Shown here: positions 1 through 64,000 of the stretch, piece after piece
Position numbering within the stretch: the first letter of the stretch is position 1
How the letters are laid out: each line of letters starts with the position of its first letter
Source of the DNA: Parasphingopyxis sp.
GTDB lineage: Bacteria > Pseudomonadota > Alphaproteobacteria > Sphingomonadales > Sphingomonadaceae
Direction: 5' to 3'
Length of the DNA stretch: 64,000 nt
NCBI GenBank assembly: GCA_965212265.1
Contig: CBDBUZ010000007.1
Coordinates: forward strand, 22,349-86,348
Translations under genes and position numbers: made by a program
Notes under the pieces: generated by a model
Databases searched by the model: none
What the model saw: only the letters and a program-made list of their open reading frames with translations
Told to the model about the DNA's origin: nothing

Positions 1-93
1 CCTGCCGATAAAGGTGAACACGAGCCAGATTGCCGCGATGATGACGACCAGGCCCACCAGCGCCTCAAACAGATGGTTGCGCAAGGTGCTCAA
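1..93 (-). CDS. MlaD/MCE family protein, N-terminal part (runs off window start)
   Basis: TTG start overlaps NDUFA12 stop; MSTLRNHLFEALVGLVVIIAAIWLVFTFIGR is a single N-terminal TM anchor like MlaD; position downstream of NDUFA12 fits known alphaproteobacterial order. Confidence 0.55.
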   Translation of the reverse strand, partial: MSTLRNHLFEALVGLVVIIAAIWLVFTFIGR

Positions 94-473
94 CTTGGGC
101 TCCAGGCCTCATAGTCGCCGCTGGCACCCGCACGATTGCGACCTTTTTCAAGATCGCCAGCGGGTCGATAGGCGTCTTCGGTGCCGGTCAGGTTCTTGGT
201 ATATGGGGCTTCCCATTCGCGCGCCGGTGGCAAGCTTTGATCCGGCACATCTTCGACCGTCTGGTGCAGCCATCCGTGCCATTCGGCCGGAACATTGCTG
301 GCGTCATTGCCGCCGGTATAGATCACCCAGCGACGCCGCGGCCCCTTCTTGCTCTCATAGTAGCGGTTGCCGCTATCGTCAGTGGCGACATGGCGGCCCT
401 TGCGGGCGGAATAGAGGGCGGTGCCGATTGTGGCCCCTTCCCACCAGGTGAAGATCATTTTCAAAAATCGCAT
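90..473 (-). CDS. NADH:ubiquinone oxidoreductase subunit NDUFA12 family protein
   Basis: From MRFLKMIFTWW; motifs GNRYY, RRWVIY, VPAEWHGWLH, NLTGT, DYEAWSP. Confidence 0.9.
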   Translation of the reverse strand: MRFLKMIFTWWEGATIGTALYSARKGRHVATDDSGNRYYESKKGPRRRWVIYTGGNDASNVPAEWHGWLHQTVEDVPDQSLPPAREWEAPYTKNLTGTEDAYRPAGDLEKGRNRAGASGDYEAWSPS

Positions 474-549
474 AACGGATCGGCGTTTAGCGCCTCTTGT
501 CGGGCGCGCCAACCGTTGTTGCGATTCATCTGCGCCTAACTGCCTGCGC

Positions 550-1071
550 CTATTCGGCAGCGCCAGGTCCGCCGGGCCAGCTGACACGGTCTCCAGCATC
601 AATGCCGAGTTCCGCCGCACGGCCGCCGTCAATCTCCAGGACGGCTATGACGGGCTCAATCGAAACATAGGAATCCAGCGTGTAAGGTTCGGTCTCGCGG
701 GCAATATTTGCAATGACACCGTCTGCTCGGATGAAGATCATATCGAGCGGAATCATCGTATTGCGCATCCAGAAACTGGCAATGCGCGGAAATTCGAACG
801 GAAAGATCATCCCGCCGTCCTGCGGCAGGGAATCGCGGAACATCAAGCCCCGACGCTGTTCTTCCGACGTGATCGCTGTTTCAACTTCGAACATATGGCT
901 TTCGCCGCCCGTCATCTGGATCGTCACGGCAATCGTTTCGACTGCCGCCTCGGCAACCGTTTCCTCGCTATCCTGAGAGACCGGCGGATTGGCGGGCAGT
1001 TGCGAGTCGGCGCGGCACCCTACAAGCGCGAGGGTGCTGGCGATCAGCACGGTAGAAATTGATCGGATCAT
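550..1071 (-). CDS. DUF192 domain lipoprotein
   Basis: LALVGC lipobox; RGLMFR, GMIFPF, FWMRNTMIPLDMIFI, VLEIDGG. Confidence 0.9.
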   Translation of the reverse strand: MIRSISTVLIASTLALVGCRADSQLPANPPVSQDSEETVAEAAVETIAVTIQMTGGESHMFEVETAITSEEQRRGLMFRDSLPQDGGMIFPFEFPRIASFWMRNTMIPLDMIFIRADGVIANIARETEPYTLDSYVSIEPVIAVLEIDGGRAAELGIDAGDRVSWPGGPGAAE

Positions 1072-1077
1072 TGCCTG

Positions 1078-1668
1078 CTATTCGCAGTGCGCGAGCGCAA
1101 CCGCAAGGGGCCCCTTACCGCCATCGGCAATACGCGCCTTGAGGCGATCGCCGGCATCTATCTCTCCCAACCCGGACCGCCGGATAATCTCCATATGGAT
1201 AAAGACATCGCGGTCTTCGTCATCGCGGACCAGAAAACCATAGCCTTTGAGACGATTGAACCATTTCACTGTTACCGGTTCAAAATCACCTGCCGCTTCT
1301 TGCAGGGACGCGTCGTCGTCGAAACCGTGATCCGGTCGGGACCGCGCGTAATTATCGCAACCCTCGACATCGATGGAGAGAATTTCGGTGGCCTGCCGAC
1401 CGCGATCGCGCTCTGCAAAGACGCACTCGATCCGCGCACCTTCCGGCAGCGTTCGCCGTCCATGAGCTCGCAATACGGAAAAGTGGATGAGGATGTCGCC
1501 ATCTTCTTCGTCGGGAACGAGGAAACCATATCCGCGTGTCCCGTCAAACCATTTCACGGTTCCGGTTACACGCAGATGCGCGTCCGCGACCGGCGCTGCC
1601 ACGGTTTCGCTGTGCGCCACGTCGTCCGACGCAGCATCATAAGCCACTGCGGTGCGTTCGGATGTCAT
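1078..1668 (-). CDS. Cold-shock protein with two CSD domains
   Basis: Two RNP-1 motifs ([24 protein letters not shown]) plus IHFS/VFIH; AGGGGA RBS before ATG at 1668. Confidence 0.9.
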
Positions 1669-1740
1669 GCATCGTCCCCTGTTAGCGCAAATATCTAACA
1701 CAGAATCTCATCCGCGTGAAATAGCCCTAAGGAAAGCCTA

Positions 1741-2292
1741 CTAATCCTCGCGTTCCGGGATGGCTCCAGGTTCCGCATCAACAAATTTTCGTGCGATCTC
1801 AAAGGAGTGCCCGGCACGCATCATAGCCGCGATGGACTTTTGTTTGCGGTCTGGGTCGGCAATTTCGGCAGAGAACGGCCCGAACCGCCTCTTGCGGGCA
1901 AAAGCCAGCGCCGCATCCCAGCTGTTATCGGCAGCAATCTGGCGGGCATCGGTACCGTCCACATCCGCGATTCCAGCCGCGAAAAGAGCTTGATCGACGC
2001 GCCTTGCCCCATAGCCACGGCGGGCCAGCGACCGGGCACGCGCCTCGGCAAATGCGGCATCATCAATATAGCCAAGCTCGGAGAATTTCTCAGCCAGCCC
2101 CTCAAGGTCCGCCTCTCTGGCCCCTTCCCAGCCGCGCTCGCGAATTTTCCTGGAAAGATAAGATCTTAGCTTTGCACGGGTTGTCGCATAGCGGCCCACA
2201 TAGAAGAGAGCGAGTTGCTCCAATCTCTCGTCATCCAGCGGTGGACGGGGTTTTTTGCGCGTTCGGCCGGTCATGCGCCATGTTTGTGCCAT
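1741..2292 (-). CDS. recX: RecX family regulatory protein
   Basis: YVGRYATTRAKL, GYIDDAAFA, RRGYGARRV, AMMRAGHSF; start 2292 or 2274. Confidence 0.8.
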   Translation of the reverse strand: MAQTWRMTGRTRKKPRPPLDDERLEQLALFYVGRYATTRAKLRSYLSRKIRERGWEGAREADLEGLAEKFSELGYIDDAAFAEARARSLARRGYGARRVDQALFAAGIADVDGTDARQIAADNSWDAALAFARKRRFGPFSAEIADPDRKQKSIAAMMRAGHSFEIARKFVDAEPGAIPERED

Positions 2293-2403
2293 AGTCGAGC
2301 CGGATTTTGAACGCCCCTGATCGGTTAATTCGAAGGATCGAAACAACGCAAATGGCATGCCGAGGTCGGACCTGACCATGATCGGCATCAGTTGAAGGAT
2401 ATC

Positions 2404-4137
2404 ATGACGGATTCTCTTGAACCGACACCAATCGCTGACGAGTTGCCACGGCGTTTTGCCGATTTTGACACCGTTGGCGACGCTCTGGATTATGCAGCCC
2501 AAGGCAAGCGTGGTTTCAACTTTCACGATGCGCGCGGCAATCTGGTCCGTCCCTATCCCTATTCTGAGTTGCGCACCGACGCGATTTCCGCAGCGAAGCG
2601 ACTGATTGCTTTCGGCATCAGCCCTGGTGACAGGGTCGCATTGATTGCAGATACTGAACCCGATTTCTGTGCACTGTTTTTCGGTGCTGTTTATGCTGGC
2701 GCGCTGCCCGTTCCATTGCCCTTGCCGACATCCTTTGGCGGCAAGGAGGGTTATATCGACCAGCTGGCCGTGCAGCTGCGCAGTTCGGAACCGCAGTTAC
2801 TGCTCTATCCGGCCGAGATTGGCGAAATTTCAAAGGCGGCCGCTGATGCGTGCTCGGTACCAGGCGAAGATTGGGAGAGCTTTGCCCTGCGCGACGCCCC
2901 CGATGTCGAATTCCCGAAGGCCGGCCCGGACGATGTTGCCTATCTTCAATATTCCAGCGGCTCGACCCGTTTCCCGCATGGTGTGATCATCAGCCACAAG
3001 GCGCTGCTCCACAATCTCGGATCGCACGCCAATGGCATGTTGATCGGCCAAAATGATCGCTGCATTTCCTGGCTTCCTTTTTATCACGATATGGGCCTGG
3101 TGGGCTGCATGCTCTCGATGGTCGCGAACCAGGTTTCGACCGATTATCTGAAGACCGCGGATTTTGCGCGACGCCCCCTCGCCTGGCTGGACCTGATCAG
3201 CCGCAACCCGGGAACCTCGTGCAGCTATTCGCCGACCTTTGGCTATGACATTTGCGCGCGCCGGATTGGCAGCCAGTCAAATGTGAAGGAACGCTTCGAT
3301 TTGTCGCGCTGGCGGCTCGCGGGCAATGGCGCTGACATGATCCGGCCCGATGTGATGCAGCATTTCACTGACGCATTCGCCGATGCAGGCTTCGACCCCA
3401 AATGCTTTGTGCCGAGTTATGGACTGGCAGAAGCAACTCTCGCAGTTACGCTGATGCCAGCCGGTGAAGGGATCGTCGTGGACCTCGTCGAAGAGAGCGA
3501 ACTTTCCGGCGTACCCAAGGCCGATAATGACGAGCCCAACCGCTATCGGGCGATCGTCAATTGCGGCAAGGCGGTGCGCGACACTGTGATCGAGATTCGC
3601 GAAGACGATGGCAGCCTGATGGCCGACAAGGCGATCGGCCAGGTCTGGGTGCAGGGTCCGGCAGTAATGGACGGCTATTTTCGCGACCAGGAGGCCACCG
3701 ACGCCTGTCTGGTCGATGGATGGCTCGACACCGGCGATATGGGCTATCTCTCGGATGGCTATCTCTATGTCGTCGGCCGCGCCAAGGACATGATCATCAT
3801 CAACGGCAAGAATCACTGGCCACAGGACATTGAATGGGCCGTTGAACAGCTGCCCGGTTTCAAATCCGGCGACATTGCCGCTTTCTCGATAACGGCTGCT
3901 GGCGGCGAGGAAACACCCGCTGTTCTTGTGCAGTGCCGCACGTCCGATATTAACGAACGGACAAGACTTCACGGCATGATCCGCGATAAGGTTCGCGCGA
4001 TTACCGGGATGAATTGCGTGATTGAACTGGTGCCCCCGCGCACATTGCCGCGCACCAGCTCAGGCAAGCTAAGCCGGGCTAAGGCGCGCAATCTCTACCT
4101 TTCCGGTGAAATCCAGCCCTACGCCATTGCTGCCTGA
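2404..4137 (+). CDS. Fatty acyl-AMP ligase
   Basis: YLQYSSGSTRFPHG, SWLPFYHDMGLVG, YGLAEATL, LDTGDMG, GRAKDMII, PRTSSGKL; FAAL-type N-terminus. Confidence 0.9.
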   Translation: MTDSLEPTPIADELPRRFADFDTVGDALDYAAQGKRGFNFHDARGNLVRPYPYSELRTDAISAAKRLIAFGISPGDRVALIADTEPDFCALFFGAVYAGALPVPLPLPTSFGGKEGYIDQLAVQLRSSEPQLLLYPAEIGEISKAAADACSVPGEDWESFALRDAPDVEFPKAGPDDVAYLQYSSGSTRFPHGVIISHKALLHNLGSHANGMLIGQNDRCISWLPFYHDMGLVGCMLSMVANQVSTDYLKTADFARRPLAWLDLISRNPGTSCSYSPTFGYDICARRIGSQSNVKERFDLSRWRLAGNGADMIRPDVMQHFTDAFADAGFDPKCFVPSYGLAEATLAVTLMPAGEGIVVDLVEESELSGVPKADNDEPNRYRAIVNCGKAVRDTVIEIREDDGSLMADKAIGQVWVQGPAVMDGYFRDQEATDACLVDGWLDTGDMGYLSDGYLYVVGRAKDMIIINGKNHWPQDIEWAVEQLPGFKSGDIAAFSITAAGGEETPAVLVQCRTSDINERTRLHGMIRDKVRAITGMNCVIELVPPRTLPRTSSGKLSRAKARNLYLSGEIQPYAIAA

Positions 4138-4235
4138 TAAATGGACAAAAAGGGCTAAGGTAAATGCATAATTTACCTTGCTAGTCCGGCATTCAGAAAG
4201 GCTTTTTCGGCTATCCCTTGATTAGAGGGACAGCA

Positions 4236-6569
4236 ATGGCAGCACTTGATACCAACCAGCTCGGCTGGATGGACATATTGGGCCTGAGAGAGCCGCGAGA
4301 CGGCGAGTGGAAGCTCGTGCGCGCGGCTCAGCTGCGTGAACTCAGCAAGAACTCGCTTTTACCGGTAGTCGCCGTACTGCTCGCGACGCTGTCTGCCGGC
4401 ATCCTGTTCTGGGGCCAGGTTCCCAACGAAATGATGGCCGTCTGGCTCGGCATGCTCGTCATTGGCATGATTTCGATCGCGTCGGCGCGTCGGGCGAATC
4501 TCGCGCGTACAGGCGGCGCCACCCGTTCCGATGTGATGCGCTCTGTAGCCAACTGCACGATCCTCGGTCTGTTCTGGTCGATCCCGTCGCTGTTCTTTGC
4601 GGAATATGGCAATCTCGAGCAGATCGTCACAATCGCAGCGCTCAGCCTTGCTATTATGGGCGCGACCGCCCTCATGCTCAATTCAGTGCCGCTCGGCGGT
4701 CTCATGCTCAACGGACTGGTGGCCGTCAGCGTCAGCGTCATGTTGTTCCGCCTCGATCTCACGCTGCTGGCCGGGCTGACCTTTTCTTACGGACTATGCC
4801 TGACCTTCACATTGCTTGTGAACGGGCGGGCTGCTGTCGCCCGTCTGCGCAACGATATCGCGCTCGCCGCACAAAACGATGTGGTCAAGCTGATGCTGCG
4901 TCAGGAAAATGCCGCTGAGAGTGACTGGCTATGGCAAGTCGATGCGCGCAAGTGCGTCGTCGATCCATCACAACGATTTGCTGCTGCCGCTGGTCTGACG
5001 CCTCGCAAACTAGAGGGAATGCCGTTGCTTGACCTGCTTGCCGGGAATCAATGGCGCGAAGAGGTGTTAAGCGACGAAACACGTGAGCTTCTTACCAAGA
5101 TGCAAGCGGGCAAGACATTCAGTGACTTGCTAATGCCGGTCATGCTCGACGGTGAAGAACGCTGGTGGAAAATCTCCGGCACCCCGCGTCTCAGCACTAA
5201 TCGGCACGTAATCGGTTATCGCGGCGTGATTTCCGATGTGACGGATCGCGAAGCGATGGAGCGTCGCATATATCACATGGCCCATTTTGATGCGCTGACC
5301 GGCCTGGCCAACCGTGCGCACACCAACGAGCTCTTGCGGGACCGCATCGCGGCGGCAGCGGACGAACATCGCTACTGTGCTTTTCTCATGATTGACCTTG
5401 ATCGGTTCAAGGCGATTAACGACACATCGGGCCATCCGGTAGGCGACAAACTGCTCGAACAGGTTGCCACACGCCTCAACGGGATGCTGCAAGGCGCCGA
5501 TGCCAGCGGCCGGCTGGGCGGCGATGAGTTTGCTGTAATCATCGGCAATTTCCGCTCGTCCGACGAATTGGACAAGCGCGCTCGCGATATCATTATCCAG
5601 CTATCCAAACCGTATCGCGTCGATGGTCACGACCTTCATATCGGCGCCAGTGTCGGATCCGCCATTTACCCCAAAGACGGTGGATCAGCCTCTGCATTGC
5701 TACGCAAGGCCGATCTGGCGCTCTATCGAGCCAAGGCAAGCGGACGCGGAACCCATTCGCCATACGAGCCGTCCCTTCTGCAGAAAGCCGAAGAACGGCG
5801 CGCGATTGAAACGGCCTTGCGCGACGCGCTGGAGAAGGATGAACTGCATCTCGTCTATCAGCCTGTAGTGACGCTGGCTTCGAAAGAGGTAGCGGGATTT
5901 GAAGCATTGTTGCGGTGGACTCATCCTGAGCTGGGTTTGGTGCCACCGGAGAAGTTCATCCCGATTGCCGAGGAGACCCGGCTGATCGATTCAATCGGGG
6001 AATGGGTGTTCCGCAATGCGTGCATGGAGGCCATGAACTGGCCCGAACAATATCGGCTCTCGATCAACCTGTCGGCAGGCCAGCTGCGTAACCCGCGGCT
6101 TGGCGAGCTGGTTATTCAGGCATTGGCCAGCTCCGGACTCGCACCAACGCGGTTGGAACTTGAGACCACCGAAGCCATTTTGACCAGTGACAGTGATCAG
6201 GCAATCAAGACCTTTGAACAGCTGCGCGGACTGGGCGTTACAATGGCGCTGGATGATTTTGGCAGCGGCTATTCAACGCTGGGCTTTATTGGCCGCACTA
6301 GCTTCAACTCGATCAAGATCGACAAACGGTTCATCAGTGATGCGGAAGACGGCTCGCAATCGAGTATCGCCATCATTCGCGCGGTGATCGCGATGGCCGA
6401 TAGCCTGGGCATTGCAACGATCGCCGAAGGAATTGAGAATGATCGCCAATATGTGATCGCCGAGAAGCTCGGTGTTGCGCAGGTCCAGGGCTATTATCTC
6501 GATCGCCCGATGGTTGGACAGGAAGTCCAATCCCGTTTCCCTTTGACACCGGACGAAGCGGTAGCTTGA
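4236..6569 (+). CDS. Membrane-anchored PAS-GGDEF-EAL protein
   Basis: Several N-terminal TM helices, PAS-like segment, RLGGDEF, GFEALLRW, LDDFGSGYS. Confidence 0.92.
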   Translation: MAALDTNQLGWMDILGLREPRDGEWKLVRAAQLRELSKNSLLPVVAVLLATLSAGILFWGQVPNEMMAVWLGMLVIGMISIASARRANLARTGGATRSDVMRSVANCTILGLFWSIPSLFFAEYGNLEQIVTIAALSLAIMGATALMLNSVPLGGLMLNGLVAVSVSVMLFRLDLTLLAGLTFSYGLCLTFTLLVNGRAAVARLRNDIALAAQNDVVKLMLRQENAAESDWLWQVDARKCVVDPSQRFAAAAGLTPRKLEGMPLLDLLAGNQWREEVLSDETRELLTKMQAGKTFSDLLMPVMLDGEERWWKISGTPRLSTNRHVIGYRGVISDVTDREAMERRIYHMAHFDALTGLANRAHTNELLRDRIAAAADEHRYCAFLMIDLDRFKAINDTSGHPVGDKLLEQVATRLNGMLQGADASGRLGGDEFAVIIGNFRSSDELDKRARDIIIQLSKPYRVDGHDLHIGASVGSAIYPKDGGSASALLRKADLALYRAKASGRGTHSPYEPSLLQKAEERRAIETALRDALEKDELHLVYQPVVTLASKEVAGFEALLRWTHPELGLVPPEKFIPIAEETRLIDSIGEWVFRNACMEAMNWPEQYRLSINLSAGQLRNPRLGELVIQALASSGLAPTRLELETTEAILTSDSDQAIKTFEQLRGLGVTMALDDFGSGYSTLGFIGRTSFNSIKIDKRFISDAEDGSQSSIAIIRAVIAMADSLGIATIAEGIENDRQYVIAEKLGVAQVQGYYLDRPMVGQEVQSRFPLTPDEAVA

Positions 6570-6653
6570 TCGCTTTCACGCGAAACAATTCTGAACGACA
6601 ATATCCTTGCATCCCCCGGCTAGCCCCGTTAAACGCGCGTCTCTTGGACTCGG

Positions 6654-6729
6654 AGGAGTGTAGCTCAGCTGGTAGAGCATCGGTCTCCAAAACCGAGGGT
6701 CGTGGGTTCGAGCCCCTCCGCTCCTGCCA
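6654..6729 (+). tRNA. trnW: tRNA-Trp (CCA)
   Basis: 76-nt cloverleaf AGGAGTGTAGCTCAGCTGGTAGAGC...CTCCAAA...GGTTCGAG...CTCCTGCCA, upstream of secE. Confidence 0.97.
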
Positions 6730-6872
6730 TCCGGTCTTCGATTGGTCCGGCGGGTATGCCTTGAAACGGCAGCTTGCGGGTCCGAGATAGAGTTTAACAC
6801 TCACGCCGATGTCGGCCGTAGGGGCCGATGGCGGCGTGTGTGCGTTTTTGGTTTGAACGAGGTTTGAAAACG

Positions 6873-7070
6873 GTGGCAAAAACTAGCCCAGGCGAGTTTG
6901 TTCGGCAGGTCCGTGCCGAGACGTCGAAGGTCGTATGGCCGACGCGTCAGGAAACTATACAGACCGGCATCATGGTCATGATCATGACGGCTATTCTCGC
7001 CCTGTTTTTCCTGGGTGTCGATTCATTCTTCAATATGATCGTCACCTTCCTCATCGGCCTCGTCAGCTAA
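6873..7070 (+). CDS. secE: Preprotein translocase subunit SecE
   Basis: GTG start; FVRQVRAETSKVVWPTRQET plus one TM helix; between tRNA-Trp and nusG. Confidence 0.95.
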   Translation: MAKTSPGEFVRQVRAETSKVVWPTRQETIQTGIMVMIMTAILALFFLGVDSFFNMIVTFLIGLVS

Positions 7071-7093
7071 AAGACTTCAGCTAAGGGTATTCC

Positions 7094-7630
7094 ATGTCGC
7101 GCTGGTACATCATTCACGCCTATTCGGGCTTCGAGAACAAGGTTCGGGACGCCATCATGGCGGAAGCCACGCGTATGGGTCTTGAACAGCTGGTCGAAGA
7201 AGTCGAAGTGCCGACTGAGGAAGTCACCGAGGTCAAGCGCGGCAAGAAGGTCCAGACCGAGCGGAAGTTCTTCCCGGGCTATGTGCTCGCGAAGCTGAGC
7301 ATGACCGACGATGTCTATCACCTCGTCAAGAATACGCCGAAGGTAACCGGCTTCCTTGGATCGAGCGGCAAGCCGCAACCGATCAGCGAAGCCGAAGCCG
7401 CGCGCATCCTCAATACGAAAGAGGAAGCGGCTGCCGCGCCGAAACAGAAAATCAATGTCGATTACGAAATCGGCGACCAGATCAAGGTTCTGGATGGCCC
7501 GTTTGCAAGCTTCAACGGTGTCGTCGAAGAGCTCGATTTCGATCGTGCCCGCGTCAAGGTATCGGTATCGATCTTTGGCCGCGCCACGCCGGTCGAACTG
7601 GAATTCGAGCAGGTCGAATTGGTCAAATAG
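7094..7630 (+). CDS. nusG: Transcription termination/antitermination factor NusG
   Basis: WYIIHAYSGFE, FFPGYVL, KOW motif GPFASFNG, SIFGRATPVELEF. Confidence 0.98.
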   Translation: MSRWYIIHAYSGFENKVRDAIMAEATRMGLEQLVEEVEVPTEEVTEVKRGKKVQTERKFFPGYVLAKLSMTDDVYHLVKNTPKVTGFLGSSGKPQPISEAEAARILNTKEEAAAAPKQKINVDYEIGDQIKVLDGPFASFNGVVEELDFDRARVKVSVSIFGRATPVELEFEQVELVK

Positions 7631-7725
7631 GAATTTACGAGTTTCCGGATGGTCCGGAAAATTGCGGGAGGCAGTGCCACTGTCATTTGAACCGCTAAGC
7701 CAAGAGAAAAGGTGAGACTGAAACA

Positions 7726-8157
7726 ATGGCAAAGAAAATTGACGGCTATATCAGCCTGCAGGTTCCTGCAGGTACGGCCAACCCTTCACCGCCCCTTGGG
7801 CCCGCATTGGGCCAGCGCGGTGTGAACATCATGGATTTCTGCAAAGCGTTCAACGCCGCCACGCAGGAAATGGAAAAAGGCGCGCCGATCCCGACCAAGA
7901 TCACGGTCTATGCGGATCGCAGCTTTACCTTCGTCACGAAGACCCCGCCCGCCAGCTACATGCTCAAAAAGGCTGCAAAGCTGAAAAAGGGCGCGAGCGA
8001 AGTCGGCTCGGAAATCGTTGGCCAGATCAAGCGTTCGAAAGTCGCCGAAATCGCCGAAGCGAAAATGGTCGATCTGAACGCGAATGATATCGAAGCCGCA
8101 ACCCGCATCATCGAAGGCTCTGCCATGTCGATGGGCCTCGAAGTGGTGGAGGGCTAA
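7726..8157 (+). CDS. rplK: 50S ribosomal protein L11
   Basis: [33 protein letters not shown]. Confidence 0.98.
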
Positions 8158-8159
8158 TC

Positions 8160-8855
8160 ATGACAAAGCTCACGAAAAAGCAAAAAGCACAGGTTGATAC
8201 CGTTGATCGGGACAAGCTGTATGCATCTGACGAAGCGCTGAAGATCGTCAAAGGCAATGCGACCTCGAAGTTCGATGAAACGATCGAGATTGCCCTGAAC
8301 CTGGATGTCGATCCGCGGCACGCAGACCAGATGGTCCGCGGCGTCGTTTCGCTTCCCTCGGGAACCGGCAAGGACGTTCGCGTCGCCGTGTTCGCCAAGG
8401 ATGCGAAGGCTGACGAAGCCAAGGAAGCTGGCGCTGACACGGTTGGTGCCGAAGATCTGATGGAAGCGATGCAGGGCGGCGATCTCAACTATGATCGCGT
8501 GATTGCAACACCCGACATGATGGGCGTTGTCGGCCGTCTCGGTAAGGTTCTGGGTCCCAAGGGCCTGATGCCGAACCCGAAACTCGGCACGGTAACCCCG
8601 GATGTTGCGAAAGCGGTTCAGGACGCCAAGGGCGGCCAGGTCGAGTTTCGCGCAGAAAAAGCCGGCATCGTGCATTCGACGATCGGCAAGGCCAGCTTCA
8701 CTGAAGATGACCTGAAAAAGAATTACGACGCATTTGTCGGCGCTATTGTGAAGGCTCGGCCTTCCGGTGCCAAAGGCAAATATATCAAGAAGATCGCTGT
8801 CAGCTCTACCATGGGCCCCGGCGTGAAGGTTGATCCGGCGGAAGCTGGAGCGTAA
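8160..8855 (+). CDS. rplA: 50S ribosomal protein L1
   Basis: [40 protein letters not shown]. Confidence 0.98.
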
Positions 8856-8862
8856 AGGGCTT

Positions 8863-8882
8863 CCCGGCTCTTCGGAGCCGGG
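8863..8882 (+). terminator. Hairpin after rplA (UUCG tetraloop)
   Basis: CCCGGCTC-TTCG-GAGCCGGG perfect 8-bp stem; no strong U-tract. Confidence 0.45.
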
Positions 8883-8914
8883 ATTCGGCCGAAAGTGATA
8901 TTCACCTTCGGTCA

Positions 8915-9000
8915 CACCGTCCGAGACAGTTGGTGAGGGCAATTGGGCCCTCTTAATTTCCAGCCAAGACGGGGAAAGTTTTTGACGGGCGTTTCCATCT
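8915..9000 (+). promoter_or_regulatory. L10 leader (rplJ autoregulatory RNA)
   Basis: CCGAGACAGTTGG...TTAA...CCAGCCAAGACGGGG upstream of rplJ resembles the L10 leader pattern; boundaries approximate. Confidence 0.6.
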
Positions 9001-9141
9001 GATGGGAACCCCGGTCTGCTGCGGCTCCAGCCGCTTTGGGCAACCGACCCCTCGGACATTTCGAACGAACCATCAGGGCCTTGGTCCTGTGGTTCATTAT
9101 GGTCGGCGGATGATCCGCAGGCCGAAGAAGGAGTGCGATAT

Positions 9142-9657
9142 ATGGATCGAGCTCAAAAGACCGAAGCGGTTGCTGAAATGAACCGCACCTTCACCGAGGC
9201 GGGCGTGGTCGTTGTGACCCGCAACCTCGGCCTCACCGTTGCTGAATCCAGCGCGTTGCGGGCGAAGATGCGTGAAGCCGGCGCCAGCTTCAAAGTATCG
9301 AAGAACAGGCTTGCCAAGCTTGCGATCAAGGACACCCAGTATGACCCGATCAGCGATTTGTTCGCCGGGCCGACTGCGATGGCCTGGTCGGACGATCCGG
9401 TAGCAGCCACGAAAGTGGTTGCCGAATTCTCGAAAGAGAATGACCGGCTCGAAATCGTTGGCGGGGCGATGGGCGAAACCGTCCTCGATCTCGACGGCGT
9501 GAAAGCTCTGGCTGCGTTGCCTTCGCTTGACGAACTGCGTGGCAAGATTGTGGGTCTGCTTAATGCACCTGCAACCAAGGTCGCCCAGCTCGCCAATGCA
9601 CCGGCATCCAAGCTGGCTCGCGTTTTCGGCGCCTATGGTGCGTCGGACGCTGCCTGA
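9142..9657 (+). CDS. rplJ: 50S ribosomal protein L10
   Basis: MDRAQK, KVSKNRLAKLA, GPTAMA, LPSLDELRGKIVG. Confidence 0.97.
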   Translation: MDRAQKTEAVAEMNRTFTEAGVVVVTRNLGLTVAESSALRAKMREAGASFKVSKNRLAKLAIKDTQYDPISDLFAGPTAMAWSDDPVAATKVVAEFSKENDRLEIVGGAMGETVLDLDGVKALAALPSLDELRGKIVGLLNAPATKVAQLANAPASKLARVFGAYGASDAA

Positions 9658-9715
9658 TTTTCGAATAGCTCAATACTGAAATGAAGGGGGCTGATCGCCC
9701 CAATTGGAGACTAAA

Positions 9716-10093
9716 ATGGCAGATCTTAATAAACTCGTGGACAGCCTTTCTGAGCTGACCGTAATGGAAGCCGCTGAACTGGCGACCATGCTTGAAGACA
9801 AATGGGGCGTTTCGGCCGCTGCAGCAGTTGCAGTTGCTGGCCCAGCTGGCGGCGACGCCGGCGCTGCTCCGGTTGAAGAGAAAGACGAATTTGACGTCGT
9901 TCTCACCGGCGACGGTGGCAAGAAGATCCAGGTGATCAAAGAAGTTCGCGCCATCACCGGCCTCGGCCTCGGCGAAGCAAAAGCGCTCGTCGAAGGTGCA
10001 CCGAAAGCCGTCAAGGAAGGCGTCAACAAGGCGGAAGCCGAAGAAATCAAAGGCAAGATCGAAGAGGCCGGCGGTACCGTCGAACTCAAGTAA
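9716..10093 (+). CDS. rplL: 50S ribosomal protein L7/L12
   Basis: [39 protein letters not shown]. Confidence 0.98.
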
Positions 10094-10120
10094 ATCTTTC
10101 CCGATTTATTCGAACGCAAT

Positions 10121-10153
10121 AAGGGCGGCGCAGCGATGCGCCGCCCTTTTTTT
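10121..10153 (+). terminator. Rho-independent terminator after rplL
   Basis: AAGGGCGGCGCA-GCGA-TGCGCCGCCCTT followed by T tract. Confidence 0.9.
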
Positions 10154-10288
10154 GCGTCCCGATTGGGTGCGGTTCGAGCGCCATGTGCAAATCGTTATCC
10201 CGTGATACCAAGAATTGCGCCCTTTTCGTCGCGCGATTGAGCGAATATGCATCATTCCAGAAACAGGGCGGCAAGGATTGGGGATAGC

Positions 10289-11053
10289 ATGCGCATTCGG
10301 TTTCCGAGGCTCTTCTACGCGCTGACCAAATATTATATCGGCGTCGCGCTGGTTCTACTGATCGCCTTCGCCGTCAATCCGGAGGTTCGCAACTATCTGC
10401 CGATCGGCGGAGTTGAGGAGCTGATCTCCCAGACCATTGAAGGTCCATTCGATAGTGTCGAGATTGGTGCCACAAATGCCGGGGCGCTGGGTAGTTTCGT
10501 GTGGCTGATAATTGCGGTTGGCGGGGCATTGCTCGCCGCCCTCCCCGTCAGCTGGACCTATGTCGCGGTGCGCACCCGCGACGAATATAACCAGTCGCTG
10601 GTCCAGACGATCATCCTCTTGCCGATGATCGTGACGGGTATCGTAATCGTCGTTCACAATTCGCTGGCACTCGCCTTTTCGCTGGCGGGGATCGCGGCGG
10701 GTGTGCAGTTCCGCAATGCGTTAAAGAGTCCCGGCGATGCGCTGTTCATCCTCCTGTCGATCGGGACCGGGCTGTCTGCCGGGATTGGCGCTGTCGAGCT
10801 CGCCTTTGTCGTGACCATTGCGTTCAACTACGGCTTCCTCGTTCTGTGGATGTATGATTATGGCGGTCGCGATGGCAGCCAGCGCTATTTCCGCCGCCGC
10901 GGTGTCGACCCGAGAAAGGTGAAAGCCGAGAAGATCCGCAAGAAGAAAGAAAAGAAGCGCGCGAGACGAATTGCCGCCGGCAAGGAAAGCGATGATGGGA
11001 TTACAGCTGAAGATCCCCCTTCCCCTGCGCAGCCGGAGACTCCCCAACCATGA
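10289..11053 (+). CDS. DUF4956 family membrane protein
   Basis: NSLALAFSLAGIAAGVQFRNALKSPGDALFILLSIGTGLSAGIG matches the DUF4956 pattern. Confidence 0.75.
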   Translation: MRIRFPRLFYALTKYYIGVALVLLIAFAVNPEVRNYLPIGGVEELISQTIEGPFDSVEIGATNAGALGSFVWLIIAVGGALLAALPVSWTYVAVRTRDEYNQSLVQTIILLPMIVTGIVIVVHNSLALAFSLAGIAAGVQFRNALKSPGDALFILLSIGTGLSAGIGAVELAFVVTIAFNYGFLVLWMYDYGGRDGSQRYFRRRGVDPRKVKAEKIRKKKEKKRARRIAAGKESDDGITAEDPPSPAQPETPQP

Positions 11054-11856
11054 TCCGAGCCGTGCTTGCAATGTTGCTGCTCGTGGGCTGCACGGGATCG
11101 GACGTCAACGATAGCGCGCGCTATCTCGATATGCCCGAAGCGCTGGAAGAAATATCCGGCCTCGCCATGGCCTCCGCCAACAGCGTGTTTGCGCATGACG
11201 ATGAAGTCGGCGCGATCCATGAAATCTCGATTGATGATGGCCGTATCCTGCGTACATTCGTGATCGGCAATCCGGTTGTAGAAGACGATATCGAAGGCAT
11301 CGCCGCGCGCGGTGATCAGCTCTGGGTCATCAATAGCGAGGGCGTGATCCGCGCCTTTACCGCCGGACGCCACCGCACGCGGGTGCTGCACCGCCAATAT
11401 GACACCGGGGTCGGTGAATATTGCGAGGTCGAAGGATTATCGCTTGCGCCCCAAACCGATCACCTGCTCATCGCCTGCAAGAATATGTACGAAGGCGATC
11501 GGCGTGGGACTCTGTTCATCTATCAATGGAACACGGAGACGCAGGAAGCCGTCGATGAGCCATGGCGGCAGATCGGCCTGGGAATGGCGCTGCGCGAAGA
11601 ACGATCGGACTTTGCGCCGTCGGCTATCGAATGGCTGCCGGATTATGGGCAAATCCTTGTCCTCTCCGCGCGCGGTCGATCAATGCTCGTACTGGATGAG
11701 ACCGGCCAGATTCTCGCACGCCATCGCCTGAATGTGATGAGCCATCCGCAAGCCGAAGGCGTTACGGTCGTAGGATCCAACCGGCTGGTTATCGCAGATG
11801 AAGGCCAGCAAGGCGGGCCGGGGCAGCTCGCTATCTACCCCTGGCCGCTGTCATGA
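11050..11856 (+). CDS. SdiA-regulated/YjiK-like beta-propeller lipoprotein
   Basis: LLVGC lipobox; EISGL, HDDE, DIEGI, EVEGL, QAEGVT, IADEG; 4-bp overlap with DUF4956. Confidence 0.75.
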   Translation: MIRAVLAMLLLVGCTGSDVNDSARYLDMPEALEEISGLAMASANSVFAHDDEVGAIHEISIDDGRILRTFVIGNPVVEDDIEGIAARGDQLWVINSEGVIRAFTAGRHRTRVLHRQYDTGVGEYCEVEGLSLAPQTDHLLIACKNMYEGDRRGTLFIYQWNTETQEAVDEPWRQIGLGMALREERSDFAPSAIEWLPDYGQILVLSARGRSMLVLDETGQILARHRLNVMSHPQAEGVTVVGSNRLVIADEGQQGGPGQLAIYPWPLS

Positions 11857-12897
11857 GCATTCATCAATAAGATTGTCTTCGACATCCTCGGGTGTCGCGA
11901 TGTCGTCGAAGAAATCGGCCAGATAGGATTGCGCGCGGGACCGCCTCCGCTCTGATAAATTCGGGATTGACGCAATCACCGCCTCATATTGCGATCGAGC
12001 CGCCAACACCTCGGCGGCAATCGCGCGAGTCTGTGCATTATGCGAACAGAAGCCGCGATATACGCGTGTCCGCACGCTCGACACCCGGATCTGGGCCGGC
12101 GGTGCCGAATAGGGTGCAGATACCAGACCTGTCTGATCGAAATCATAGGGCATCGGCGTCAAATTGCTGGTCGCGTTTTCGGTCGCGCCGATCGGGCGGG
12201 TGTTGTGGCAGCAATCCTCTCCCGGAGGCCCGGCCTGCACCGCCCAATCTAGATTGCCGACCATATATTGGAACAACGCCACACGCGCGGTGTCTTCCTG
12301 GTTCAGCCAGTTGGTCGGGAAATCGCCCCGCTCAACTTCGACCATGCCATTACGCTCGGCGGCATCGTCGACATCTTCAATGAAGAAGCCAACCCGGGTG
12401 TAGGATGGTTCGTCATCGTCGCTGCGATAATAGTCGATCTCGGCGAGCCGGACCCGGAAACCGCGCGAGGTCATCGTGTTGAACAGGCGATAGGCCGTAT
12501 ATTCGAGCAGCACATATTGCTGGTGCGATGATTGGCGGCGGCAATGGGTGACAAGCTTCAACCGGCGTTGTCCCTCGAACAATCCGGATTCTGGTCGCGA
12601 TGGCAATTCGACGCGGAGCGGTGGGAAGGTGCAGATCTCCCGTCGCCGACGCGATACGCCGCGCGGAGATAGTTGGATGGAGTGCGTTTCGGGCGCATCA
12701 CCCATCACGGTCAGCGTTCCAGGCGATGCACCGCTCGACCGGGCCAAGCGAGACAGATCGCCCCGGATCGATAGACGGATCGGTTCGTCCGACGCGAATA
12801 GCGTTGTCGGCTCGGTCGATTGTGCTTGCGCGGGCGTCGCGATTGCGACCCCGAGCAAAACAGCCACCACAGACAGGATCAGTTTGAAATGCATCAC
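11851..12897 (-). CDS. Secreted hypothetical protein, probable CotH-like kinase fold
   Basis: Signal peptide; RGVSR, LKLVTHC, EYTAY, GFFIED, QYMVGNLDW, HN, PMPYDFD. Confidence 0.7.
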   Translation of the reverse strand: MMHFKLILSVVAVLLGVAIATPAQAQSTEPTTLFASDEPIRLSIRGDLSRLARSSGASPGTLTVMGDAPETHSIQLSPRGVSRRRREICTFPPLRVELPSRPESGLFEGQRRLKLVTHCRRQSSHQQYVLLEYTAYRLFNTMTSRGFRVRLAEIDYYRSDDDEPSYTRVGFFIEDVDDAAERNGMVEVERGDFPTNWLNQEDTARVALFQYMVGNLDWAVQAGPPGEDCCHNTRPIGATENATSNLTPMPYDFDQTGLVSAPYSAPPAQIRVSSVRTRVYRGFCSHNAQTRAIAAEVLAARSQYEAVIASIPNLSERRRSRAQSYLADFFDDIATPEDVEDNLIDECS

Positions 12898-13967
12898 GGG
12901 CTCCCCTCCCCAACAACGTGCGCGACGACAGTGTCACCGCGAATTTCCAGATAGGACCTCACCCCGCCATAATGGGCAGAAATCCCGGTATCGATGCCGA
13001 TCAATCGGCCATCCAGTAAAATTCTGATGCCCCCGAGCGACGGCGTATGTCCAACAACCATGCGATCTGCGCCATAGGCCGCGAGTACGATATCGACCTC
13101 AGGTTGCGCCTCCTCGGGCGGCAGCAGGGACAGGTCATCGTCCGAACCCCGCAAGAAATAGCCGCGATACCAGAGCGGTCCCATAGGATCGAACAGGATC
13201 GATTCCAGGCCATTATCGCGGCGGACAATCGCCGTTGCTACACGGGAGTTAATCTCGGCAATCGGCAAACGCGCATAGAGTTCGCTCACCCCGCCATGCG
13301 CAAACAGCGTGCCGTCGACCAGCGCGACCGCGCGATTGCGCGCGAGCCACTGGCCAATCTCGCCGTTCGGGCCAAAGGCATGCATCAGCTCTGCACCGCC
13401 AAGCGGCGTATTGCGCAGCCAAAGGCGGCGGATTTGATCTTCGGAAAGGTCAGCCTGCATCCGCCGATAGGCGCGCTCGATCAAATCCTGATTGTCGCGA
13501 TAGAATTGCCGCCGCGCGCGCTCCGACCCGTCTGTGCGGAAGGCCGCATATTCGCCCTCATGGACGTAGCGCAGATCGCCAACGACATTCATCGCTTCAT
13601 GATTGCCGATCAGCGGAATAACAGCGCCGCCGGCCAACGCCGCTTCGCCCTGCAAACGCATCAGATCGCGCAAGATCAGTAAAGTATCCGGGCCGCGATC
13701 GGGCACGTCGCCGGTTTGCACCAGTATCGAGTAACCGCCGATCCAGGCGCCATTGCCATCGACAAGCCCTGCGGCCTCGACAATCGCCCGAAATGCGGCA
13801 TGATCACCGTGCAAATCGCCAATCGCCACGATGCGCCGCTCACCTACCGCCGGTTCGGGCTCCTCCATCCAGGCTGGCGCGACCGGTTCAGCCGTCAGCG
13901 GAGCCACACTGAACGCGACCAACAGGGCGCTCACGGAGAGCAGCCCTTTACGCAACCAATTCGTCAA
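12894..13967 (-). CDS. Calcineurin-like metallophosphoesterase (Shewanella-like phosphatase type), secreted
   Basis: GDLHGD, GDVPDRG, GNHE, FAHGG, GPLWYRG, VVGHT, IDTG; signal peptide; TTG start 13967 with GGGGGA RBS. Confidence 0.88.
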   Translation of the reverse strand: MTNWLRKGLLSVSALLVAFSVAPLTAEPVAPAWMEEPEPAVGERRIVAIGDLHGDHAAFRAIVEAAGLVDGNGAWIGGYSILVQTGDVPDRGPDTLLILRDLMRLQGEAALAGGAVIPLIGNHEAMNVVGDLRYVHEGEYAAFRTDGSERARRQFYRDNQDLIERAYRRMQADLSEDQIRRLWLRNTPLGGAELMHAFGPNGEIGQWLARNRAVALVDGTLFAHGGVSELYARLPIAEINSRVATAIVRRDNGLESILFDPMGPLWYRGYFLRGSDDDLSLLPPEEAQPEVDIVLAAYGADRMVVGHTPSLGGIRILLDGRLIGIDTGISAHYGGVRSYLEIRGDTVVAHVVGEGSP

Positions 13968-14201
13968 TTCGGTAATCCCCCCAGCTCGCGACAGGCCGAG
14001 CCTAGTACCGGCCTGCCTGTAAAGGCAAATCACGACTTGCGAGCCCCAGCCCAAAAGATCGTCTAAACCGGCTTTTCTCCGCAAAACGGGCAGCGAAACA
14101 TCGTAATACCCTTCTGTGTTTCATGGACAGGGCATAACGGGCGCCGGCAGCCGCTATTCGGATACGCGACTGCCGGTATGAAAATCAGCAAGACCCGATC
14201 G

Positions 14202-14972
14202 TCAGAAGCTGTAGGATACACCCAGCCGCCCGATCAGCATTTCGTTCTCGACGTCGAAACGTTGCGGTCCAGTGGCCGCGATCGCATCATCGGCGAGATT
14301 TGTGATGGATGTGCTTGAACCGAAGTCGACATATTGCGCCTCGGCGCGCAACCGCCAATTCTCCGCAACCCGCAGCTCAACACCGCCGCCAGCAACCCAG
14401 CCTAATTCCGTGCGCCGATCTATGAAGGAATCATCGGTATCATAGATCGTATATTGGCCGCTCGCGTCGAGATCGAGATCGAAGAGCTGGTCCTCGAGAC
14501 GACCAAGCGCGAGGCCGGCTGTTGCGAACACCAATATATTGCCGTTCGTCCAACCCGCCCTGCCGCGCAATGTGGCAACATAGTCGGTATCGCTGAGCGC
14601 CGTTTCATCACCTTCTACAAGGTCGACTGGCCGTGCAGACGCGCTGTCGACGAACGTGAAATCGGTCTCGAGCCCCACCACGATTGATCCGAGCTGCCAA
14701 TCGTAACCAAGATGCGCGCCATAGGCGACCGCACTATCGTCATGGGGAAAGCGTGCGCCCGGGCCCGGCTGAATGACCGATCCTGGATCCACAAATCCGG
14801 GTCCTGGGCCGATGAAGCCATCCACATCAATGAGAACATTATCGCTGTGCCCGACTCCGACATGGACACCGCCATATGGCCCCTGCCAGCTCTGCGCATT
14901 GGCGGCGCCTGTCATTGCGACCATCATTGCCAACACTGACAATGATTTCAGGTAGTTACGTGATTTAGACAT
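14202..14972 (-). CDS. Outer-membrane beta-barrel protein (Omp25/RopB-like)
   Basis: Signal peptide, WQGPYGGVHVG, LRGRAG, GWVAGGGVE, C-terminal YSF. Confidence 0.85.
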   Translation of the reverse strand: MSKSRNYLKSLSVLAMMVAMTGAANAQSWQGPYGGVHVGVGHSDNVLIDVDGFIGPGPGFVDPGSVIQPGPGARFPHDDSAVAYGAHLGYDWQLGSIVVGLETDFTFVDSASARPVDLVEGDETALSDTDYVATLRGRAGWTNGNILVFATAGLALGRLEDQLFDLDLDASGQYTIYDTDDSFIDRRTELGWVAGGGVELRVAENWRLRAEAQYVDFGSSTSITNLADDAIAATGPQRFDVENEMLIGRLGVSYSF

Positions 14973-15358
14973 TGGATTATTCCTAGTGGTTAGAGACGAT
15001 TACGAGAATCTCCCCCCCACAGGATGTAGTCAGCCGCGATTCCATCGGATCGATCAAATCGCTGCCATCGCAATAGCCCGCAATTGTTAAGGCCGTGTTG
15101 ACCGCGCCCGCATTCGTGCTTGGTCGCTACGGAGACTGTCCGCCAATTGACACTCCAACACCGCCTTCCTATATCGCCTCCATCACCGCTGCCTTTCGAG
15201 CAATGATGCGAATTTGCGCACCGCGTCACAAGAATGGATCGGCTTCGGCTTCATAGACGCTAAAAGCTGCAGACTCCCCGATTTCGAGGATTGGGAGTCT
15301 TGCGGCTTTTTGTCGTCTAAGCGCTGCAAAATTGAGCAGAAACCGAGGCATATTTTAC

Positions 15359-19516
<4,158 letters not shown>

Positions 19517-19571
19517 TCAAGACTATTCAGTCCCCCGCCCGGATATGGGCGGGGACAGATAAGGATCAGAC

Positions 19572-22500
19572 ATGAACGAACTGACCAATTTCCAGAACCC
19601 GGTGGCCAAGCCGGAGACATTCGACCAGATCCAGATCGGTCTTGCGAGCCCCGAAAAGATCCGCAGCTGGTCTTTCGGCGAAATCAAGAAGCCGGAAACG
19701 ATCAACTATCGCACGTTCAAGCCGGAACGTGACGGCCTGTTCTGCGCGCGCATCTTTGGCCCGATCAAGGATTATGAGTGCCTGTGCGGTAAATATAAGC
19801 GCATGAAATATAAGGGCATTGTCTGTGAGAAATGCGGTGTTGAAGTCACCGTATCGAAAGTTCGCCGTGAGCGGATGGGCCATATCGATCTCGCCGCTCC
19901 GGTTGCCCATATCTGGTTCCTCAAGTCCCTGCCCTCGCGCATCGGACTGTTGCTCGACATGCAGCTCAAGCAGCTCGAGCGGATCCTCTATTTCGAACAA
20001 TATGTGGTCATCGAGCCGGGTCTGACGGCGCTGGAGAAGTTCCAGCTGCTGACCGAAGACGAGCTGCTCGAAGCCCAGGACGAATATGGCGAAGACGCCT
20101 TCTCCGCCGGTATCGGTGCAGAGGCCGTGAAGCATATGCTGATGGATCTCGATCTTGAGCAGGAAAAGGAAGACCTGCTTGAAGATCTGGCGACCACCAA
20201 ATCGACGCTGAAGCCGAAGAAAATCATCAAGCGCCTCAAGGTGGTTGAGAGCTTCATTGAATCGGGCAACCGCCCCGAATGGATGATCCTCGACATCGTT
20301 CCGGTCATTCCGCCGGAACTGCGTCCGCTGGTGCCGCTGGATGGCGGTCGCTTCGCAACGTCGGATCTCAACGATCTGTATCGCCGGGTGATCAACCGGA
20401 ACAATCGTCTCAAACGCCTCATGGAACTGCGCGCACCGGACATCATCGTCCGGAACGAGAAGCGCATGCTTCAGGAATCGGTTGATGCGCTGTTCGACAA
20501 TGGTCGTCGCGGGCGCACGATCACGGGTGCCAACAAGCGCCCGCTGAAATCGCTGTCCGACATGCTCAAGGGCAAACAGGGCCGCTTCCGCCAGAACCTG
20601 CTTGGTAAGCGCGTCGACTATTCGGGTCGTTCGGTCATCGTGACCGGACCGGAACTCAAGCTGCATCAGTGCGGCCTGCCGAAGAAGATGGCGCTCGAAC
20701 TGTTCAAGCCGTTCATCTACGCGCGTCTCGACGCCAAGGGCCTCTCGATGACGCTCAAACAGGCGAAGAAATGGGTCGAAAAAGAACGGAAGGAAGTTTG
20801 GGATATCCTTGATGAGGTTATCCGCGAACATCCGGTCATGCTGAACCGTGCACCGACGCTTCACCGGCTCGGTATCCAGGCATTTGAGCCGGTTCTGATC
20901 GAAGGTAAGGCTATCCAGCTGCACCCGCTGGTCTGCGCCGCCTTTAACGCTGACTTTGACGGTGACCAAATGGCCGTACACGTTCCGCTGAGCCTTGAGG
21001 CCCAGCTGGAAGCCCGTGTGCTGATGATGTCGACCAACAACATCCTCTCGCCAGCCAATGGTAAGCCGATCATCGTGCCGTCACAGGATATGGTGCTCGG
21101 CATCTATTATCTTTCGATGGATCGCGAAGGCGAACCGGGTGAAGGATCGATCCTGGCTGACATCACCGAAGTGCATCAGGCGCTCGAAGTCGGGGCCGTT
21201 ACGCTCCACTCGAAGATTACGAGCCGGGTTCCGCAGACGGATGAAGACGGCAAGAGCTACATGATGCGCGTGGAAACGACGCCGGGTCGCATGCTGATCG
21301 GTGAGACGCTGCCCCAGTCCCACAAGGTGCCTTATGAAACGATCAACCGCCTTCTGACGAAGAAGGAAATCGGTGACGTTATCGATACGGTCTATCGCCA
21401 CACCGGCCAGAAGGACACGGTCCTGTTTGCCGATGGCATCATGGCGCTTGGCTTCCGCCACGCGTTCAAGGCCGGCATCTCCTTCGGCAAGGATGACATG
21501 ATCATTCCGGACGCCAAGGATCCGCTGGTTGAAGAAACCCGGGCCCTGGTTGCCGATTATGAGCAGCAGTATCAGGACGGCCTGATCACGCAGCAGGAAA
21601 AGTACAACAAGGTGATTGATGCCTGGAGCCGTTGCTCGGACCAGGTGGCAAACGCCATGATGGAGGAAATCAAGGCAACGCCGAAGGACGACGACGGACG
21701 CGAAGCACAGATCAACTCGATCTACATGATGTCGCATTCCGGTGCCCGTGGCAGCCCCGCCCAGATGAAGCAGCTGGCGGGTATGCGCGGCCTGATGGCC
21801 AAACCGTCGGGTGAAATCATCGAAACGCCAATCCTTTCCAACTTTAAGGAAGGCCTGACCGTTCTCGAATATTTCAACTCAACCCATGGTGCGCGTAAAG
21901 GCCTTGCCGATACAGCACTGAAGACCGCAAACTCGGGTTATCTGACCCGTCGCCTGGTCGATGTGTCGCAGGATTGCACGATCGTTGAGGAAGACTGCAA
22001 GACGAAGAACTCACTGGAAATGAAAGCCATCATCCAGGGCGGTTCGACGATTGCAACTCTGTCTGAGCGTATCCTGGGTCGTACCGCAGCCGAAGACATT
22101 ATCGGCGGCAAGGATGGCGATGTGATCGTCAAAGCCGGCGTGATGATGGACGAACCGATGGCGCTCGCTGTCGAAGAATCCGGTGTCCAGTCGGTGCAGA
22201 TCCGTTCGCCGCTTACCTGTGAATCCAAGGTTGGTGTCTGTGGCAAATGCTACGGTCGCGATCTTGCTCGCGGTACGCCGGTGAATATCGGTGAAGCGGT
22301 TGGCGTTATCGCTGCCCAGTCGATCGGTGAGCCGGGCACGCAGCTGACGATGCGGACCTTCCATATCGGCGGTGCCGCTCAGCTCAACGAACAGTCCAAT
22401 CTTGAATCTCCTGCCGACGGCAAGCTCGAATATCGCGAGCTCAATGCCATCATCGACAGCAAGAAGCGGACGCTGGCACTGTCCCGTTCGGGTGAGCTCG

Positions 22501-23759
22501 CCATTATCGACGCAGAAGGCCGCGAGGTCGGCGTGTTCCGCGTTCCTTATGGCGCGCGCTTGCTCCACAAGGATGGCGATACTGTCGAACAGGGTGAGCG
22601 GATCGCAGAATGGGATCCGAGCTACGCACCGGTTATCACCGAAAAAGGCGGTACCGCTAAGTTCCAGGACATTGTCGATTCCCGCACGGTCAAGGAAGAA
22701 ACTGACGAAGCAACGGGTATCACCCAGCGCGTCGTTACCGAAGACCAGGCGAAAACCAAGAAGGACGATCTCAAGCCGCGTATCACGCTGCTTGACGGTG
22801 ATAGCGGCGAAGCCGGTGTCTACCGATTGATCCCCGGCGCGGTTATCTCGGTTGAAGACGGCCAGGAGCTGCATGAAGGTGACATCGTTGCCCGACTGCC
22901 GCGTGAAGCTGCCAAGACGCGTGATATTACCGGTGGTCTGCCACGGGTTGCCGAATTGTTCGAAGCCCGTGTGCCGAAGGACAATGCGGTCATCGCGAAG
23001 ATTGACGGCCGTATCGAGTTCGTTCGGGACTATAAGGCGAAACGCAAAATTGCGATCGTTCCCGAGGAAGGTGATCCGGTTGAATATCTGATTCCGAAGA
23101 CGAAGATTATTGATGTGCAAGAAGGCGACTTTGTTAAGAAGGGCGACGATCTTGTCGCCGGTTCGCCCGATCCGCACGATATTCTCGAAGTTCTCGGCAT
23201 CGAAGCACTGGCCGAATATCTCGTGTCCGAGATCCAGGAAGTCTATCGACTGCAGGGCGTGAAGATCAACGATAAGCATATCGAGACGATCGTTCGCCAG
23301 ATGCTGCAGAAGGTGGAAATCATCGATGGTGGCGATACGACTCTGCTCGTCGGCGAACAGCTCGACGAAGCGGAAATGAACGAGATCAATGCCAAGCTTA
23401 CCAAGAGCAAGAAGAAGGCCCAGGGTAAGCCGGTATTGCTCGGCATTACCAAGGCGTCGCTGCAGACCCGCAGCTTCATCTCGGCCGCGTCGTTCCAGGA
23501 AACCACCCGTGTTCTCACCGAGGCCGCGGTTCAGGGCAAGATCGATACGCTGCAAGGCCTGAAAGAGAATGTCATCGTTGGCCGGCTTATCCCGGCTGGT
23601 ACGGGTGCGGGCATGAACCGCGTCCGGGTGACAGCCTCTTCTCGCGATGCTGCGCTTCGTGCCCAGCAGAAGAAGATGGAAGAAGCGATGCTGGCCGCAC
23701 AGGAAGCCGCTGCTGAACCGGCAGAGGAAGAAGCGGCCGCAGAAACCAGCGAAAGCTAG
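19572..23759 (+). CDS. rpoC: RNA polymerase beta' subunit
   Basis: Zn finger CLCGKYK...[21 protein letters not shown]. Confidence 0.99.
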
Positions 23760-23786
23760 GTCTTGCCGCGATCCGCTACCGAAAAC

Positions 23787-23818
23787 AGCCCCGCTGGCAT
23801 TAGCCGGCGGGGCTTTTT
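23787..23818 (+). terminator. Rho-independent terminator after rpoC
   Basis: AGCCCCGCTGGC-ATTA-GCCGGCGGGGCT-TTTT. Confidence 0.85.
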
Positions 23819-23882
23819 CACGCCGGATCGGCCCGATGCACCCACCATTGGCGTTTCGAGCGCAAGCGATTATCCCGTACCG

Positions 23883-25064
23883 ATGGAAGTTTCCGATCTT
23901 CGTATCGCCCTGTTCAGCGGCAATTATAATTATGTCCGTGATGGAGCGAACCAGGCGTTAAACCGCCTGGTCGGCTATTTGTTGCGCCAGGGCGCCGCGG
24001 TCCGGGTCTATTCACCGACTGTCGAAGAACCAGATTTCGAAGCGACGGGCGATCTCGTCCATGTCCCTGCCCTCGCCCTACCGGGACGCGCAGAATATCG
24101 TGCACCGTTCCGCCTGCCGGGCAATGTGCGGCGCGACATTGCCGAATTCAGCCCCAATCTGTTTCACATTGCGAGTCCCGAAATCCTTGGTCACCGGGCA
24201 CTGAGCCTGGCGCGACGCTGGGACATTCCGGCAGTTGCCTCGGTTCATACGCGGTTCGAAACTTATCCGCGCTACTACGGCCTCACCTTTCTCGAGCCCC
24301 TCGTCCTTGCGATATTGCGACGCTTCTACCGCCGCTGCGATGCGATTTTCGCGCCGTCGGAATCAATGGCTCAGATCTTGCGCGAACAACGCATGAGCTA
24401 CGATGTCGGCATCTGGTCTCGCGGGATCGATCGCGAAACGTTCGATCCGAAGCATCGTGACATGGACTGGCGACGGGATAACGGCATTGCCGACGATGAT
24501 GTCGTAGTCGGCTTTGTCGGTCGGCTGGTGATGGAAAAAGGCCTTGATGTCTTTTCGGACGCGATCGACCAGCTTGAAAAACGTGGTGTCCGCCACCGCG
24601 TATTGGTTATTGGCGAAGGCCCGGCCCGCGACTGGTTTGAACGCCGGTTGCCGGACGGCGTATTTGTCGGCTTCCAGAAAGGCCCCGATCTGGGCCGCGC
24701 GGTCGCCTCGCTCGACATGCTGTTCAATCCAAGCATTACCGAGACATTTGGGAATGTGACGCTCGAAGCAATGGCTGCTGGCCTACCCGTCGTCGCCGCG
24801 CGCGCAACAGGCAGCCAGAGCCTTGTTGATGATGGCGTCACGGGCCGCCTGGTCCGCCCAGGTGCCATCGAGGCCTTTGCCGATGCGTTGCAGCTCTATT
24901 GCGAGGATGCAGATAAGCGCCATTCCGCAGGCAATGCCGGTTGCACTGCCAGCGAGCGTTACGGATGGGACCAGGTCAACCAGGCTTTGGTCGATGGCTA
25001 TCTGCGTGTGGTTCGCCAGCATTCAGAAGGTGTATCCGGGCCACCGCGCACGCCCTTGCCATAG
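23883..25064 (+). CDS. GT4 family glycosyltransferase
   Basis: SGNYNYVRDGA, FVGRLVMEKG, ETFGNVTLEAMAAGLPVV. Confidence 0.92.
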   Translation: MEVSDLRIALFSGNYNYVRDGANQALNRLVGYLLRQGAAVRVYSPTVEEPDFEATGDLVHVPALALPGRAEYRAPFRLPGNVRRDIAEFSPNLFHIASPEILGHRALSLARRWDIPAVASVHTRFETYPRYYGLTFLEPLVLAILRRFYRRCDAIFAPSESMAQILREQRMSYDVGIWSRGIDRETFDPKHRDMDWRRDNGIADDDVVVGFVGRLVMEKGLDVFSDAIDQLEKRGVRHRVLVIGEGPARDWFERRLPDGVFVGFQKGPDLGRAVASLDMLFNPSITETFGNVTLEAMAAGLPVVAARATGSQSLVDDGVTGRLVRPGAIEAFADALQLYCEDADKRHSAGNAGCTASERYGWDQVNQALVDGYLRVVRQHSEGVSGPPRTPLP

Positions 25065-25103
25065 ACAGGCACAGGCTGTGCGGGCGCCCGAACTAACTGC
25101 CGA

Positions 25104-25697
25104 TTAGATGCGTTCGATCCGCTGTGCAGCTTCATCGAGAATATCGGTCACTTCGCGAACCAGATCTTCATCGATACCTTTGGCCGACAAGCGATGGCCG
25201 AGCACGGCAAACAGATTACCCATCGCCCGCTTAATCGCTGCGCTATCGCCTTTCGTTTCACGTTGGCCAAGGCCTTCGAGACGGGCCATCAGCGCGTCTA
25301 CTTCTTCGGCCTTTTCCTTGAGTTCAGTCTTGCCGCGCTTTGAAATCTTGAAGGTTTTGCGGCTGTCATCGCTCTCTACCGGCTTGATCAGCGCACCATC
25401 TTCAAGAAAATTCAGCGTCGGATAGATGATGCCAGGGCTTGGCGCATATTCACCCGCCGTCATCTCTTCGATCGCACGGATCAAATCATATCCGTGGCGC
25501 GGTTCATCAGCGATCAGCTTGAGCAAAACGAGCCGTAGCTCACCGCTGTCAAACATCCGCTTTTTGCGGCGTTTGCGGTTGCGCCCGCCAAAATCGCCGG
25601 AATCGCTCGCGAAATTACCAAATTGCATGGCAAGCAGTGCTTCAGGCCAGCTTCTCGGCCATCTTCCGCCGAAGCCGCCTCTATTTCGATGTGTCAT
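25104..25697 (-). CDS. PadR family transcriptional regulator
   Basis: PRHGYDLIRAIEE, YAPSPGIIYPTL. Confidence 0.9.
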   Translation of the reverse strand: MTHRNRGGFGGRWPRSWPEALLAMQFGNFASDSGDFGGRNRKRRKKRMFDSGELRLVLLKLIADEPRHGYDLIRAIEEMTAGEYAPSPGIIYPTLNFLEDGALIKPVESDDSRKTFKISKRGKTELKEKAEEVDALMARLEGLGQRETKGDSAAIKRAMGNLFAVLGHRLSAKGIDEDLVREVTDILDEAAQRIERI

Positions 25698-25811
25698 TTT
25701 GGTCTCCTAAACCTTAGTGGTGATCTATCTAAGATATATCTCAGATATATTTGTCAAGAGGTGGCCGCCAAAGATTATAGCATTCTCTATTGCCCGCGTT
25801 AGGGTATCGGC

Positions 25812-27122
25812 ATGGCTGATCTCTTTTCTGATGGTTCTGATGAGAGCGGTGAAATCTCAGCAAATGCGCCGCTCGCGGACTTGTTGCGACCGCAAGCACT
25901 GGACGAGGTTGTTGGCCAGGATCACCTGACCGGACCGGACGGCGCCATTGGACGAATGGTCGCGGCCGGCAAGCTCGCCTCGATCATCTTCTGGGGTCCG
26001 CCTGGCACGGGAAAGACAACGATTGCCCGGTTACTTGCCGGTGCGGTGGGTCTCCGCTTCGTCGCCATCTCCGCAGTCTTCTCCGGTGTCGCTGATCTCA
26101 AGAAAGTGTTTGCCGAAGCGCGACAGATGGCCGGCGCAGACAAGCGCACCCTGTTGTTCGTGGATGAGATTCACCGTTTCAATCGCGCGCAGCAGGACGG
26201 GTTCCTGCCCTATGTCGAAGACGGGACTGTGATCCTCGTCGGCGCGACGACCGAGAATCCGTCCTTCGAATTGAATTCGGCCCTGCTCAGCCGCGCCCAG
26301 GTACTGATCCTCAACCGCCTTGACGCAGATGCACTGGACACACTGCTCTCACGTGCCGAAGCGCATCTGGACCGTTCATTACCGGTCACCCAGGATGCCC
26401 GCGACGCGCTGATCGCATCGGCCGATGGCGACGGACGATTTCTCCTCAACCAGGCCGAAACGCTGTTCTCAATGGATCTGAAAGAGGCGCTCGAACCAGC
26501 CGGGCTGGTTGATCTCCTCCATCGTCGCATGCCGGTCTATGACAAGGATCGTGAGGGCCATTACAATCTGATCTCGGCCCTCCACAAGGCGATGCGCGGA
26601 TCCGACCCGCAAGCCTCACTCTACTATCTCGCGCGCATGCTCGTCGCCGGAGAGGAGCCACTCTATGTCCTCCGACGCATTACCCGCTTTGCCAGCGAGG
26701 ATATCGGCCTCGCCGATCCGCAGGCTCTGGTGCAATGCATCGCCGCCAAAGATTGCTACGAGTTTCTCGGCAGCCCGGAAGGGGAACTCGCGATCGTCCA
26801 GGCTTGCCTCTATTGCGCGACCGCACCCAAATCGAATGCGACATATGCTGCACAGAAAGCCGCCTGGAAATCCGCCAAGGAAACCGGCTCCCTGATGCCA
26901 CCGAAAAACATCCTCAACGCCCCCACAAAGCTCATGAAAGAGGTCGGCTATGGCAAGGGCTATGCCTATGACCATGAACGCGAAGATGCGTTTTCAGGCG
27001 ATAATTACTGGCCGGAGGAGATGAACCGGCAGGATTTCTACAAACCATCCCCAAGAGGATTCGAGGCAAAAGTCGCAGAACGACTGGCGTTTTGGGAGAA
27101 GTTACGGATGGAAAGTCGGTAA
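25812..27122 (+). CDS. rarA: Replication-associated recombination protein A (RarA/MgsA)
   Basis: GPPGTGKT, DEIHRFNRAQQD, ISALHKAMRGSD, SEDIGLADP, PKSN. Confidence 0.95.
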   Translation: MADLFSDGSDESGEISANAPLADLLRPQALDEVVGQDHLTGPDGAIGRMVAAGKLASIIFWGPPGTGKTTIARLLAGAVGLRFVAISAVFSGVADLKKVFAEARQMAGADKRTLLFVDEIHRFNRAQQDGFLPYVEDGTVILVGATTENPSFELNSALLSRAQVLILNRLDADALDTLLSRAEAHLDRSLPVTQDARDALIASADGDGRFLLNQAETLFSMDLKEALEPAGLVDLLHRRMPVYDKDREGHYNLISALHKAMRGSDPQASLYYLARMLVAGEEPLYVLRRITRFASEDIGLADPQALVQCIAAKDCYEFLGSPEGELAIVQACLYCATAPKSNATYAAQKAAWKSAKETGSLMPPKNILNAPTKLMKEVGYGKGYAYDHEREDAFSGDNYWPEEMNRQDFYKPSPRGFEAKVAERLAFWEKLRMESR

Positions 27123-27197
27123 AGTGTTAGGCATTGCGGGAAAGTCGGACTATTCTGCTTTCGGCACAAATCAATCTTGCGCAATAGGGGAATTTTC

Positions 27198-28448
27198 ATG
27201 GAGTTCGATCTCAATCGCGACATAGACTGGCCCATGGTCTGGGAATGGGCATTCAAGATCGGCGCGGCCTTGCTGATCCTGCTGATTACACATTTCATCG
27301 CCAAGGCCGTAAAATGGGGCATCGCCCGGATGGTCGACAAGATCCCGGCACTCCAAAAACACAGCGACGCGCAGCCGAGTGAAACGGTTGGCAGCCAAAT
27401 AGGCACCCTCGCCTATTGGATCGTTTGGTTGGTTGGCCTCGTGGTCGCACTCCAGCCGCTGGAGCTATCCGGCGTACTCGATCCGGTGCGGGAGCTGACG
27501 CTCGAAATCTTCAGCTATCTGGACAATCTGCTTGGTGCCGGACTGATAATGTTCTTCGGCTTCATCTTTGCTACGATAGTCCGGCGCATTGTCGAAACCG
27601 GGCTCATGGCAGTCAACGCCGATGGCTGGTTTGCGAGAGCTGGTGTTACGGAAATCACCGGTGCTGATGATGCCCCGGCGAAAGACGATGACCATACGAC
27701 GCTGAGCTCCGCGCTAGGTATCGTCGCATTCGTGCTGATCATTATCCCAGTGGCAACTGCTGCGCTTGATGTGTTGAATCTCGATTCAATATCCGCGCCG
27801 CTTATCCAGATACTCAATGACGTAGCGCACTTCTTGCCGCGGGCAATCGCTGCAGCGCTCATCCTTGGCACGGCCTATTTCATTGGTCGCTGGGTCAAAG
27901 GTTGGTTGCAGCAACTCATGGAAGCGCTCGGCGTCGACAATGCCGCATCGGGTTCAGGCCTGGTGCCGTCGAGCGTCAAGGTGAGCCGCGTTCTGGGCAC
28001 GATCACCTTAACGGCGATCATGCTGGTCTCGACGGTCGCTGCAATCGAGGTGCTGGAAATCAGCTCGGTCCAGGCCATGGTAACGGAAGTTGTTGCCTTG
28101 GGCAGCCGGGTGATTTTCGGCCTGGTCATCATTGGAGTTGGCGTCTTGCTGGCGCGGTTGCTGTCTGGCCTGATGGCGAGTTCGACCGGCGAAACAGCGG
28201 GACTGCTTCCGACCCTCCTCAAATGGCTGATCATCGCGCTGTTCGCTGCGATGGGCCTGAAGTTCATGCAGATTGCCGACGAAATCGTGATCATCGCATT
28301 TGCGGCGATCCTCGGTTCTGCGGCAGTGGCCGCGGCCATCGCCTTCGGGCTTGGCGGTCGGCCAACGGCGCATAAACTTCTCGAGCGCTGGACGGAAGGC
28401 AAAGCCAACCGGAGCAATCCGGGGGACAAGACGCCTCCGGGCATCTAG
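27198..28448 (+). CDS. Conserved TM-helix repeat / mechanosensitive channel-like membrane protein
   Basis: Repeated hydrophobic helices; C-terminal IAFAAILGSAAVAAAIAFGLGGR. Confidence 0.75.
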   Translation: MEFDLNRDIDWPMVWEWAFKIGAALLILLITHFIAKAVKWGIARMVDKIPALQKHSDAQPSETVGSQIGTLAYWIVWLVGLVVALQPLELSGVLDPVRELTLEIFSYLDNLLGAGLIMFFGFIFATIVRRIVETGLMAVNADGWFARAGVTEITGADDAPAKDDDHTTLSSALGIVAFVLIIIPVATAALDVLNLDSISAPLIQILNDVAHFLPRAIAAALILGTAYFIGRWVKGWLQQLMEALGVDNAASGSGLVPSSVKVSRVLGTITLTAIMLVSTVAAIEVLEISSVQAMVTEVVALGSRVIFGLVIIGVGVLLARLLSGLMASSTGETAGLLPTLLKWLIIALFAAMGLKFMQIADEIVIIAFAAILGSAAVAAAIAFGLGGRPTAHKLLERWTEGKANRSNPGDKTPPGI

Positions 28449-28460
28449 GCCCGAGAAGAG

Positions 28461-29342
28461 GTGCGCCGCTTTCGCCACTTTGCCTGTTTCGACTGGTCGG
28501 GACAGGCGGTGGAGAAGCCCAAGGGCATCGCTTTGGCAATAGCAAGGGCGGGTGCGCAAGCGCCCGCCCTTGTTGCATCCGACACCTATTGGTCGCGCCA
28601 GACCGCGCTGACATGGCTTGAAGACCAGGCAGACGCGCAGACCGATATGGTGATCGGCTTCGATTTTTCCGCCGCCCTGCCCTTTGCCGATCGCGGCGGA
28701 TATTTTCCGAGCTGGGCGAACACTCCAGGCAGTGCCAAGTCTCTTTGGGAGGCGATTGATACTATCTGCGCGGATGACCCGCACCTGTCCGCCACGGGTG
28801 CCTGTGATCACCCAGCACTGGCCCCCTATTTCCGCTACCAAAAAGGCCGCGAAACGATAACCGGCGATCAGTTCGAAGCAGGGCTCGGTCGCCTGCGCCT
28901 GACTGAACAGCGCTGCCGCGCTCAGAAGCAAGGCAATGCGGTGTCCTGTTTCAATCTTGTTGGCGCGGCACAGGTCGGCAAATCGAGCCTCACCGGAATG
29001 CGGGTTTTGCATCGGCTAGGCGGGAAGATCCCGGTCTGGCCATTTGATCCGATCCCCAAGACCGGCCCGATGCTGGTGGAAATCTACACTGGCTTGGCAG
29101 CCCGGGCAGCCGGGCTTGCCGGGCCCACCAAAGTTCGGGACGCCGCCTCACTGGACCGCGCACTGGATGCTCTGGGAACCCAACCGCACACGCCCCTTCC
29201 CGCCTATGACGATCACCGCACCGACGCGCTCCTGACGACTGCCTGGCTCCGCATGGCGGCGGGCGACGCAGCGTTGTGGCAGCCAGCCAGACTGACCGAA
29301 CAAATAGCGCAACAAGAGGGCTGGACCTTCGGCGTGCGATGA
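28461..29342 (+). CDS. Hypothetical protein, possibly DUF429/RNase H-like fold
   Basis: FDWSG, IGFDFS, VEIY, DDHRTDA acidic pattern; coding-like composition. Confidence 0.6.
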   Translation: MRRFRHFACFDWSGQAVEKPKGIALAIARAGAQAPALVASDTYWSRQTALTWLEDQADAQTDMVIGFDFSAALPFADRGGYFPSWANTPGSAKSLWEAIDTICADDPHLSATGACDHPALAPYFRYQKGRETITGDQFEAGLGRLRLTEQRCRAQKQGNAVSCFNLVGAAQVGKSSLTGMRVLHRLGGKIPVWPFDPIPKTGPMLVEIYTGLAARAAGLAGPTKVRDAASLDRALDALGTQPHTPLPAYDDHRTDALLTTAWLRMAAGDAALWQPARLTEQIAQQEGWTFGVR

Positions 29343-29367
29343 CGCATGGGGGCTCCGCAGAGCCTGT

Positions 29368-29443
29368 GCCGGATTAGCTCAGCTGGTAGAGCAACCGCCT
29401 TGTAAGCGGTAGGTCGTCCGTTCGAGTCGGACATCCGGCACCA
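29368..29443 (+). tRNA. trnT: tRNA-Thr (TGT)
   Basis: 76-nt cloverleaf GCCGGATTAGCTCAGCTGGTAGAGC-ACCGC-CTTGTAA-GCGGT...GTTCGAG...CCGGCACCA. Confidence 0.97.
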
Positions 29444-29452
29444 CCCAGTTCC
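29432..29452 (+). repeat. att-like direct repeat, left copy
   Basis: CATCCGGCACCACCCAGTTCC overlapping the tRNA-Thr 3' end. Confidence 0.8.
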
Positions 29453-29479
29453 ATGCTCTCAGTCCGCAAGCGGCTATGC

Positions 29480-29724
29480 GACACGCCTCCCCCGCGACAG
29501 TCGATCGAGTTGATCGTCCAATCCTGGGATACAGGCTATGACATTCACGAGCGCCATAATTAATCGGTCTGCACGACTTGGGCGATTTCGGGGAAGAGTT
29601 ATCAGAATTTCCGCACGGAAAGCACGACGATCAAATTGATAGTGTTGTGCAGTTTCTAGCCGCGACTGACATCGGAAAGCGACGCTTGATGGCTGAGGCC
29701 GACCAAGCTCGATACTGTCGATAG
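29480..29724 (+). pseudogene. Phage-type terminase large subunit C-terminal remnant
   Basis: IVQSWDTG...N*SVCTTW (TAA at 29561) then, in another frame, DFGEELSEFPHGKHDDQIDSVVQFL. Confidence 0.75.
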
Positions 29725-29825
29725 GCGGCTGGCTCGAGTATCCCGATAATGTGCTTTATGTGAATATCGGCTTCCTACTAGGTATCGGCTTTCCGGTTGA
29801 AATGAGCATTCCATGAAGATGCGGA

Positions 29826-30857
29826 TCATCCATTCCGCTCGACGAAACCGCTCGGGCTCTCCTCCGACCATCGCTTGAAGGCGCGTGAGAATGCGCTTGG
29901 GTCTGAAAACCCAACGAGATAGGCAGCCTCGTTGATCGTCACCTTGCCGCCACGTAGATAATCCATAGCGAGACGCTGGCGCAGATTATCCAGCACCTCC
30001 CGGAACCCCACGCCCTCGGCACGCAAGGCGCGATAGAGGGCTTGCTCGTTCATACCCAGATCAGCAGCGACATTGGCCAGCGACACATTTCCGGTGTGCA
30101 AACTCGGTATCAGCTTCGCTTCGACCTCCGCACGAACGGTCTGCATAGCTTGGAGCTCGGCAAGCAGGTCATCTGCCTGGCGCCGCAGCATGCCGAAGAC
30201 ATAGTTGCGTTTGGGATTGAGCTTGAGCTCCAACAAAGACGGATCAATTTCCATCGCATTATGTGCGCAATCAAATTCGACCGGGACGCCGAGCAACTCC
30301 TCGTACAAATCGGCATAGTCCGGTTTTGCATGGGTCACCTGGGCCGATCGATAATATCCGCGATCGGGGAAGAAACGGTTCACCCCGCAGATAAAGCGTC
30401 CAAGTGTCGATTCGGTCAGCTCGGGGAAGCTGCCCGGGTTCATCCGACTATCATCGAGCCATAACTTCTTATCGCGGCGGACTACGTGAAAGCGGCCATT
30501 GGCGCCGACACTCTCCACCTCAATGATCAGCCGGCCATAGCGATTAAGCTGCGCAAAAGCGTCTTCCATGGTCGGTGCTGCGCGGGAGATCAGCCCGACC
30601 AGGGATAGCTGGTCGAAGGAAATCTGTGCTCCAAAATAGAGCGCCAGAGCCGGTTCGCCCGAAAGCGATTTCGCCGACCGCATCAGCTGCTTGAATTTTG
30701 AAAAGGCAATCCGAGCATGCGCATCTTCAAATGCGTCTGCGCCAAGCTTTACTGACCGAAGTAGCGCGTCCGGATCGGCCCCCTTCTCGACTGCCAGATC
30801 GAACAGGGCCTTTGCATAACCGGCAGATACCGATGGTCCGTTCATATCATCGGCCAC
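29826..30857 (-). CDS. AraC family transcriptional regulator
   Basis: C-terminal AYLVGFSDPSAFSRAFKRW; Arabinose_bd_2-type N-terminus. Confidence 0.92.
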   Translation of the reverse strand: MADDMNGPSVSAGYAKALFDLAVEKGADPDALLRSVKLGADAFEDAHARIAFSKFKQLMRSAKSLSGEPALALYFGAQISFDQLSLVGLISRAAPTMEDAFAQLNRYGRLIIEVESVGANGRFHVVRRDKKLWLDDSRMNPGSFPELTESTLGRFICGVNRFFPDRGYYRSAQVTHAKPDYADLYEELLGVPVEFDCAHNAMEIDPSLLELKLNPKRNYVFGMLRRQADDLLAELQAMQTVRAEVEAKLIPSLHTGNVSLANVAADLGMNEQALYRALRAEGVGFREVLDNLRQRLAMDYLRGGKVTINEAAYLVGFSDPSAFSRAFKRWSEESPSGFVERNG

Positions 30858-30975
30858 CCAAACAGCACTTGCACATGTCAGTTTCGATCATGGATTTGAT
30901 GGCTGGGGTCATGGGCTTCCATTTCGAGTGATTTATGTAGGTAACACAGTAATAACGATCCGTGAAGGAATAGCG

Positions 30976-31803
30976 ATGACCAGTATTGTGGCGACCAGCG
31001 CACAATCCGCCTCTCTCCCAACTGCAAAAAAAATGCTCTCCTGGGCGGCGTCTGCCTGGCTTGTGGTCACGGCGATTGGCCAGTGGATCTTCGTTGTCTA
31101 TGTCGCGGGTTTCTACCTTCCGATAATTGCACGCCTCGGCCTACCCGGGCTCGATGAAACCCATCTTCCCGATGGCTATGTCCCCGGTGATATTGCCGGA
31201 AACCTGGCGATTGGTGCACATCTTGTAATCGCGATCATCATCATCGGCCTGGGCCCGCTGCAACTGATGGCGCCGATACGCAACCGCTATCCGCGATTTC
31301 ACCGATGGGTCGGGCGCATCTATATGGCGACCGCGCTCATAACCAGTCTGGCGGGGCTGTTCCTTGTGTGGACCCGAGGCGTGCTGGGCGGCGTGCCGGG
31401 GCATCTCGCGATCAGCCTCGATGGCATCCTGATCATTCTCTTCGGCACGATTGCTGTGCGCCATGCCCTTGCGCGTCGGATCGACAAGCATCGCGATTGG
31501 GCATTGCGCCTCTTTGTCGTGGTCAGTGCCGTTTGGTTCTTCCGGATTGGCATGATGGCCTGGATTGTTCTAACAGGCGGCCTGGGAATCGACTTCGAAA
31601 CCTTCACCGGACCGTTTCTCACCTTCTGGTTTTTTGGCCAGATGCTGGTCCCGCTGGCGATAATGGAACTCTATATCCGCGCCCGGAATTCTCGCAGCGC
31701 CACACTCAAATATTCGGCAACCGGGATGATCGGCGTCTCCACGTTGGTCATGATGTTCGGCATCGGCGCTGCAACCATGGGCATGTGGTTACCAAGACTA
31801 TGA
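30976..31803 (+). CDS. DUF2306-like membrane protein
   Basis: LGPLQLM...RFHRWVGRIY, IDKHRDWALRLF; divergent from AraC. Confidence 0.8.
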   Translation: MTSIVATSAQSASLPTAKKMLSWAASAWLVVTAIGQWIFVVYVAGFYLPIIARLGLPGLDETHLPDGYVPGDIAGNLAIGAHLVIAIIIIGLGPLQLMAPIRNRYPRFHRWVGRIYMATALITSLAGLFLVWTRGVLGGVPGHLAISLDGILIILFGTIAVRHALARRIDKHRDWALRLFVVVSAVWFFRIGMMAWIVLTGGLGIDFETFTGPFLTFWFFGQMLVPLAIMELYIRARNSRSATLKYSATGMIGVSTLVMMFGIGAATMGMWLPRL

Positions 31804-31878
31804 CATCCCATGCCGCCAAAATACCCAGCCTCGCCAACTGCCGACAATCTTGAGATAGGTGCGAGCACCTGAAAAACA

Positions 31879-32085
31879 TCAATCGGGGACATAGTCGATC
31901 AGATCACCCGGCGCACAATCAAGCACCTTGCAGATTTTGTTGAGAGTCTCGAGTTTGACGCCCTTCACATTTCCAGATTTTAGCTTTGAGAGATTGGCCT
32001 CGGTCATCCCTATCAACTGCGCGAGTTGTTTCGAGCGCATTTTCCGACGGGCCAGCATGACATCAAGTGTTATCACTATCGCCAT
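31879..32085 (-). CDS. XRE/Cro HTH regulator (YozG-like)
   Basis: MAIVITLDVMLARRKM...NLSKLKSG...ICKVLDCAPGDL. Confidence 0.9.
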   Translation of the reverse strand: MAIVITLDVMLARRKMRSKQLAQLIGMTEANLSKLKSGNVKGVKLETLNKICKVLDCAPGDLIDYVPD

Positions 32086-32087
32086 GA

Positions 32088-32612
32088 TCAGACATACTCT
32101 CGGATTTCTTCGCCATGGCGATACCCTTCTTCGATCAGATACGTAGCCAGATAGATTATCGCGGCGGCAAACAGCACGATCATATGGCTCACTGACAATC
32201 CGAGATGCGTCCACAAAGGCGCGTCGTCAAACACACCCATTGCCCATCTCAATACCCCGCTTAACAAAAATGCCGTAACTGCCGTGAGCACGGAATAGGT
32301 ACAAAATGCTCGTAGGTGGCGGATCGTCTGGATCGCTACCATCTGTGTCCGACTATATTGGCGAAACATCCAAAACAGATGCCAGAGCGCACCGAGCGAA
32401 AAGAGCACCGGAACACAAACTGCTGCGAACCCGGCCAATCGTCGTTCAGGTACCGGAGCGAGCTCGTGCAGGACGATGAAGTTTCCGCCCAGGCGATTAA
32501 TGCCGAACCCCCAAAAGGTAATCACCGCGCTCACAATCACAATGGCAATCACAGGGATTGCGATCAGAAAACCTCTGCACGCGAGTTTGACCAGGGGTTT
32601 GGAGTCGAACAT
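32088..32612 (-). CDS. DUF2975-like membrane protein
   Basis: Four TM helices directly upstream of YozG-like HTH, the usual pairing. Confidence 0.7.
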   Translation of the reverse strand: MFDSKPLVKLACRGFLIAIPVIAIVIVSAVITFWGFGINRLGGNFIVLHELAPVPERRLAGFAAVCVPVLFSLGALWHLFWMFRQYSRTQMVAIQTIRHLRAFCTYSVLTAVTAFLLSGVLRWAMGVFDDAPLWTHLGLSVSHMIVLFAAAIIYLATYLIEEGYRHGEEIREYV

Positions 32613-32716
32613 GTCACCGCCTTATTGTTGTTTTATTATCATTATACGATAATTTATTGTTGATCTGATCATATTCTGATCGCATGAATGGATCAAGAAT
32701 GAAGTTGGCTGAGTAG

Positions 32717-33466
32717 GTGAATTGGTGGGGGAGCGCGGTGCATGTACTGGGAAGTCTGCTGATCTGGAATGGTGTATTCCTTGCCTTAGGCGTTATCGGA
32801 GCGGTCCTTTGGCGACACTCCGTCAGCATAAGATGGTTTGCCGCATCGCTGCTCCTGTTCAATTTCAACGTCGCACTTGTGCTCGATATGTTTGGTATTG
32901 GCGCACTTGTATCCAACATGCTCGGGCTCGACGGTCTGGCATATAACTGGGTGGGTAAAGCGCTCGCTCTCGCGGCGTCACTCGGAATTGTCATTGCCGG
33001 TTTTGTTCCGGCGAAGCCCATAGGCTTCACCTTCGAACAATCGCAGCATGCGCGGTGGGGTTGGGGATTGGTAGTTTTTATGTTTGCGCTATCGATTGTC
33101 GTTGGTTGGCTTGTTCCCGACGAACCACAAACCATGGAAACCATTGCCTATCAAATGACTATGCCAAGCCTCGAGGAAGAGCTCTTCTATCGCGGTATCC
33201 TGCTCTACTGCCTCGTCCGGGCATTCGGTGACGGCTCGCCGTTTCTCAATGCGAATTTTGGTTACGCCGCTCTGGTATCAACGGTGGTATTCACGATCAT
33301 CCATGGTGTTTTCTGGAGTATGGACGGATTAGTCTTGTCCGCCGATGCACTGCTCTTTGCTGGAATATTTGGAATACTACTCATGTGGTTACGCCTCAAT
33401 ACAGGAAACCTTTTGGCCGCGATTCTGTTGCACAGCATCATCAACACCGTTTGGCGTCTGGTTTGA
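32717..33466 (+). CDS. CPBP (CAAX/Abi) intramembrane metalloprotease
   Basis: EEELFYRG, FTIIH, AILLHSIIN. Confidence 0.88.
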   Translation: MNWWGSAVHVLGSLLIWNGVFLALGVIGAVLWRHSVSIRWFAASLLLFNFNVALVLDMFGIGALVSNMLGLDGLAYNWVGKALALAASLGIVIAGFVPAKPIGFTFEQSQHARWGWGLVVFMFALSIVVGWLVPDEPQTMETIAYQMTMPSLEEELFYRGILLYCLVRAFGDGSPFLNANFGYAALVSTVVFTIIHGVFWSMDGLVLSADALLFAGIFGILLMWLRLNTGNLLAAILLHSIINTVWRLV

Positions 33467-33495
33467 AAGTCCGCTTTGCGCGCGTAGCGGGCATT
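33467..33495. repeat. GTCCGCT...AGCGG hairpin repeat copy 1
   Basis: AAGTCCGCTTTGCGCGCGTAGCGGGCATT between converging CPBP and kinase stops. Confidence 0.7.
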
Positions 33496-33502
33496 CGCCT
33501 TC

Positions 33503-35863
33503 TCAATCTTCCAGTGATGGGCAATCTCCGATCCGTTCAAGCATCGGCACCATTCGATAGCGGGCGCTTGTCATGGGCAACTCATCGCGATCTTCGAAGT
33601 CGCGCATGACCTGGAGCGAAAACCGCATCAGCTTACACGCTTCCTCGCGGTCACCGATCTGCCAAAACACGTTAGAGGCTTCCTGCAGTCGGTGCGCATA
33701 ACGCATAGGCGTCGCCAATCCATTGCGGCCAGGCCACTCACTCCTGTTGGCATGGTCGAGGCCGATTTCCAGCATCTGCCGGGCTTCTTGATTGCGGCCA
33801 AGTGAAGCTGCCGTGTCCGCTCGGGTCAGCACTAATATTCCCAACGTCCTTTGAAGGTCATGATCATTCGGATCGGCGTCTCTCGCCGCTGCTGTCGAGG
33901 CGAAGACCGAGCGCAACACGCGATCCGCCAAGGCGGGTTGCTCGAGCATCAGATAGGTCTTTGCTAGATTTATGGAGATGGTCGCTAACTGCCTCTGCGC
34001 TGCAGGCGAGGAGCCGTTACTTGTTATGAAATCTCGTTGTGACTGCAATACCCGTTCAAAGCCGGCAATCGCCCCTTCGATATCGCCATCGACAATACGC
34101 AGTCCGGCAAGCAGGTGTCGCAGATCGATATAGGCATGCCGGATATCAGCAGATCGCTGCATTTCTTCTGGTGCTGCATTCACAATTTCCACCGCTCGTT
34201 CAAAAGCACGGCGGGTCCCCTCGATATCATCATTGCAACACCCCCGCGCATCGCCAAGATAGCGTAATGCTCGGACCTGCATCGCAACACTTTCAATCGT
34301 TGGTGTCTGCACCTCGTCCAGAAGATTGCGAGCTCGTTCAGCGTGACCAAGCGCCCCATGCGTATCGACATAAGTGAGCAGTTTATCGCGCGCTAAGCTT
34401 ATATGGACATTCGCCAATGGCAATCGAATCTCGTCGCCGGGTGCTTCATTATAGAGAGGTTCCAGTATTTCGGCGGCTCGCTCAAACAGCGCCAGACCCT
34501 CTGCAAGCTGGCCAATATTGCCGCTCGCCAGTGAACCCGTCACCGTCGCAAGTCGATAATAACCACGCCCCGCGGCCAAGCGCGTCTCAAGCGAGGCATC
34601 CGGATTGTTGGCCAGCGATTCCAGATATCGTTGTGCTGTCTGCGCAACGGTCAGGCGCGCCTTGGTGGCACCTGGAACTTCGCTCACGCGATCAAAAACA
34701 TCGAACATCATAATGTTGGCGAGGTCGCGCGTTTCAGAGAGCCGCTGTTCTGCCTCGGCGCGCGCGATATCGGTTTCTCTATATGCGGCGGACACCAATA
34801 CTAGCGCCGCAAAAACCGCAACGAAAACCGCCGCCACGGCTCCGGCTAATAGACGCTGACGGCGGACGAGCTTCCAGAAGAAATAGGACGGCCTGCCGTG
34901 GATCGCAGAGACCGGGCGATGATCACGGTGATTGTCGATATCCTCGATCAATGCTGAAACCGACGGATAACGATCATCCGGTTCGATTGAGGCCGCTTTG
35001 TTGGCAATCGCGATCAACTCGGTATCGCTTTTTTCGCCGATCAGTATTTTGAGCAGCATACCAAGTGAATAGGTGTCGGTCAGAGTATTGGCGGGTCCAC
35101 CGGATCGCTGTTCCGGGGCCGCAAACCCCGGTGTGTGGTCGGCTTGGCTGGGCTGCGCTAGATTGTCAGACTCTTCCGGCTTTGCGATACCGAAATCAAT
35201 GAGTTTGACTTGATTCTCGTCAGTTACAAGAATGTTAGGCGGGGTTAGGTCGCGGTGCACGACCAAGTGTTGATGAGCCGCTTCTACGGCACGGCAGATC
35301 TGGCGGAAGACCCAAATCCTGGTTTCAAGGTCACGCTCTGCAGCGTTCAGCCATTTGTCGAGCGATAGGCCGCTGACATATTCCATTACGAGATAAGGCG
35401 ATCCTTGGTCCGTCTCTCCGCCATCGAACAATCGCGCAATATTGGGATGATTGAGGTCGGCGAGTGTCTGCCGCTCACGACGAAATCGCTCGACGATTTC
35501 AGGATTGATCAACTGTTGTTTGACTACCTTGATCGCAACAATGTGATCGAAGTCTTTGGCGGCTCGTTCGGCAAGATAGACATTGCCCATACCACCGCGT
35601 CCAATAAGACGTAATATTCGGTACGCTCCGAGTTCGTCGGGGACATCATCTTCGATATCACTAAGGAAGGGAGCTCCCCCGGTTTGCAATGACTTGCGAG
35701 GTTCATCGCCTCCCTGCAGTAGCTTTAACACACGGCCCTTTGTTGCCTCGTCCAAATCATCGCGGACCAAGACTGATGCTTCACGATCAGCAGGTGGTTG
35801 ATCCAGTGCGCGCTCTAGAGCCTCTAACACCATCCGTTCGTTCGCCGCGTCGGTTCGGCTCAT
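33503..35863 (-). CDS. Membrane Ser/Thr protein kinase with C-terminal TPR-like domain
   Basis: GRGGMGNVY, VAIK, HRDLTPPN, DFG, APEQ; TM helix; helical C-terminal domain. Confidence 0.92.
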   Translation of the reverse strand: MSRTDAANERMVLEALERALDQPPADREASVLVRDDLDEATKGRVLKLLQGGDEPRKSLQTGGAPFLSDIEDDVPDELGAYRILRLIGRGGMGNVYLAERAAKDFDHIVAIKVVKQQLINPEIVERFRRERQTLADLNHPNIARLFDGGETDQGSPYLVMEYVSGLSLDKWLNAAERDLETRIWVFRQICRAVEAAHQHLVVHRDLTPPNILVTDENQVKLIDFGIAKPEESDNLAQPSQADHTPGFAAPEQRSGGPANTLTDTYSLGMLLKILIGEKSDTELIAIANKAASIEPDDRYPSVSALIEDIDNHRDHRPVSAIHGRPSYFFWKLVRRQRLLAGAVAAVFVAVFAALVLVSAAYRETDIARAEAEQRLSETRDLANIMMFDVFDRVSEVPGATKARLTVAQTAQRYLESLANNPDASLETRLAAGRGYYRLATVTGSLASGNIGQLAEGLALFERAAEILEPLYNEAPGDEIRLPLANVHISLARDKLLTYVDTHGALGHAERARNLLDEVQTPTIESVAMQVRALRYLGDARGCCNDDIEGTRRAFERAVEIVNAAPEEMQRSADIRHAYIDLRHLLAGLRIVDGDIEGAIAGFERVLQSQRDFITSNGSSPAAQRQLATISINLAKTYLMLEQPALADRVLRSVFASTAAARDADPNDHDLQRTLGILVLTRADTAASLGRNQEARQMLEIGLDHANRSEWPGRNGLATPMRYAHRLQEASNVFWQIGDREEACKLMRFSLQVMRDFEDRDELPMTSARYRMVPMLERIGDCPSLED

Positions 35864-36402
35864 TGATCTTGGCTCAATCGATCGTGTAACCAGATGCGCG
35901 AGGCTTGCCAGCGCCGTTTGACAGTCCGCACTGAGACATCAAGGACAGTTGCGATATCGCTAAGTGACATACCGCCAAAAAAGCGCATCTCCACAATATC
36001 GGCGCGCTCCGGATCAATTTCTCGCAACTCGAAAAGGTGTAAATCCAACGCTAGCAGTTCTATGGGTGCCTGCCATTCTGCAATGTCCGTCACGAGTGTG
36101 ACTTTAGTGTGATAGCGCTTTTCAGCATTGCGACGACGAGCCTGATCGACAAGTATCTGGCGCATCAGCGTCGTCGAAATGGCGAGAATATGCGCACGGT
36201 CGCTGAATTCCATCTCGGTCATGCGGGACAAACGGATGATTGCCTCGTTGATCAGGTCTCCAGTCGACAATGACGAGTGCAATTCTTGCGAGAGTTTCGC
36301 GGCAGCAATATCCCTGAGCTCATTATGAATCTCGCGCACCAGTGAGTCACCGGCGGTTACATCCCCAACCTGCCACTTGGCCATCAGTTCGCTGTGATTC
36401 AT
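35860..36402 (-). CDS. ECF sigma factor of the kinase-associated type (ECF43/TIGR02999-like)
   Basis: SLSTGDLINEAIIRL, LMRQILVDQARRR, IVEMRFFGGMS, TVKRRW; overlaps kinase start by 4 bp. Confidence 0.9.
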   Translation of the reverse strand: MNHSELMAKWQVGDVTAGDSLVREIHNELRDIAAAKLSQELHSSLSTGDLINEAIIRLSRMTEMEFSDRAHILAISTTLMRQILVDQARRRNAEKRYHTKVTLVTDIAEWQAPIELLALDLHLFELREIDPERADIVEMRFFGGMSLSDIATVLDVSVRTVKRRWQASRIWLHDRLSQDQ

Positions 36403-36495
36403 AGTCCGGCCCCCAGTTTCGGACAGATTCCAAGAATAGCCACAATTCTGTTGCAAATCCAAGATGTTTCAGACGGGGAGGCATAGTCACGCACG

Positions 36496-36699
36496 TCAGA
36501 AACCATAGCGATCCGCCACTGCAAGCAGGTCTTCTACTCGGCTTCCAATCTCAAGGTTCTGGCGCAGCCTGCGTTCGAGCCAGGCGCGCCGGCTCTCGGC
36601 AGGTTCGTTCAGTGCCTCTTCGAGCAAGGCCAAAACCTCTCGTTCCATGTCCATATTGACATCAGCTAGATCGGGCGGATCGGGCCGTGCATCGTCCAT
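36496..36699 (-). CDS. Small protein similar to the N-terminal segment of the neighbouring kinase
   Basis: EREVLALLEEALNEPAESRRA...RVEDLL vs kinase ERMVLEALERALDQPPADREA...RVLKLL; AAGGA RBS. Confidence 0.7.
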   Translation of the reverse strand: MDDARPDPPDLADVNMDMEREVLALLEEALNEPAESRRAWLERRLRQNLEIGSRVEDLLAVADRYGF

Positions 36700-36754
36700 T
36701 ATCTAATCCTTGGCGTCGCTCAAGATTCGTCAGTTGCAAAAATGATATGGATCA

Positions 36755-39700
36755 TCAAAACCGCCATCCAATCGTGGCTGACCCGGCAATGCCCTGCGCG
36801 TCCGAACCCACAAGCCCGCGAACATCGCCACCGATCGACCAGCCGCCGCCCAGTTGATACCGTCCGGCGATACTGAACAGTCCAGCGGAGCCATCAGTGC
36901 GGGGTGAACGAACGGAGAAAGCGCTGGCGGGTGCTCCGGCGATTCTCATTTCAACCTGGGACACACTGCTATGCCCATCGATATATTGGGCGCTCAGATC
37001 GAGACTGCCATTGGCGCCGTGCCAGTTGGCGAAAATACCGCCGCCAATCCGAGTGGCTTCATCGGAAGCTCCTCTGCTCGCGAGGTTGAGGCTGTTTGCT
37101 CCGGTTTCGCCGAAACTCCCGATATCGCCATCGGCAAAGAAAAATGAAGCAACCGGGCCTGCTGCCCAGCCGCCGCTACCCAGAGGCAGTCCGTAGCGAA
37201 GTTCGGCTTCCAGCGAGAGGGTTTCCATATCGACGCTGGCCTGTGTCAAACGCAATACTGTGCCAAAGGCGACCCCGCGCCGAACAGTGTTGTCGAGATT
37301 GCTATAGCTGAACGCCCCGGTCGCAGTGATCCCGCGATTGCCTGTTCCATATCGACCAAAGCCGCCGAGATGCCAGCCGTCGAAATCGGCAGTCGAACGG
37401 CGGGCATCGACATCCAGCTCGCCATCGACATGACCGACAGTAGCGCCGATCGCCCAACTGTTACTCGGTCCGCGATAGTCGATACCGAAATCGAAGCCGT
37501 AGCTATTGCTGTCAGCAACCGCCGCGTTACCGTCGCTATCAATTGAGCCGTCCCGGCCGGTGACTCCGCCCCAGGCACCCCAGCCTTCTCCGCTTGCCTC
37601 GTGGGCGCGCGCAACAAGCCGATCAGTGCGAACCATCGCATCATCCAGACCATTGGCCAGCAGAGAAGCGTATATCTCACCCGATGACGCGCTAAAGGCG
37701 GCCCGTGCCTGCGGCGCGGTCATAAACAGGATCTGCCTATAGACGCTCGCTGCATCGCTGCCCGCCGTCTGATCGAAATCGTCAAGGCCATTTGCCGCTC
37801 CTAGCTCATTATAGGTAACCGCGGCTGTCGGAAATAGCGGTGCGGGAAGCGGTGGAGGTGACGGAAGAGGTGGCATCGAAGGGGCAACGTTGTTGGGCGT
37901 CAACGCGAGCCCCACATCATTACCGTCTCCTGCCGTATAGTCGACCGACGGTGTCAGGAAAGCGAGCTCGTTGGTGATCGTTCCGAACTCGCCCATCACT
38001 GCGTCCATCGCATCATTGTCGATGATGAGGAAATTGAACGGGTTAGCGCCAGCAAAGCCGCCGCCGGCCATATCGAGAATGCGAAGTGTCGCATCGCCCA
38101 AAGTCACCGTGCCGTTGACGATCACGACATCATTGCCGCCCATCTCGTCAACCTCGACCTCGAAAACACTGTTCGCATCAAGCGTCAGATCGCCGGTTGT
38201 CAAGGACCCGATGCTATTGCCGGGCGCGAGGGTGCCGCCTGCCAAGGTCAGCGCGCCGATTGTGCCCGAACCCATGAAAACGGCACCTTCGCTGACAAAA
38301 ACGTCCAGCATCGACAGATCACCATTGGCGACGAATGTTCCGCTGCGCACCTCATATCGAGAGAATATACCGCCATCAGCATTGGCCGTCAGCGTGCCTG
38401 GTCCCTCTTGCGCGAATGTCTCGATCGAGGTGAAGTCGAAATCGTTGAGATCGACCGTCAGATTGTCAACATCGGCCGTTGTGAACAGCGCGGTATCATT
38501 GTTCGCGCCACCATCCGCAGCGACTGTGCTGCTCAGCATATCGAGCAGAAACACATCCTCGCCTTCGCCCAATGAGATCATGCCGGCAATCGCATGGCCA
38601 TTGGCGATAGAGACAGTGTCGTTGCCCGCTCCGCCGAGGAAATCGGCGGTGATAACCGTCCCGGACGCAATCGTGGCGCTATCGTCTCCGTCGCCGAGAT
38701 CGAGCGTGCCGTTGATCATGCCGCCCGTTTCGGTTTCGGCACGATCGGTATCATCGCCGAGCAGCACATCGCCATTGGAGACGCCGGTCGCGCGCAGCAG
38801 AAATATGTCGTCGCCATTGGACAGGTCGATCGCGGTGCCGCCCCCCCCTGTGATCGTTCCGGCCAGATCAACGCTGGTGGTATTGAGCGTCGGGACCACG
38901 GTATCGACGCGCTCACCATCGATAAACTGGATGTTGGTTGCCGTGTCTTGATCGCGAATTGCAATATCGCCCGCCGCAATGACGCTGGTTTCGTCGACGA
39001 TAATCCTGTTGTCCGATGGCTCGTTTATGCCCGTGAACGGGTCAAAATATGCGCGCACAAACACGCCGGTTGTGTCGGCACCGGCAACCATGATGGACCC
39101 GCTATTGATTACGTCGATAGCCAGAATCTGCACCGCCGAATTAACGCCGAAACCGGACCGCCCGTCGACCATTATCTCGCCGCCGTCGACGATCAGCCGT
39201 AGTTCCAGAATTTTGTCTCTGTTGAACCCGAATGGATCTTCGATAAAGATTCCGGCAGATTCTTCGCCACCGTTCGCTATAAGACTGCCCGATATCGTGA
39301 CCGCTGCCGATGCTGACATATCGATGCCACGCGCAGAGCCGCGACCGTCCGGACCGCTTCCGCCGATCGCTTCCACCCTGCCCTGAATGTCTATCCCGGG
39401 CAGAGCAGCGCCGAAACCGAACGGAAACTGGATGCCAAGCGCGGCGCCGCCGAATGCGGTTGTGCTGGGTCCGGTTACGCTGGCTTCTCCGCCAAACGCC
39501 TGCACCAGTCCTTCAACGACAAAGCGCGGGGCAATCGTGGAGCCTTCGCTCGACCGCGGGTTGAAGAAGATACCGAACGCAGCGCCGCCCCTGACAATTA
39601 CCTCCGCATCGTTGTCGGGATTGTTGATCAGTTCGGCATTGCCGGCCGTCGCAACGATATTGCCGACTTGCCGATAGACTGTGTCGTCGGTCGCGGTGAC

Positions 39701-41458
39701 TCCACCGCCGGAAGCACTACCACCAGTCAGCAGGCCAGATATATTCTCGCCAGTGATCTCCAGCCTAGCGTCGCCGCCAAATGTGGTGATCAGGTCTTCG
39801 AAGGAAAATTCGGTAACCGTAGTCGCGGCCGCCTGAGGAAAGCCGAAGTCGAAACTGAAGCCCGATGCACCGCCCCCGACACTGCGCGTCTCATAGTCGC
39901 GGCCATTGGCGATCGCGAGGCTATTGCCACCACGCGCCGTGATCGGTCCGCTAAATGTAAGGTCGAGCGAGAAGGAGCCGCCAGCTTCTCCCGCGCGCGC
40001 CGCGCCGCCCTCTGCTTCGACGGCATAACGCGGCGTTCCTTCGTTAACATCCGAATAGAGCGTGCCCGTCGTTGCCACACCAGTGCCGGTACCGACCGCG
40101 CGTGCATTGCCGCCGGTGACGTCGATAGAACCGTCAAAGGAAAACTCGGCATATTCCGTCGAGAACATGGTGATCGCGCTGGCAGTCTGCCCTCGGCTTC
40201 GCGCAAAGATCAGACCGGCCGTCTCGTCAACACCACCCAGCGAGGCGGTCGCCTCGGCGCTGCTGCTGCCGCCTACCACCACGATATCGCCAGTATAGTC
40301 GAGCCGTGTCAGTCCGTCCTGGTCGTCATTATCCGTGTCAGTCAAGATACCATATGCTGTCGGGTTGAACGCGGTCCCGCCGTCAGCGATCGCCATGCCC
40401 TGTCGCAAATCCGCGCCCGTGCTCGTTGATACTGCATGAATTGTGACATCGGCGCCGATTATGCTGACATCGCCTATCATCGTGAGGTCGACATTCTGAA
40501 ATCCGGGCAGATCCTCCGCATCGGGGTCGAACGAGAAAAAAGACGGCGCGTAGATACCGGTAAGACGAGCGAAAGTGACTTGGGCATCCGCGGTGTTGTC
40601 TACGCTCGAAGCAAAGACATTAGCTGCGCCGCCTGTGATCCTGATGTCGCCGGTCTGCGAGATTGCGAGGTCATCAAAACCCTCTGCAAAGATCCCATGG
40701 TTTTCGGTAACGGCATTGCGGAAACGGATGGTTCTCGCGCCCGCCGATCCGCCATTGGTATTGATCGTCGTAATGTTGCGCGTCCCGCCGTCCACGGCAA
40801 GCAAACCGGTGTTGGTCAGCGCGATATCGCCTGCCAGATTCTCAGCCCGGATCGCACCAAACCGACCTAATGTGATATCCGCTCGAAACGTATTTTCGGC
40901 GCTGAACACTGGCCTGGACACGTCGATATCGCCGATATGCGTGAAATTGATCTCCCCGCCAACGTTAAGCCCGAGGGCACCAAAATTATCAAACTGTCGA
41001 CTGCCGTTTGTTTCTGTGTAATTCGCTTGCGTTTGCCCGAAGATATCGCCGACCAGCTGGCCGCTGACTCCGCCATCGGTAATGATGTGGAAACCGGCTA
41101 TTCTTCTGTCGTCGCGTTCGTTCGGCGGCATCAATGCCATGCGGAAATTGCCCAAATCGGCATCGACAGTGACATCTAAACCTGCATCCTGGCGGAGGAA
41201 GAATCCGCGGCTGCCGATATCAGTCGTCAGATTCTCGAAAATGACGGTGCTGACGGTATTGGAGATCACGGCTCCCCCGCCGGAAACATCCCCATCGCAA
41301 GTCAGCACGCTATCGTTTACGCCGCCCGTTACGCAGCTGGCTTCTGCCGGACTCGGCACCAAGGCCAAGGTCGCGCCCATCGCCGCCAGCGCTACCCCAT
41401 GCTGCAATCCTGCTCTGGTCTCGAATTTCCGCCGGTATGCCATCGTTTTCCTCTCCAA
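36755..41458 (-). CDS. Autotransporter (type Va), Gly/Thr-rich passenger
   Basis: Signal peptide, beta-helix-like passenger, APGNSIG, Pro-rich linker, barrel region WGAWGG...ATIGWRF. Confidence 0.9.
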   Translation of the reverse strand: MERKTMAYRRKFETRAGLQHGVALAAMGATLALVPSPAEASCVTGGVNDSVLTCDGDVSGGGAVISNTVSTVIFENLTTDIGSRGFFLRQDAGLDVTVDADLGNFRMALMPPNERDDRRIAGFHIITDGGVSGQLVGDIFGQTQANYTETNGSRQFDNFGALGLNVGGEINFTHIGDIDVSRPVFSAENTFRADITLGRFGAIRAENLAGDIALTNTGLLAVDGGTRNITTINTNGGSAGARTIRFRNAVTENHGIFAEGFDDLAISQTGDIRITGGAANVFASSVDNTADAQVTFARLTGIYAPSFFSFDPDAEDLPGFQNVDLTMIGDVSIIGADVTIHAVSTSTGADLRQGMAIADGGTAFNPTAYGILTDTDNDDQDGLTRLDYTGDIVVVGGSSSAEATASLGGVDETAGLIFARSRGQTASAITMFSTEYAEFSFDGSIDVTGGNARAVGTGTGVATTGTLYSDVNEGTPRYAVEAEGGAARAGEAGGSFSLDLTFSGPITARGGNSLAIANGRDYETRSVGGGASGFSFDFGFPQAAATTVTEFSFEDLITTFGGDARLEITGENISGLLTGGSASGGGVTATDDTVYRQVGNIVATAGNAELINNPDNDAEVIVRGGAAFGIFFNPRSSEGSTIAPRFVVEGLVQAFGGEASVTGPSTTAFGGAALGIQFPFGFGAALPGIDIQGRVEAIGGSGPDGRGSARGIDMSASAAVTISGSLIANGGEESAGIFIEDPFGFNRDKILELRLIVDGGEIMVDGRSGFGVNSAVQILAIDVINSGSIMVAGADTTGVFVRAYFDPFTGINEPSDNRIIVDETSVIAAGDIAIRDQDTATNIQFIDGERVDTVVPTLNTTSVDLAGTITGGGGTAIDLSNGDDIFLLRATGVSNGDVLLGDDTDRAETETGGMINGTLDLGDGDDSATIASGTVITADFLGGAGNDTVSIANGHAIAGMISLGEGEDVFLLDMLSSTVAADGGANNDTALFTTADVDNLTVDLNDFDFTSIETFAQEGPGTLTANADGGIFSRYEVRSGTFVANGDLSMLDVFVSEGAVFMGSGTIGALTLAGGTLAPGNSIGSLTTGDLTLDANSVFEVEVDEMGGNDVVIVNGTVTLGDATLRILDMAGGGFAGANPFNFLIIDNDAMDAVMGEFGTITNELAFLTPSVDYTAGDGNDVGLALTPNNVAPSMPPLPSPPPLPAPLFPTAAVTYNELGAANGLDDFDQTAGSDAASVYRQILFMTAPQARAAFSASSGEIYASLLANGLDDAMVRTDRLVARAHEASGEGWGAWGGVTGRDGSIDSDGNAAVADSNSYGFDFGIDYRGPSNSWAIGATVGHVDGELDVDARRSTADFDGWHLGGFGRYGTGNRGITATGAFSYSNLDNTVRRGVAFGTVLRLTQASVDMETLSLEAELRYGLPLGSGGWAAGPVASFFFADGDIGSFGETGANSLNLASRGASDEATRIGGGIFANWHGANGSLDLSAQYIDGHSSVSQVEMRIAGAPASAFSVRSPRTDGSAGLFSIAGRYQLGGGWSIGGDVRGLVGSDAQGIAGSATIGWRF

Positions 41459-41630
41459 AATGAGTGCCGGGAAAAATGGTCACTCACCAAAGAAGGCGCA
41501 AAACAGCGGAGAAAGGGGCCAAAATTGTTTCTGGCGCGAAGACCCAAGAAGGTATTGGGGGGCGAGGCCTCACAGGAAATCGAAGCGAGGGATCAACGGT
41601 AACCAGGACAAATAGACCGGCAGATCAAGC

Positions 41631-41654
41631 GTCCGCTTTCGGCCAATTGCAGTC
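41631..41654. repeat. Hairpin repeat copy 2
   Basis: GTCCGCTTTCGGCCAATTGCAGTC; first 17 bp identical to the copy at 50481. Confidence 0.75.
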
Positions 41655-41664
41655 TTAAGGGGTT

Positions 41665-42309
41665 TCACCATCCGACCGTCAGGCGCTGCCTTGGAGCTGG
41701 TTGCAATTCGATTAGGTCAAGCATTGCAACAGCGAAATCTGCGTAGGAAATTTGCGATTGTCCATTGCTTTGCTTGACAAGCGTGTTGCGTCCCAGTGCA
41801 TAGCGGCCCGTTCTATCAGAATTGAGCAACATTGCCGAAGGCCGCAGACATATCCAATCTGCATCTGGAAAGGCGTTCAGCAGAGTGTCCTGCGCCGCAC
41901 AAGCTTCCGCGATCGGCCGGACGGAGCCTGGCAAGAACCCTGGAGCTGTCAGAACAGTGTGATTGGTGCCATCGCCGATCTTCAGCGGCGCCGCCCCACC
42001 CGTGACATAAACCGGCTTGTTCTCAGCTCTCGAAGCCATCAAGACAGCCCGCGTCATACTCACGAGCTTGTCCTCCTGGCCTTCGGGCGGGCGCAGGGCC
42101 GACACGATAGCCGCATTCGCCTGCACCAGGCGCCCCAGCTTCTCACGGTCATTGAAAACATCCAATGTCTCACAGCGAATATTGGGGCTATTGCCCTCTA
42201 GGCGACTTGTATTTCTTGCGCAGGCTGTCACTTGATGGCCGCGCTCGGTTGCCTCTTGGGTGACTGCCCTTCCGACAACGCCAGTAGCGCCAAGAATGAG
42301 AATATTCAT
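41665..42309 (-). CDS. NAD(P)H-binding oxidoreductase (atypical SDR)
   Basis: ILGATGVVG, GGAAPL, WICLRP, ISYADFAVAM. Confidence 0.9.
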   Translation of the reverse strand: MNILILGATGVVGRAVTQEATERGHQVTACARNTSRLEGNSPNIRCETLDVFNDREKLGRLVQANAAIVSALRPPEGQEDKLVSMTRAVLMASRAENKPVYVTGGAAPLKIGDGTNHTVLTAPGFLPGSVRPIAEACAAQDTLLNAFPDADWICLRPSAMLLNSDRTGRYALGRNTLVKQSNGQSQISYADFAVAMLDLIELQPAPRQRLTVGW

Positions 42310-43202
42310 GCCATTTCTCCGATTTTGTCGTGGTTGGTTGCAATGGATTTGGAGCGCGCTCCGCCGAGCGTGATGCTGCCCAATACTATCGCCGCACCCA
42401 TGATCTGGATCGGCGTCAGGATTTCCCCTAGAATCAGCCACCCCAAGCAAACAGCGGTAAGGGGGCTGAGAAAACCAAACGTGGTCACTACCTCAGGCCC
42501 GAGCCGATCAATGCCCCGGAACCACAGAAAATAGCTAAGCGCTGCGCCGGCCAGACCGAGCCAGAGAAAACCGGCAACGTTCGTCAAACTGAGGTTAGGC
42601 AGCGGTGGCTCAATCATTGCCGCTATTGGCAAGAGAACAATCCCCCCCGCGGTCAGCTGCCACGCCGTAAACGTTAGGGCCGAGACGGGAGGTTTCCACT
42701 TTCGGGTCAAAACCACGCCGAGCGCCATAGAAAGAGCCCCACCAATAGCGGCTACTGTTCCAATGAGATCGAGTCGCGTTTCGGGGCCTATCAACAGCAG
42801 CGCAACGCCGGCTATCCCGGCACATGCAGCGGTCAAACTTCGGGCAGTCAGCGGAGTTTTAAGGGCTACCGATGCCAACAGAAGAACGAACAGCGGTTGG
42901 ATCGCGCCGAGGGTGGCCGCAGCGCCACCTGGCAGCCGATAGGCAGCGATAAACAGCGCCGACCAGAAAATCGCAAAGTTCAGCGCTCCAAGAACCATCA
43001 ATCGCAGGTACCAACTGCGATCCGGAAAACTGCGTGTCACTGCCAACAACAACAGTCCGGCAGGTAGTGCGCGCAGCACTGCATCAGTTAGCGGGTACCC
43101 AGCCGGGAGCATCTCGGTTGTAACAATGTATGTGCTGCCCCAAATGGCGGGTGCCGATGCGGCGAGCACCAGGTCGGAAATTCGCGATGTTTGTGCTGTC
43201 AT
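42306..43202 (-). CDS. EamA/DMT transporter (PecM-like)
   Basis: APAIWGSTY, RALPAGLLL, AYRLPGG; ten TM helices. Confidence 0.92.
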   Translation of the reverse strand: MTAQTSRISDLVLAASAPAIWGSTYIVTTEMLPAGYPLTDAVLRALPAGLLLLAVTRSFPDRSWYLRLMVLGALNFAIFWSALFIAAYRLPGGAAATLGAIQPLFVLLLASVALKTPLTARSLTAACAGIAGVALLLIGPETRLDLIGTVAAIGGALSMALGVVLTRKWKPPVSALTFTAWQLTAGGIVLLPIAAMIEPPLPNLSLTNVAGFLWLGLAGAALSYFLWFRGIDRLGPEVVTTFGFLSPLTAVCLGWLILGEILTPIQIMGAAIVLGSITLGGARSKSIATNHDKIGEMA

Positions 43203-43448
43203 GTGTCTCGCTGCCTCCAGTTGTTCTCGGACTGTTTCCGAGTTCGCGGCATCAGCCGCCTGGTGTTAGCGATGGGGATATTTTATACACCAATATTTGA
43301 TAATACCGTTATTCAAGATCACACTACCAACTGTGAGTGGTTAATATGGATCGTCTGACAGCCTTGACCACATTTCGACATGCCGTGGATCTTGGCAGTT
43401 TTGCTGCTGCTGCGCGTCACCTTGGCCTATCGCCAGCGGCTGTCAGCA
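43203..43448. repeat. LysR control region plus LysR 5' end, copy A of inverted duplication
   Basis: Aligns by eye with the reverse complement of 44386-44630. Confidence 0.85.
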
Positions 43449-44266
43449 AGAATATTGGAGAATTGGAACAGCATCTGGGCACAAGACTTCTAAATCGCAC
43501 AACACGGAAAATGAGTTTGACAGAAGCGGGTACCACCTACTTTGAGCGAGTAGTTGCGATACTGGATGATCTTGATGATGCCGATGACGTTCTTGGAAGC
43601 ATGCGTCGAGCACCTTCAGGTACATTGCGGATCGCTGCGCCGATGACTGTCGCATTGACGTGTTTCTCGTCAGCAATTCCCCGGTTTCTGGAATGCTATC
43701 CTGATGTCTCCATTGATTTGCATTTGGATGATCGGCGGGTGAACATCGTGGAAGACGGGTTCGACATAGCCATTCGCGGTGTCGATACCCTTGAGGATTC
43801 TAGCCTGATCGCCCGCAAGCTCTTGACGATGCGGCATGTGCTCTGTGGTGCTCCCTCCTATTTCGATGCGAACGGAGTGCCAAGTTTACCTGAAGATCTT
43901 ACGGATCACGAACTCATCCAGTTTTCGCTGTCCGGACATGCGCAAAGATGGACATTCGATAATGGCGCGCGCGAAGCTCAAGTACCAGTGAGTGCTCGCT
44001 ATAAGGTTTCGTCCAGCCTGGCCGTTATCGATGCCCTGCGTGAAGGCTTTGGAGTAAGCTTGGTTCCCAGAATATATGTCGAAGAGGATCTTGATCGAGG
44101 CAGCCTTCAGACTGTGCTTGATGACTGGGCGCCTGATGAGACGACGCTCTATGCCATCTATCCATCCCGCCAATATCTTGTTTCCAAAGTGAGAGTTTTC
44201 TTGGATTTCCTTGCGGATGAATTTGCAAAGTTAGAAGGAAAATCGACGTCAAACGAGCGTAAGTAA
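43346..44266 (+). CDS. LysR family regulator (CrgA/DmlR-like)
   Basis: GSFAAAARHLGLSPAAVSK, LLNRTTR, DIAIRG, KVRVFLDFL. Confidence 0.95.
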   Translation: MDRLTALTTFRHAVDLGSFAAAARHLGLSPAAVSKNIGELEQHLGTRLLNRTTRKMSLTEAGTTYFERVVAILDDLDDADDVLGSMRRAPSGTLRIAAPMTVALTCFSSAIPRFLECYPDVSIDLHLDDRRVNIVEDGFDIAIRGVDTLEDSSLIARKLLTMRHVLCGAPSYFDANGVPSLPEDLTDHELIQFSLSGHAQRWTFDNGAREAQVPVSARYKVSSSLAVIDALREGFGVSLVPRIYVEEDLDRGSLQTVLDDWAPDETTLYAIYPSRQYLVSKVRVFLDFLADEFAKLEGKSTSNERK

Positions 44267-44327
44267 CCGTAACAGACTGTCAGGTCTTCGCATTCCAGCC
44301 CAACGGGCACAGGAACAGGAGACAAAT

Positions 44328-44390
44328 ATGGCTCGACATAAATTGGCGATAATAAGTTCTGTATCGGCGGTCAGTCTTACCCTGATGCTG
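44328..44390 (+). pseudogene. Orphan RBS and signal-peptide remnant paralogous to the dehalogenase 5' end
   Basis: GGCACAGGAACAGGAGACAAA-ATG then MARHKLAIISSVSAVSLTLML vs [21 protein letters not shown]. Confidence 0.65.
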
Positions 44391-44488
44391 ATAGCGGCCG
44401 GTGACAGGCCAAGGTGACTGGCAACAGCAGCAAAACTGCCGAGATCCACGGCATGTGGAATTGTAGTCAAGCCTGTCAGGCGATCCAT
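44386..44488 (-). pseudogene. Truncated LysR (N-terminal ~33 codons)
   Basis: MDRLTGLTTIPHAVDLGSFAAVASHLGLSPAAIS, near-identical to the intact LysR start, then diverges. Confidence 0.85.
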
Positions 44489-44649
44489 ATTAACTACTCA
44501 CAGTTGGTAGTGTGATCCCAAATAACAATATTATCAAACGATAGTGCATAAAATATTCCCATCATCAACACCAAGCGGTTGATGCCGCGAACGCAGGAAC
44601 TGTCCGACAATCACCGGAGGCGACGAGGCACAGGAACAGGAGACAAAAC

Positions 44650-45684
44650 ATGACTCAACGTAAACTGGCGATCAAACAAACTGTTTTAGCGGCCGGCCTT
44701 GCCCTGATGCTGACAAGCGCATCAAATGCGCAAACTGAAGCTACTAACATCACGCCGGAATCCGAAACGGTCATTTCAGCGGCCTTCCCGTTCGACAAAC
44801 ACTATGTCGACATACTGGGATCGCAAATGGCCTATGTTGACGAGGGCGAAGGACCCGTCATCCTCTTCATTCACGGCAATCCCACCTCATCCTACCTGTG
44901 GCGGAACATCATTCCGCATGTGAGCACCGACCACCGCGTAATTGCGGTCGATCTGATCGGCATGGGCGATAGCGATCAACCCGATATCGATTATCGTTTC
45001 GCGACCCATGCGTCCTATCTCGACGCCTTTATCGCCGCGCTAGAGTTACAAGACATCATCCTCGTTGTTCACGATTGGGGTTCTGGCCTCGGCATGCGTT
45101 ACGCGCGCCTCAATCAGGACAATGTTCGCGGAATCGCCTTGATGGAGGCGATCCTGCCGCCCGCTTTACCTGCTGCAGGCTATGAAGCGATAAGCGAACC
45201 AGCAAGCAGCATGTTTCGAAACCTGCGAACTCCGGAAATCGGCGAGGAGATGGTGCTCGACAATAATTTCTTTGTCGAAGGCATACTCGGTCAGGCCGGC
45301 GTCGTACGACAGCTGTCGCGCCAGGAACTTAACGCCTATCGCGCGCCATTCTCGACCCGCGAAAGCAGGCGCCCAACTCTGCAATGGCCGCGCGAAATTC
45401 CGATCGGTGGAGAGCCTGGCGATGTGGTCGCTGAGATTGGTGCCAACGGTGAGTGGTTCTACCAAACCGAACTCCCAAAACTCTTATTCTTCGCAGATCC
45501 CGGTGCTCTGATTCCACCGCAGGTAGCAAGTTACATCGCTGAAAATGCACTCAACATCCAAGTTGTTGCACTCGGTCGAGCGACCCATTTCGTGCAAGAA
45601 GACCATCCGCACGTCATCGGACGGACTTTGGCTGCTTGGATATCTGGTCTCGGTGACAATCCTGAAAACCCACCGGCGCAATAG
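44650..45684 (+). CDS. Haloalkane dehalogenase family hydrolase with signal peptide
   Basis: [32 protein letters not shown]. Confidence 0.92.
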
Positions 45685-45707
45685 CGTCCCAATTAGGAAT
45701 GGAGAGC

Positions 45708-46382
45708 ATGATGAACAATCATTCAACACAATCGGAAACACCTCGCCATCGCTTACCCGAAGGACCTAGCGATCGAGTTGCCCTAGCCTTTGTAAAGGTC
45801 TTGCGCTTCATTGCGGATCGTTTCTTTGCGGGACGCTATGGTCATAGAGCAGTAGTGCTTGAGACAGTGGCCGCGGTGCCGGGAATGGTGGGAGGATTGC
45901 TCCAGCATCTTAAAGCGCTTCGGCGGATCAAAGATGATGAGGGCTGGATCCGCGAACTGCTCGACGAGGCGGAAAACGAACGCATGCATCTGATGACGTT
46001 CGTCCATATCGCTAGTCCGAACTGGTTCGAACGCATTGTGATTATGGCTACTCAGGCAGTTTTCTACAATTTCTATTTCCTGCTCTATCTTCTCGCGCCA
46101 AAAACCGCTCACCGCGTAGTCGGCTATTTCGAAGAAGAGGCTGTTGAGAGCTACACACAATATCTGGCCGCTATCGACGCTGGAAAGCATGACAACATTC
46201 CTGCGCCGCAGATTGCAATTGATTATTGGGGCCTTTCTGGCAGGGCGAAACTAAGGGACGTGGTTGTGGCCGTCCGCGAAGACGAAGCTGGCCATCGCGA
46301 TCGTAATCATGCGTTTGCCGATTCTTTGGCACCGCAGCCAAGGGCAAACTCCGTAGCGGACCAGGGCGCGGTATATGACTGA
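45708..46382 (+). CDS. aox: Alternative oxidase
   Basis: [34 protein letters not shown] diiron motifs. Confidence 0.95.
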
Positions 46383-46788
46383 TCTGCCGAAATTTTATTC
46401 CACCAGCCGCCAAATGATCAGACGATTAGTCGACCATTTCTACGATGCGATTCGCAGGGACGATAAGCTCGGACCGGTTTTTGATCGGGTGATCGATGAC
46501 GACTGGGAACCACATCTCGACAAGATGGTCGATTTCTGGATGTCTGTTATGTTCAAGACGGGTGCATTTAAGGGGCGGCCAATGATCGTGCACCGCGGTC
46601 TGGATGACCTCCGGCCCGAGCATTTTCCATTGTGGCTGGAACTGTTCCGGGACAGTGCGAAGTCGATCTGTCCAACGAATTTTGCGAGTGAGATCATCCA
46701 TAAGGCCGAGCTGATCGCCGGCAGCCTCCAAAACGGAGTGTTTCCGGCTGCCGAAGAGGGATTGAGACGCGAAGCAAGAGCGGCGTGA
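46375..46788 (+). CDS. Group III truncated haemoglobin
   Basis: [45 protein letters not shown]. Confidence 0.9.
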
Positions 46789-47057
46789 CCGGCCTTCCTG
46801 CCTCGGTGCGCGCGTATAAGCGAACGCCAGAATTCACGCACGACACAATACCCGTCGGGTTACGCAATGAGCACAGCACCAAGCCCGGTGTTTGGGGGGT
46901 CATCCATATCATATCAGGAACGTTGGAATTCCGTGATGAGAAGAGTTGCAAAACGCAAATTCTCGAAGCTGGAGAGCGCAAGGTGATTGCCCCGGCTGCC
47001 CCCCATCAGGTCAATCCAGTCGACTCGGTCACTTTTTTTGTCGAGTTCTACCGTTAA
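46785..47057 (+). CDS. DUF1971 (YeaR/TehB N-terminal-like cupin)
   Basis: YKRTPEF...HSTKPGVWG...VEFY. Confidence 0.88.
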   Translation: MTGLPASVRAYKRTPEFTHDTIPVGLRNEHSTKPGVWGVIHIISGTLEFRDEKSCKTQILEAGERKVIAPAAPHQVNPVDSVTFFVEFYR

Positions 47058-47061
47058 TCGA

Positions 47062-48882
47062 TCAAGGCGATCTAGTCGCCGCCAAGGATCCAACGCGATC
47101 ACTGACATGGTCCCGATAGAATTTATATACAGCGCTTTCCTGATAGTCAGGATTGAGGTTTTCTAAGACCTCTCGCTCAAGCATTGCGGCTTCGTCATCT
47201 TGGGTTTGTTCGAGTACCGCCAACCGATAGACATGCGTAGGCAGGAATGAGGGATTTCTCTCTATTCCTCGGTCCAGGAACGCCAGCGCAGAATCGAAGT
47301 CGCCCATTTCAAAATGTGCCCGGCCGAGAGCAAATATCGAAGTCACCCCATAATTTGGATTCAAGCGGTTGCTTCTTTCGATGGCGACCAACGCATCCCT
47401 TCCTCGGCCGGCTTCAGAGAGAATAAGCGATCGCCAAAGCAGCGCCTCGGAGAAATTCGGATCCAGATCGATTGCCACATCAATTGATATTAGTGCCTCA
47501 TCAAAATTTGATTGCCATCTGTGGACCCAAGCGAGAATCGCATGTCCAGATGGCAAATTTGGTTCGATCTCGACCGCAGTTTGCGCATGGTGCAGCGCTG
47601 GGTCGAGGGACAGTTCGACAGATGGAATAAATCCCGTCAGATATGCATAGGTTAGCGCTCGCGCCTTCCAGGCATGTGCTTCAGCGAAATCCGGGTCGCG
47701 CTCGATCGCTGTCGAAAAAAGCTCAATTGAAGCGGCAATGCTGCTCTCATCAAATTGATAAAATTGCTCTTTTGCTCGTAAGAATGTGTCATAGGCTTCG
47801 ATGCTGTCAGTCGTACGCAAGCCCAATCGCGATTGTTCGGTGCCGACCAGGGCGACCTGCAAGGCGCTTACGATACGGCTCGATACTTCGTCTTGAATTT
47901 CAAAAATATCATCGATTTCACGGTTATACCGCTCGGCCCATAGATGGGATTCGCTCCTGGCATCTATCAGCTGTGCGGTGATTCTGACGCGGCCGCCTGA
48001 TCTTTGGACACTGCCTTCCAATATATGAGTGGCACCCAGTTCTTCGCCAATTTCTCGAATGCCGCTCGGACTGTCCTTGTACACGAAGCTTGACGTTCGA
48101 GCGATTACGTTCAGGCCTGAAAGTATGGACAGATCAGTGATGATGTCTTCCGTGATGCCGTCGCTAAAATACTCCTGACCGGGATCATCACTTAGGTTTA
48201 CAAACGGCAATACGGCGATTGTACTTGTGTTTTGCGATGTGCCGGCGAGCTCAGAAGGGCTTCGCTCCGCAGTGAAGAAATAAGCTAATCCAAGCAGCAA
48301 TAGGCCTAGTGCTGAGGCGGCAACCCATGAACCTGCAGGCGCGTATTGTGTTGCACCTATGGTTTGGTCTGCTGAGGCCTTTTCCCGAAAATTCGCCTCA
48401 TAGGCACCTTTCGGGAGTTCGATCAGAATGGGGTCTGCGACGCCCTCGTCGATATAATATTCCGCCAGCTTCGCCCTCAATCTGCCGGCTTCCACCCTGA
48501 CAATAGCGTCGACGGTGGGATCAAAACTCTCATCGCGATCAAAAACATCCAATGCGATATCGAATTGCGAAACAGCGTCTCGCGATGGGTCGAGAGTCGC
48601 TTCGACGATGTAGGAAAGAAACCGGCACAAGCGTTCGGCGTGAGCGAATACGCTGCCGGAGATAATCCGGTTCAGCTGTAATCTTACAGCGTCACGCCCA
48701 TCCTCATCGCGGATGTCAATCACATGTCCCCCGAGAATCCGTCCCACACAGTAAGCGAAGCGGGAAGATTGGTCCATATTGCTCGAGAATGCCTGTTTTC
48801 CTGGCGTTAGTAACCGCAACAAACTTGGATTGAAGCGCCTCCGCACCATTGTCTGAAACGTGGAGTGCGCGGTCACAGACAT
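47062..48882 (-). CDS. Transmembrane regulator-like protein: N-terminal HTH-like domain, TM, TolB-like domain, TPRs
   Basis: IVRVEAGRLRAKLAEYY...IELPKGAY; IAVLPFVNLSDDPGQEYFSDGITEDII; TPRs; true start probably downstream of 48882. Confidence 0.85.
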   Translation of the reverse strand: MSVTAHSTFQTMVRRRFNPSLLRLLTPGKQAFSSNMDQSSRFAYCVGRILGGHVIDIRDEDGRDAVRLQLNRIISGSVFAHAERLCRFLSYIVEATLDPSRDAVSQFDIALDVFDRDESFDPTVDAIVRVEAGRLRAKLAEYYIDEGVADPILIELPKGAYEANFREKASADQTIGATQYAPAGSWVAASALGLLLLGLAYFFTAERSPSELAGTSQNTSTIAVLPFVNLSDDPGQEYFSDGITEDIITDLSILSGLNVIARTSSFVYKDSPSGIREIGEELGATHILEGSVQRSGGRVRITAQLIDARSESHLWAERYNREIDDIFEIQDEVSSRIVSALQVALVGTEQSRLGLRTTDSIEAYDTFLRAKEQFYQFDESSIAASIELFSTAIERDPDFAEAHAWKARALTYAYLTGFIPSVELSLDPALHHAQTAVEIEPNLPSGHAILAWVHRWQSNFDEALISIDVAIDLDPNFSEALLWRSLILSEAGRGRDALVAIERSNRLNPNYGVTSIFALGRAHFEMGDFDSALAFLDRGIERNPSFLPTHVYRLAVLEQTQDDEAAMLEREVLENLNPDYQESAVYKFYRDHVSDRVGSLAATRSP

Positions 48883-49001
48883 CGCTCTGGCCTAACTCCC
48901 TACGCCCAAGCCGCCCGGGCAGAAGTACTGCGCACTCCCGGTAGAATATCAATCTCAGCGGTCAGCCAGGTTGCTGCGCTGATGATCAAAGGAGAAAGAT
49001 T

Positions 49002-49562
49002 ATGGATCAGTTTGAGCTGTTTGGGATTGTTTTAGCCCAACCGGAAAAACCGTTGGTTTTTCTCACCCAGTTTATTCTCAGTGTGGCTGTATTCGGTCTT
49101 ATCGCGCGTCCAATGGCGCGTCCCTGGCTCGATACGCTCGACGTGCGAACGGTGATGATGATTTTATTACTGCCCCACGCCTTTCGTCATATCGGATTGA
49201 GCTTTCTCGTGCCGGGTTTGGTTACTGACGACATTCCTGCGTTTTTCGCCGTAACCGCTGGATATGGGGACCTAATGTCTGCCCTTCTTGCGATGGGCGC
49301 ATTGCTGGCCTTGCGGCGGCGCAGCGCCATTGCCGTGCCGCTGATCTGGGTCTTCAGCGTTGTCGGTATTGTCGATCTCGTTAACGCCCTGCGCCAAGCG
49401 GAAGCGGTCATGCACTTTCAGGCGAGCTGGTACATCCCAACTTTCATCGTCCCGCTTCTTCTGGTCACCCATGCAATGATTGTCACGCGTCTGGTGCGCC
49501 AACAAGCGCCCTTAGTTCGAGAGCTGACGATCGACGGCACGGACCACCAACCGGCGAGCTAA
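49002..49562 (+). CDS. Hypothetical membrane protein
   Basis: Hydrophobic helices, LLPHAFRHIGLSFLVPG, YGDL; GGAG RBS. Confidence 0.75.
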   Translation: MDQFELFGIVLAQPEKPLVFLTQFILSVAVFGLIARPMARPWLDTLDVRTVMMILLLPHAFRHIGLSFLVPGLVTDDIPAFFAVTAGYGDLMSALLAMGALLALRRRSAIAVPLIWVFSVVGIVDLVNALRQAEAVMHFQASWYIPTFIVPLLLVTHAMIVTRLVRQQAPLVRELTIDGTDHQPAS

Positions 49563-49614
49563 CTGAATCACTCTTGCTCGCCAATTCCTCCCCCAAACCT
49601 GAAAGGAAACGAAG

Positions 49615-50163
49615 ATGTCCAGACTAGCCCAACTAACCGATGACGAGATTTCTGAAACCGCAAAACCGCTAATTGACGGTATCCGCAACAAACTTGGTAT
49701 GGTGCCAAACTTGTACCGTGTCCTCGCCAATGAACCTGCCGTGCTCTCAGCAATTCTTGCGATGAATGCTGCGCTCGACCGTGGATCCTTTGGTGCGGAA
49801 ACTCGCGAAGCAATCGCATTGGCTGCGGCTGGTGAAAATTCATGTGATTATTGCGCCTCCGCGCACAGCATGATTTCGAAGTCCTTAAACGTAGAAGATC
49901 ACGAAATAGACCTTCGGCTGCGTGGCCAGGCTAGCGATCCCAAAATCAACGCAATCCTGCGCTTTGCCCGTGCGGTCATCAGCGAGCGCGGTTTCGTTAC
50001 TTCTGCTCAGATCGAAGAAGCAAAGGACGCTGGCCTGACAGACGGTGAGATCATCGAAACGATTGGTCATGTCGTCGTCAATATCTTCACGAACTACACA
50101 AATCACGTGGCAGAGACGGAGATCGATTTCCCCGTGGTGAGAGTTAGCCGAGCAATTGCCTAG
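49615..50163 (+). CDS. Carboxymuconolactone decarboxylase/AhpD-like peroxidase
   Basis: GMVPNLY, NSCDYCASAH (CxxC), NIFTNY. Confidence 0.9.
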   Translation: MSRLAQLTDDEISETAKPLIDGIRNKLGMVPNLYRVLANEPAVLSAILAMNAALDRGSFGAETREAIALAAAGENSCDYCASAHSMISKSLNVEDHEIDLRLRGQASDPKINAILRFARAVISERGFVTSAQIEEAKDAGLTDGEIIETIGHVVVNIFTNYTNHVAETEIDFPVVRVSRAIA

Positions 50164-50221
50164 TGCGGATCAGCAGAGAAGCCGCCTCACAAACATTACC
50201 GCCATTTCAAAACACCATTGC

Positions 50222-50443
50222 ATGGAGAATATCGTGAACGACATTTCAAAAATCACTCAGGATCCTGAACCCACTCGTTGGCAAAAATGGACACGATGGA
50301 TGATCGAGTTCGAAGCAGCGCTCGACGGTATAGATCCCCTTCAGGACCAAACAGTTCGTGTCGCCAAACTTGAATCCCGCATCGTACAATTGGAGGAAAT
50401 CGCGAAGCGAGCAGACGACCTGGAGAATACTCATCCCGATTAG
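50222..50443 (+). CDS. Small hypothetical protein with C-terminal coiled coil
   Basis: Open frame with RBS-like GGAG before GTG 50234; VAKLESRIVQLEE heptads. Confidence 0.5.
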   Translation: MENIVNDISKITQDPEPTRWQKWTRWMIEFEAALDGIDPLQDQTVRVAKLESRIVQLEEIAKRADDLENTHPD

Positions 50444-50480
50444 AAATGTCTCGTCACGTTTCTAGGAGACCAACAACACT

Positions 50481-50506
50481 GTCCGCTTTCGGCCAATAGC
50501 GGAAAT
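50481..50506. repeat. Hairpin repeat copy 3
   Basis: GTCCGCTTTCGGCCAATAGCGGAAAT. Confidence 0.8.
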
Positions 50507-50553
50507 CTCTACCTTTGATCAATTGTCGGCTACAGCAAGTCGTCAAAGGAATA

Positions 50554-51513
50554 CTAATCCATGGCATCCGGCCGCAACTCGAAAAAATCTGCAGCATTCT
50601 GGTATAGAATGGCAGTTCGCTGCTCATCACTGATACTTTCGAGGCTTTCTAATCGCTGGAGAACGAGCGCTACGGGAAAATTGTCAGTCCCAAGCATGAT
50701 CCGATTGCCAAAACCTGCGTTGATCAATCTGAGTAGAGCGCTTTCATATTGCTCCAATGGAAGCACGCTGTTCGTTATTGAAAGATCGACATATACATTC
50801 GGATAGTCCCGCAGCAGATCTAATGTTTGTTGCCAAAGCTCTTCACCGGCATCGCCATCAGAACCGACATGTTGAAGCCAAATTCTTAAACCCGGATGGC
50901 GATCGAGCACGGGTCGCAGAAGAATTGGGCTTCCCATCTCGCCATCATAATTCGGACAGCAATTCGGATCTTCTCGAATTGACGCCCCAGGCGGGGGGCC
51001 GCTCCATGAATGGACACCCACAGGAACCCTCAACTCGTGAGCCAGAGCCCAATACGGCGCCATTCTGAGGTCATCTGGTCGAGTGCCATCATAATTGAAC
51101 ATCACCTCATGCAATGCGCCAATGACATTGTTTCCAATATTTTCTCGCAACCAGTCTAGATCGGGAACCCCGGCAGTTTCTGGAAAGCAATGAAATTCAG
51201 TTCGAGTTCGATTGATAGGACAAGGCAACATTGCGCCTAACAGTAAACGACTGGAGCCATTGTCACTCCAGCGTATTGCTTGCTCTGGTGATGTTAGCGA
51301 GACGACAGCCAAGACAATATTATGTTCGTCAAGCTCCCGTAGCATCTCCTCAGGTCCAGCGTCTGGTTGATCCGAATTGGCCAATGGCGCGTGACGATGC
51401 ACGTCGATTATCGGCTGTTTTGAGCTGGCGGCGTGGCTGCTCAGCGCGAGGCCGAACAGCAGCGCAACCGTGAAATACATCCTATGTATCAAACTTAATC
51501 TCATAACCGGCAT
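50554..51513 (-). CDS. Amidohydrolase family (amidohydro_2-like), secreted
   Basis: Signal peptide; IIDVHRH, QHVG, YVDLS, MLGTD, NAADFF. Confidence 0.85.
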   Translation of the reverse strand: MPVMRLSLIHRMYFTVALLFGLALSSHAASSKQPIIDVHRHAPLANSDQPDAGPEEMLRELDEHNIVLAVVSLTSPEQAIRWSDNGSSRLLLGAMLPCPINRTRTEFHCFPETAGVPDLDWLRENIGNNVIGALHEVMFNYDGTRPDDLRMAPYWALAHELRVPVGVHSWSGPPPGASIREDPNCCPNYDGEMGSPILLRPVLDRHPGLRIWLQHVGSDGDAGEELWQQTLDLLRDYPNVYVDLSITNSVLPLEQYESALLRLINAGFGNRIMLGTDNFPVALVLQRLESLESISDEQRTAILYQNAADFFELRPDAMD

Positions 51514-51564
51514 GTGAGCGATTTTGGCGAGTTGCTAGGCAATGTGCAATCTCGAACGGGAAGG

Positions 51565-51614
51565 GTCCGCTTTCGGCCAGAAGCGGAACGTCCGCTTTCC
51601 ACCCATTGCGGATC
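51565..51614. repeat. Hairpin repeat copies 4 and 5 (abutting)
   Basis: GTCCGCTTTCGGCCAGAAGCGGAAC + GTCCGCTTTCCACCCATTGCGGATC. Confidence 0.85.
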
Positions 51615-51645
51615 AGCAACCATCGTGAGACATTAGCTGACACAT

Positions 51646-52053
51646 ATGGAAATCACGCGGCCTCTCACGATCATTGTCAGAGCCACACTGGCTGCCGCTC
51701 TGCTGCATGGGTGTGATACGGCCATGCGTGTTCCACATGACGAGATTGCTGGATGCTATTTGTTTCCGAGCGGTGAGCCAGCCCTGCATCTAACAGGCGC
51801 ACATGCAGTCGATATTCGGACAGGAGAAACTATCGCCGAATATGGTGCACGGGATAACGAGGTTGGTTCCGTCGTTCGATTTTCACCGTCTTTGCGAATC
51901 CGTCAATCTTCCGGCCAGATGGAGATAGTATCGCACGATGAGGATCACCTATATGCTCCAATCAGAAAATCGGGAGAGGGAATTGCCTTGTTCATTCCCG
52001 AGTTTGATCTTGGCGGCGTTCATTTAGAGCGCTCTCCATCGGGCGATTGCTGA
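51646..52053 (+). CDS. Hypothetical lipoprotein
   Basis: ALLHGC lipobox-like signal. Confidence 0.6.
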   Translation: MEITRPLTIIVRATLAAALLHGCDTAMRVPHDEIAGCYLFPSGEPALHLTGAHAVDIRTGETIAEYGARDNEVGSVVRFSPSLRIRQSSGQMEIVSHDEDHLYAPIRKSGEGIALFIPEFDLGGVHLERSPSGDC

Positions 52054-52096
52054 GGATCAGGATGAACCAGACCAACCCTCCCATACTGGGAAAATC

Positions 52097-52306
52097 ATGG
52101 ATTCTTGGTTCGGAATAATTTGGGTTATCGCGCTGGCGGGCTGGACATACGCCAGTGTTTTCTATGTGCCCTGGTGGTTGGCGCGGAAATCTGATGACCC
52201 CATTCCGATGGACAGGCCCAGGCTCCTGAAAATCCTGTTTGGATATGGCTTGTTCGCGATTGTGATTTTTCTTGTTGCTGGCCCAAGACTGTATCAGGGT
52301 TCCTAG
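52097..52306 (+). CDS. Small two-TM hypothetical protein
   Basis: Two hydrophobic helices in 69 aa. Confidence 0.5.
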   Translation: MDSWFGIIWVIALAGWTYASVFYVPWWLARKSDDPIPMDRPRLLKILFGYGLFAIVIFLVAGPRLYQGS

Positions 52307-52330
52307 CGGAATCAGTGCCAAAAAACAGAA

Positions 52331-52428
52331 GGTCCGCTATCGGCCAATAGCAGACCATCGCCGTAGTTGAGACGGGCGAGTGTCGGCTGGGTTGATCTAA
52401 CGTCCGCTTTTGGCCGAAAGCGGACATT
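52331..52428. repeat. Hairpin repeat copies 6 and 7 (opposite orientation)
   Basis: GGTCCGCTATCGGCCAATAGCAGACC (52331-52356) and AACGTCCGCTTTTGGCCGAAAGCGGACATT (52399-52428). Confidence 0.85.
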
Positions 52429-52487
52429 ACGAATTTTCATCTTTTTGCCGAACTACAAGGTAGCAGTCATTCGGTCTGATCTTGGAC

Positions 52488-53309
52488 TTAGTGCCAAGCT
52501 GGCTTCCGCTTCTCCAAAAAGGCCATCACGCCTTCGGCGGTATCTTCCTCCAACATATTTTGCGTCATAACCTGCGCGGTATATTCGTATGCTTGCTCCA
52601 ACGGCATTTCCAGTTGGCGGTAGAAGGCCTCTTTCCCGATTTTCAATGCGACGGGCAGCTTGTCGGCAATTATCGAGGCGAGAGCCAATGTTTCTGAGTG
52701 AAGCGTATCGGGAGAAACAGCGCGATTGATCAATCCCAATTCAGCCGCTTGTGCCGCATCAAGGAAGTCGCCGGTTGCGAGCATCTCGAACGCACGTTTG
52801 CGGGCGATATTGCGGGATAGAGCAACCATCGGTGTTGAGCAGAACAACCCGATGTTCACTCCATTTACACCAAATTTCACATTATCCGCTGCGATGGCCA
52901 GATCACAACTGGCAACCAGCTGGCATCCCGCTGCAGTCGCCACACCCTGGACTTCGGCTATCACAGGTTTCGGCAGTTTCACGATGGTCTGCATCATCGA
53001 CGAACAATCGGCGAAAAGTTCTTGATAGAATTTCTGCCCGCCGTCGGCTTGTTTCGACGCATCCGACATTTCTTTCAGATCATGACCGGCGCAATAGGCA
53101 TTGCCGCAAGCTCGCAATATGACGACGCGACATTCTTCGTCTTTGGCGACACCGGCAAACGCGCCCTGCAACTGGCCGATCATCTCTTTAGACAACGCGT
53201 TGTAGTTTTCGGGACTATCCAGCGTGATAGTCACGATACCTTGGGATGTCTCCGTTTCGACAAGAACACTCAAGACGTCATCCTTTGGGTCATTCCAAAC
53301 TTCAGGCAA
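52488..53309 (-). CDS. Enoyl-CoA hydratase/isomerase
   Basis: YCAGHDLKE, ATAAGCQLVASCDLA, GLFCSTPMVALSR. Confidence 0.93.
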   Translation of the reverse strand: MPEVWNDPKDDVLSVLVETETSQGIVTITLDSPENYNALSKEMIGQLQGAFAGVAKDEECRVVILRACGNAYCAGHDLKEMSDASKQADGGQKFYQELFADCSSMMQTIVKLPKPVIAEVQGVATAAGCQLVASCDLAIAADNVKFGVNGVNIGLFCSTPMVALSRNIARKRAFEMLATGDFLDAAQAAELGLINRAVSPDTLHSETLALASIIADKLPVALKIGKEAFYRQLEMPLEQAYEYTAQVMTQNMLEEDTAEGVMAFLEKRKPAWH

Positions 53310-53329
53310 TTTTCGTCGCTTTACCCCGT

Positions 53330-54352
53330 CTATGAAAATTCTCTTCGATAGTCACGCGGTGTGAAATCGCTCCAGCGCTTGAAAGCATGGGAGAAGTTAC
53401 CGGGTTCGCTGAAATTCAAGCGGGATGCGATTTCGGAAAGGGGCAGCTGCGTTTCCTTCAGATAATGCTTGGCTAGCTCGAAGCGGGCTTCATCAAGGAT
53501 GGCCCGATAGGTGGTTCCCTCATCGTTCAAACGCCGCCTCATCGTGCGGTATGACATGCCCAATTCACTCGCGAGTGTTTGAGCTCCGGGGAAATCGCCC
53601 TGATACAGGGCCAGCCGATACCGCACCCGGTCCGCCTGCGTCGCGCTGTCGTCGACTTCGGCAACCTGTCGCTCGCACTCGCGGGCACAAAACTCTGTCG
53701 TGACGGGATTATGTTGCGGTGGCTGAACATCCATCTGGTGCGGCTGGATCGCTATTGCATATCTGTCCGCATGATAAATGATTTCGCAGTTATAATGGTT
53801 GGAGTAGTCCAAGGCGTTATCCGATGGTCCGTGCATCAGGCTTACCTGATCCAGAGCTATCTTTCCCCCGACTACCTGATTCAAGATAAGCACAGCCGCC
53901 ATCATGTCTCGGTCGACAAGAATTTCCCGACAGGCGCCGAAATCAGCCACCGGGTTTAACTCAATAACCGCAGCATTGCTGGTCTCGACAAATGCATAAT
54001 GAAAAAAGGCGTAGGTCAATGACTGAAATTGCAGTGCCAATCGGATGGACTCGCGCAGCGTCTGTGCGCTCATAATGGCAAGCCCCCAAATGCCGTAATT
54101 TTCGATCCGGTATTCCGAGCCAATTTCGAGTCCGATCGGCGTATCGCAATCCAGGTTTGCCACATTGCGGTAAAAAGCCAGTTCCTGCGACAGTGGTATT
54201 CTACGCTCAGGGTCGGTTAGCGAACGTTCCGTTATCCCGGTCGATTGCAAGCAGGTCGTGCGATTATGGCCGAGCCTTTCAAGGCAGGCCAGCGCGACTT
54301 CGATAGTCTTGGTTTTGTTTGGTGAGAGAATTTCGGCCTGCAACAGCGCCAC
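53330..54352 (-). CDS. AraC family transcriptional regulator
   Basis: RTMRRRL, IASRLNFSEPGNFSHAFKRW. Confidence 0.92.
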   Translation of the reverse strand: MALLQAEILSPNKTKTIEVALACLERLGHNRTTCLQSTGITERSLTDPERRIPLSQELAFYRNVANLDCDTPIGLEIGSEYRIENYGIWGLAIMSAQTLRESIRLALQFQSLTYAFFHYAFVETSNAAVIELNPVADFGACREILVDRDMMAAVLILNQVVGGKIALDQVSLMHGPSDNALDYSNHYNCEIIYHADRYAIAIQPHQMDVQPPQHNPVTTEFCARECERQVAEVDDSATQADRVRYRLALYQGDFPGAQTLASELGMSYRTMRRRLNDEGTTYRAILDEARFELAKHYLKETQLPLSEIASRLNFSEPGNFSHAFKRWSDFTPRDYRREFS

Positions 54353-54521
54353 CTTGCATAAAGTATCCTGACGTTAGCGGTTTACGCTGCATGGCCAGAA
54401 ATCACAAGTTTATGGCCGATAGCAACATTCTATCGCCCCGTCATAATCCATATAGCGTCGCGATATTAAGCGTCGTGCGCTCGTTCTTTTCGAGATGGCG
54501 CGAAAAATCGGGAAGGGCAAT

Positions 54522-54935
54522 ATGGAACATTTTTTGACGCCGGTTCTGGCGCTTATTCTTTGGACGTTCGTCATGTGGATCTGGTTTCTGGCGCTCCGCG
54601 TTCCCGCCATGAACGCCATTTCCAGCAACACACAGGATTTTGTCGAAGACCCTAGTCTCATGGACAGGATGCCGGACCGGGCAAAATGGTCTGGGGACAA
54701 TTATAATCATCTGCACGAACAGCCTGTGCTGTTTTATGCGCTGATGTTCTACCTGTTTCTGGTTCAGGTAACACCGGACTGGATGCTGTATCTCGCCTGG
54801 GGCTACGTGGTCAGCCGCGTAATACACAGCCTCGTCCAATCGATTAGCAATAAATTGATGGTGCGCTTTTCGCTCTTTGCGCTGGGCTCTTTCATGCTGT
54901 TCGCAATGGGGATCGGTGCCATTCTGGCACTATGA
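54522..54935 (+). CDS. MAPEG family protein
   Basis: NYNHLHEQPVLFY, YVVSRVIHS. Confidence 0.88.
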   Translation: MEHFLTPVLALILWTFVMWIWFLALRVPAMNAISSNTQDFVEDPSLMDRMPDRAKWSGDNYNHLHEQPVLFYALMFYLFLVQVTPDWMLYLAWGYVVSRVIHSLVQSISNKLMVRFSLFALGSFMLFAMGIGAILAL

Positions 54936-54961
54936 TCCAAGCCCATAGGAAAGGCTAAAAT

Positions 54962-56326
54962 ATGCCAAAGCAAATTCACATCAACGCTTTTTCGCAATGT
55001 TCGATTAGTCCACAATCAAAGGGGCAATGGAAAAACCCGGCGGACAAATCCTCGGCTGGCTACAAGGACGTCGACTATTGGGTTGATCTGGTGAAGACGC
55101 TGGAACGCGGTTGCGTCGATGCTCTGTTCTTTGCTGATATTCACGGCGTTTATGATGTCTATGGCGGCAACATCAATGCTGGCGTTCAGCACGCCGTTCA
55201 GTTCCCCGGCAATGATCCGACAACACTGGCAACCGTTTTGGCGCGGGAGACAGAGAGTATTGGATTGATCTTCACGCTGTCGACGACCTATTATCCGCCG
55301 TTCCACGCCGCGAAACTATTCTCATCGCTGGATCATTTCACCGATGGTCGGGTCGGCTGGAATATCGTCACATCCTATCTGGAGAGTGCTTACAAGAATG
55401 GCTTGGGCGGAACGCCGCTGGAGCATGATGCGCGCTATGACCAGGCCGATGAATATATGGATGTGGTGTACAAGCTGTGGGAGCATAGTTGGGACGAAGG
55501 TGCGGTCGTTCGGAATGTCACAGACGATGTGCATACCGATCCGTCAAAAGTGCATTTGATCAATCATGAGGGCACGCACTATTCGGTTCGCGGCCCGCAT
55601 ATGTGCGAGCCATCACCGCAGCGGACACCTCTACTGGTTCAAGCGGGACAAAGTGGCCGTGGCATGACATTCGGCACCAAACATGCCGAAGCTTTGTTTG
55701 TAGCATTCCGCAGTCTGGAAGAAGCCAAGACCAAGACAAAAGAAATTCGCGATCTGGCGGAAGCTGCTGGCCGAGCCAGAGATAGCGTTAAGCTGCTGAT
55801 GGGTATTTGCCTGATCGTTGGCGAGACCGAAGCCGAAGCAAAAGCGAAATATGAGGAATATCTGTCTTATGCGTCACCCGAAGGCGCATTGGCGCTGTTC
55901 GGTGGCTGGACGGGCATTGATCTGGCGGGCATCGAACCCGATGCTGTGCTCGGCAATATGGAGAGCGACGGGATGCAGTTTCTCGCCCAATGGTTCAACA
56001 GCGATGATCCTGACAGGCAGGCGACACTTGGCGATGTCATGAAACATATGTCGATTGGCAGTCTTGCCGACGTCATTGTTGGTGATCCCAAGCAAGTCGC
56101 GGATCAATTGGAAGAGCTTGTCGACGTCGGCGGAGTTGACGGGTTCAACGTTATCCCTGTTGCGCAACCGGCCAGTGCGCTTGAACTGGTTGATCTTCTC
56201 ATCCCTGAATTGCAGCGGCGCGGACGTTTCCGGACGGAATATGAAGGTAACACCATTCGCGAGAGCTTCATGGGCGTAGGCAATGCACGCCTTGAATCCA
56301 ACCATCCGGCATTGGCAATAAAATGA
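54962..56326 (+). CDS. LLM-class flavin-dependent monooxygenase (NtaA/SnaA/DszA family)
   Basis: LFFAD, DHFTDGRVGWNIVTS, PSPQRTPLLVQAGQSGRG, FRTEYEG.TIRE. Confidence 0.93.
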   Translation: MPKQIHINAFSQCSISPQSKGQWKNPADKSSAGYKDVDYWVDLVKTLERGCVDALFFADIHGVYDVYGGNINAGVQHAVQFPGNDPTTLATVLARETESIGLIFTLSTTYYPPFHAAKLFSSLDHFTDGRVGWNIVTSYLESAYKNGLGGTPLEHDARYDQADEYMDVVYKLWEHSWDEGAVVRNVTDDVHTDPSKVHLINHEGTHYSVRGPHMCEPSPQRTPLLVQAGQSGRGMTFGTKHAEALFVAFRSLEEAKTKTKEIRDLAEAAGRARDSVKLLMGICLIVGETEAEAKAKYEEYLSYASPEGALALFGGWTGIDLAGIEPDAVLGNMESDGMQFLAQWFNSDDPDRQATLGDVMKHMSIGSLADVIVGDPKQVADQLEELVDVGGVDGFNVIPVAQPASALELVDLLIPELQRRGRFRTEYEGNTIRESFMGVGNARLESNHPALAIK

Positions 56327-56922
56327 ACATGTTGAAGATATTTGGCGAGCGTCTGAGCCGCACTGAGCGCGTCCTATGGGCTGCCGATGAATGCGGCGTT
56401 TCCTACGACCATATCCCGGTACCCGTGAATGGAGAGAAAGGAGAGGCGCTGCTCGCGATCAACCCCGATGGCGCGATCCCGACAATCGATGATGACGGTT
56501 TTATCGCGACCCAATCCTGGGCGATAACACTCTATCTGGCGCGCCAATATGGCGGCGCTCTTGCCAGCCGAACTAATCAGGAAGAAGCTGACATCTTGCG
56601 CTGGAGCTTCTGGGCGGCATGCGATGTAGAGGCGACGATAATCGACATGATCCACGCCACCGGAATGCTCCCTGAAGACGAGGCCGATCCGGCGCGTTTC
56701 GCCGAAGGTGTTGAGAAGCTGCAGCGCCCTCTCGCTTCGCTCGAAAGGGCGCTTGAAGGTCGGGATTACATTACCGGCGGGCGCTTCACGATTGGCGATC
56801 TGAACGCGGTGTCGATCGTTTCATGGCTCGCGCTGCTTGGTTTCGATTTCACCAAATTTCCGAATGCGAAAGCGTGGGTTGATCGCTGCATGAAGCGGCC
56901 GAATTTTCCGAAGCGCGGCTGA
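56323..56922 (+). CDS. Glutathione S-transferase
   Basis: INPDGAIPTI, TQSWAITLYL, RFTIGDL. Confidence 0.9.
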   Translation: MNMLKIFGERLSRTERVLWAADECGVSYDHIPVPVNGEKGEALLAINPDGAIPTIDDDGFIATQSWAITLYLARQYGGALASRTNQEEADILRWSFWAACDVEATIIDMIHATGMLPEDEADPARFAEGVEKLQRPLASLERALEGRDYITGGRFTIGDLNAVSIVSWLALLGFDFTKFPNAKAWVDRCMKRPNFPKRG

Positions 56923-56955
56923 AATGACAATTAGGTATTGAAGGGGAGAACATCC

Positions 56956-58305
56956 GTGACTGCTGAACAGAATAAGTTCGACGCAATTGTCATCGGCACC
57001 GGACCGGGAGGAGGAATGGTTGCACGTGATCTGACCAAATACGGTAAGAAGGTGCTGATCCTTGAACGTGGTGACTACAAACCCACCACGGGCAAGTTGG
57101 GCCAGACTTTATCGCGAGGATACATCCCGGGGACGCAGCTGCCGCTGACCAAAAGCGGCAAACCAATATTGCGCGGGATTACAACGGGTGGGACATCAAA
57201 CTTCTATACCGCAACAGCTTATCCGCCCAATTACGAACTGCTGGAACGTTATGGCGTGAACATCCGGCAGGAAATCGAGGATGTTCGCAGCGAACTGCCG
57301 ATTGCGCCGATCAAAGATGAGCTAATGAGCCCGGCTGCCGAGCTGTTCATGAAAACCTCTCGTGAGCTGGGCTATGATTGCCAGAAGTTCGACAAATACA
57401 TCTATCAGGATCGCTGCCTACAAAATTGCGATAGCTGCATCATGGGCTGCCCGAATGATGCGAAATGGAATTCGCGCTATCTGGTGGATGAGGCGATTGA
57501 AAATGGTGCCGAGATTATCAACGGCGCGATGGTCGAGAAAATCATCTCCGAAGGCGATATTGCGATTGGTGTGGAATACAAGACCGGCCGGAAAACGACC
57601 AAAGTCTACGCCGACCGAATTGTTCTGAGCGCGGGTGGTATTGGCTCGCCTTTGGTTCTCCGCAAAAGCGGTTTTGAAAACGTCGGTGAAGATGTTTGCG
57701 GAGACCCGCTGATGGTTGTGATTGGCAAGATCGAAGGGTTGAAAGGCACAGGCAAAGCCGTGCCAATGATGACCGGTTTCCATCTGAAAGAGGATGGCAT
57801 CATGTTCTCCGATCTGGCCATGCCCAAGATCATGAAAAAGCTGTTCGATGCGCATGCTTTCAACTTCACCAAGATGGGGGAATATGAGGATATTCTGCCA
57901 ATCATGGTGAAAATCAGGGATGACCTATCCGGCAAAATCATAAACAACGGGCTGGTCGACAAACCCACTTCCGAAGCTGATCAGGCGAAGCTCAATAAGG
58001 GCAAGGCGATTGCCGAAGAAATCCTGAAAAAAGCGGGCGCGAAGAAAACCTATGCCACCCGCGTTCTGGCCGCGCATCCGGGCGCTGGCATCAAACTTGG
58101 CCAGCATCTCGATGAAAATCTAAAGACGCACAATTTCGATAATCTCTATGTCTGCGATGCCTCGGTTTTCCCCGAACCACTAGGCCTCCCGCCATCGCTC
58201 TCGATATTGGGCATGGGCAAGCGCCTGGCCAAACACCTCGCGGAGCAGAACAGCATGGGTGGACGTGTTGCAGGCGAGGGTACCGAGATGATCGCTGCCG
58301 AATAG
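56956..58305 (+). CDS. GMC family oxidoreductase
   Basis: IGTGPGG, CLQNCDSCIMGCP, LSAGGIGSP, HPGAG, VCDASVFP. Confidence 0.88.
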   Translation: MTAEQNKFDAIVIGTGPGGGMVARDLTKYGKKVLILERGDYKPTTGKLGQTLSRGYIPGTQLPLTKSGKPILRGITTGGTSNFYTATAYPPNYELLERYGVNIRQEIEDVRSELPIAPIKDELMSPAAELFMKTSRELGYDCQKFDKYIYQDRCLQNCDSCIMGCPNDAKWNSRYLVDEAIENGAEIINGAMVEKIISEGDIAIGVEYKTGRKTTKVYADRIVLSAGGIGSPLVLRKSGFENVGEDVCGDPLMVVIGKIEGLKGTGKAVPMMTGFHLKEDGIMFSDLAMPKIMKKLFDAHAFNFTKMGEYEDILPIMVKIRDDLSGKIINNGLVDKPTSEADQAKLNKGKAIAEEILKKAGAKKTYATRVLAAHPGAGIKLGQHLDENLKTHNFDNLYVCDASVFPEPLGLPPSLSILGMGKRLAKHLAEQNSMGGRVAGEGTEMIAAE

Positions 58306-58338
58306 CTGATCCAAGGACTGAACTTAAGAATCTTGCCG

Positions 58339-58368
58339 AATGTCCGCTTTGGGCGCAAAGCAGACGTT
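58339..58368. repeat. Hairpin repeat copy 8
   Basis: AATGTCCGCTTTGGGCGCAAAGCAGACGTT. Confidence 0.85.
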
Positions 58369-58536
58369 CCCTGCCCTGCTCAGATTATTCCCTGATCCTC
58401 GCCAATTTTTCCCTGTTATCTGATTCAGGGAATTTTCCCTCTAACGTGCAGAATAGCGCTACATTTTGGCCATGAGATGTGCAGTTTCGGCATGAGATCT
58501 CATGATTTCCCTGCATTTTCACGGATAACAGGGAAA
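58367..58536. repeat. Cluster of TTCCCTG/CAGGGAA motifs with 13-bp inverted repeat
   Basis: TTTCCCTGTTATC (58408-58420) / GATAACAGGGAAA (58524-58536) plus further heptamer copies. Confidence 0.8.
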
Positions 58537-58566
58537 TGTGATCAGAGACTGGTTCGCTCGAGACTG

Positions 58567-58587
58567 CATCCCGCACCACCCAGTTCC
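58567..58587 (+). repeat. att-like direct repeat, right copy
   Basis: CATCCCGCACCACCCAGTTCC, 20/21 identical to the tRNA-Thr 3' end and flank. Confidence 0.8.
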
Positions 58588-58783
58588 CAGAATCTGACAT
58601 GGCTGCACTTTTGGACCAGCTGGGCCTCAAGTCAGGGCGGGTTTGGTGGATGATGCCATCGTCGGCCTTCGGTGCAGATCAGTGTATCCGGCCTTGCACT
58701 GAACCGAGCCGCTGAACCCTCCGGTTCAGGCGGCGACCATGTGTCACACTACAATTGTCAGTATGCGCTACTAGTCCAGTCGC

Positions 58784-58811
58784 AATGTCCGCTTCGGCGC
58801 ATTGCGGACAT
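58784..58811. repeat. Hairpin repeat copy 9
   Basis: AATGTCCGCTTCGGCGCATTGCGGACAT. Confidence 0.8.
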
Positions 58812-58894
58812 AAACTATATGCAGCAATCTGCGTCTTAAGGGCGGCTGCCCTGAGAACGGACAGGGACATTCGTTGACTGATACTTCCCCGAAA

Positions 58895-59647
58895 ATGCAA
58901 TCGCTTGTTACCGGCAACATCCGGCTGGCCGCAACCGTCATGCTCATTCGCAATGGTGCAGCGAGTCTTGAAGTGTACATGGTGCAGCGGCCAGGGCGTG
59001 GCGATTTTCCGGATGTACACGCTTTTCCCGGAGGCAAAGTGGACGCGGATGATTTTGCCCCTGAGTCTTGCTTCGGCCTCCAGGATCCAGATGCAAGCAA
59101 ACAACTGGGAATTGCTGCTGGGGGTCTTCGCTATTGGACTGCCGTAGCGCGGGAGTGCTTTGAGGAGTGCGGTGTATTGCTCGTGCGCAAGGAAGGCGCT
59201 CCAATCGCCTTTGACGACCGGGCTGTCATGCGATTTCACGATCACAGGGAACGATTATTGGCGAATGAAGTCACCTTCAGCGACATTTGTCGAGTGGAAG
59301 GTCTTCAGGTGGACTGCAAGCGCCTCGGCTATTTCAGTCACTGGATCACGCCTGCAGTCGTCCCTCGCCGGTTTGATACGCGCTTTTTTGTTGCGGCGAT
59401 GCCAAGCGACCAATCGACGCATGCGCACACTCTTGAGACAGCAGATGATGAGTGGGTCCAGCCAGATATTGCCCTTGCAAACAAGAATTCGGGCCATTGG
59501 CAACTGATTGATCCAACCCTGCGATCTCTGGAAACCTTGTCTCAGTACCGGTCCGTGGAAACCCTGCTGGCAGGCATTCGGCAAGGCAACCATCTCATGC
59601 CGTTGACAGAATCGCTTTCCAGCCAGGGCATGCAAACACTGCGCTGA
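58895..59647 (+). CDS. NUDIX hydrolase (NUDT19-like)
   Basis: AFPGGKVD, ARECFEECG, HWITP, RRFDTRFF; start 58895 or 58874. Confidence 0.9.
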   Translation: MQSLVTGNIRLAATVMLIRNGAASLEVYMVQRPGRGDFPDVHAFPGGKVDADDFAPESCFGLQDPDASKQLGIAAGGLRYWTAVARECFEECGVLLVRKEGAPIAFDDRAVMRFHDHRERLLANEVTFSDICRVEGLQVDCKRLGYFSHWITPAVVPRRFDTRFFVAAMPSDQSTHAHTLETADDEWVQPDIALANKNSGHWQLIDPTLRSLETLSQYRSVETLLAGIRQGNHLMPLTESLSSQGMQTLR

Positions 59648-59654
59648 TGCGGCT

Positions 59655-59678
59655 GACCGCTTTCGACCCAGAGCGGAC
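59655..59678. repeat. Hairpin repeat copy 10
   Basis: GACCGCTTTCGACCCAGAGCGGAC, 7 bp after the NUDIX stop. Confidence 0.75.
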
Positions 59679-60045
59679 AGAGCTTCTCACGATGCGGCCG
59701 CGGATGCTGGCATCATCAAACCAGCGGCGAAGAAAATGGGACGGAGTATCTTTCTCGGCATGATCAATCTCTCGGTCGTGGCATTGGCAGAAAACTTGCC
59801 AGAGATTCATGCTGTGTCGAAACCGTGCTGCCCAGGCGCCTCCGGCAGAGCGAGGCCACTGCACCTAATGATCAGCGCCGACCTTTGCCAAATGTCCTGT
59901 CGCGGGACAGGTCGCAATTGCCTGCCAGGCAGATTGTTTTGACACCATCAAACAATTAATGTTGGATTCAGGCCCAACAGGCCATAGCCACCATTGCTGG
60001 CGGCTCGATAGGTTTGAACGAGAGAACCGTTGGTGGAGCAGAAGC

Positions 60046-60246
60046 ATGAAAAACGTGCTCATAGCGAGTGTATTTGGAGCGACAATTTCGATAATTGTTT
60101 CATATGTTCTCGACTATTTTGAAAGTGACGGAGGCTTTCTCTCTGTTTATCTTTTTCAGTTCGCTGACATCCAGATATTTTGGTCATGGCCGCTGTTCCT
60201 TATTGGCACTGGATTATCCTGGGCAATTCTCCAGATGATGAAATGA
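60046..60246 (+). CDS. Small membrane protein
   Basis: Two hydrophobic helices; GGAG RBS upstream. Confidence 0.5.
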   Translation: MKNVLIASVFGATISIIVSYVLDYFESDGGFLSVYLFQFADIQIFWSWPLFLIGTGLSWAILQMMK

Positions 60247-61075
60247 AATCGAGGTCTCACCGGAAAACCGCTTCAAAACACTGCGCTAACGGGAATGCTC
60301 GAACCGGCTGCAAAATCAGGTCTTGATGTAAGGCAGCCCGCATCTTTTCGGAGAAATCGAACCGTTTCGGACCATCTGGTGGCACCAGCAATGCTTGCCT
60401 AATCCTGACATGAACAGGCTTCCGCCCGGAAGCCGGAACGCGCGAAGGCGCATTCGGTGAATATCCAGCTAAGCGGATACAAAATCACTAGATTTGATGA
60501 CTTCTATCGATAACTTAGGATTATGTTAGCCATTCTAGATTAGTGATGTCTAAACGAGCCAACGGAACATTTTTTATTCGGGCCCGGCGAATTACGACCT
60601 TGCCGGGTCTGGGGGCGGCGGTTAATCCCGTCGCCCCAACTTCCAGAAATGAAGCTGGCCAACACAATGCCAGCCAGCTTCACTTACGACCATCGCAAAG
60701 TCTGTGCATTTCATCCGCCGCAGTGACAAGGGCACTTCGACAGGCGGAGCGGTTGCCGGGACAAGTGCATGAGGCCCGTATGTCCAAGCAGGGCTTGCCT
60801 GTCCGATGACTCCAGACCATGGTTAGAAAATGTTCAACGACACTCTCGAGTCTCGCGTGAGGACCGTTCTGGAGCATTCCCCAGAATGGGTGCGACGTGA
60901 TCTGCATTCGGAAAATTCTACCGACCGAGTTCGGGCGGAAGAGACTCTTGCCGCGATGATTGCGGCAGACCTTCGCGAGCATTCAGCGACCACCGAGCCT
61001 GCCTGATCGGCTCGACTGAGTTACCGAGTTTCAGAGCGGCAATTTGCGCGGCCAAGCCACATTGTTTTAGGAAGC

Positions 61076-62296
61076 TTATTCTTGCAGCGCATTCACAGCG
61101 TGCTGCACCACAGAGGTGGTTTGAATATTCTCCAATGAGTCTCTTATCGCCTGCGATTCCGCCTTGTGGTTCGCGCCCATCTTGTCGATTTGTTCGATGA
61201 TTTGATCAACACCAGGCTCCCGGATGTCAAACACGTAATCTTGCTGTTGGAAATGTGCCGCCAGGTCGACATATTTGCTGGCCCAACCAAGTATGATCGC
61301 AGGGACGCCGCTCCTATATGCAAACACCACCGAGTGGTAGCGTGAGGCGACGACATATTTAAATTTCCCGATGATATCTATCAACTCTGGGCTAGAATAT
61401 TCCCCAGATATTACACCCACCTTGTCCCTATTATTCGTCTTGCTGAGAACATTTTCAACGAGTTGATAGTCAGCAGTAGATGTATTCAGAATATAAACTT
61501 TCTCGCCATCGTCGATCAATTTGTCCAACATATTTGCATAGAGGTTAAGGACTGCATCTGGATCACCGATCCTGAACACGTTTTCGTTTATGATGAACCC
61601 AACAGAATCTTGAGATGGATAGTGTATCTCGGCGGGGTCGTTAGAAGTAAGGATGTCGCTGGCGGCCGGAAACAATTTCTCCCTGATCACCATGTCTGTC
61701 GATAATTCTACATTCTCCAGACCCAGGGATATCAGGCACTCATATCCTTCTGTCTCACGCGCATAAATTTTTGAACAATAGGTCAATTCTTCTTTGACCT
61801 GTTTAAGGAAGATCGCATTGTCCTCGCCGTCGTCCCAGTCAAATGGACCAAAACTCTGTGGCATCAATATTATCTTTTTGTTGTACCGCCTCGCGAGTTT
61901 TATCGTTTGGAGTAGCATTCCGCCGCCCTGTTTCGACCAGCCGGAACCGAGAGTGTAGCCGCTCGCATCGAGAATAGCGTCCGCTTCTCGCAGCGCCTTA
62001 TCCATCTCTGCGACCTTACCGTTCCACTTATCGGTTTTCCTCCACAGACTGAAAAGAAACGTCAGCAGCGGCACCAATAGAGGTATGGCGTTCAACCGAT
62101 ATTTGAATACGACGCGAGTATAGTCATCATAGGGCAATAGTTTGAAATTATACTGTTCAGGTGAGTCATACTTATTGGAAAAGCCAATTACCTCGCAATC
62201 CTCATAAATGGACTTCAAGCCATGGTATAAAGATAGAAACATCGCTTGAGAGCCTTTGTTTCTCATCTGAATGCCGGTTATCACAAACTTTTTCAT
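61076..62296 (-). CDS. Polysaccharide pyruvyl transferase family protein (WcaK-like)
   Basis: NKGSQAM, LMPQSFGPF, IYARE, SRYHSVVFA..GVP.IILGWASKY; visibly AT-rich. Confidence 0.88.
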   Translation of the reverse strand: MKKFVITGIQMRNKGSQAMFLSLYHGLKSIYEDCEVIGFSNKYDSPEQYNFKLLPYDDYTRVVFKYRLNAIPLLVPLLTFLFSLWRKTDKWNGKVAEMDKALREADAILDASGYTLGSGWSKQGGGMLLQTIKLARRYNKKIILMPQSFGPFDWDDGEDNAIFLKQVKEELTYCSKIYARETEGYECLISLGLENVELSTDMVIREKLFPAASDILTSNDPAEIHYPSQDSVGFIINENVFRIGDPDAVLNLYANMLDKLIDDGEKVYILNTSTADYQLVENVLSKTNNRDKVGVISGEYSSPELIDIIGKFKYVVASRYHSVVFAYRSGVPAIILGWASKYVDLAAHFQQQDYVFDIREPGVDQIIEQIDKMGANHKAESQAIRDSLENIQTTSVVQHAVNALQE

Positions 62297-62586
62297 GCTG
62301 ACTAATCGCTTCCTTGGTGATTACTGCATCCCGCCTGCGAGCACCCTTTTCTGAAGGAAGCAGAGTCCTGTTCGCTCCGTTGGGGAAAATGCAAGATGGG
62401 CCTCAATATCAGTCGAAAGTTGGCGCGGCGAAGCCGCTGGGATCCAGGTAGACATAGCAGCTGCCATCAGTCGCAACGGCGTCTACGCTGACCGATTTAC
62501 CAGCCGTTGCACCGGGGCGCAGCTCCCAAAAGCGGATTAACACATTATCGACGTTCCAGACGCCTGATGGGTCCGATTGGAGATCC

Positions 62587-63426
62587 TCAGTCGGTTGTAT
62601 CCGCTGCCGCGTACCAGTGGCTGAGCGACTGACCGCTGATCTGCTCAAGGGTCTCGATGGACGGGCCGTAATATTCGTTGAGGCGCTTTCGCAGCTCGCC
62701 GGTGAATTGCGGGTACTCGGTCTTGCGCGCAATCAAGCCCCGAGCTGCCTCGAACGGGGCGGTACCTCGGAGAGGGCGCACAATCGGTTTCATCCACGCA
62801 AGACGTTTGCGCATTTGGGTGGGAACAAGGCTGGCCGACTTGTCCTTGACCTTCTCGCGCCCTTCTGGTGCGAGCGGGTGCGGTGGCAAGCCCAAATGCG
62901 TACGGACCCGTGACATCTGCGTCTGCGGATCGTCCATAACCCCTTCAAAAAACAGGATAAGAAGCCTTCCGCGCCCGTAGAGCTCGATAAAAGGCTCGAG
63001 GTGCGACGCGAAATTTCCGGAACCCAGGATCTGCATATTTTCGCTTACCGAGGGATCGAGGTGGGACTCTATATCCGCCCCGACTTCGCCACGCCTGAAC
63101 AGCATGCAGTAGCTGGAATAGGCCCGCTCAACGGGGTTTCGCAGTTGGGCAATCAATTTTACCTGTGGAAGGTCGCGATGGAGGCGGTCTGCTGCTTCGG
63201 GCACATACAGGTAAGAATTGGATTTTTCGCCAACGGTCCTGCCGAGCGGCTCCTCGGTGAAGTGCGACAGATACCAGTCCTGGCCGCGATCATATTCTCG
63301 GGAGAAATAGTGAAGCTCCGGGTCCGGCATATAAACTGCCGGATCCGACTGCAGCTGTGTCTGGAGCCAAGTCGTCGCCGACTTCGCGGCCCCAATAATG
63401 ATGAAATCGATGTCTTTGAGCTGCAT
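62587..63426 (-). CDS. Sulfotransferase family protein
   Basis: 5'-PSB IGAAKSATTWL, GEKSNSY, 3'-PB LRNPVERAYS. Confidence 0.9.
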   Translation of the reverse strand: MQLKDIDFIIIGAAKSATTWLQTQLQSDPAVYMPDPELHYFSREYDRGQDWYLSHFTEEPLGRTVGEKSNSYLYVPEAADRLHRDLPQVKLIAQLRNPVERAYSSYCMLFRRGEVGADIESHLDPSVSENMQILGSGNFASHLEPFIELYGRGRLLILFFEGVMDDPQTQMSRVRTHLGLPPHPLAPEGREKVKDKSASLVPTQMRKRLAWMKPIVRPLRGTAPFEAARGLIARKTEYPQFTGELRKRLNEYYGPSIETLEQISGQSLSHWYAAADTTD

Positions 63427-63848
63427 TGGCTAGCCGCGCCCCCGGTTGAAGATGGTTTCAGTGCTTCCTCTCTACTCGGACGCAATCGCATAGTTCCGGG
63501 TGAAGAGAATAGGAGCAGAATTCACCTTTGAATAAAAGCACGTACCATCGCAATCAAGGGAGCAACTAGCGGGTTTAAGAGCTAGCCGACGGCCAAATTT
63601 GGGTACCCACAGCGCAGTATCTGCCGATTGTGGAACAATTTATCGCCAGCAACGACTGACCGGGTACCGGCACCGCCCTCAATTGCCATTCAACAATAAT
63701 ACCAAAGCGCTAGTTCCCCTGCGCCAACCCTCCCCCTTGATTCCACTGGCCTAGGCAGCTCGCACTACCCTAGTCTTTGATTGCGGAATTCGAGACGGAA
63801 TGCGGCTGAAATCAGCCTATTCCGCCGCTTTTTATCAAGGAGTTGGCT

Positions 63849-64000
63849 GTGCGCCCTCTGGCCGTAGTCGAAATTGCAAGGGATGTGCGTGGAGAGCTTC
63901 CGGCGGCAATGCTGGAACGCTTGTATCGGGTCAGTGTGACGGGGGTAGTGTTCTTAGTTTTGACGAAAATCGGTTACGAAGCGGTGGACGAAGCGCTCGA
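63849..64000 (+). CDS. Possible CDS start running off the window
   Basis: AAGGAG RBS then GTG and an open frame to the window end; no recognisable motif. Confidence 0.3.
   Translation, partial: MRPLAVVEIARDVRGELPAAMLERLYRVSVTGVVFLVLTKIGYEAVDEAL

Follow-up and report, generated by a model that had tools for sequence, protein, structure and literature searches.

In Neisseria, the dRS3 repeat (ATTCCC-N8-GGGAAT) has been proposed both to be targeted by a recombinase and to promote exchange with incoming DNA (PMC3898611). In Alteromonas, the cassettes of additive flexible islands are said to integrate via illegitimate recombination, and a common sequence at their joints is not described (PMC4898812). 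The window analyzed here, a stretch of 64,000 nucleotides from Parasphingopyxis sp., contains a family of short hairpins that, with a probability of roughly three in four, represent the recombination joints of cassettes in tRNA-linked additive islands. The presence of such hairpins at cassette seams points to an undescribed route of accessory-gene shuffling.

The hairpin is a polar palindrome of about 30 bp, in which 6-bp terminal inverted repeats (GTCCGC/GCGGAC), mostly extended to AAyGTCCGCwwT...AAAGCGGACrTT, surround a variable centre; the consensus of the genome copies is AAyGTCCGC-N12-GCGGACrTT. When up to two mismatches are allowed, GTCCGCT-N10-AGCGGAC has nine matches in the window versus 0.34 expected from shuffles (0/100 of which reach nine), including one within a gene at 5340 that is at chance level, and a repeat finder retrieved the same family. 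All ten copies listed by the first-pass annotation were recovered by nhmmer, from which the hairpin coordinates in Table 1 are taken, and all ten are intergenic, as it had stated, according to our own gene calls. The 17 bp said to be shared by the copies at 41631 and 50481 are their first 17 bases, which the repeat finder gave as identical. A reported lack of copies in the first 29 kb was also borne out; nhmmer detected none between 1 and 29 kb and none between 60 and 64 kb.

The window hairpins sit within, and slightly past, a 29-kb island at tRNA-Thr (29.45-58.59 kb), which carries att repeats and is missing from 17/17 genus relatives; DNA conserved in all 17 of them stops at about 29450, just past the tRNA gene. 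A 75% identical copy of the Block 1 autotransporter is present at another location in relative G008, part of Block 2 (44773-50141) is syntenic with G002:C23 at ~70%, and the island-end module has four related copies in the genome (C7, C8, C16, and C20). None of 80 metagenomic homologues of the NUDIX gene (47-73% identity) was surrounded by hairpins, suggesting that the hairpins belong to the cassette context and not to the gene. The half of the window that bears the hairpins has the lower GC content.

Table 1. Map of the tRNA-Thr island, its units, and the hairpins between them (window positions).
Feature	Position	Strand	Source
tRNA-Thr(TGT), left island border	29368..29443	+	ARAGORN, Rfam
attL core GCACCACCCAGTTCC, tRNA 3′ end plus 9 nt	29438..29452	+	read from sequence
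Hairpin, degraded; between convergent CAAX protease and Ser/Thr kinase genes	33465..33496	+	nhmmer
Block 1: Ser/Thr kinase, ECF sigma factor, small ORF, autotransporter	33503..41458	-	Pfam, gene calls
Hairpin, right arm degraded; 10 nt past 3′ end of NAD(P)-binding protein gene	41627..41654	-	
Block 2: NAD-binding, EamA, LysR, alpha/beta hydrolase, aox/trHb/DUF1971, TPR, CMD, small ORFs	41665..50443	.	Pfam
Hairpin between small ORF and convergent amidohydrolase gene	50477..50507	+	
Single-gene unit: Amidohydro_2 protein	50554..51513	-	Pfam
Two abutting hairpins, 51564-51587 and 51585-51612 (the latter with CCACCC loop, minus polarity)	51564..51612	.	
Unit of 1-2 small ORFs, no Pfam family matched	51646..52321	.	
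Hairpin; sole window copy followed by a T tract (minus strand)	52328..52359	-	
Hairpin, perfect palindrome; 10-bp stem, 0 mismatches, -10.3 kcal/mol, z -4.1	52398..52429	.	
Block 3: enoyl-CoA hydratase, AraC regulator, more genes to GMC oxidoreductase	52488..58305	.	Pfam, gene calls
Hairpin, first element of conserved island-end module	58338..58370	+	
Island-end module: TTCCCTG repeats, inverted repeat TTTCCCTG...CAGGGAAA, partial tRNA 3′ end, attR core	58371..58587	+	
attR core GCACCACCCAGTTCC, inside island-end module	58573-58587		
Hairpin, 62 nt upstream of NUDIX gene	58782..58812	-	
NUDIX gene, single-gene unit between two hairpins, outside attR	58874..59647	+	Pfam
Hairpin, 5 nt past NUDIX stop codon	59652..59680	+	

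Genome-wide, about 54 hairpins (51/54 intergenic) are grouped into about 12 arrays, each beside a tRNA gene of its own, with individual genes or small blocks of genes between the hairpins. Twenty-four of the 54 are no more than 5 kb away from a tRNA gene, compared with 15% at random, and this is equally true of the nearest relative, G016. The arrays make up the cargo zones of islands of the classical kind, integrated at tRNA genes and carrying att repeats; in G016, the islands also have P4-type integrases. Neighbouring hairpins are co-oriented in 82/90 pairs (p ~1e-16), which is accounted for neither by gene direction nor by GC skew, and gene orientation is mixed within arrays. The first-pass annotation had suggested an integron-like system, which agrees with the co-oriented sites but not with their location in cargo zones of tRNA islands, as no stand-alone platform is formed. 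Instead of being spread evenly through core intergenic DNA, the hairpins occur only in variable DNA and its borders, and none was found in core operons by synteny comparison with G016 or by the nhmmer scan of the window.

With regard to spacer type, 40/50 hairpins are located in tandem or convergent spacers, near gene 3′ ends, and 10/50 in divergent ones; convergent spacers hold 18/50 hairpins versus 16% of intergenic bases. Such over-representation, together with the T tract at one copy and the stable hairpins formed (single-strand folding of 7/10 window copies beats shuffles, with z from -1.8 to -4.1), would be expected of bidirectional intrinsic terminators. This explanation is nevertheless very improbable: the family lacks a T tract, which follows 1/9 copies in 41-60.5 kb, in line with the remark that most copies have no U-tract; sequence rather than structure is conserved, covariation and an excess of compensatory changes being absent; some copies occur in divergent promoter regions; core operons are all devoid of hairpins; and an Rfam search gave no family matching them.

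The deep comparison is based on a single species pair of ~90% identity (16 sampled G016 stretches with 74 hairpins), and from the sequences of this pair we infer, rather than observe, individual cassette events. None of the 74 hairpins lies inside a homology block, 21 are at block edges, and 53 are in species-specific DNA. Of 74 internal block ends, 18 are at most 10 bp away from a hairpin edge, versus ~1% of DNA, and in 16 cases the block end has a hairpin no more than 40 bp away in both genomes. The breakpoints relative to the nearest relative match hairpins within a few bases. In junction alignments, identity continues through the hairpin and halts at its edge; the point where homology stops varies from the outer edge to the inner arm, with no single fixed base. 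Conserved flanks and bordering hairpins are kept in both genomes and enclose differing, hairpin-separated cassettes. Several junctions are located 22-260 nt past the tRNA, away from the tRNA att core, which suggests that exchange took place at the hairpin and was not the work of the island integrase. Moreover, the two genomes share a 2.9-kb unit bounded by hairpins at 96.5% identity, compared with 89% in its flanks; the unit occupies a different tRNA locus in each, and cassettes of three G000 arrays adjoin each other in one G016 array.

The hairpin family extends to many other bacteria, chiefly Alphaproteobacteria, and also to conjugative plasmids of Erwinia and Pantoea, and its copy number ranges from 0 to ~50 across species of one genus. 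In Pseudolabrys, Sphingomicrobium, and other taxa, hairpins are very dense, often occurring as doublets or triplets ~45 bp apart between ordinary genes. This density, the preference for gene 3′ ends (40/50), and the lower GC content of the hairpin-bearing half of the window would suit passive passengers, that is, ordinary REP-like or 3′-end stabilising hairpins that are plentiful in certain donor lineages and came from them with horizontally acquired DNA, breakpoints being near them merely because almost every intergenic spacer of such DNA has one. We regard this as improbable in view of the 18/74 block ends at hairpin edges, the 16 cases common to both genomes, the retention of bordering hairpins while the interior is replaced, the strong co-orientation irrespective of gene direction, and the ten copies in divergent spacers.

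If the hairpins are cassette joints, cut-out and insertion of a cassette would proceed by recombination that breaks and rejoins DNA inside the palindrome. Excision between two direct hairpins would yield a circle carrying one site, and integration of this circle at any resident hairpin would again give two co-oriented sites. Whole islands are themselves brought in by ordinary integrases, which insert them at tRNA 3′ ends. The exchange would most likely be catalyzed by a sequence-specific enzyme given in trans and encoded outside this genome, because the sequence of the site, and not mere folding ability, is conserved across bacterial classes. The arrays here would then be orphan arrays, like attC clusters lacking an integrase. 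Taken as a whole, cassette joints in tRNA islands with exchange by a trans-acting sequence-specific enzyme constitute a tentative proposal, somewhat short of an even chance.

A hairpin-recognising recombinase or transposase, as postulated in the first-pass annotation, was not found; neither Y1 transposases nor serine recombinases nor a small Xer-like enzyme passed the co-occurrence test. In this genome, only XerC- and XerD-like proteins, a single integrase of 573 aa, and two serine recombinases are encoded, all of them away from the hairpin arrays, and serine recombinases are lacking altogether in the hairpin-richest relative. Y1 transposase is absent from this genome and the other hairpin-rich genus genomes searched, as well as from 14/18 other hairpin-bearing genomes, and no IntI was found in this genome (assembly with 8% missing). 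The small Xer-like tyrosine recombinase, which occurs within arrays, is a weak lead as the candidate enzyme; 18/20 genomes having it are without hairpins. No circular or excised cassette forms were seen in the read data, where apparent joints were cross-matches among hairpin copies. The earlier idea of recombinase sites that assemble accessory modules is consistent with breakpoints at hairpins and with cassettes common to several arrays, but the enzyme it implies was not detected.

Cassette joints might also function with no dedicated enzyme, the hairpins serving as portable homology patches: RecA-dependent crossovers in the 30-bp repeats would allow hairpin-flanked DNA from transformation, gene transfer agents, or conjugation to replace or join resident cassettes. 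Host homologous recombination between such repeats would leave the same footprints, and Campbell-type homologous integration would presumably yield co-oriented copies equally well. The variable stop of homology and the failure to find a co-occurring recombinase agree with this, and repeat arrays and minimal mobile elements in Neisseria are thought to act likewise (PMC3898611). We consider it rather unlikely, however, as it gives no reason why one sequence should be kept across bacterial classes and enterobacterial plasmids, and leaves unexplained how a new gene first gains flanking hairpins (e.g., NUDIX homologues elsewhere have none). In addition, about 30 bases is the lower length limit for RecA-dependent exchange, at which crossovers are rare.

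Among known systems, pdif modules are similar in that a ~28-bp site, readable as two 11-bp inverted arms and a 6-bp centre, flanks small accessory modules; however, pdif sites alternate in orientation, whereas the hairpins here are direct. A dif-like site was rejected, as the hairpin arms do not resemble the host dif (ATCCCGATAA TATACA TTATGTTAAAT, at C17).

It is least probable, and hardly credible, that the hairpins are integron attC sites or a classical REP/REPIN population kept by RAYT. Like the hairpins, attC arrays, including integrase-less CALINs, consist of co-oriented hairpin-forming sites between mostly single-gene accessory cassettes, some common to several arrays, and persist without an enzyme in the genome. 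On the other hand, the hairpins are 30 bp long and have no R''/L''-L'/R' boxes or extrahelical bases, and their arrays have no IntI, attI, or Pc and are mixed in gene orientation; a genome has about 12 of them, all next to tRNA genes, rather than one beside intI. The full RYYYAAC/GTTRRRY cores are indeed absent, as previously noted, but AAC...GTT, corresponding to the inner part of attC R boxes, forms the outermost triplets in ~40% of genome copies. REPs, BIMEs, and REPINs are likewise short, imperfect, multi-copy intergenic palindromes, mostly near gene 3′ ends, with some close doublets and copy numbers that differ between related species. However, the hairpins lack a RAYT and, with the consensus nnnAATGTCCGC..., a GTAG/GGAG head, the missing GTAG having been noted before; they are conserved across classes while REPs are species-specific, and variable DNA is the only place where they occur. 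REPs are distributed in the opposite way, being a mark of old core DNA, with islands described as "REP deserts" (PMC3390384). The view that the family differs from named classes is upheld, as REP-RAYT, attC, and ordinary terminators do not fit.

The dRS3/NIME repeats are also short, with 6-bp terminal inverted repeats and a variable centre, and are concentrated in arrays linked to gene insertion/deletion and rearrangements (PMC3898611). They differ in number and location (~700 per genome chromosome-wide versus ~54 restricted to tRNA-linked islands here), in separating 30-160-bp non-coding RS elements rather than genes, and in that Nf1, a phage with a Piv/IS110-type enzyme, has no counterpart among the elements identified here. 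The additive islands of Alteromonas share the tRNA/tmRNA hotspots, differing cassette combinations in close relatives, partial tRNA repeats, and some cassettes whose similarity between species exceeds that of the core genome (PMC4898812); the islands described here are distinguished from them by a conserved palindrome at the joints.

The hairpins, near-perfect 30-bp palindromes, are co-oriented joints between exchangeable units in tRNA-linked islands and mark end points of homology between species. The ten copies named in the first-pass annotation were all recovered with nhmmer, and all are intergenic according to the authors' own, crude gene calls. As had also been stated there, the first 17 bases are identical in the copies at 41631 and 50481 (repeat finder), and the first 29 kb is free of hairpins, because this region holds rpoBC and ribosomal-protein genes; no copy occurs at 60-64 kb either. 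The family is also recovered by a repeat finder, and the pattern GTCCGCT-N10-AGCGGAC (at most two mismatches) has nine matches in the window against a mean of 0.34 in shuffled sequences (0/100 shuffles reach nine), one of the nine, at 5340 inside a gene, being at chance level. The copies at 33467 and 41631 are degraded, and seven of the ten fold better as single strands than shuffled sequence. The suggested profile scan, with a model built from the best copies, yields about 54 copies in the assembly (2.86 Mb, 26 contigs, 92% complete; the window is C7:22349-86348), 51 of which are intergenic, and from 0 to about 97 matches per genome across the genus, both strands counted.

The genome consensus is (G/C)AAyGTCCGCwwTGGGCGCAAAGCGGACrTTC; it starts with nnnAATGTCCGC and, in line with the earlier observation, bears no GTAG/GGAG head at the hairpin foot. 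It is comprised of a variable spacer between terminal inverted repeats of 6 bp (GTCCGC-N12-GCGGAC), with the two hexamers and an AAAG ahead of the second conserved at 90% or more. The central six bases are of few types (GGGCGC, GGGTGG, and YGGCCR), whose asymmetry gives the site a polarity. Covariation does not exceed that of shuffles (pair counts over 40 copies; 80/500 shuffles reach the observed score); conservation concerns the sequence, not merely the fold. No Rfam family matches. Regarding the earlier remark that attC cores are lacking, the R and L boxes are indeed absent, but AAC/GTT triplets are present in approximately 40% of the copies. An intrinsic terminator was rejected on several grounds: only one of the nine copies at 41-60.5 kb has a T tract and is flagged as terminator-like (most copies had already been described as lacking a U-tract), covariation is missing, ten copies are located in divergent spacers, and none is found in any core operon.

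With regard to their setting, the copies form about 12 strongly clustered arrays in this genome, each starting beside a different tRNA gene (Lys, Met, Thr-TGT, Thr-GGT, Val, Gly, Arg twice, Phe, Gln, Glu, and Leu). Less than 5 kb from a tRNA gene lie 24 of the 54 copies, compared with 15% of random positions, and 51 of the 54 lie less than 30 kb away, compared with 58%. From 29.45 to 64 kb, the window has no synteny in any of 17 genus relatives, and the att core repeated at both ends defines 29.45-58.59 kb as a classical tRNA-integrated island, without an integrase. Cassette sets differ at the same locus in close relatives. The module at the island end is present in four or five copies in the genome, and these suggest a single family of elements that integrate at tRNA genes and have lost their integrase in this genome. 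In addition, window 58636-58794 is 72-79% identical to DNA located about 0.7 kb from genes for a 539-aa large serine recombinase in three relatives (G014, G002, and G004), and is probably the end remnant of another integrating element. The T-arm of tRNA-Thr(TGT) reads GTCCG-N7-CGGAC followed by AT, the only one among 47 tRNAs to do so, and thereby matches the hairpin's outer stem and flank; T-arm mimicry was rejected, as the stem is shared with this tRNA alone and the spacing differs (7 vs. 12 nt), and the resemblance may be due to chance (about 5%).

Coordinates of the hairpins and of associated features (window positions unless a contig, locus, or accession is given)
Feature	Position	Description
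Window hairpins, nhmmer starts	33465, 41627, 50477, 51564, 51585, 52328, 52398, 58338, 58782, 59652	Ten copies
tRNA-Thr(TGT)	29368-29443	Left border of the island; DNA common to 17 genus relatives stops a few bases after it
att core, 15 nt, GCACCACCCAGTTCC	29438-29452 (tRNA 3' end) and 58573-58587	Direct repeat
Island-end module	58338-58590	Hairpin, TTCCCTG direct repeats, inverted repeat TTTCCCTG-N16-CAGGGAAA, degenerate tRNA 3' end (GGTTCGCTCGAGACTGCGTCCCGCACCA)
Other island-end module copies, this genome	C8:125144-125420, C8:124944-125040, C16:105785-105900, C20:19347-19423	
Inverted duplication, ~250 bp	43199-43448 and 44386-44635	83% identity; over the LysR/eamA control region; found as a self-match when the genome was searched
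Host dif	C17:~56935-56962	Canonical: ATCCCGATAATATACATTATGTTAAAT (ATCCCGATAA-TATACA-TTATGTTAAAT)
Small mobile element	C4:43588-46865	228-aa resolvase-type serine recombinase adjoining the 573-aa tyrosine integrase; unrelated to the arrays
NUDIX gene, Pantoea agglomerans ZJU23 plasmid	NZ_CP068441.1 (L227), 153.4-155.0 kb	One hairpin upstream, a doublet downstream
~206-aa recombinase genes, genus relatives	L011:13106-13732 (G016); L142:10468-11100 (G014); L144:5201-5830 (G007)	
~206-aa recombinase genes, further loci	L028:472-1047; L138:3408-3944; L188; L189	

The genes between hairpins, in this and other arrays, are accessory. They include the kinase/ECF/autotransporter block, EamA, LysR, hydrolases, aox, an amidohydrolase, CMD, ECH, GMC oxidoreductase, and NUDIX, as well as GST, SDR, adenylate cyclase, sulfotransferase, MGMT, AsnC with LysE, a PLP decarboxylase, and many small unknown proteins. 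Gene direction within arrays is mixed, and no mobility genes were detected between hairpins in the arrays surveyed. The possibility that hairpins are travelling companions of the NUDIX gene was ruled out, as none was found at the loci of 80 metagenomic homologues (47-73% identity); the hairpins are thus a feature of the cassette surroundings rather than of the gene itself.

The role of the hairpins as joints was assessed in depth for one species pair, this genome and its nearest genus relative (G016), a complete, repeat-rich genome about 89-91% identical in conserved DNA, by comparing sixteen 20-kb stretches around G016 copies. None of the 74 hairpins in these stretches is inside a homology block; 21 are at block edges and 53 in species-specific DNA. 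Of the 74 internal block ends, 18 are no more than 10 bp from a hairpin edge, whereas about 1% of the DNA is this close to one, and in 16 cases both genomes have a hairpin at most 40 bp from the block end. The enrichment at breakpoints envisaged in the first-pass annotation is thus borne out for this pair, and the even spread through core intergenic DNA that it had named as counter-evidence was not seen (0/74 in conserved blocks, with the arrays in tRNA-linked variable DNA). In junction alignments, identity spans the entire hairpin and ends at its edge. At three loci (tRNA-Gln, tRNA-Gly, and tRNA-Val), the two genomes have common flanks and bordering hairpins, and different hairpin-separated units inside (four vs. 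two, three vs. two, and approximately nine small ones vs. one 2.9-kb gene).

Units also change place. A hairpin-bounded unit of 2.9 kb (MGMT, AsnC, LysE, and a prolyl aminopeptidase-like protein) is 96.5% identical between the two genomes, compared with 89% in its flanks; in this genome it is part of the tRNA-Phe array, and in G016 it immediately follows tRNA-Pro. Cassettes of three arrays of this genome adjoin one another in a single G016 array. G016 arrays, too, adjoin tRNA or tmRNA genes, and two P4-type integrases in the islands holding its largest array explain the tRNA location of these islands, but not the hairpin joints. Several breakpoints are 22-260 nt past the tRNA, off the tRNA att core, which argues for exchange at the hairpin and not via an island integrase; elsewhere the break is the tRNA end itself, so both processes occur.

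The polarity of the sites was scored for copies whose strand scores are at least 3 bits apart and for neighbours separated by 110-4000 bp. Co-oriented pairs account for 82/90 of the total (p ~1e-16): 9/10 in this genome, 26/29 in G016, 2/3 in other genus members, and 45/48 at 120 loci of other taxa. Polarity showed no link with the direction of adjacent genes or with GC skew, and the idea that it merely reflects gene direction or the replication strand was rejected. The arrays are head-to-tail series of sites, as would result if circles with one site each were inserted at a resident copy in the Campbell manner.

Taken by itself, the proposal that the hairpins are recombination joints is probably correct. 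The full reading goes further: cassettes would be lost and gained through recombination inside the palindrome, and the exchange would be catalysed by a sequence-specific enzyme acting in trans, which is favoured because the site sequence is kept across classes and on plasmids. A rough probability of 0.4 is assigned to this reading as a whole. Its main rival is RecA-dependent exchange, in which the repeats provide portable homology; it is regarded as rather unlikely. The hairpins might also be passive passengers, which fits their density in other taxa; precise block ends, conserved bordering copies, and polarity do not agree with this explanation, and it appears improbable.

Outside the genus, the exact degenerate pattern occurs at 120 or more loci in named genomes, most of them Alphaproteobacteria: Pseudolabrys and other Xanthobacteraceae, Sphingomicrobium, Sphingomonas, Caulobacter, Phenylobacterium, Henriciella, Altericroceibacterium, Rhizobium, and Hyphomicrobium. 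A few loci are found in beta- or gammaproteobacteria (e.g., Lysobacter soli) or outside Proteobacteria. The repeat is dense at those 120 loci, often in doublets or triplets about 45 bp apart; in Pseudolabrys and other Xanthobacteraceae (L021-L140), paralogues of an ABC-transporter substrate-binding protein are hairpin-flanked at 32/120 loci, with triplets at the same spacing. Of 400 genomes sampled evenly from the class, only about 3% bear the hairpin. It was also detected on Erwinia and Pantoea conjugative plasmids and on one Sphingomonas plasmid, and the bracketing of the NUDIX gene on the P. agglomerans plasmid mirrors the window's NUDIX unit. A phage collection gave no significant match to the repeat. 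Near-identical fragments of the window are present in coral-reef and estuary metagenomes, and the host organism is therefore probably marine.

A hairpin-recognising recombinase or transposase acting in trans had been postulated, and none of three candidate types (Y1 transposases, serine recombinases, and a tyrosine recombinase of about 206 aa) passes on co-occurrence. The Y1/RAYT transposase (PF01797) is absent from this 92% complete assembly, and from the repeat-rich genus members searched (a set to which G016 did not belong). Of 18 further genomes with hairpins, 14 lack it as well. PF00589 has three matches in this genome, an XerC-like and an XerD-like protein and a 573-aa integrase on contig C4 away from the arrays, and no IntI with attI and Pc was found beside an array. 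XerCD, and with it a dif-like site (pdif modules, IMEX), was rejected, as the hairpin arms share no sequence with the XerC and XerD arms of the host dif. The outer TGTCCG may resemble resolvase half-sites; serine recombinases were excluded because PF00239 is absent in G016, the hairpin-richest complete relative, and in several other carriers. Clustering of ORFs at the 120 hairpin loci returned, as recurrent neighbours, only substrate-binding-protein paralogues and housekeeping genes, and no recurrent transposase.

The sole lead to an enzyme, and a weak one, is the tyrosine recombinase of ~206 aa, which consists of a catalytic domain only and whose best matches are XerA, XerC, and XerD, below all curated cut-offs. 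It forms a hairpin-flanked single-gene unit in G016, G014, G007, and five other carriers, and is hairpin-flanked in every carrier genome where the gene is intact. G007 has only two repeat-model matches in the genus scan, and these may be the two hairpins adjoining its recombinase gene. The gene is enriched among carriers (5/16 independent genomes vs. 20/401, p 0.0014); on the other hand, in the unbiased class sample 18 of the 20 gene-bearing genomes are without hairpins. It is encoded in approximately 5% of class genomes, often at contig ends, and has a GC-rich hairpin after it. This genome lacks the gene, which may be just one more cassette. As for the circular intermediates expected of such a system, no excision products were seen in the read data: the apparent joints 50500>52402 and 50503>51567 have one side of just 20-21 nt and reflect cross-matching between hairpins. 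A search for RNA runs with this sequence returned none.

A still broader reading sees in the palindrome the recombination site of a cassette-exchange system not described before, common among Alphaproteobacteria and found in some Gammaproteobacteria as well; functionally, it would be an "integron without an integron". Hairpin-bounded cassettes would be excised as circles by a site-specific enzyme acting in trans and inserted by it into any resident hairpin, building the cargo of tRNA-linked islands. This is put forward tentatively, with the odds against it. If an enzyme exists, integron-like cassette capture would have been invented a second time, independently; if not, a short selfish repeat would make accessory genes modular by serving as portable homology. 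Either way, the repeat model can be run on genomes and metagenome bins from these groups to locate flexible DNA and the borders of cassettes. A limited literature search turned up neither a description of the palindrome nor one of gene cassettes connected through a site of this kind, and searches by sequence strings returned primers only.

Among known systems, REP/REPIN-RAYT elements are similarly short, imperfect intergenic palindromes in many copies (here ~54, 51 of them intergenic), but the hairpins lack the GTAG head, have no RAYT in this genome or in most other carriers searched, and are confined to variable DNA. Classical REPs mark old core DNA, acquired islands being "REP deserts" (PMC3390384), and the REP-RAYT class is ruled out by this opposite distribution together with the missing head and RAYT. 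The likeness to integrons lies in co-oriented sites that separate cassettes, an array logic like that of attC arrays without the integrase; the sites differ in being 30 bp long, whereas attC spans 57-141 bp with R''-L''...L'-R' boxes and extrahelical bases. An integron proper was rejected in view of the missing IntI, the short sites without R/L boxes, the mixed gene directions, and the dozen arrays at tRNA genes. Of the integron-like assembly proposed in the first-pass annotation, the joints, co-orientation, and cassette sharing stand, while no enzyme was identified and IntI is missing. The repeat most resembles neisserial dRS3/NIME, with its 6-bp terminal inverted repeats, variable spacer, and arrays tied to gene gain and loss; dRS3 (ATTCCC-N8-GGGAAT) is a phage integration target and a proposed mediator of gene insertion and rearrangement (PMC3898611). 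As to the setting, it corresponds to that of the additive flexible genomic islands of Alteromonas, with variable cassettes at tRNA/tmRNA hotspots, and features of such islands observed here are the location at a tRNA 3' end, the partial tRNA direct repeat, and the 12 arrays at 12 tRNA genes. In many free-living bacteria, most strain-specific genes reside in additive islands beside tRNA genes, and published accounts, including that of Alteromonas, ascribe the entry and exit of their cassettes to illegitimate recombination (PMC4898812). Here, a defined and conserved polar palindrome of 30 bp marks the joints, coincides with end points of homology between species, and recurs across classes and plasmids, which makes a vague process testable.

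Follow-up and report, generated by a model that had tools for sequence, protein, structure and literature searches.

The window analysed here, a stretch of 64,000 nucleotides from Parasphingopyxis sp., carries on its reverse strand four genes that encode, in the direction of transcription, an autotransporter, a protein of 67 amino acids (hereafter the small protein), an ECF43-type sigma factor, and a Hanks-type Ser/Thr kinase (Table 1). The small gene starts with ATG, and its Shine-Dalgarno-like sequence is located 7 nt 5' of this codon; SD-like purine runs are also found before the start codon in the orthologs. The earlier sequence-only reading had described an open reading frame with a ribosome binding site, located between the autotransporter gene and the sigma gene on the same strand, and both statements were confirmed. 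In the window, 93 nt separate the small gene from the sigma gene. The conserved core of the small protein comprises residues 19-64 and reads EREVLALLEEAL..P...RRAWL.R.L......G.RVEDLLA.A.

Table 1 Features of the cassette in the window.
Feature	Position	Strand	Basis
Hanks-type Ser/Thr kinase gene, 786 aa	33503..35863	-	PF00069, E 7e-38; weak TPR matches
Kinase N-terminal helical module, residues 1-55	35699..35863	-	hhalign of alignments A1 and A2; homologous to the small protein
ECF43-type sigma factor gene, 180 aa from MNHSEL	35860..36402 (alternative start 36462)	-	TIGR02999, PF07638
Sigma-70-like promoter motif TTGGAN-N18-TATTCT in the small gene-sigma spacer	36433..36462	-	Motif conservation; putative function
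Small gene, 67 aa	36496..36699	-	Profile homology to the N-terminal helical module of the kinase; free-standing protein
Shine-Dalgarno-like AAGGA of the small gene	36707..36711	-	Read from the sequence
Autotransporter gene, longest ORF 1567 aa	36755..41458	-	PF03797, E 1.4e-29
Autotransporter promoter-like motif TTGGCC-N17-GCGCCTTCTT	41490..41522	-	Motif conservation; presumed ECF-dependent

Neither Pfam nor NCBIfam gave any match to the small protein, and Rfam gave zero matches across positions 35800-41800. With phmmer, no second copy of the small protein was found within the source genome and the kinase was not reached, and single-sequence word-seeded searches with the small protein or with kinase residues 1-75 retrieved nothing but the respective query. 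In the window, the small gene and the sigma gene are in one frame and are separated solely by three TGA codons (36463-36498, - strand). A programmed read-through from the small gene into the sigma gene was rejected, since only 4 of 11 loci have the two genes in one frame, as would be expected by chance, and the stop codons differ.

The sigma factor scored 167.3 bits against TIGR02999, of which the cut-off is 126.15, and matched PF07638 with an E-value of 7e-33. It has the sigma-2 plus sigma-4 architecture of ECF sigma factors (Sig-70_X6 / Sigma70_ECF models matched), and its orthologs consist of 178 aa. Region 2.2 reads SSLSTGDLINEA, in which STGD occupies the position of the DAED motif, and this feature is conserved in all orthologs. 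A Ser/Thr as the phospho-acceptor instead of the acidic DAED motif in region 2.2 is the criterion for ECF43 (PMC8999054), and ECF43 sigma factors are inactive until their own kinase phosphorylates region 2.2, an anti-sigma factor being absent (PMC8999054; PMC13147305). The kinase encoded next to the sigma factor consists of an N-terminal module, a kinase domain (residues 81-276), one transmembrane segment (approximately residues 338-362), and a TPR-like periplasmic C-terminal domain, and its start overlaps the stop codon of the sigma gene. No anti-sigma Pfam match was found in the cassette. The TIGR02999 score, the STGD sequence, the adjacent Hanks kinase, and the lack of an anti-sigma gene agree with the ECF43 assignment previously made for the sigma factor. 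The sigma factor and the kinase of the window are ordinary ECF43 / PknS-like members, and the source genome contains a single sigma-kinase pair of this type, which is that of the cassette.

The C-terminus of the autotransporter has the terminal motif of a beta-barrel (...IGWRF). A C-terminal beta-barrel translocator domain with an aromatic last residue, which characterizes type Va autotransporters, was found, and the ending ...GWRF is shared by all loci. The true start is likely to be the ATG at 41443, which follows GGAGAGG, and the cargo portion appears to evolve fast as judged from the sequences. The called genes upstream of the small gene vary from 724 to 2213 aa among the cassettes (L042, 6808-8982; L028, 1304-7945; the window, 36755-41458); the C-terminal barrel and the small gene are conserved despite this range, and the 724 aa in L042 represent a gene call.

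The small protein had been aligned in the sequence-only reading with the pre-catalytic N-terminus of the kinase encoded two genes downstream. At the level of single sequences, this similarity was weak: BLASTP did not report it, the sole match being a spurious one of 7 residues, and the Smith-Waterman score between the small protein and the kinase of the window (48) was reached by 12 of 2000 shuffles. At the level of profiles, the similarity was borne out. When an alignment of 13 small proteins (A1) was compared by hhalign with an alignment of 14 kinase N-termini from the same and related genera (A2), the probability was 98.4% with an E-value of 5e-15, and the match was collinear over columns 1-55 of both alignments, starting from the initiator Met. 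Furthermore, a hidden Markov model of the small family gave 22-36 bits for each kinase N-terminus tested, including 23.8 bits for that of the window's own kinase. The pattern common to the small proteins and the kinase N-termini is ER..L..LE.AL..P...R..W(Y/F)L ... R.R(V/A)..LL. A recent duplication of the 5' end of the cognate kinase gene itself was not supported as the origin of the small gene, because the model of the small family scores the kinases of cassettes and those outside cassettes alike.

The best match of the kinase N-module profile in the PDB was 9eed_A, a construct of PknS residues 1-364, at residues 14-56 in exact register (E 0.01). Residues 1-81 of PknS are invisible in the crystal and are predicted by AlphaFold to form three to four helices, and no function was assigned to them by the depositors (PMC13147305). 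In all 30 clusters of the small family, the L-x-TGG linker and the kinase domain are absent and the sequences stop just past the last helix, which defines a new small family. Several positions are conserved in this family and variable in the kinases, namely RKL.ER, in which L45 is invariant and R48 nearly so, and the terminal LLA.AER, in which L58 is invariant and A62 nearly so. On the basis of these profile comparisons, the small protein is a stand-alone homolog solely of the helical module located at the N-terminus of ECF43-associated Hanks kinases. On the kinase side, the helical module is directly followed by an L-x-T-G-G/A motif in 14 of 14 kinases (A2 columns 59-63), of which the Thr and the first Gly are invariant. 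This motif corresponds to kinase residues 59-63 in the window (35675-35689, - strand), and the free-standing proteins end before it; its invariant Thr might be a site of autophosphorylation or act as a pseudo-substrate.

When 1.84 billion protein cluster representatives were searched exhaustively with phmmer, 11 further relatives of the small protein were obtained (E <= 1e-3), all of 57-68 aa. A profile search of 5.8 billion proteins extended the family to 30 clusters at 90% identity with lengths of 57-90 aa, all with E <= 5e-15 and with nothing weaker. All 30 clusters are unnamed or named 'hypothetical protein'. The named sources of the family are Parasphingopyxis, Pontixanthobacter, Parasphingorhabdus, and 'Sphingomonadaceae', and the remaining sources are marine, coral-reef, and stromatolite metagenomes. 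Cultured carriers include Pontixanthobacter sp. CEM42, P. aestiaquae, and the strain of CP022548. Carriers accounted for 4 of 18 genomes of the window's genus and for 2 of 401 Sphingomonadales genomes sampled evenly across the order. The small family is thus rare, and it is dispensable for ECF43 signalling in general. Weak matches in short frames of G015, G027, and G035 (L012, L019, and L015, respectively) were spurious.

Against its closest ortholog (G008, 68% identity), the small gene had a pN of 0.22 and a pS of 0.74, and the differences at the three codon positions numbered 15, 8, and 28. In more distant pairs, pN was 0.17-0.37 and the synonymous sites were saturated. The small gene is under purifying selection, with dN/dS far below 1, and its length, stop position, start codon, and SD-like site are conserved among the orthologs. 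It was also conserved in all 17 loci of the context survey described below. Hence, the 67-aa ORF encodes a real, selectively maintained cytoplasmic protein. It had been considered that the ORF might be unconserved or merely the stump of a deleted second kinase gene, and this was ruled out by the conserved length and stop position together with the purifying selection. The statement that such a component had not been described has held: none was found in the ECF43 literature searched, every name given in the databases was 'hypothetical protein', and residues 1-81 of PknS are presented without a function in PMC13147305.

The gene context was surveyed in 17 distinct loci on 19 contigs representing at least three named genera. 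All 17 small genes are immediately preceded by a gene that ends in ...GWRF*, the interval between the two being 18-55 nt. A sigma gene of 178 aa follows after a spacer of 63-93 nt in 14 of the 16 loci in which the downstream side is visible, and the kinase gene comes after the sigma gene wherever the contig reaches far enough. The exceptions to this order are two genomes of the genus, G013 and G008, in both of which the autotransporter-small gene pair is intact. The order in G013 is sigma-kinase-autotransporter-small gene; in G008, the sigma and kinase genes are located approximately 29 kb upstream of the autotransporter and small genes, with metabolic genes between them. Thus, the tie of the small gene to the sigma gene that had been read from the window required correction, because the small gene follows the autotransporter gene in all loci, including those of G013 and G008. 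Each carrier of the small gene with enough contig has an ECF43 sigma-kinase pair on the same contig.

These results show a four-gene cassette of autotransporter, small protein, ECF43 sigma factor, and receptor kinase in a few marine Sphingomonadales. The flanking genes of the cassette differ in every genome (including L037 and L042), so that the cassette can be regarded as an insertable unit composed of two sub-units. The four-gene cassette is probably horizontally mobile, and the arrangement in G008 suggests an island-type insertion or a rearrangement. Several further features of the surroundings were observed. At the edge of its contig in G008, the sigma-kinase pair is bordered by a tRNA gene, the 3' end of which it directly adjoins (the last 260 bases of L035, G008:C34:20001-39881), and the approximately 29 kb between the two pairs of this genome contain hydantoinase-like, LuxR/MalT-like, and PutA-like genes. 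In L039 (13000-18246), the cassette is located approximately 3.5 kb from the conjugative-transfer genes VirB4/TrbE and TrbL.

Two kinds of promoter-like motif were found in the cassette. The motif before the autotransporter gene has the family consensus TTGRSC-N17-[GAT]CGC[CT] and was found in 8 of 9 loci, always with 17 nt between its two halves and 63-81 nt upstream of the start codon, while the sequence around it is otherwise diverged among the loci. It has no TAnnnT -10 element, and its extended form occurs once in the 2.86-Mb source genome. From these sequence features, it looks like an ECF-type, non-sigma-70 promoter. In most loci, the sigma gene is preceded by the sigma-70-like TTGGAN-N17/18-TAT(T/C)CT, which is found also before the sigma gene of G008, though no small gene precedes it there. 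A constitutive promoter of the sigma and kinase genes themselves would fit a sigma factor that is made in an inactive form. No terminator-like hairpin was found between the autotransporter and small genes, nor elsewhere between the cassette genes, and the sequence was found in none of the RNA runs searched. Based on the linkage to the autotransporter gene in 17 of 17 loci and the separate promoter motifs, the sigma factor probably has the small protein among its outputs, and the small gene is probably not part of the sigma-kinase transcript. We infer from the arrangement of these sequences that the small gene belongs to the autotransporter operon rather than to the sigma-kinase unit; likewise, co-transcription of the autotransporter and small genes and dependence of the autotransporter promoter on the ECF sigma factor are presumed. 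A second conserved block, TGAG(N0-3)CCGTTTTT, is present just downstream of the putative autotransporter promoter (41473-41486, - strand) and also in L023, L022, L028, and L029. It resembles the -35 region (TTGAGCCGTTT), had no match in Rfam, and might function within the 5'-UTR or as the binding site of a regulator.

The structure of the small protein was predicted by AF2 with the family alignment, giving a pLDDT of 87.8 and two helices at residues 16-29 and 34-64. The model is a helical hairpin, the second helix of which is long and partly unpaired; a hairpin of this shape usually needs a partner. Foldseek with this model against the PDB gave nothing below an E-value of 2.9, and a PDB sequence search with the small protein gave chance matches only, such as influenza B NS1 (E 0.05). 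An artificial chain of small protein, linker, and sigma factor, in which the three in-frame TGA codons were read as Trp, was also modelled by AF2 using 3 paired and 30 unpaired rows. The pTM was 0.42 and the mean pLDDT was 69, and the docking, obtained with a monomer model from a shallow alignment and without PAE, is not confident.

Taken together, the small protein is most likely, as judged from its homology and genomic context, an undescribed third player that tunes the sigma-kinase signalling pair. A more definite form of this explanation, to which we give about an even chance, is that the small protein is encoded within the regulon, mimics the kinase N-module, and exerts feedback on the phosphorylation of the sigma factor, probably by restraining it. 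The cassette would then consist of two transcription units. The sigma factor and the kinase would be expressed from their own housekeeping-type promoter, and the autotransporter and small genes would form an operon behind the non-sigma-70 promoter as a target of the phospho-activated sigma factor. Being encoded in such a target operon, the small protein would be produced solely upon activation of the pathway. As a copy of the kinase N-module, it would most likely occupy the binding site of that module, which would be located on the sigma factor or on the N-module of the kinase itself, and this occupancy would modulate further phosphorylation of the sigma factor. A dominant-negative brake, namely negative feedback, would be the most likely sign, since these systems do without an anti-sigma factor and a phosphatase gene is absent from the cassette. 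It is possible, and proposed here tentatively, that the kinase N-module is a sigma-docking and specificity domain and that its free copy, encoded within the regulon, inhibits this docking by competition. The sequence-only reading had likewise suggested a possible sigma-docking module, with the free copy as a decoy or adaptor.

The opposite sign should also be considered. The small protein might be a positive adaptor or scaffold that binds the sigma factor or the phosphorylated sigma factor, or heterodimerizes with the kinase N-module, and thereby promotes phosphorylation or protects the active sigma factor, resulting in positive feedback once the autotransporter operon is on. The evidence from homology and operon structure applies to such an adaptor equally as to a brake, and the RKL.ER and LLA.AER positions conserved only in the small family could provide the second interface that an adaptor would be expected to have. 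The small protein-sigma chain, with a pTM of 0.42 from a shallow alignment, gave it no structural support, however, and a protein that mimics a single interaction domain is usually a competitor. We consider the adaptor unlikely.

The strict linkage to the autotransporter gene fits equally well a function directed at the autotransporter. The small protein might serve as a cytoplasmic factor in the synthesis or export of the autotransporter rather than in the signalling pair, its likeness to the kinase reflecting a shared ancestral helical fold. Indeed, the small gene directly follows the autotransporter gene in every locus and stays with it when the sigma and kinase genes are elsewhere, as in G008 and G013. 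However, the copied module occurs also on kinases unlinked to autotransporters, such as PknS with a type VI secretion system, and all carriers with enough contig have an ECF43 sigma-kinase pair on the same contig. Moreover, we know of no cytoplasmic autotransporter factor that resembles the small protein. A role solely in the service of the autotransporter thus seems rather improbable.

A conventional anti-sigma factor of a known class (a NepR-like hairpin or ASD / zf-HC2) that sequesters the ECF sigma factor would resemble the small protein in being small, helical, and encoded beside an ECF sigma gene, and the AF2 model is a two-helix hairpin. However, no anti-sigma model of Pfam or NCBIfam matched the small protein at E <= 0.1, the NepR model PF18557 matched only a different locus on contig C1 of the genome, and hhalign against the NepR proteins of the genus gave a probability of 0.7%; a NepR-type identity was rejected on these grounds. 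ECF43 sigma factors are, in addition, intrinsically inactive and do not need to be sequestered (PMC8999054), and this identity is very improbable. That the small ORF is non-functional, being either what a deletion left of the 5' end of a second kinase gene or an ORF that arose by chance, would accord with the weak pairwise similarity to the kinase but has a negligible probability, because the ORF keeps a stable length and its stop position across 17 loci of at least three named genera, recurs in 30 clusters, has starts and SD-like sites, is under purifying selection with dN/dS far below 1, and is followed by a spacer with a conserved promoter motif and not kinase debris.

The reading of the small protein as a feedback mimic of the kinase N-module can be compared with known systems. 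EcfK-PknS of Xanthomonas citri and EcfP-PknT of Vibrio parahaemolyticus have the same TIGR02999/PF07638 type of sigma factor with Ser/Thr in place of DAED, the same translational coupling of kinase and sigma factor, a transmembrane receptor kinase with a TPR-like periplasmic domain, and no anti-sigma factor. PknS has also the same N-terminal helical module as the kinase of the window, its residues 14-56 matching the profile. These pairs and the cassette both appear to be dedicated to a surface or secretion target, which is the autotransporter in the cassette, whereas it is a type VI secretion system or polymyxin-resistance genes in the known pairs. Furthermore, the known pairs have been described as two-component, whereas the cassette adds a separately encoded copy of the N-module in the presumed target operon. 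What is new would be a three-part version of the two-part ECF43 pathway.

The PhyR-NepR-EcfG system of Alphaproteobacteria follows the same principle, in that a mimic of the interaction surface of a core component competes for a partner and controls an ECF sigma factor. The mimic in that system copies the sigma factor and titrates the anti-sigma factor, whereas the mimic in the cassette copies part of the kinase, and there is no sequence relationship between them. The source genome itself encodes a canonical NepR anti-sigma factor (G000 contig C1:64262-64354, - strand), which belongs to the module of the general stress response and is unrelated to the cassette. Eukaryotic microProteins, such as Id proteins, LITTLE ZIPPER, and MIF1, are likewise very small single-domain homologs of the interaction domain of a larger regulator, and the small protein has this size and composition, consisting of only one module of a larger regulator. 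MicroProteins are dominant-negative feedback inhibitors, and their induction often depends on the pathway of the regulator itself. However, they are eukaryotic and target transcription factors, and their likeness to the small protein would be functional only, with no homology. Sda of Bacillus subtilis is a 46-aa helical-hairpin inhibitor of the histidine kinase KinA and binds a helical domain. Similar to the small protein, it is a tiny helical hairpin, and it controls phosphotransfer from a kinase to a transcription factor; its targets are histidine kinases, to which it is not paralogous, and Sda and the small protein are not homologous.

Phospho-activated ECF43 sigma factors are a recently recognised type of signalling with more than 1,000 members. 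A type VI secretion system and antibiotic resistance are under their control, as are, probably, many surface structures. The small protein is of interest because it makes the role of the conserved and very widespread kinase module of 60-80 residues, which is not resolved in the sole crystal structure, directly testable. A natural protein consisting only of the N-module and encoded in a presumed target operon would be a ready-made separation-of-function tool for the binding partner of the module. If the N-module is indeed a docking domain and the free copy its competitor, the small protein would be the first anti-sigma-like brake described for phosphorylation-activated sigma factors and would close a negative loop in a pathway thought to be two-component. 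The small protein could also reveal whether a built-in feedback regulator takes the place of the missing anti-sigma factor.
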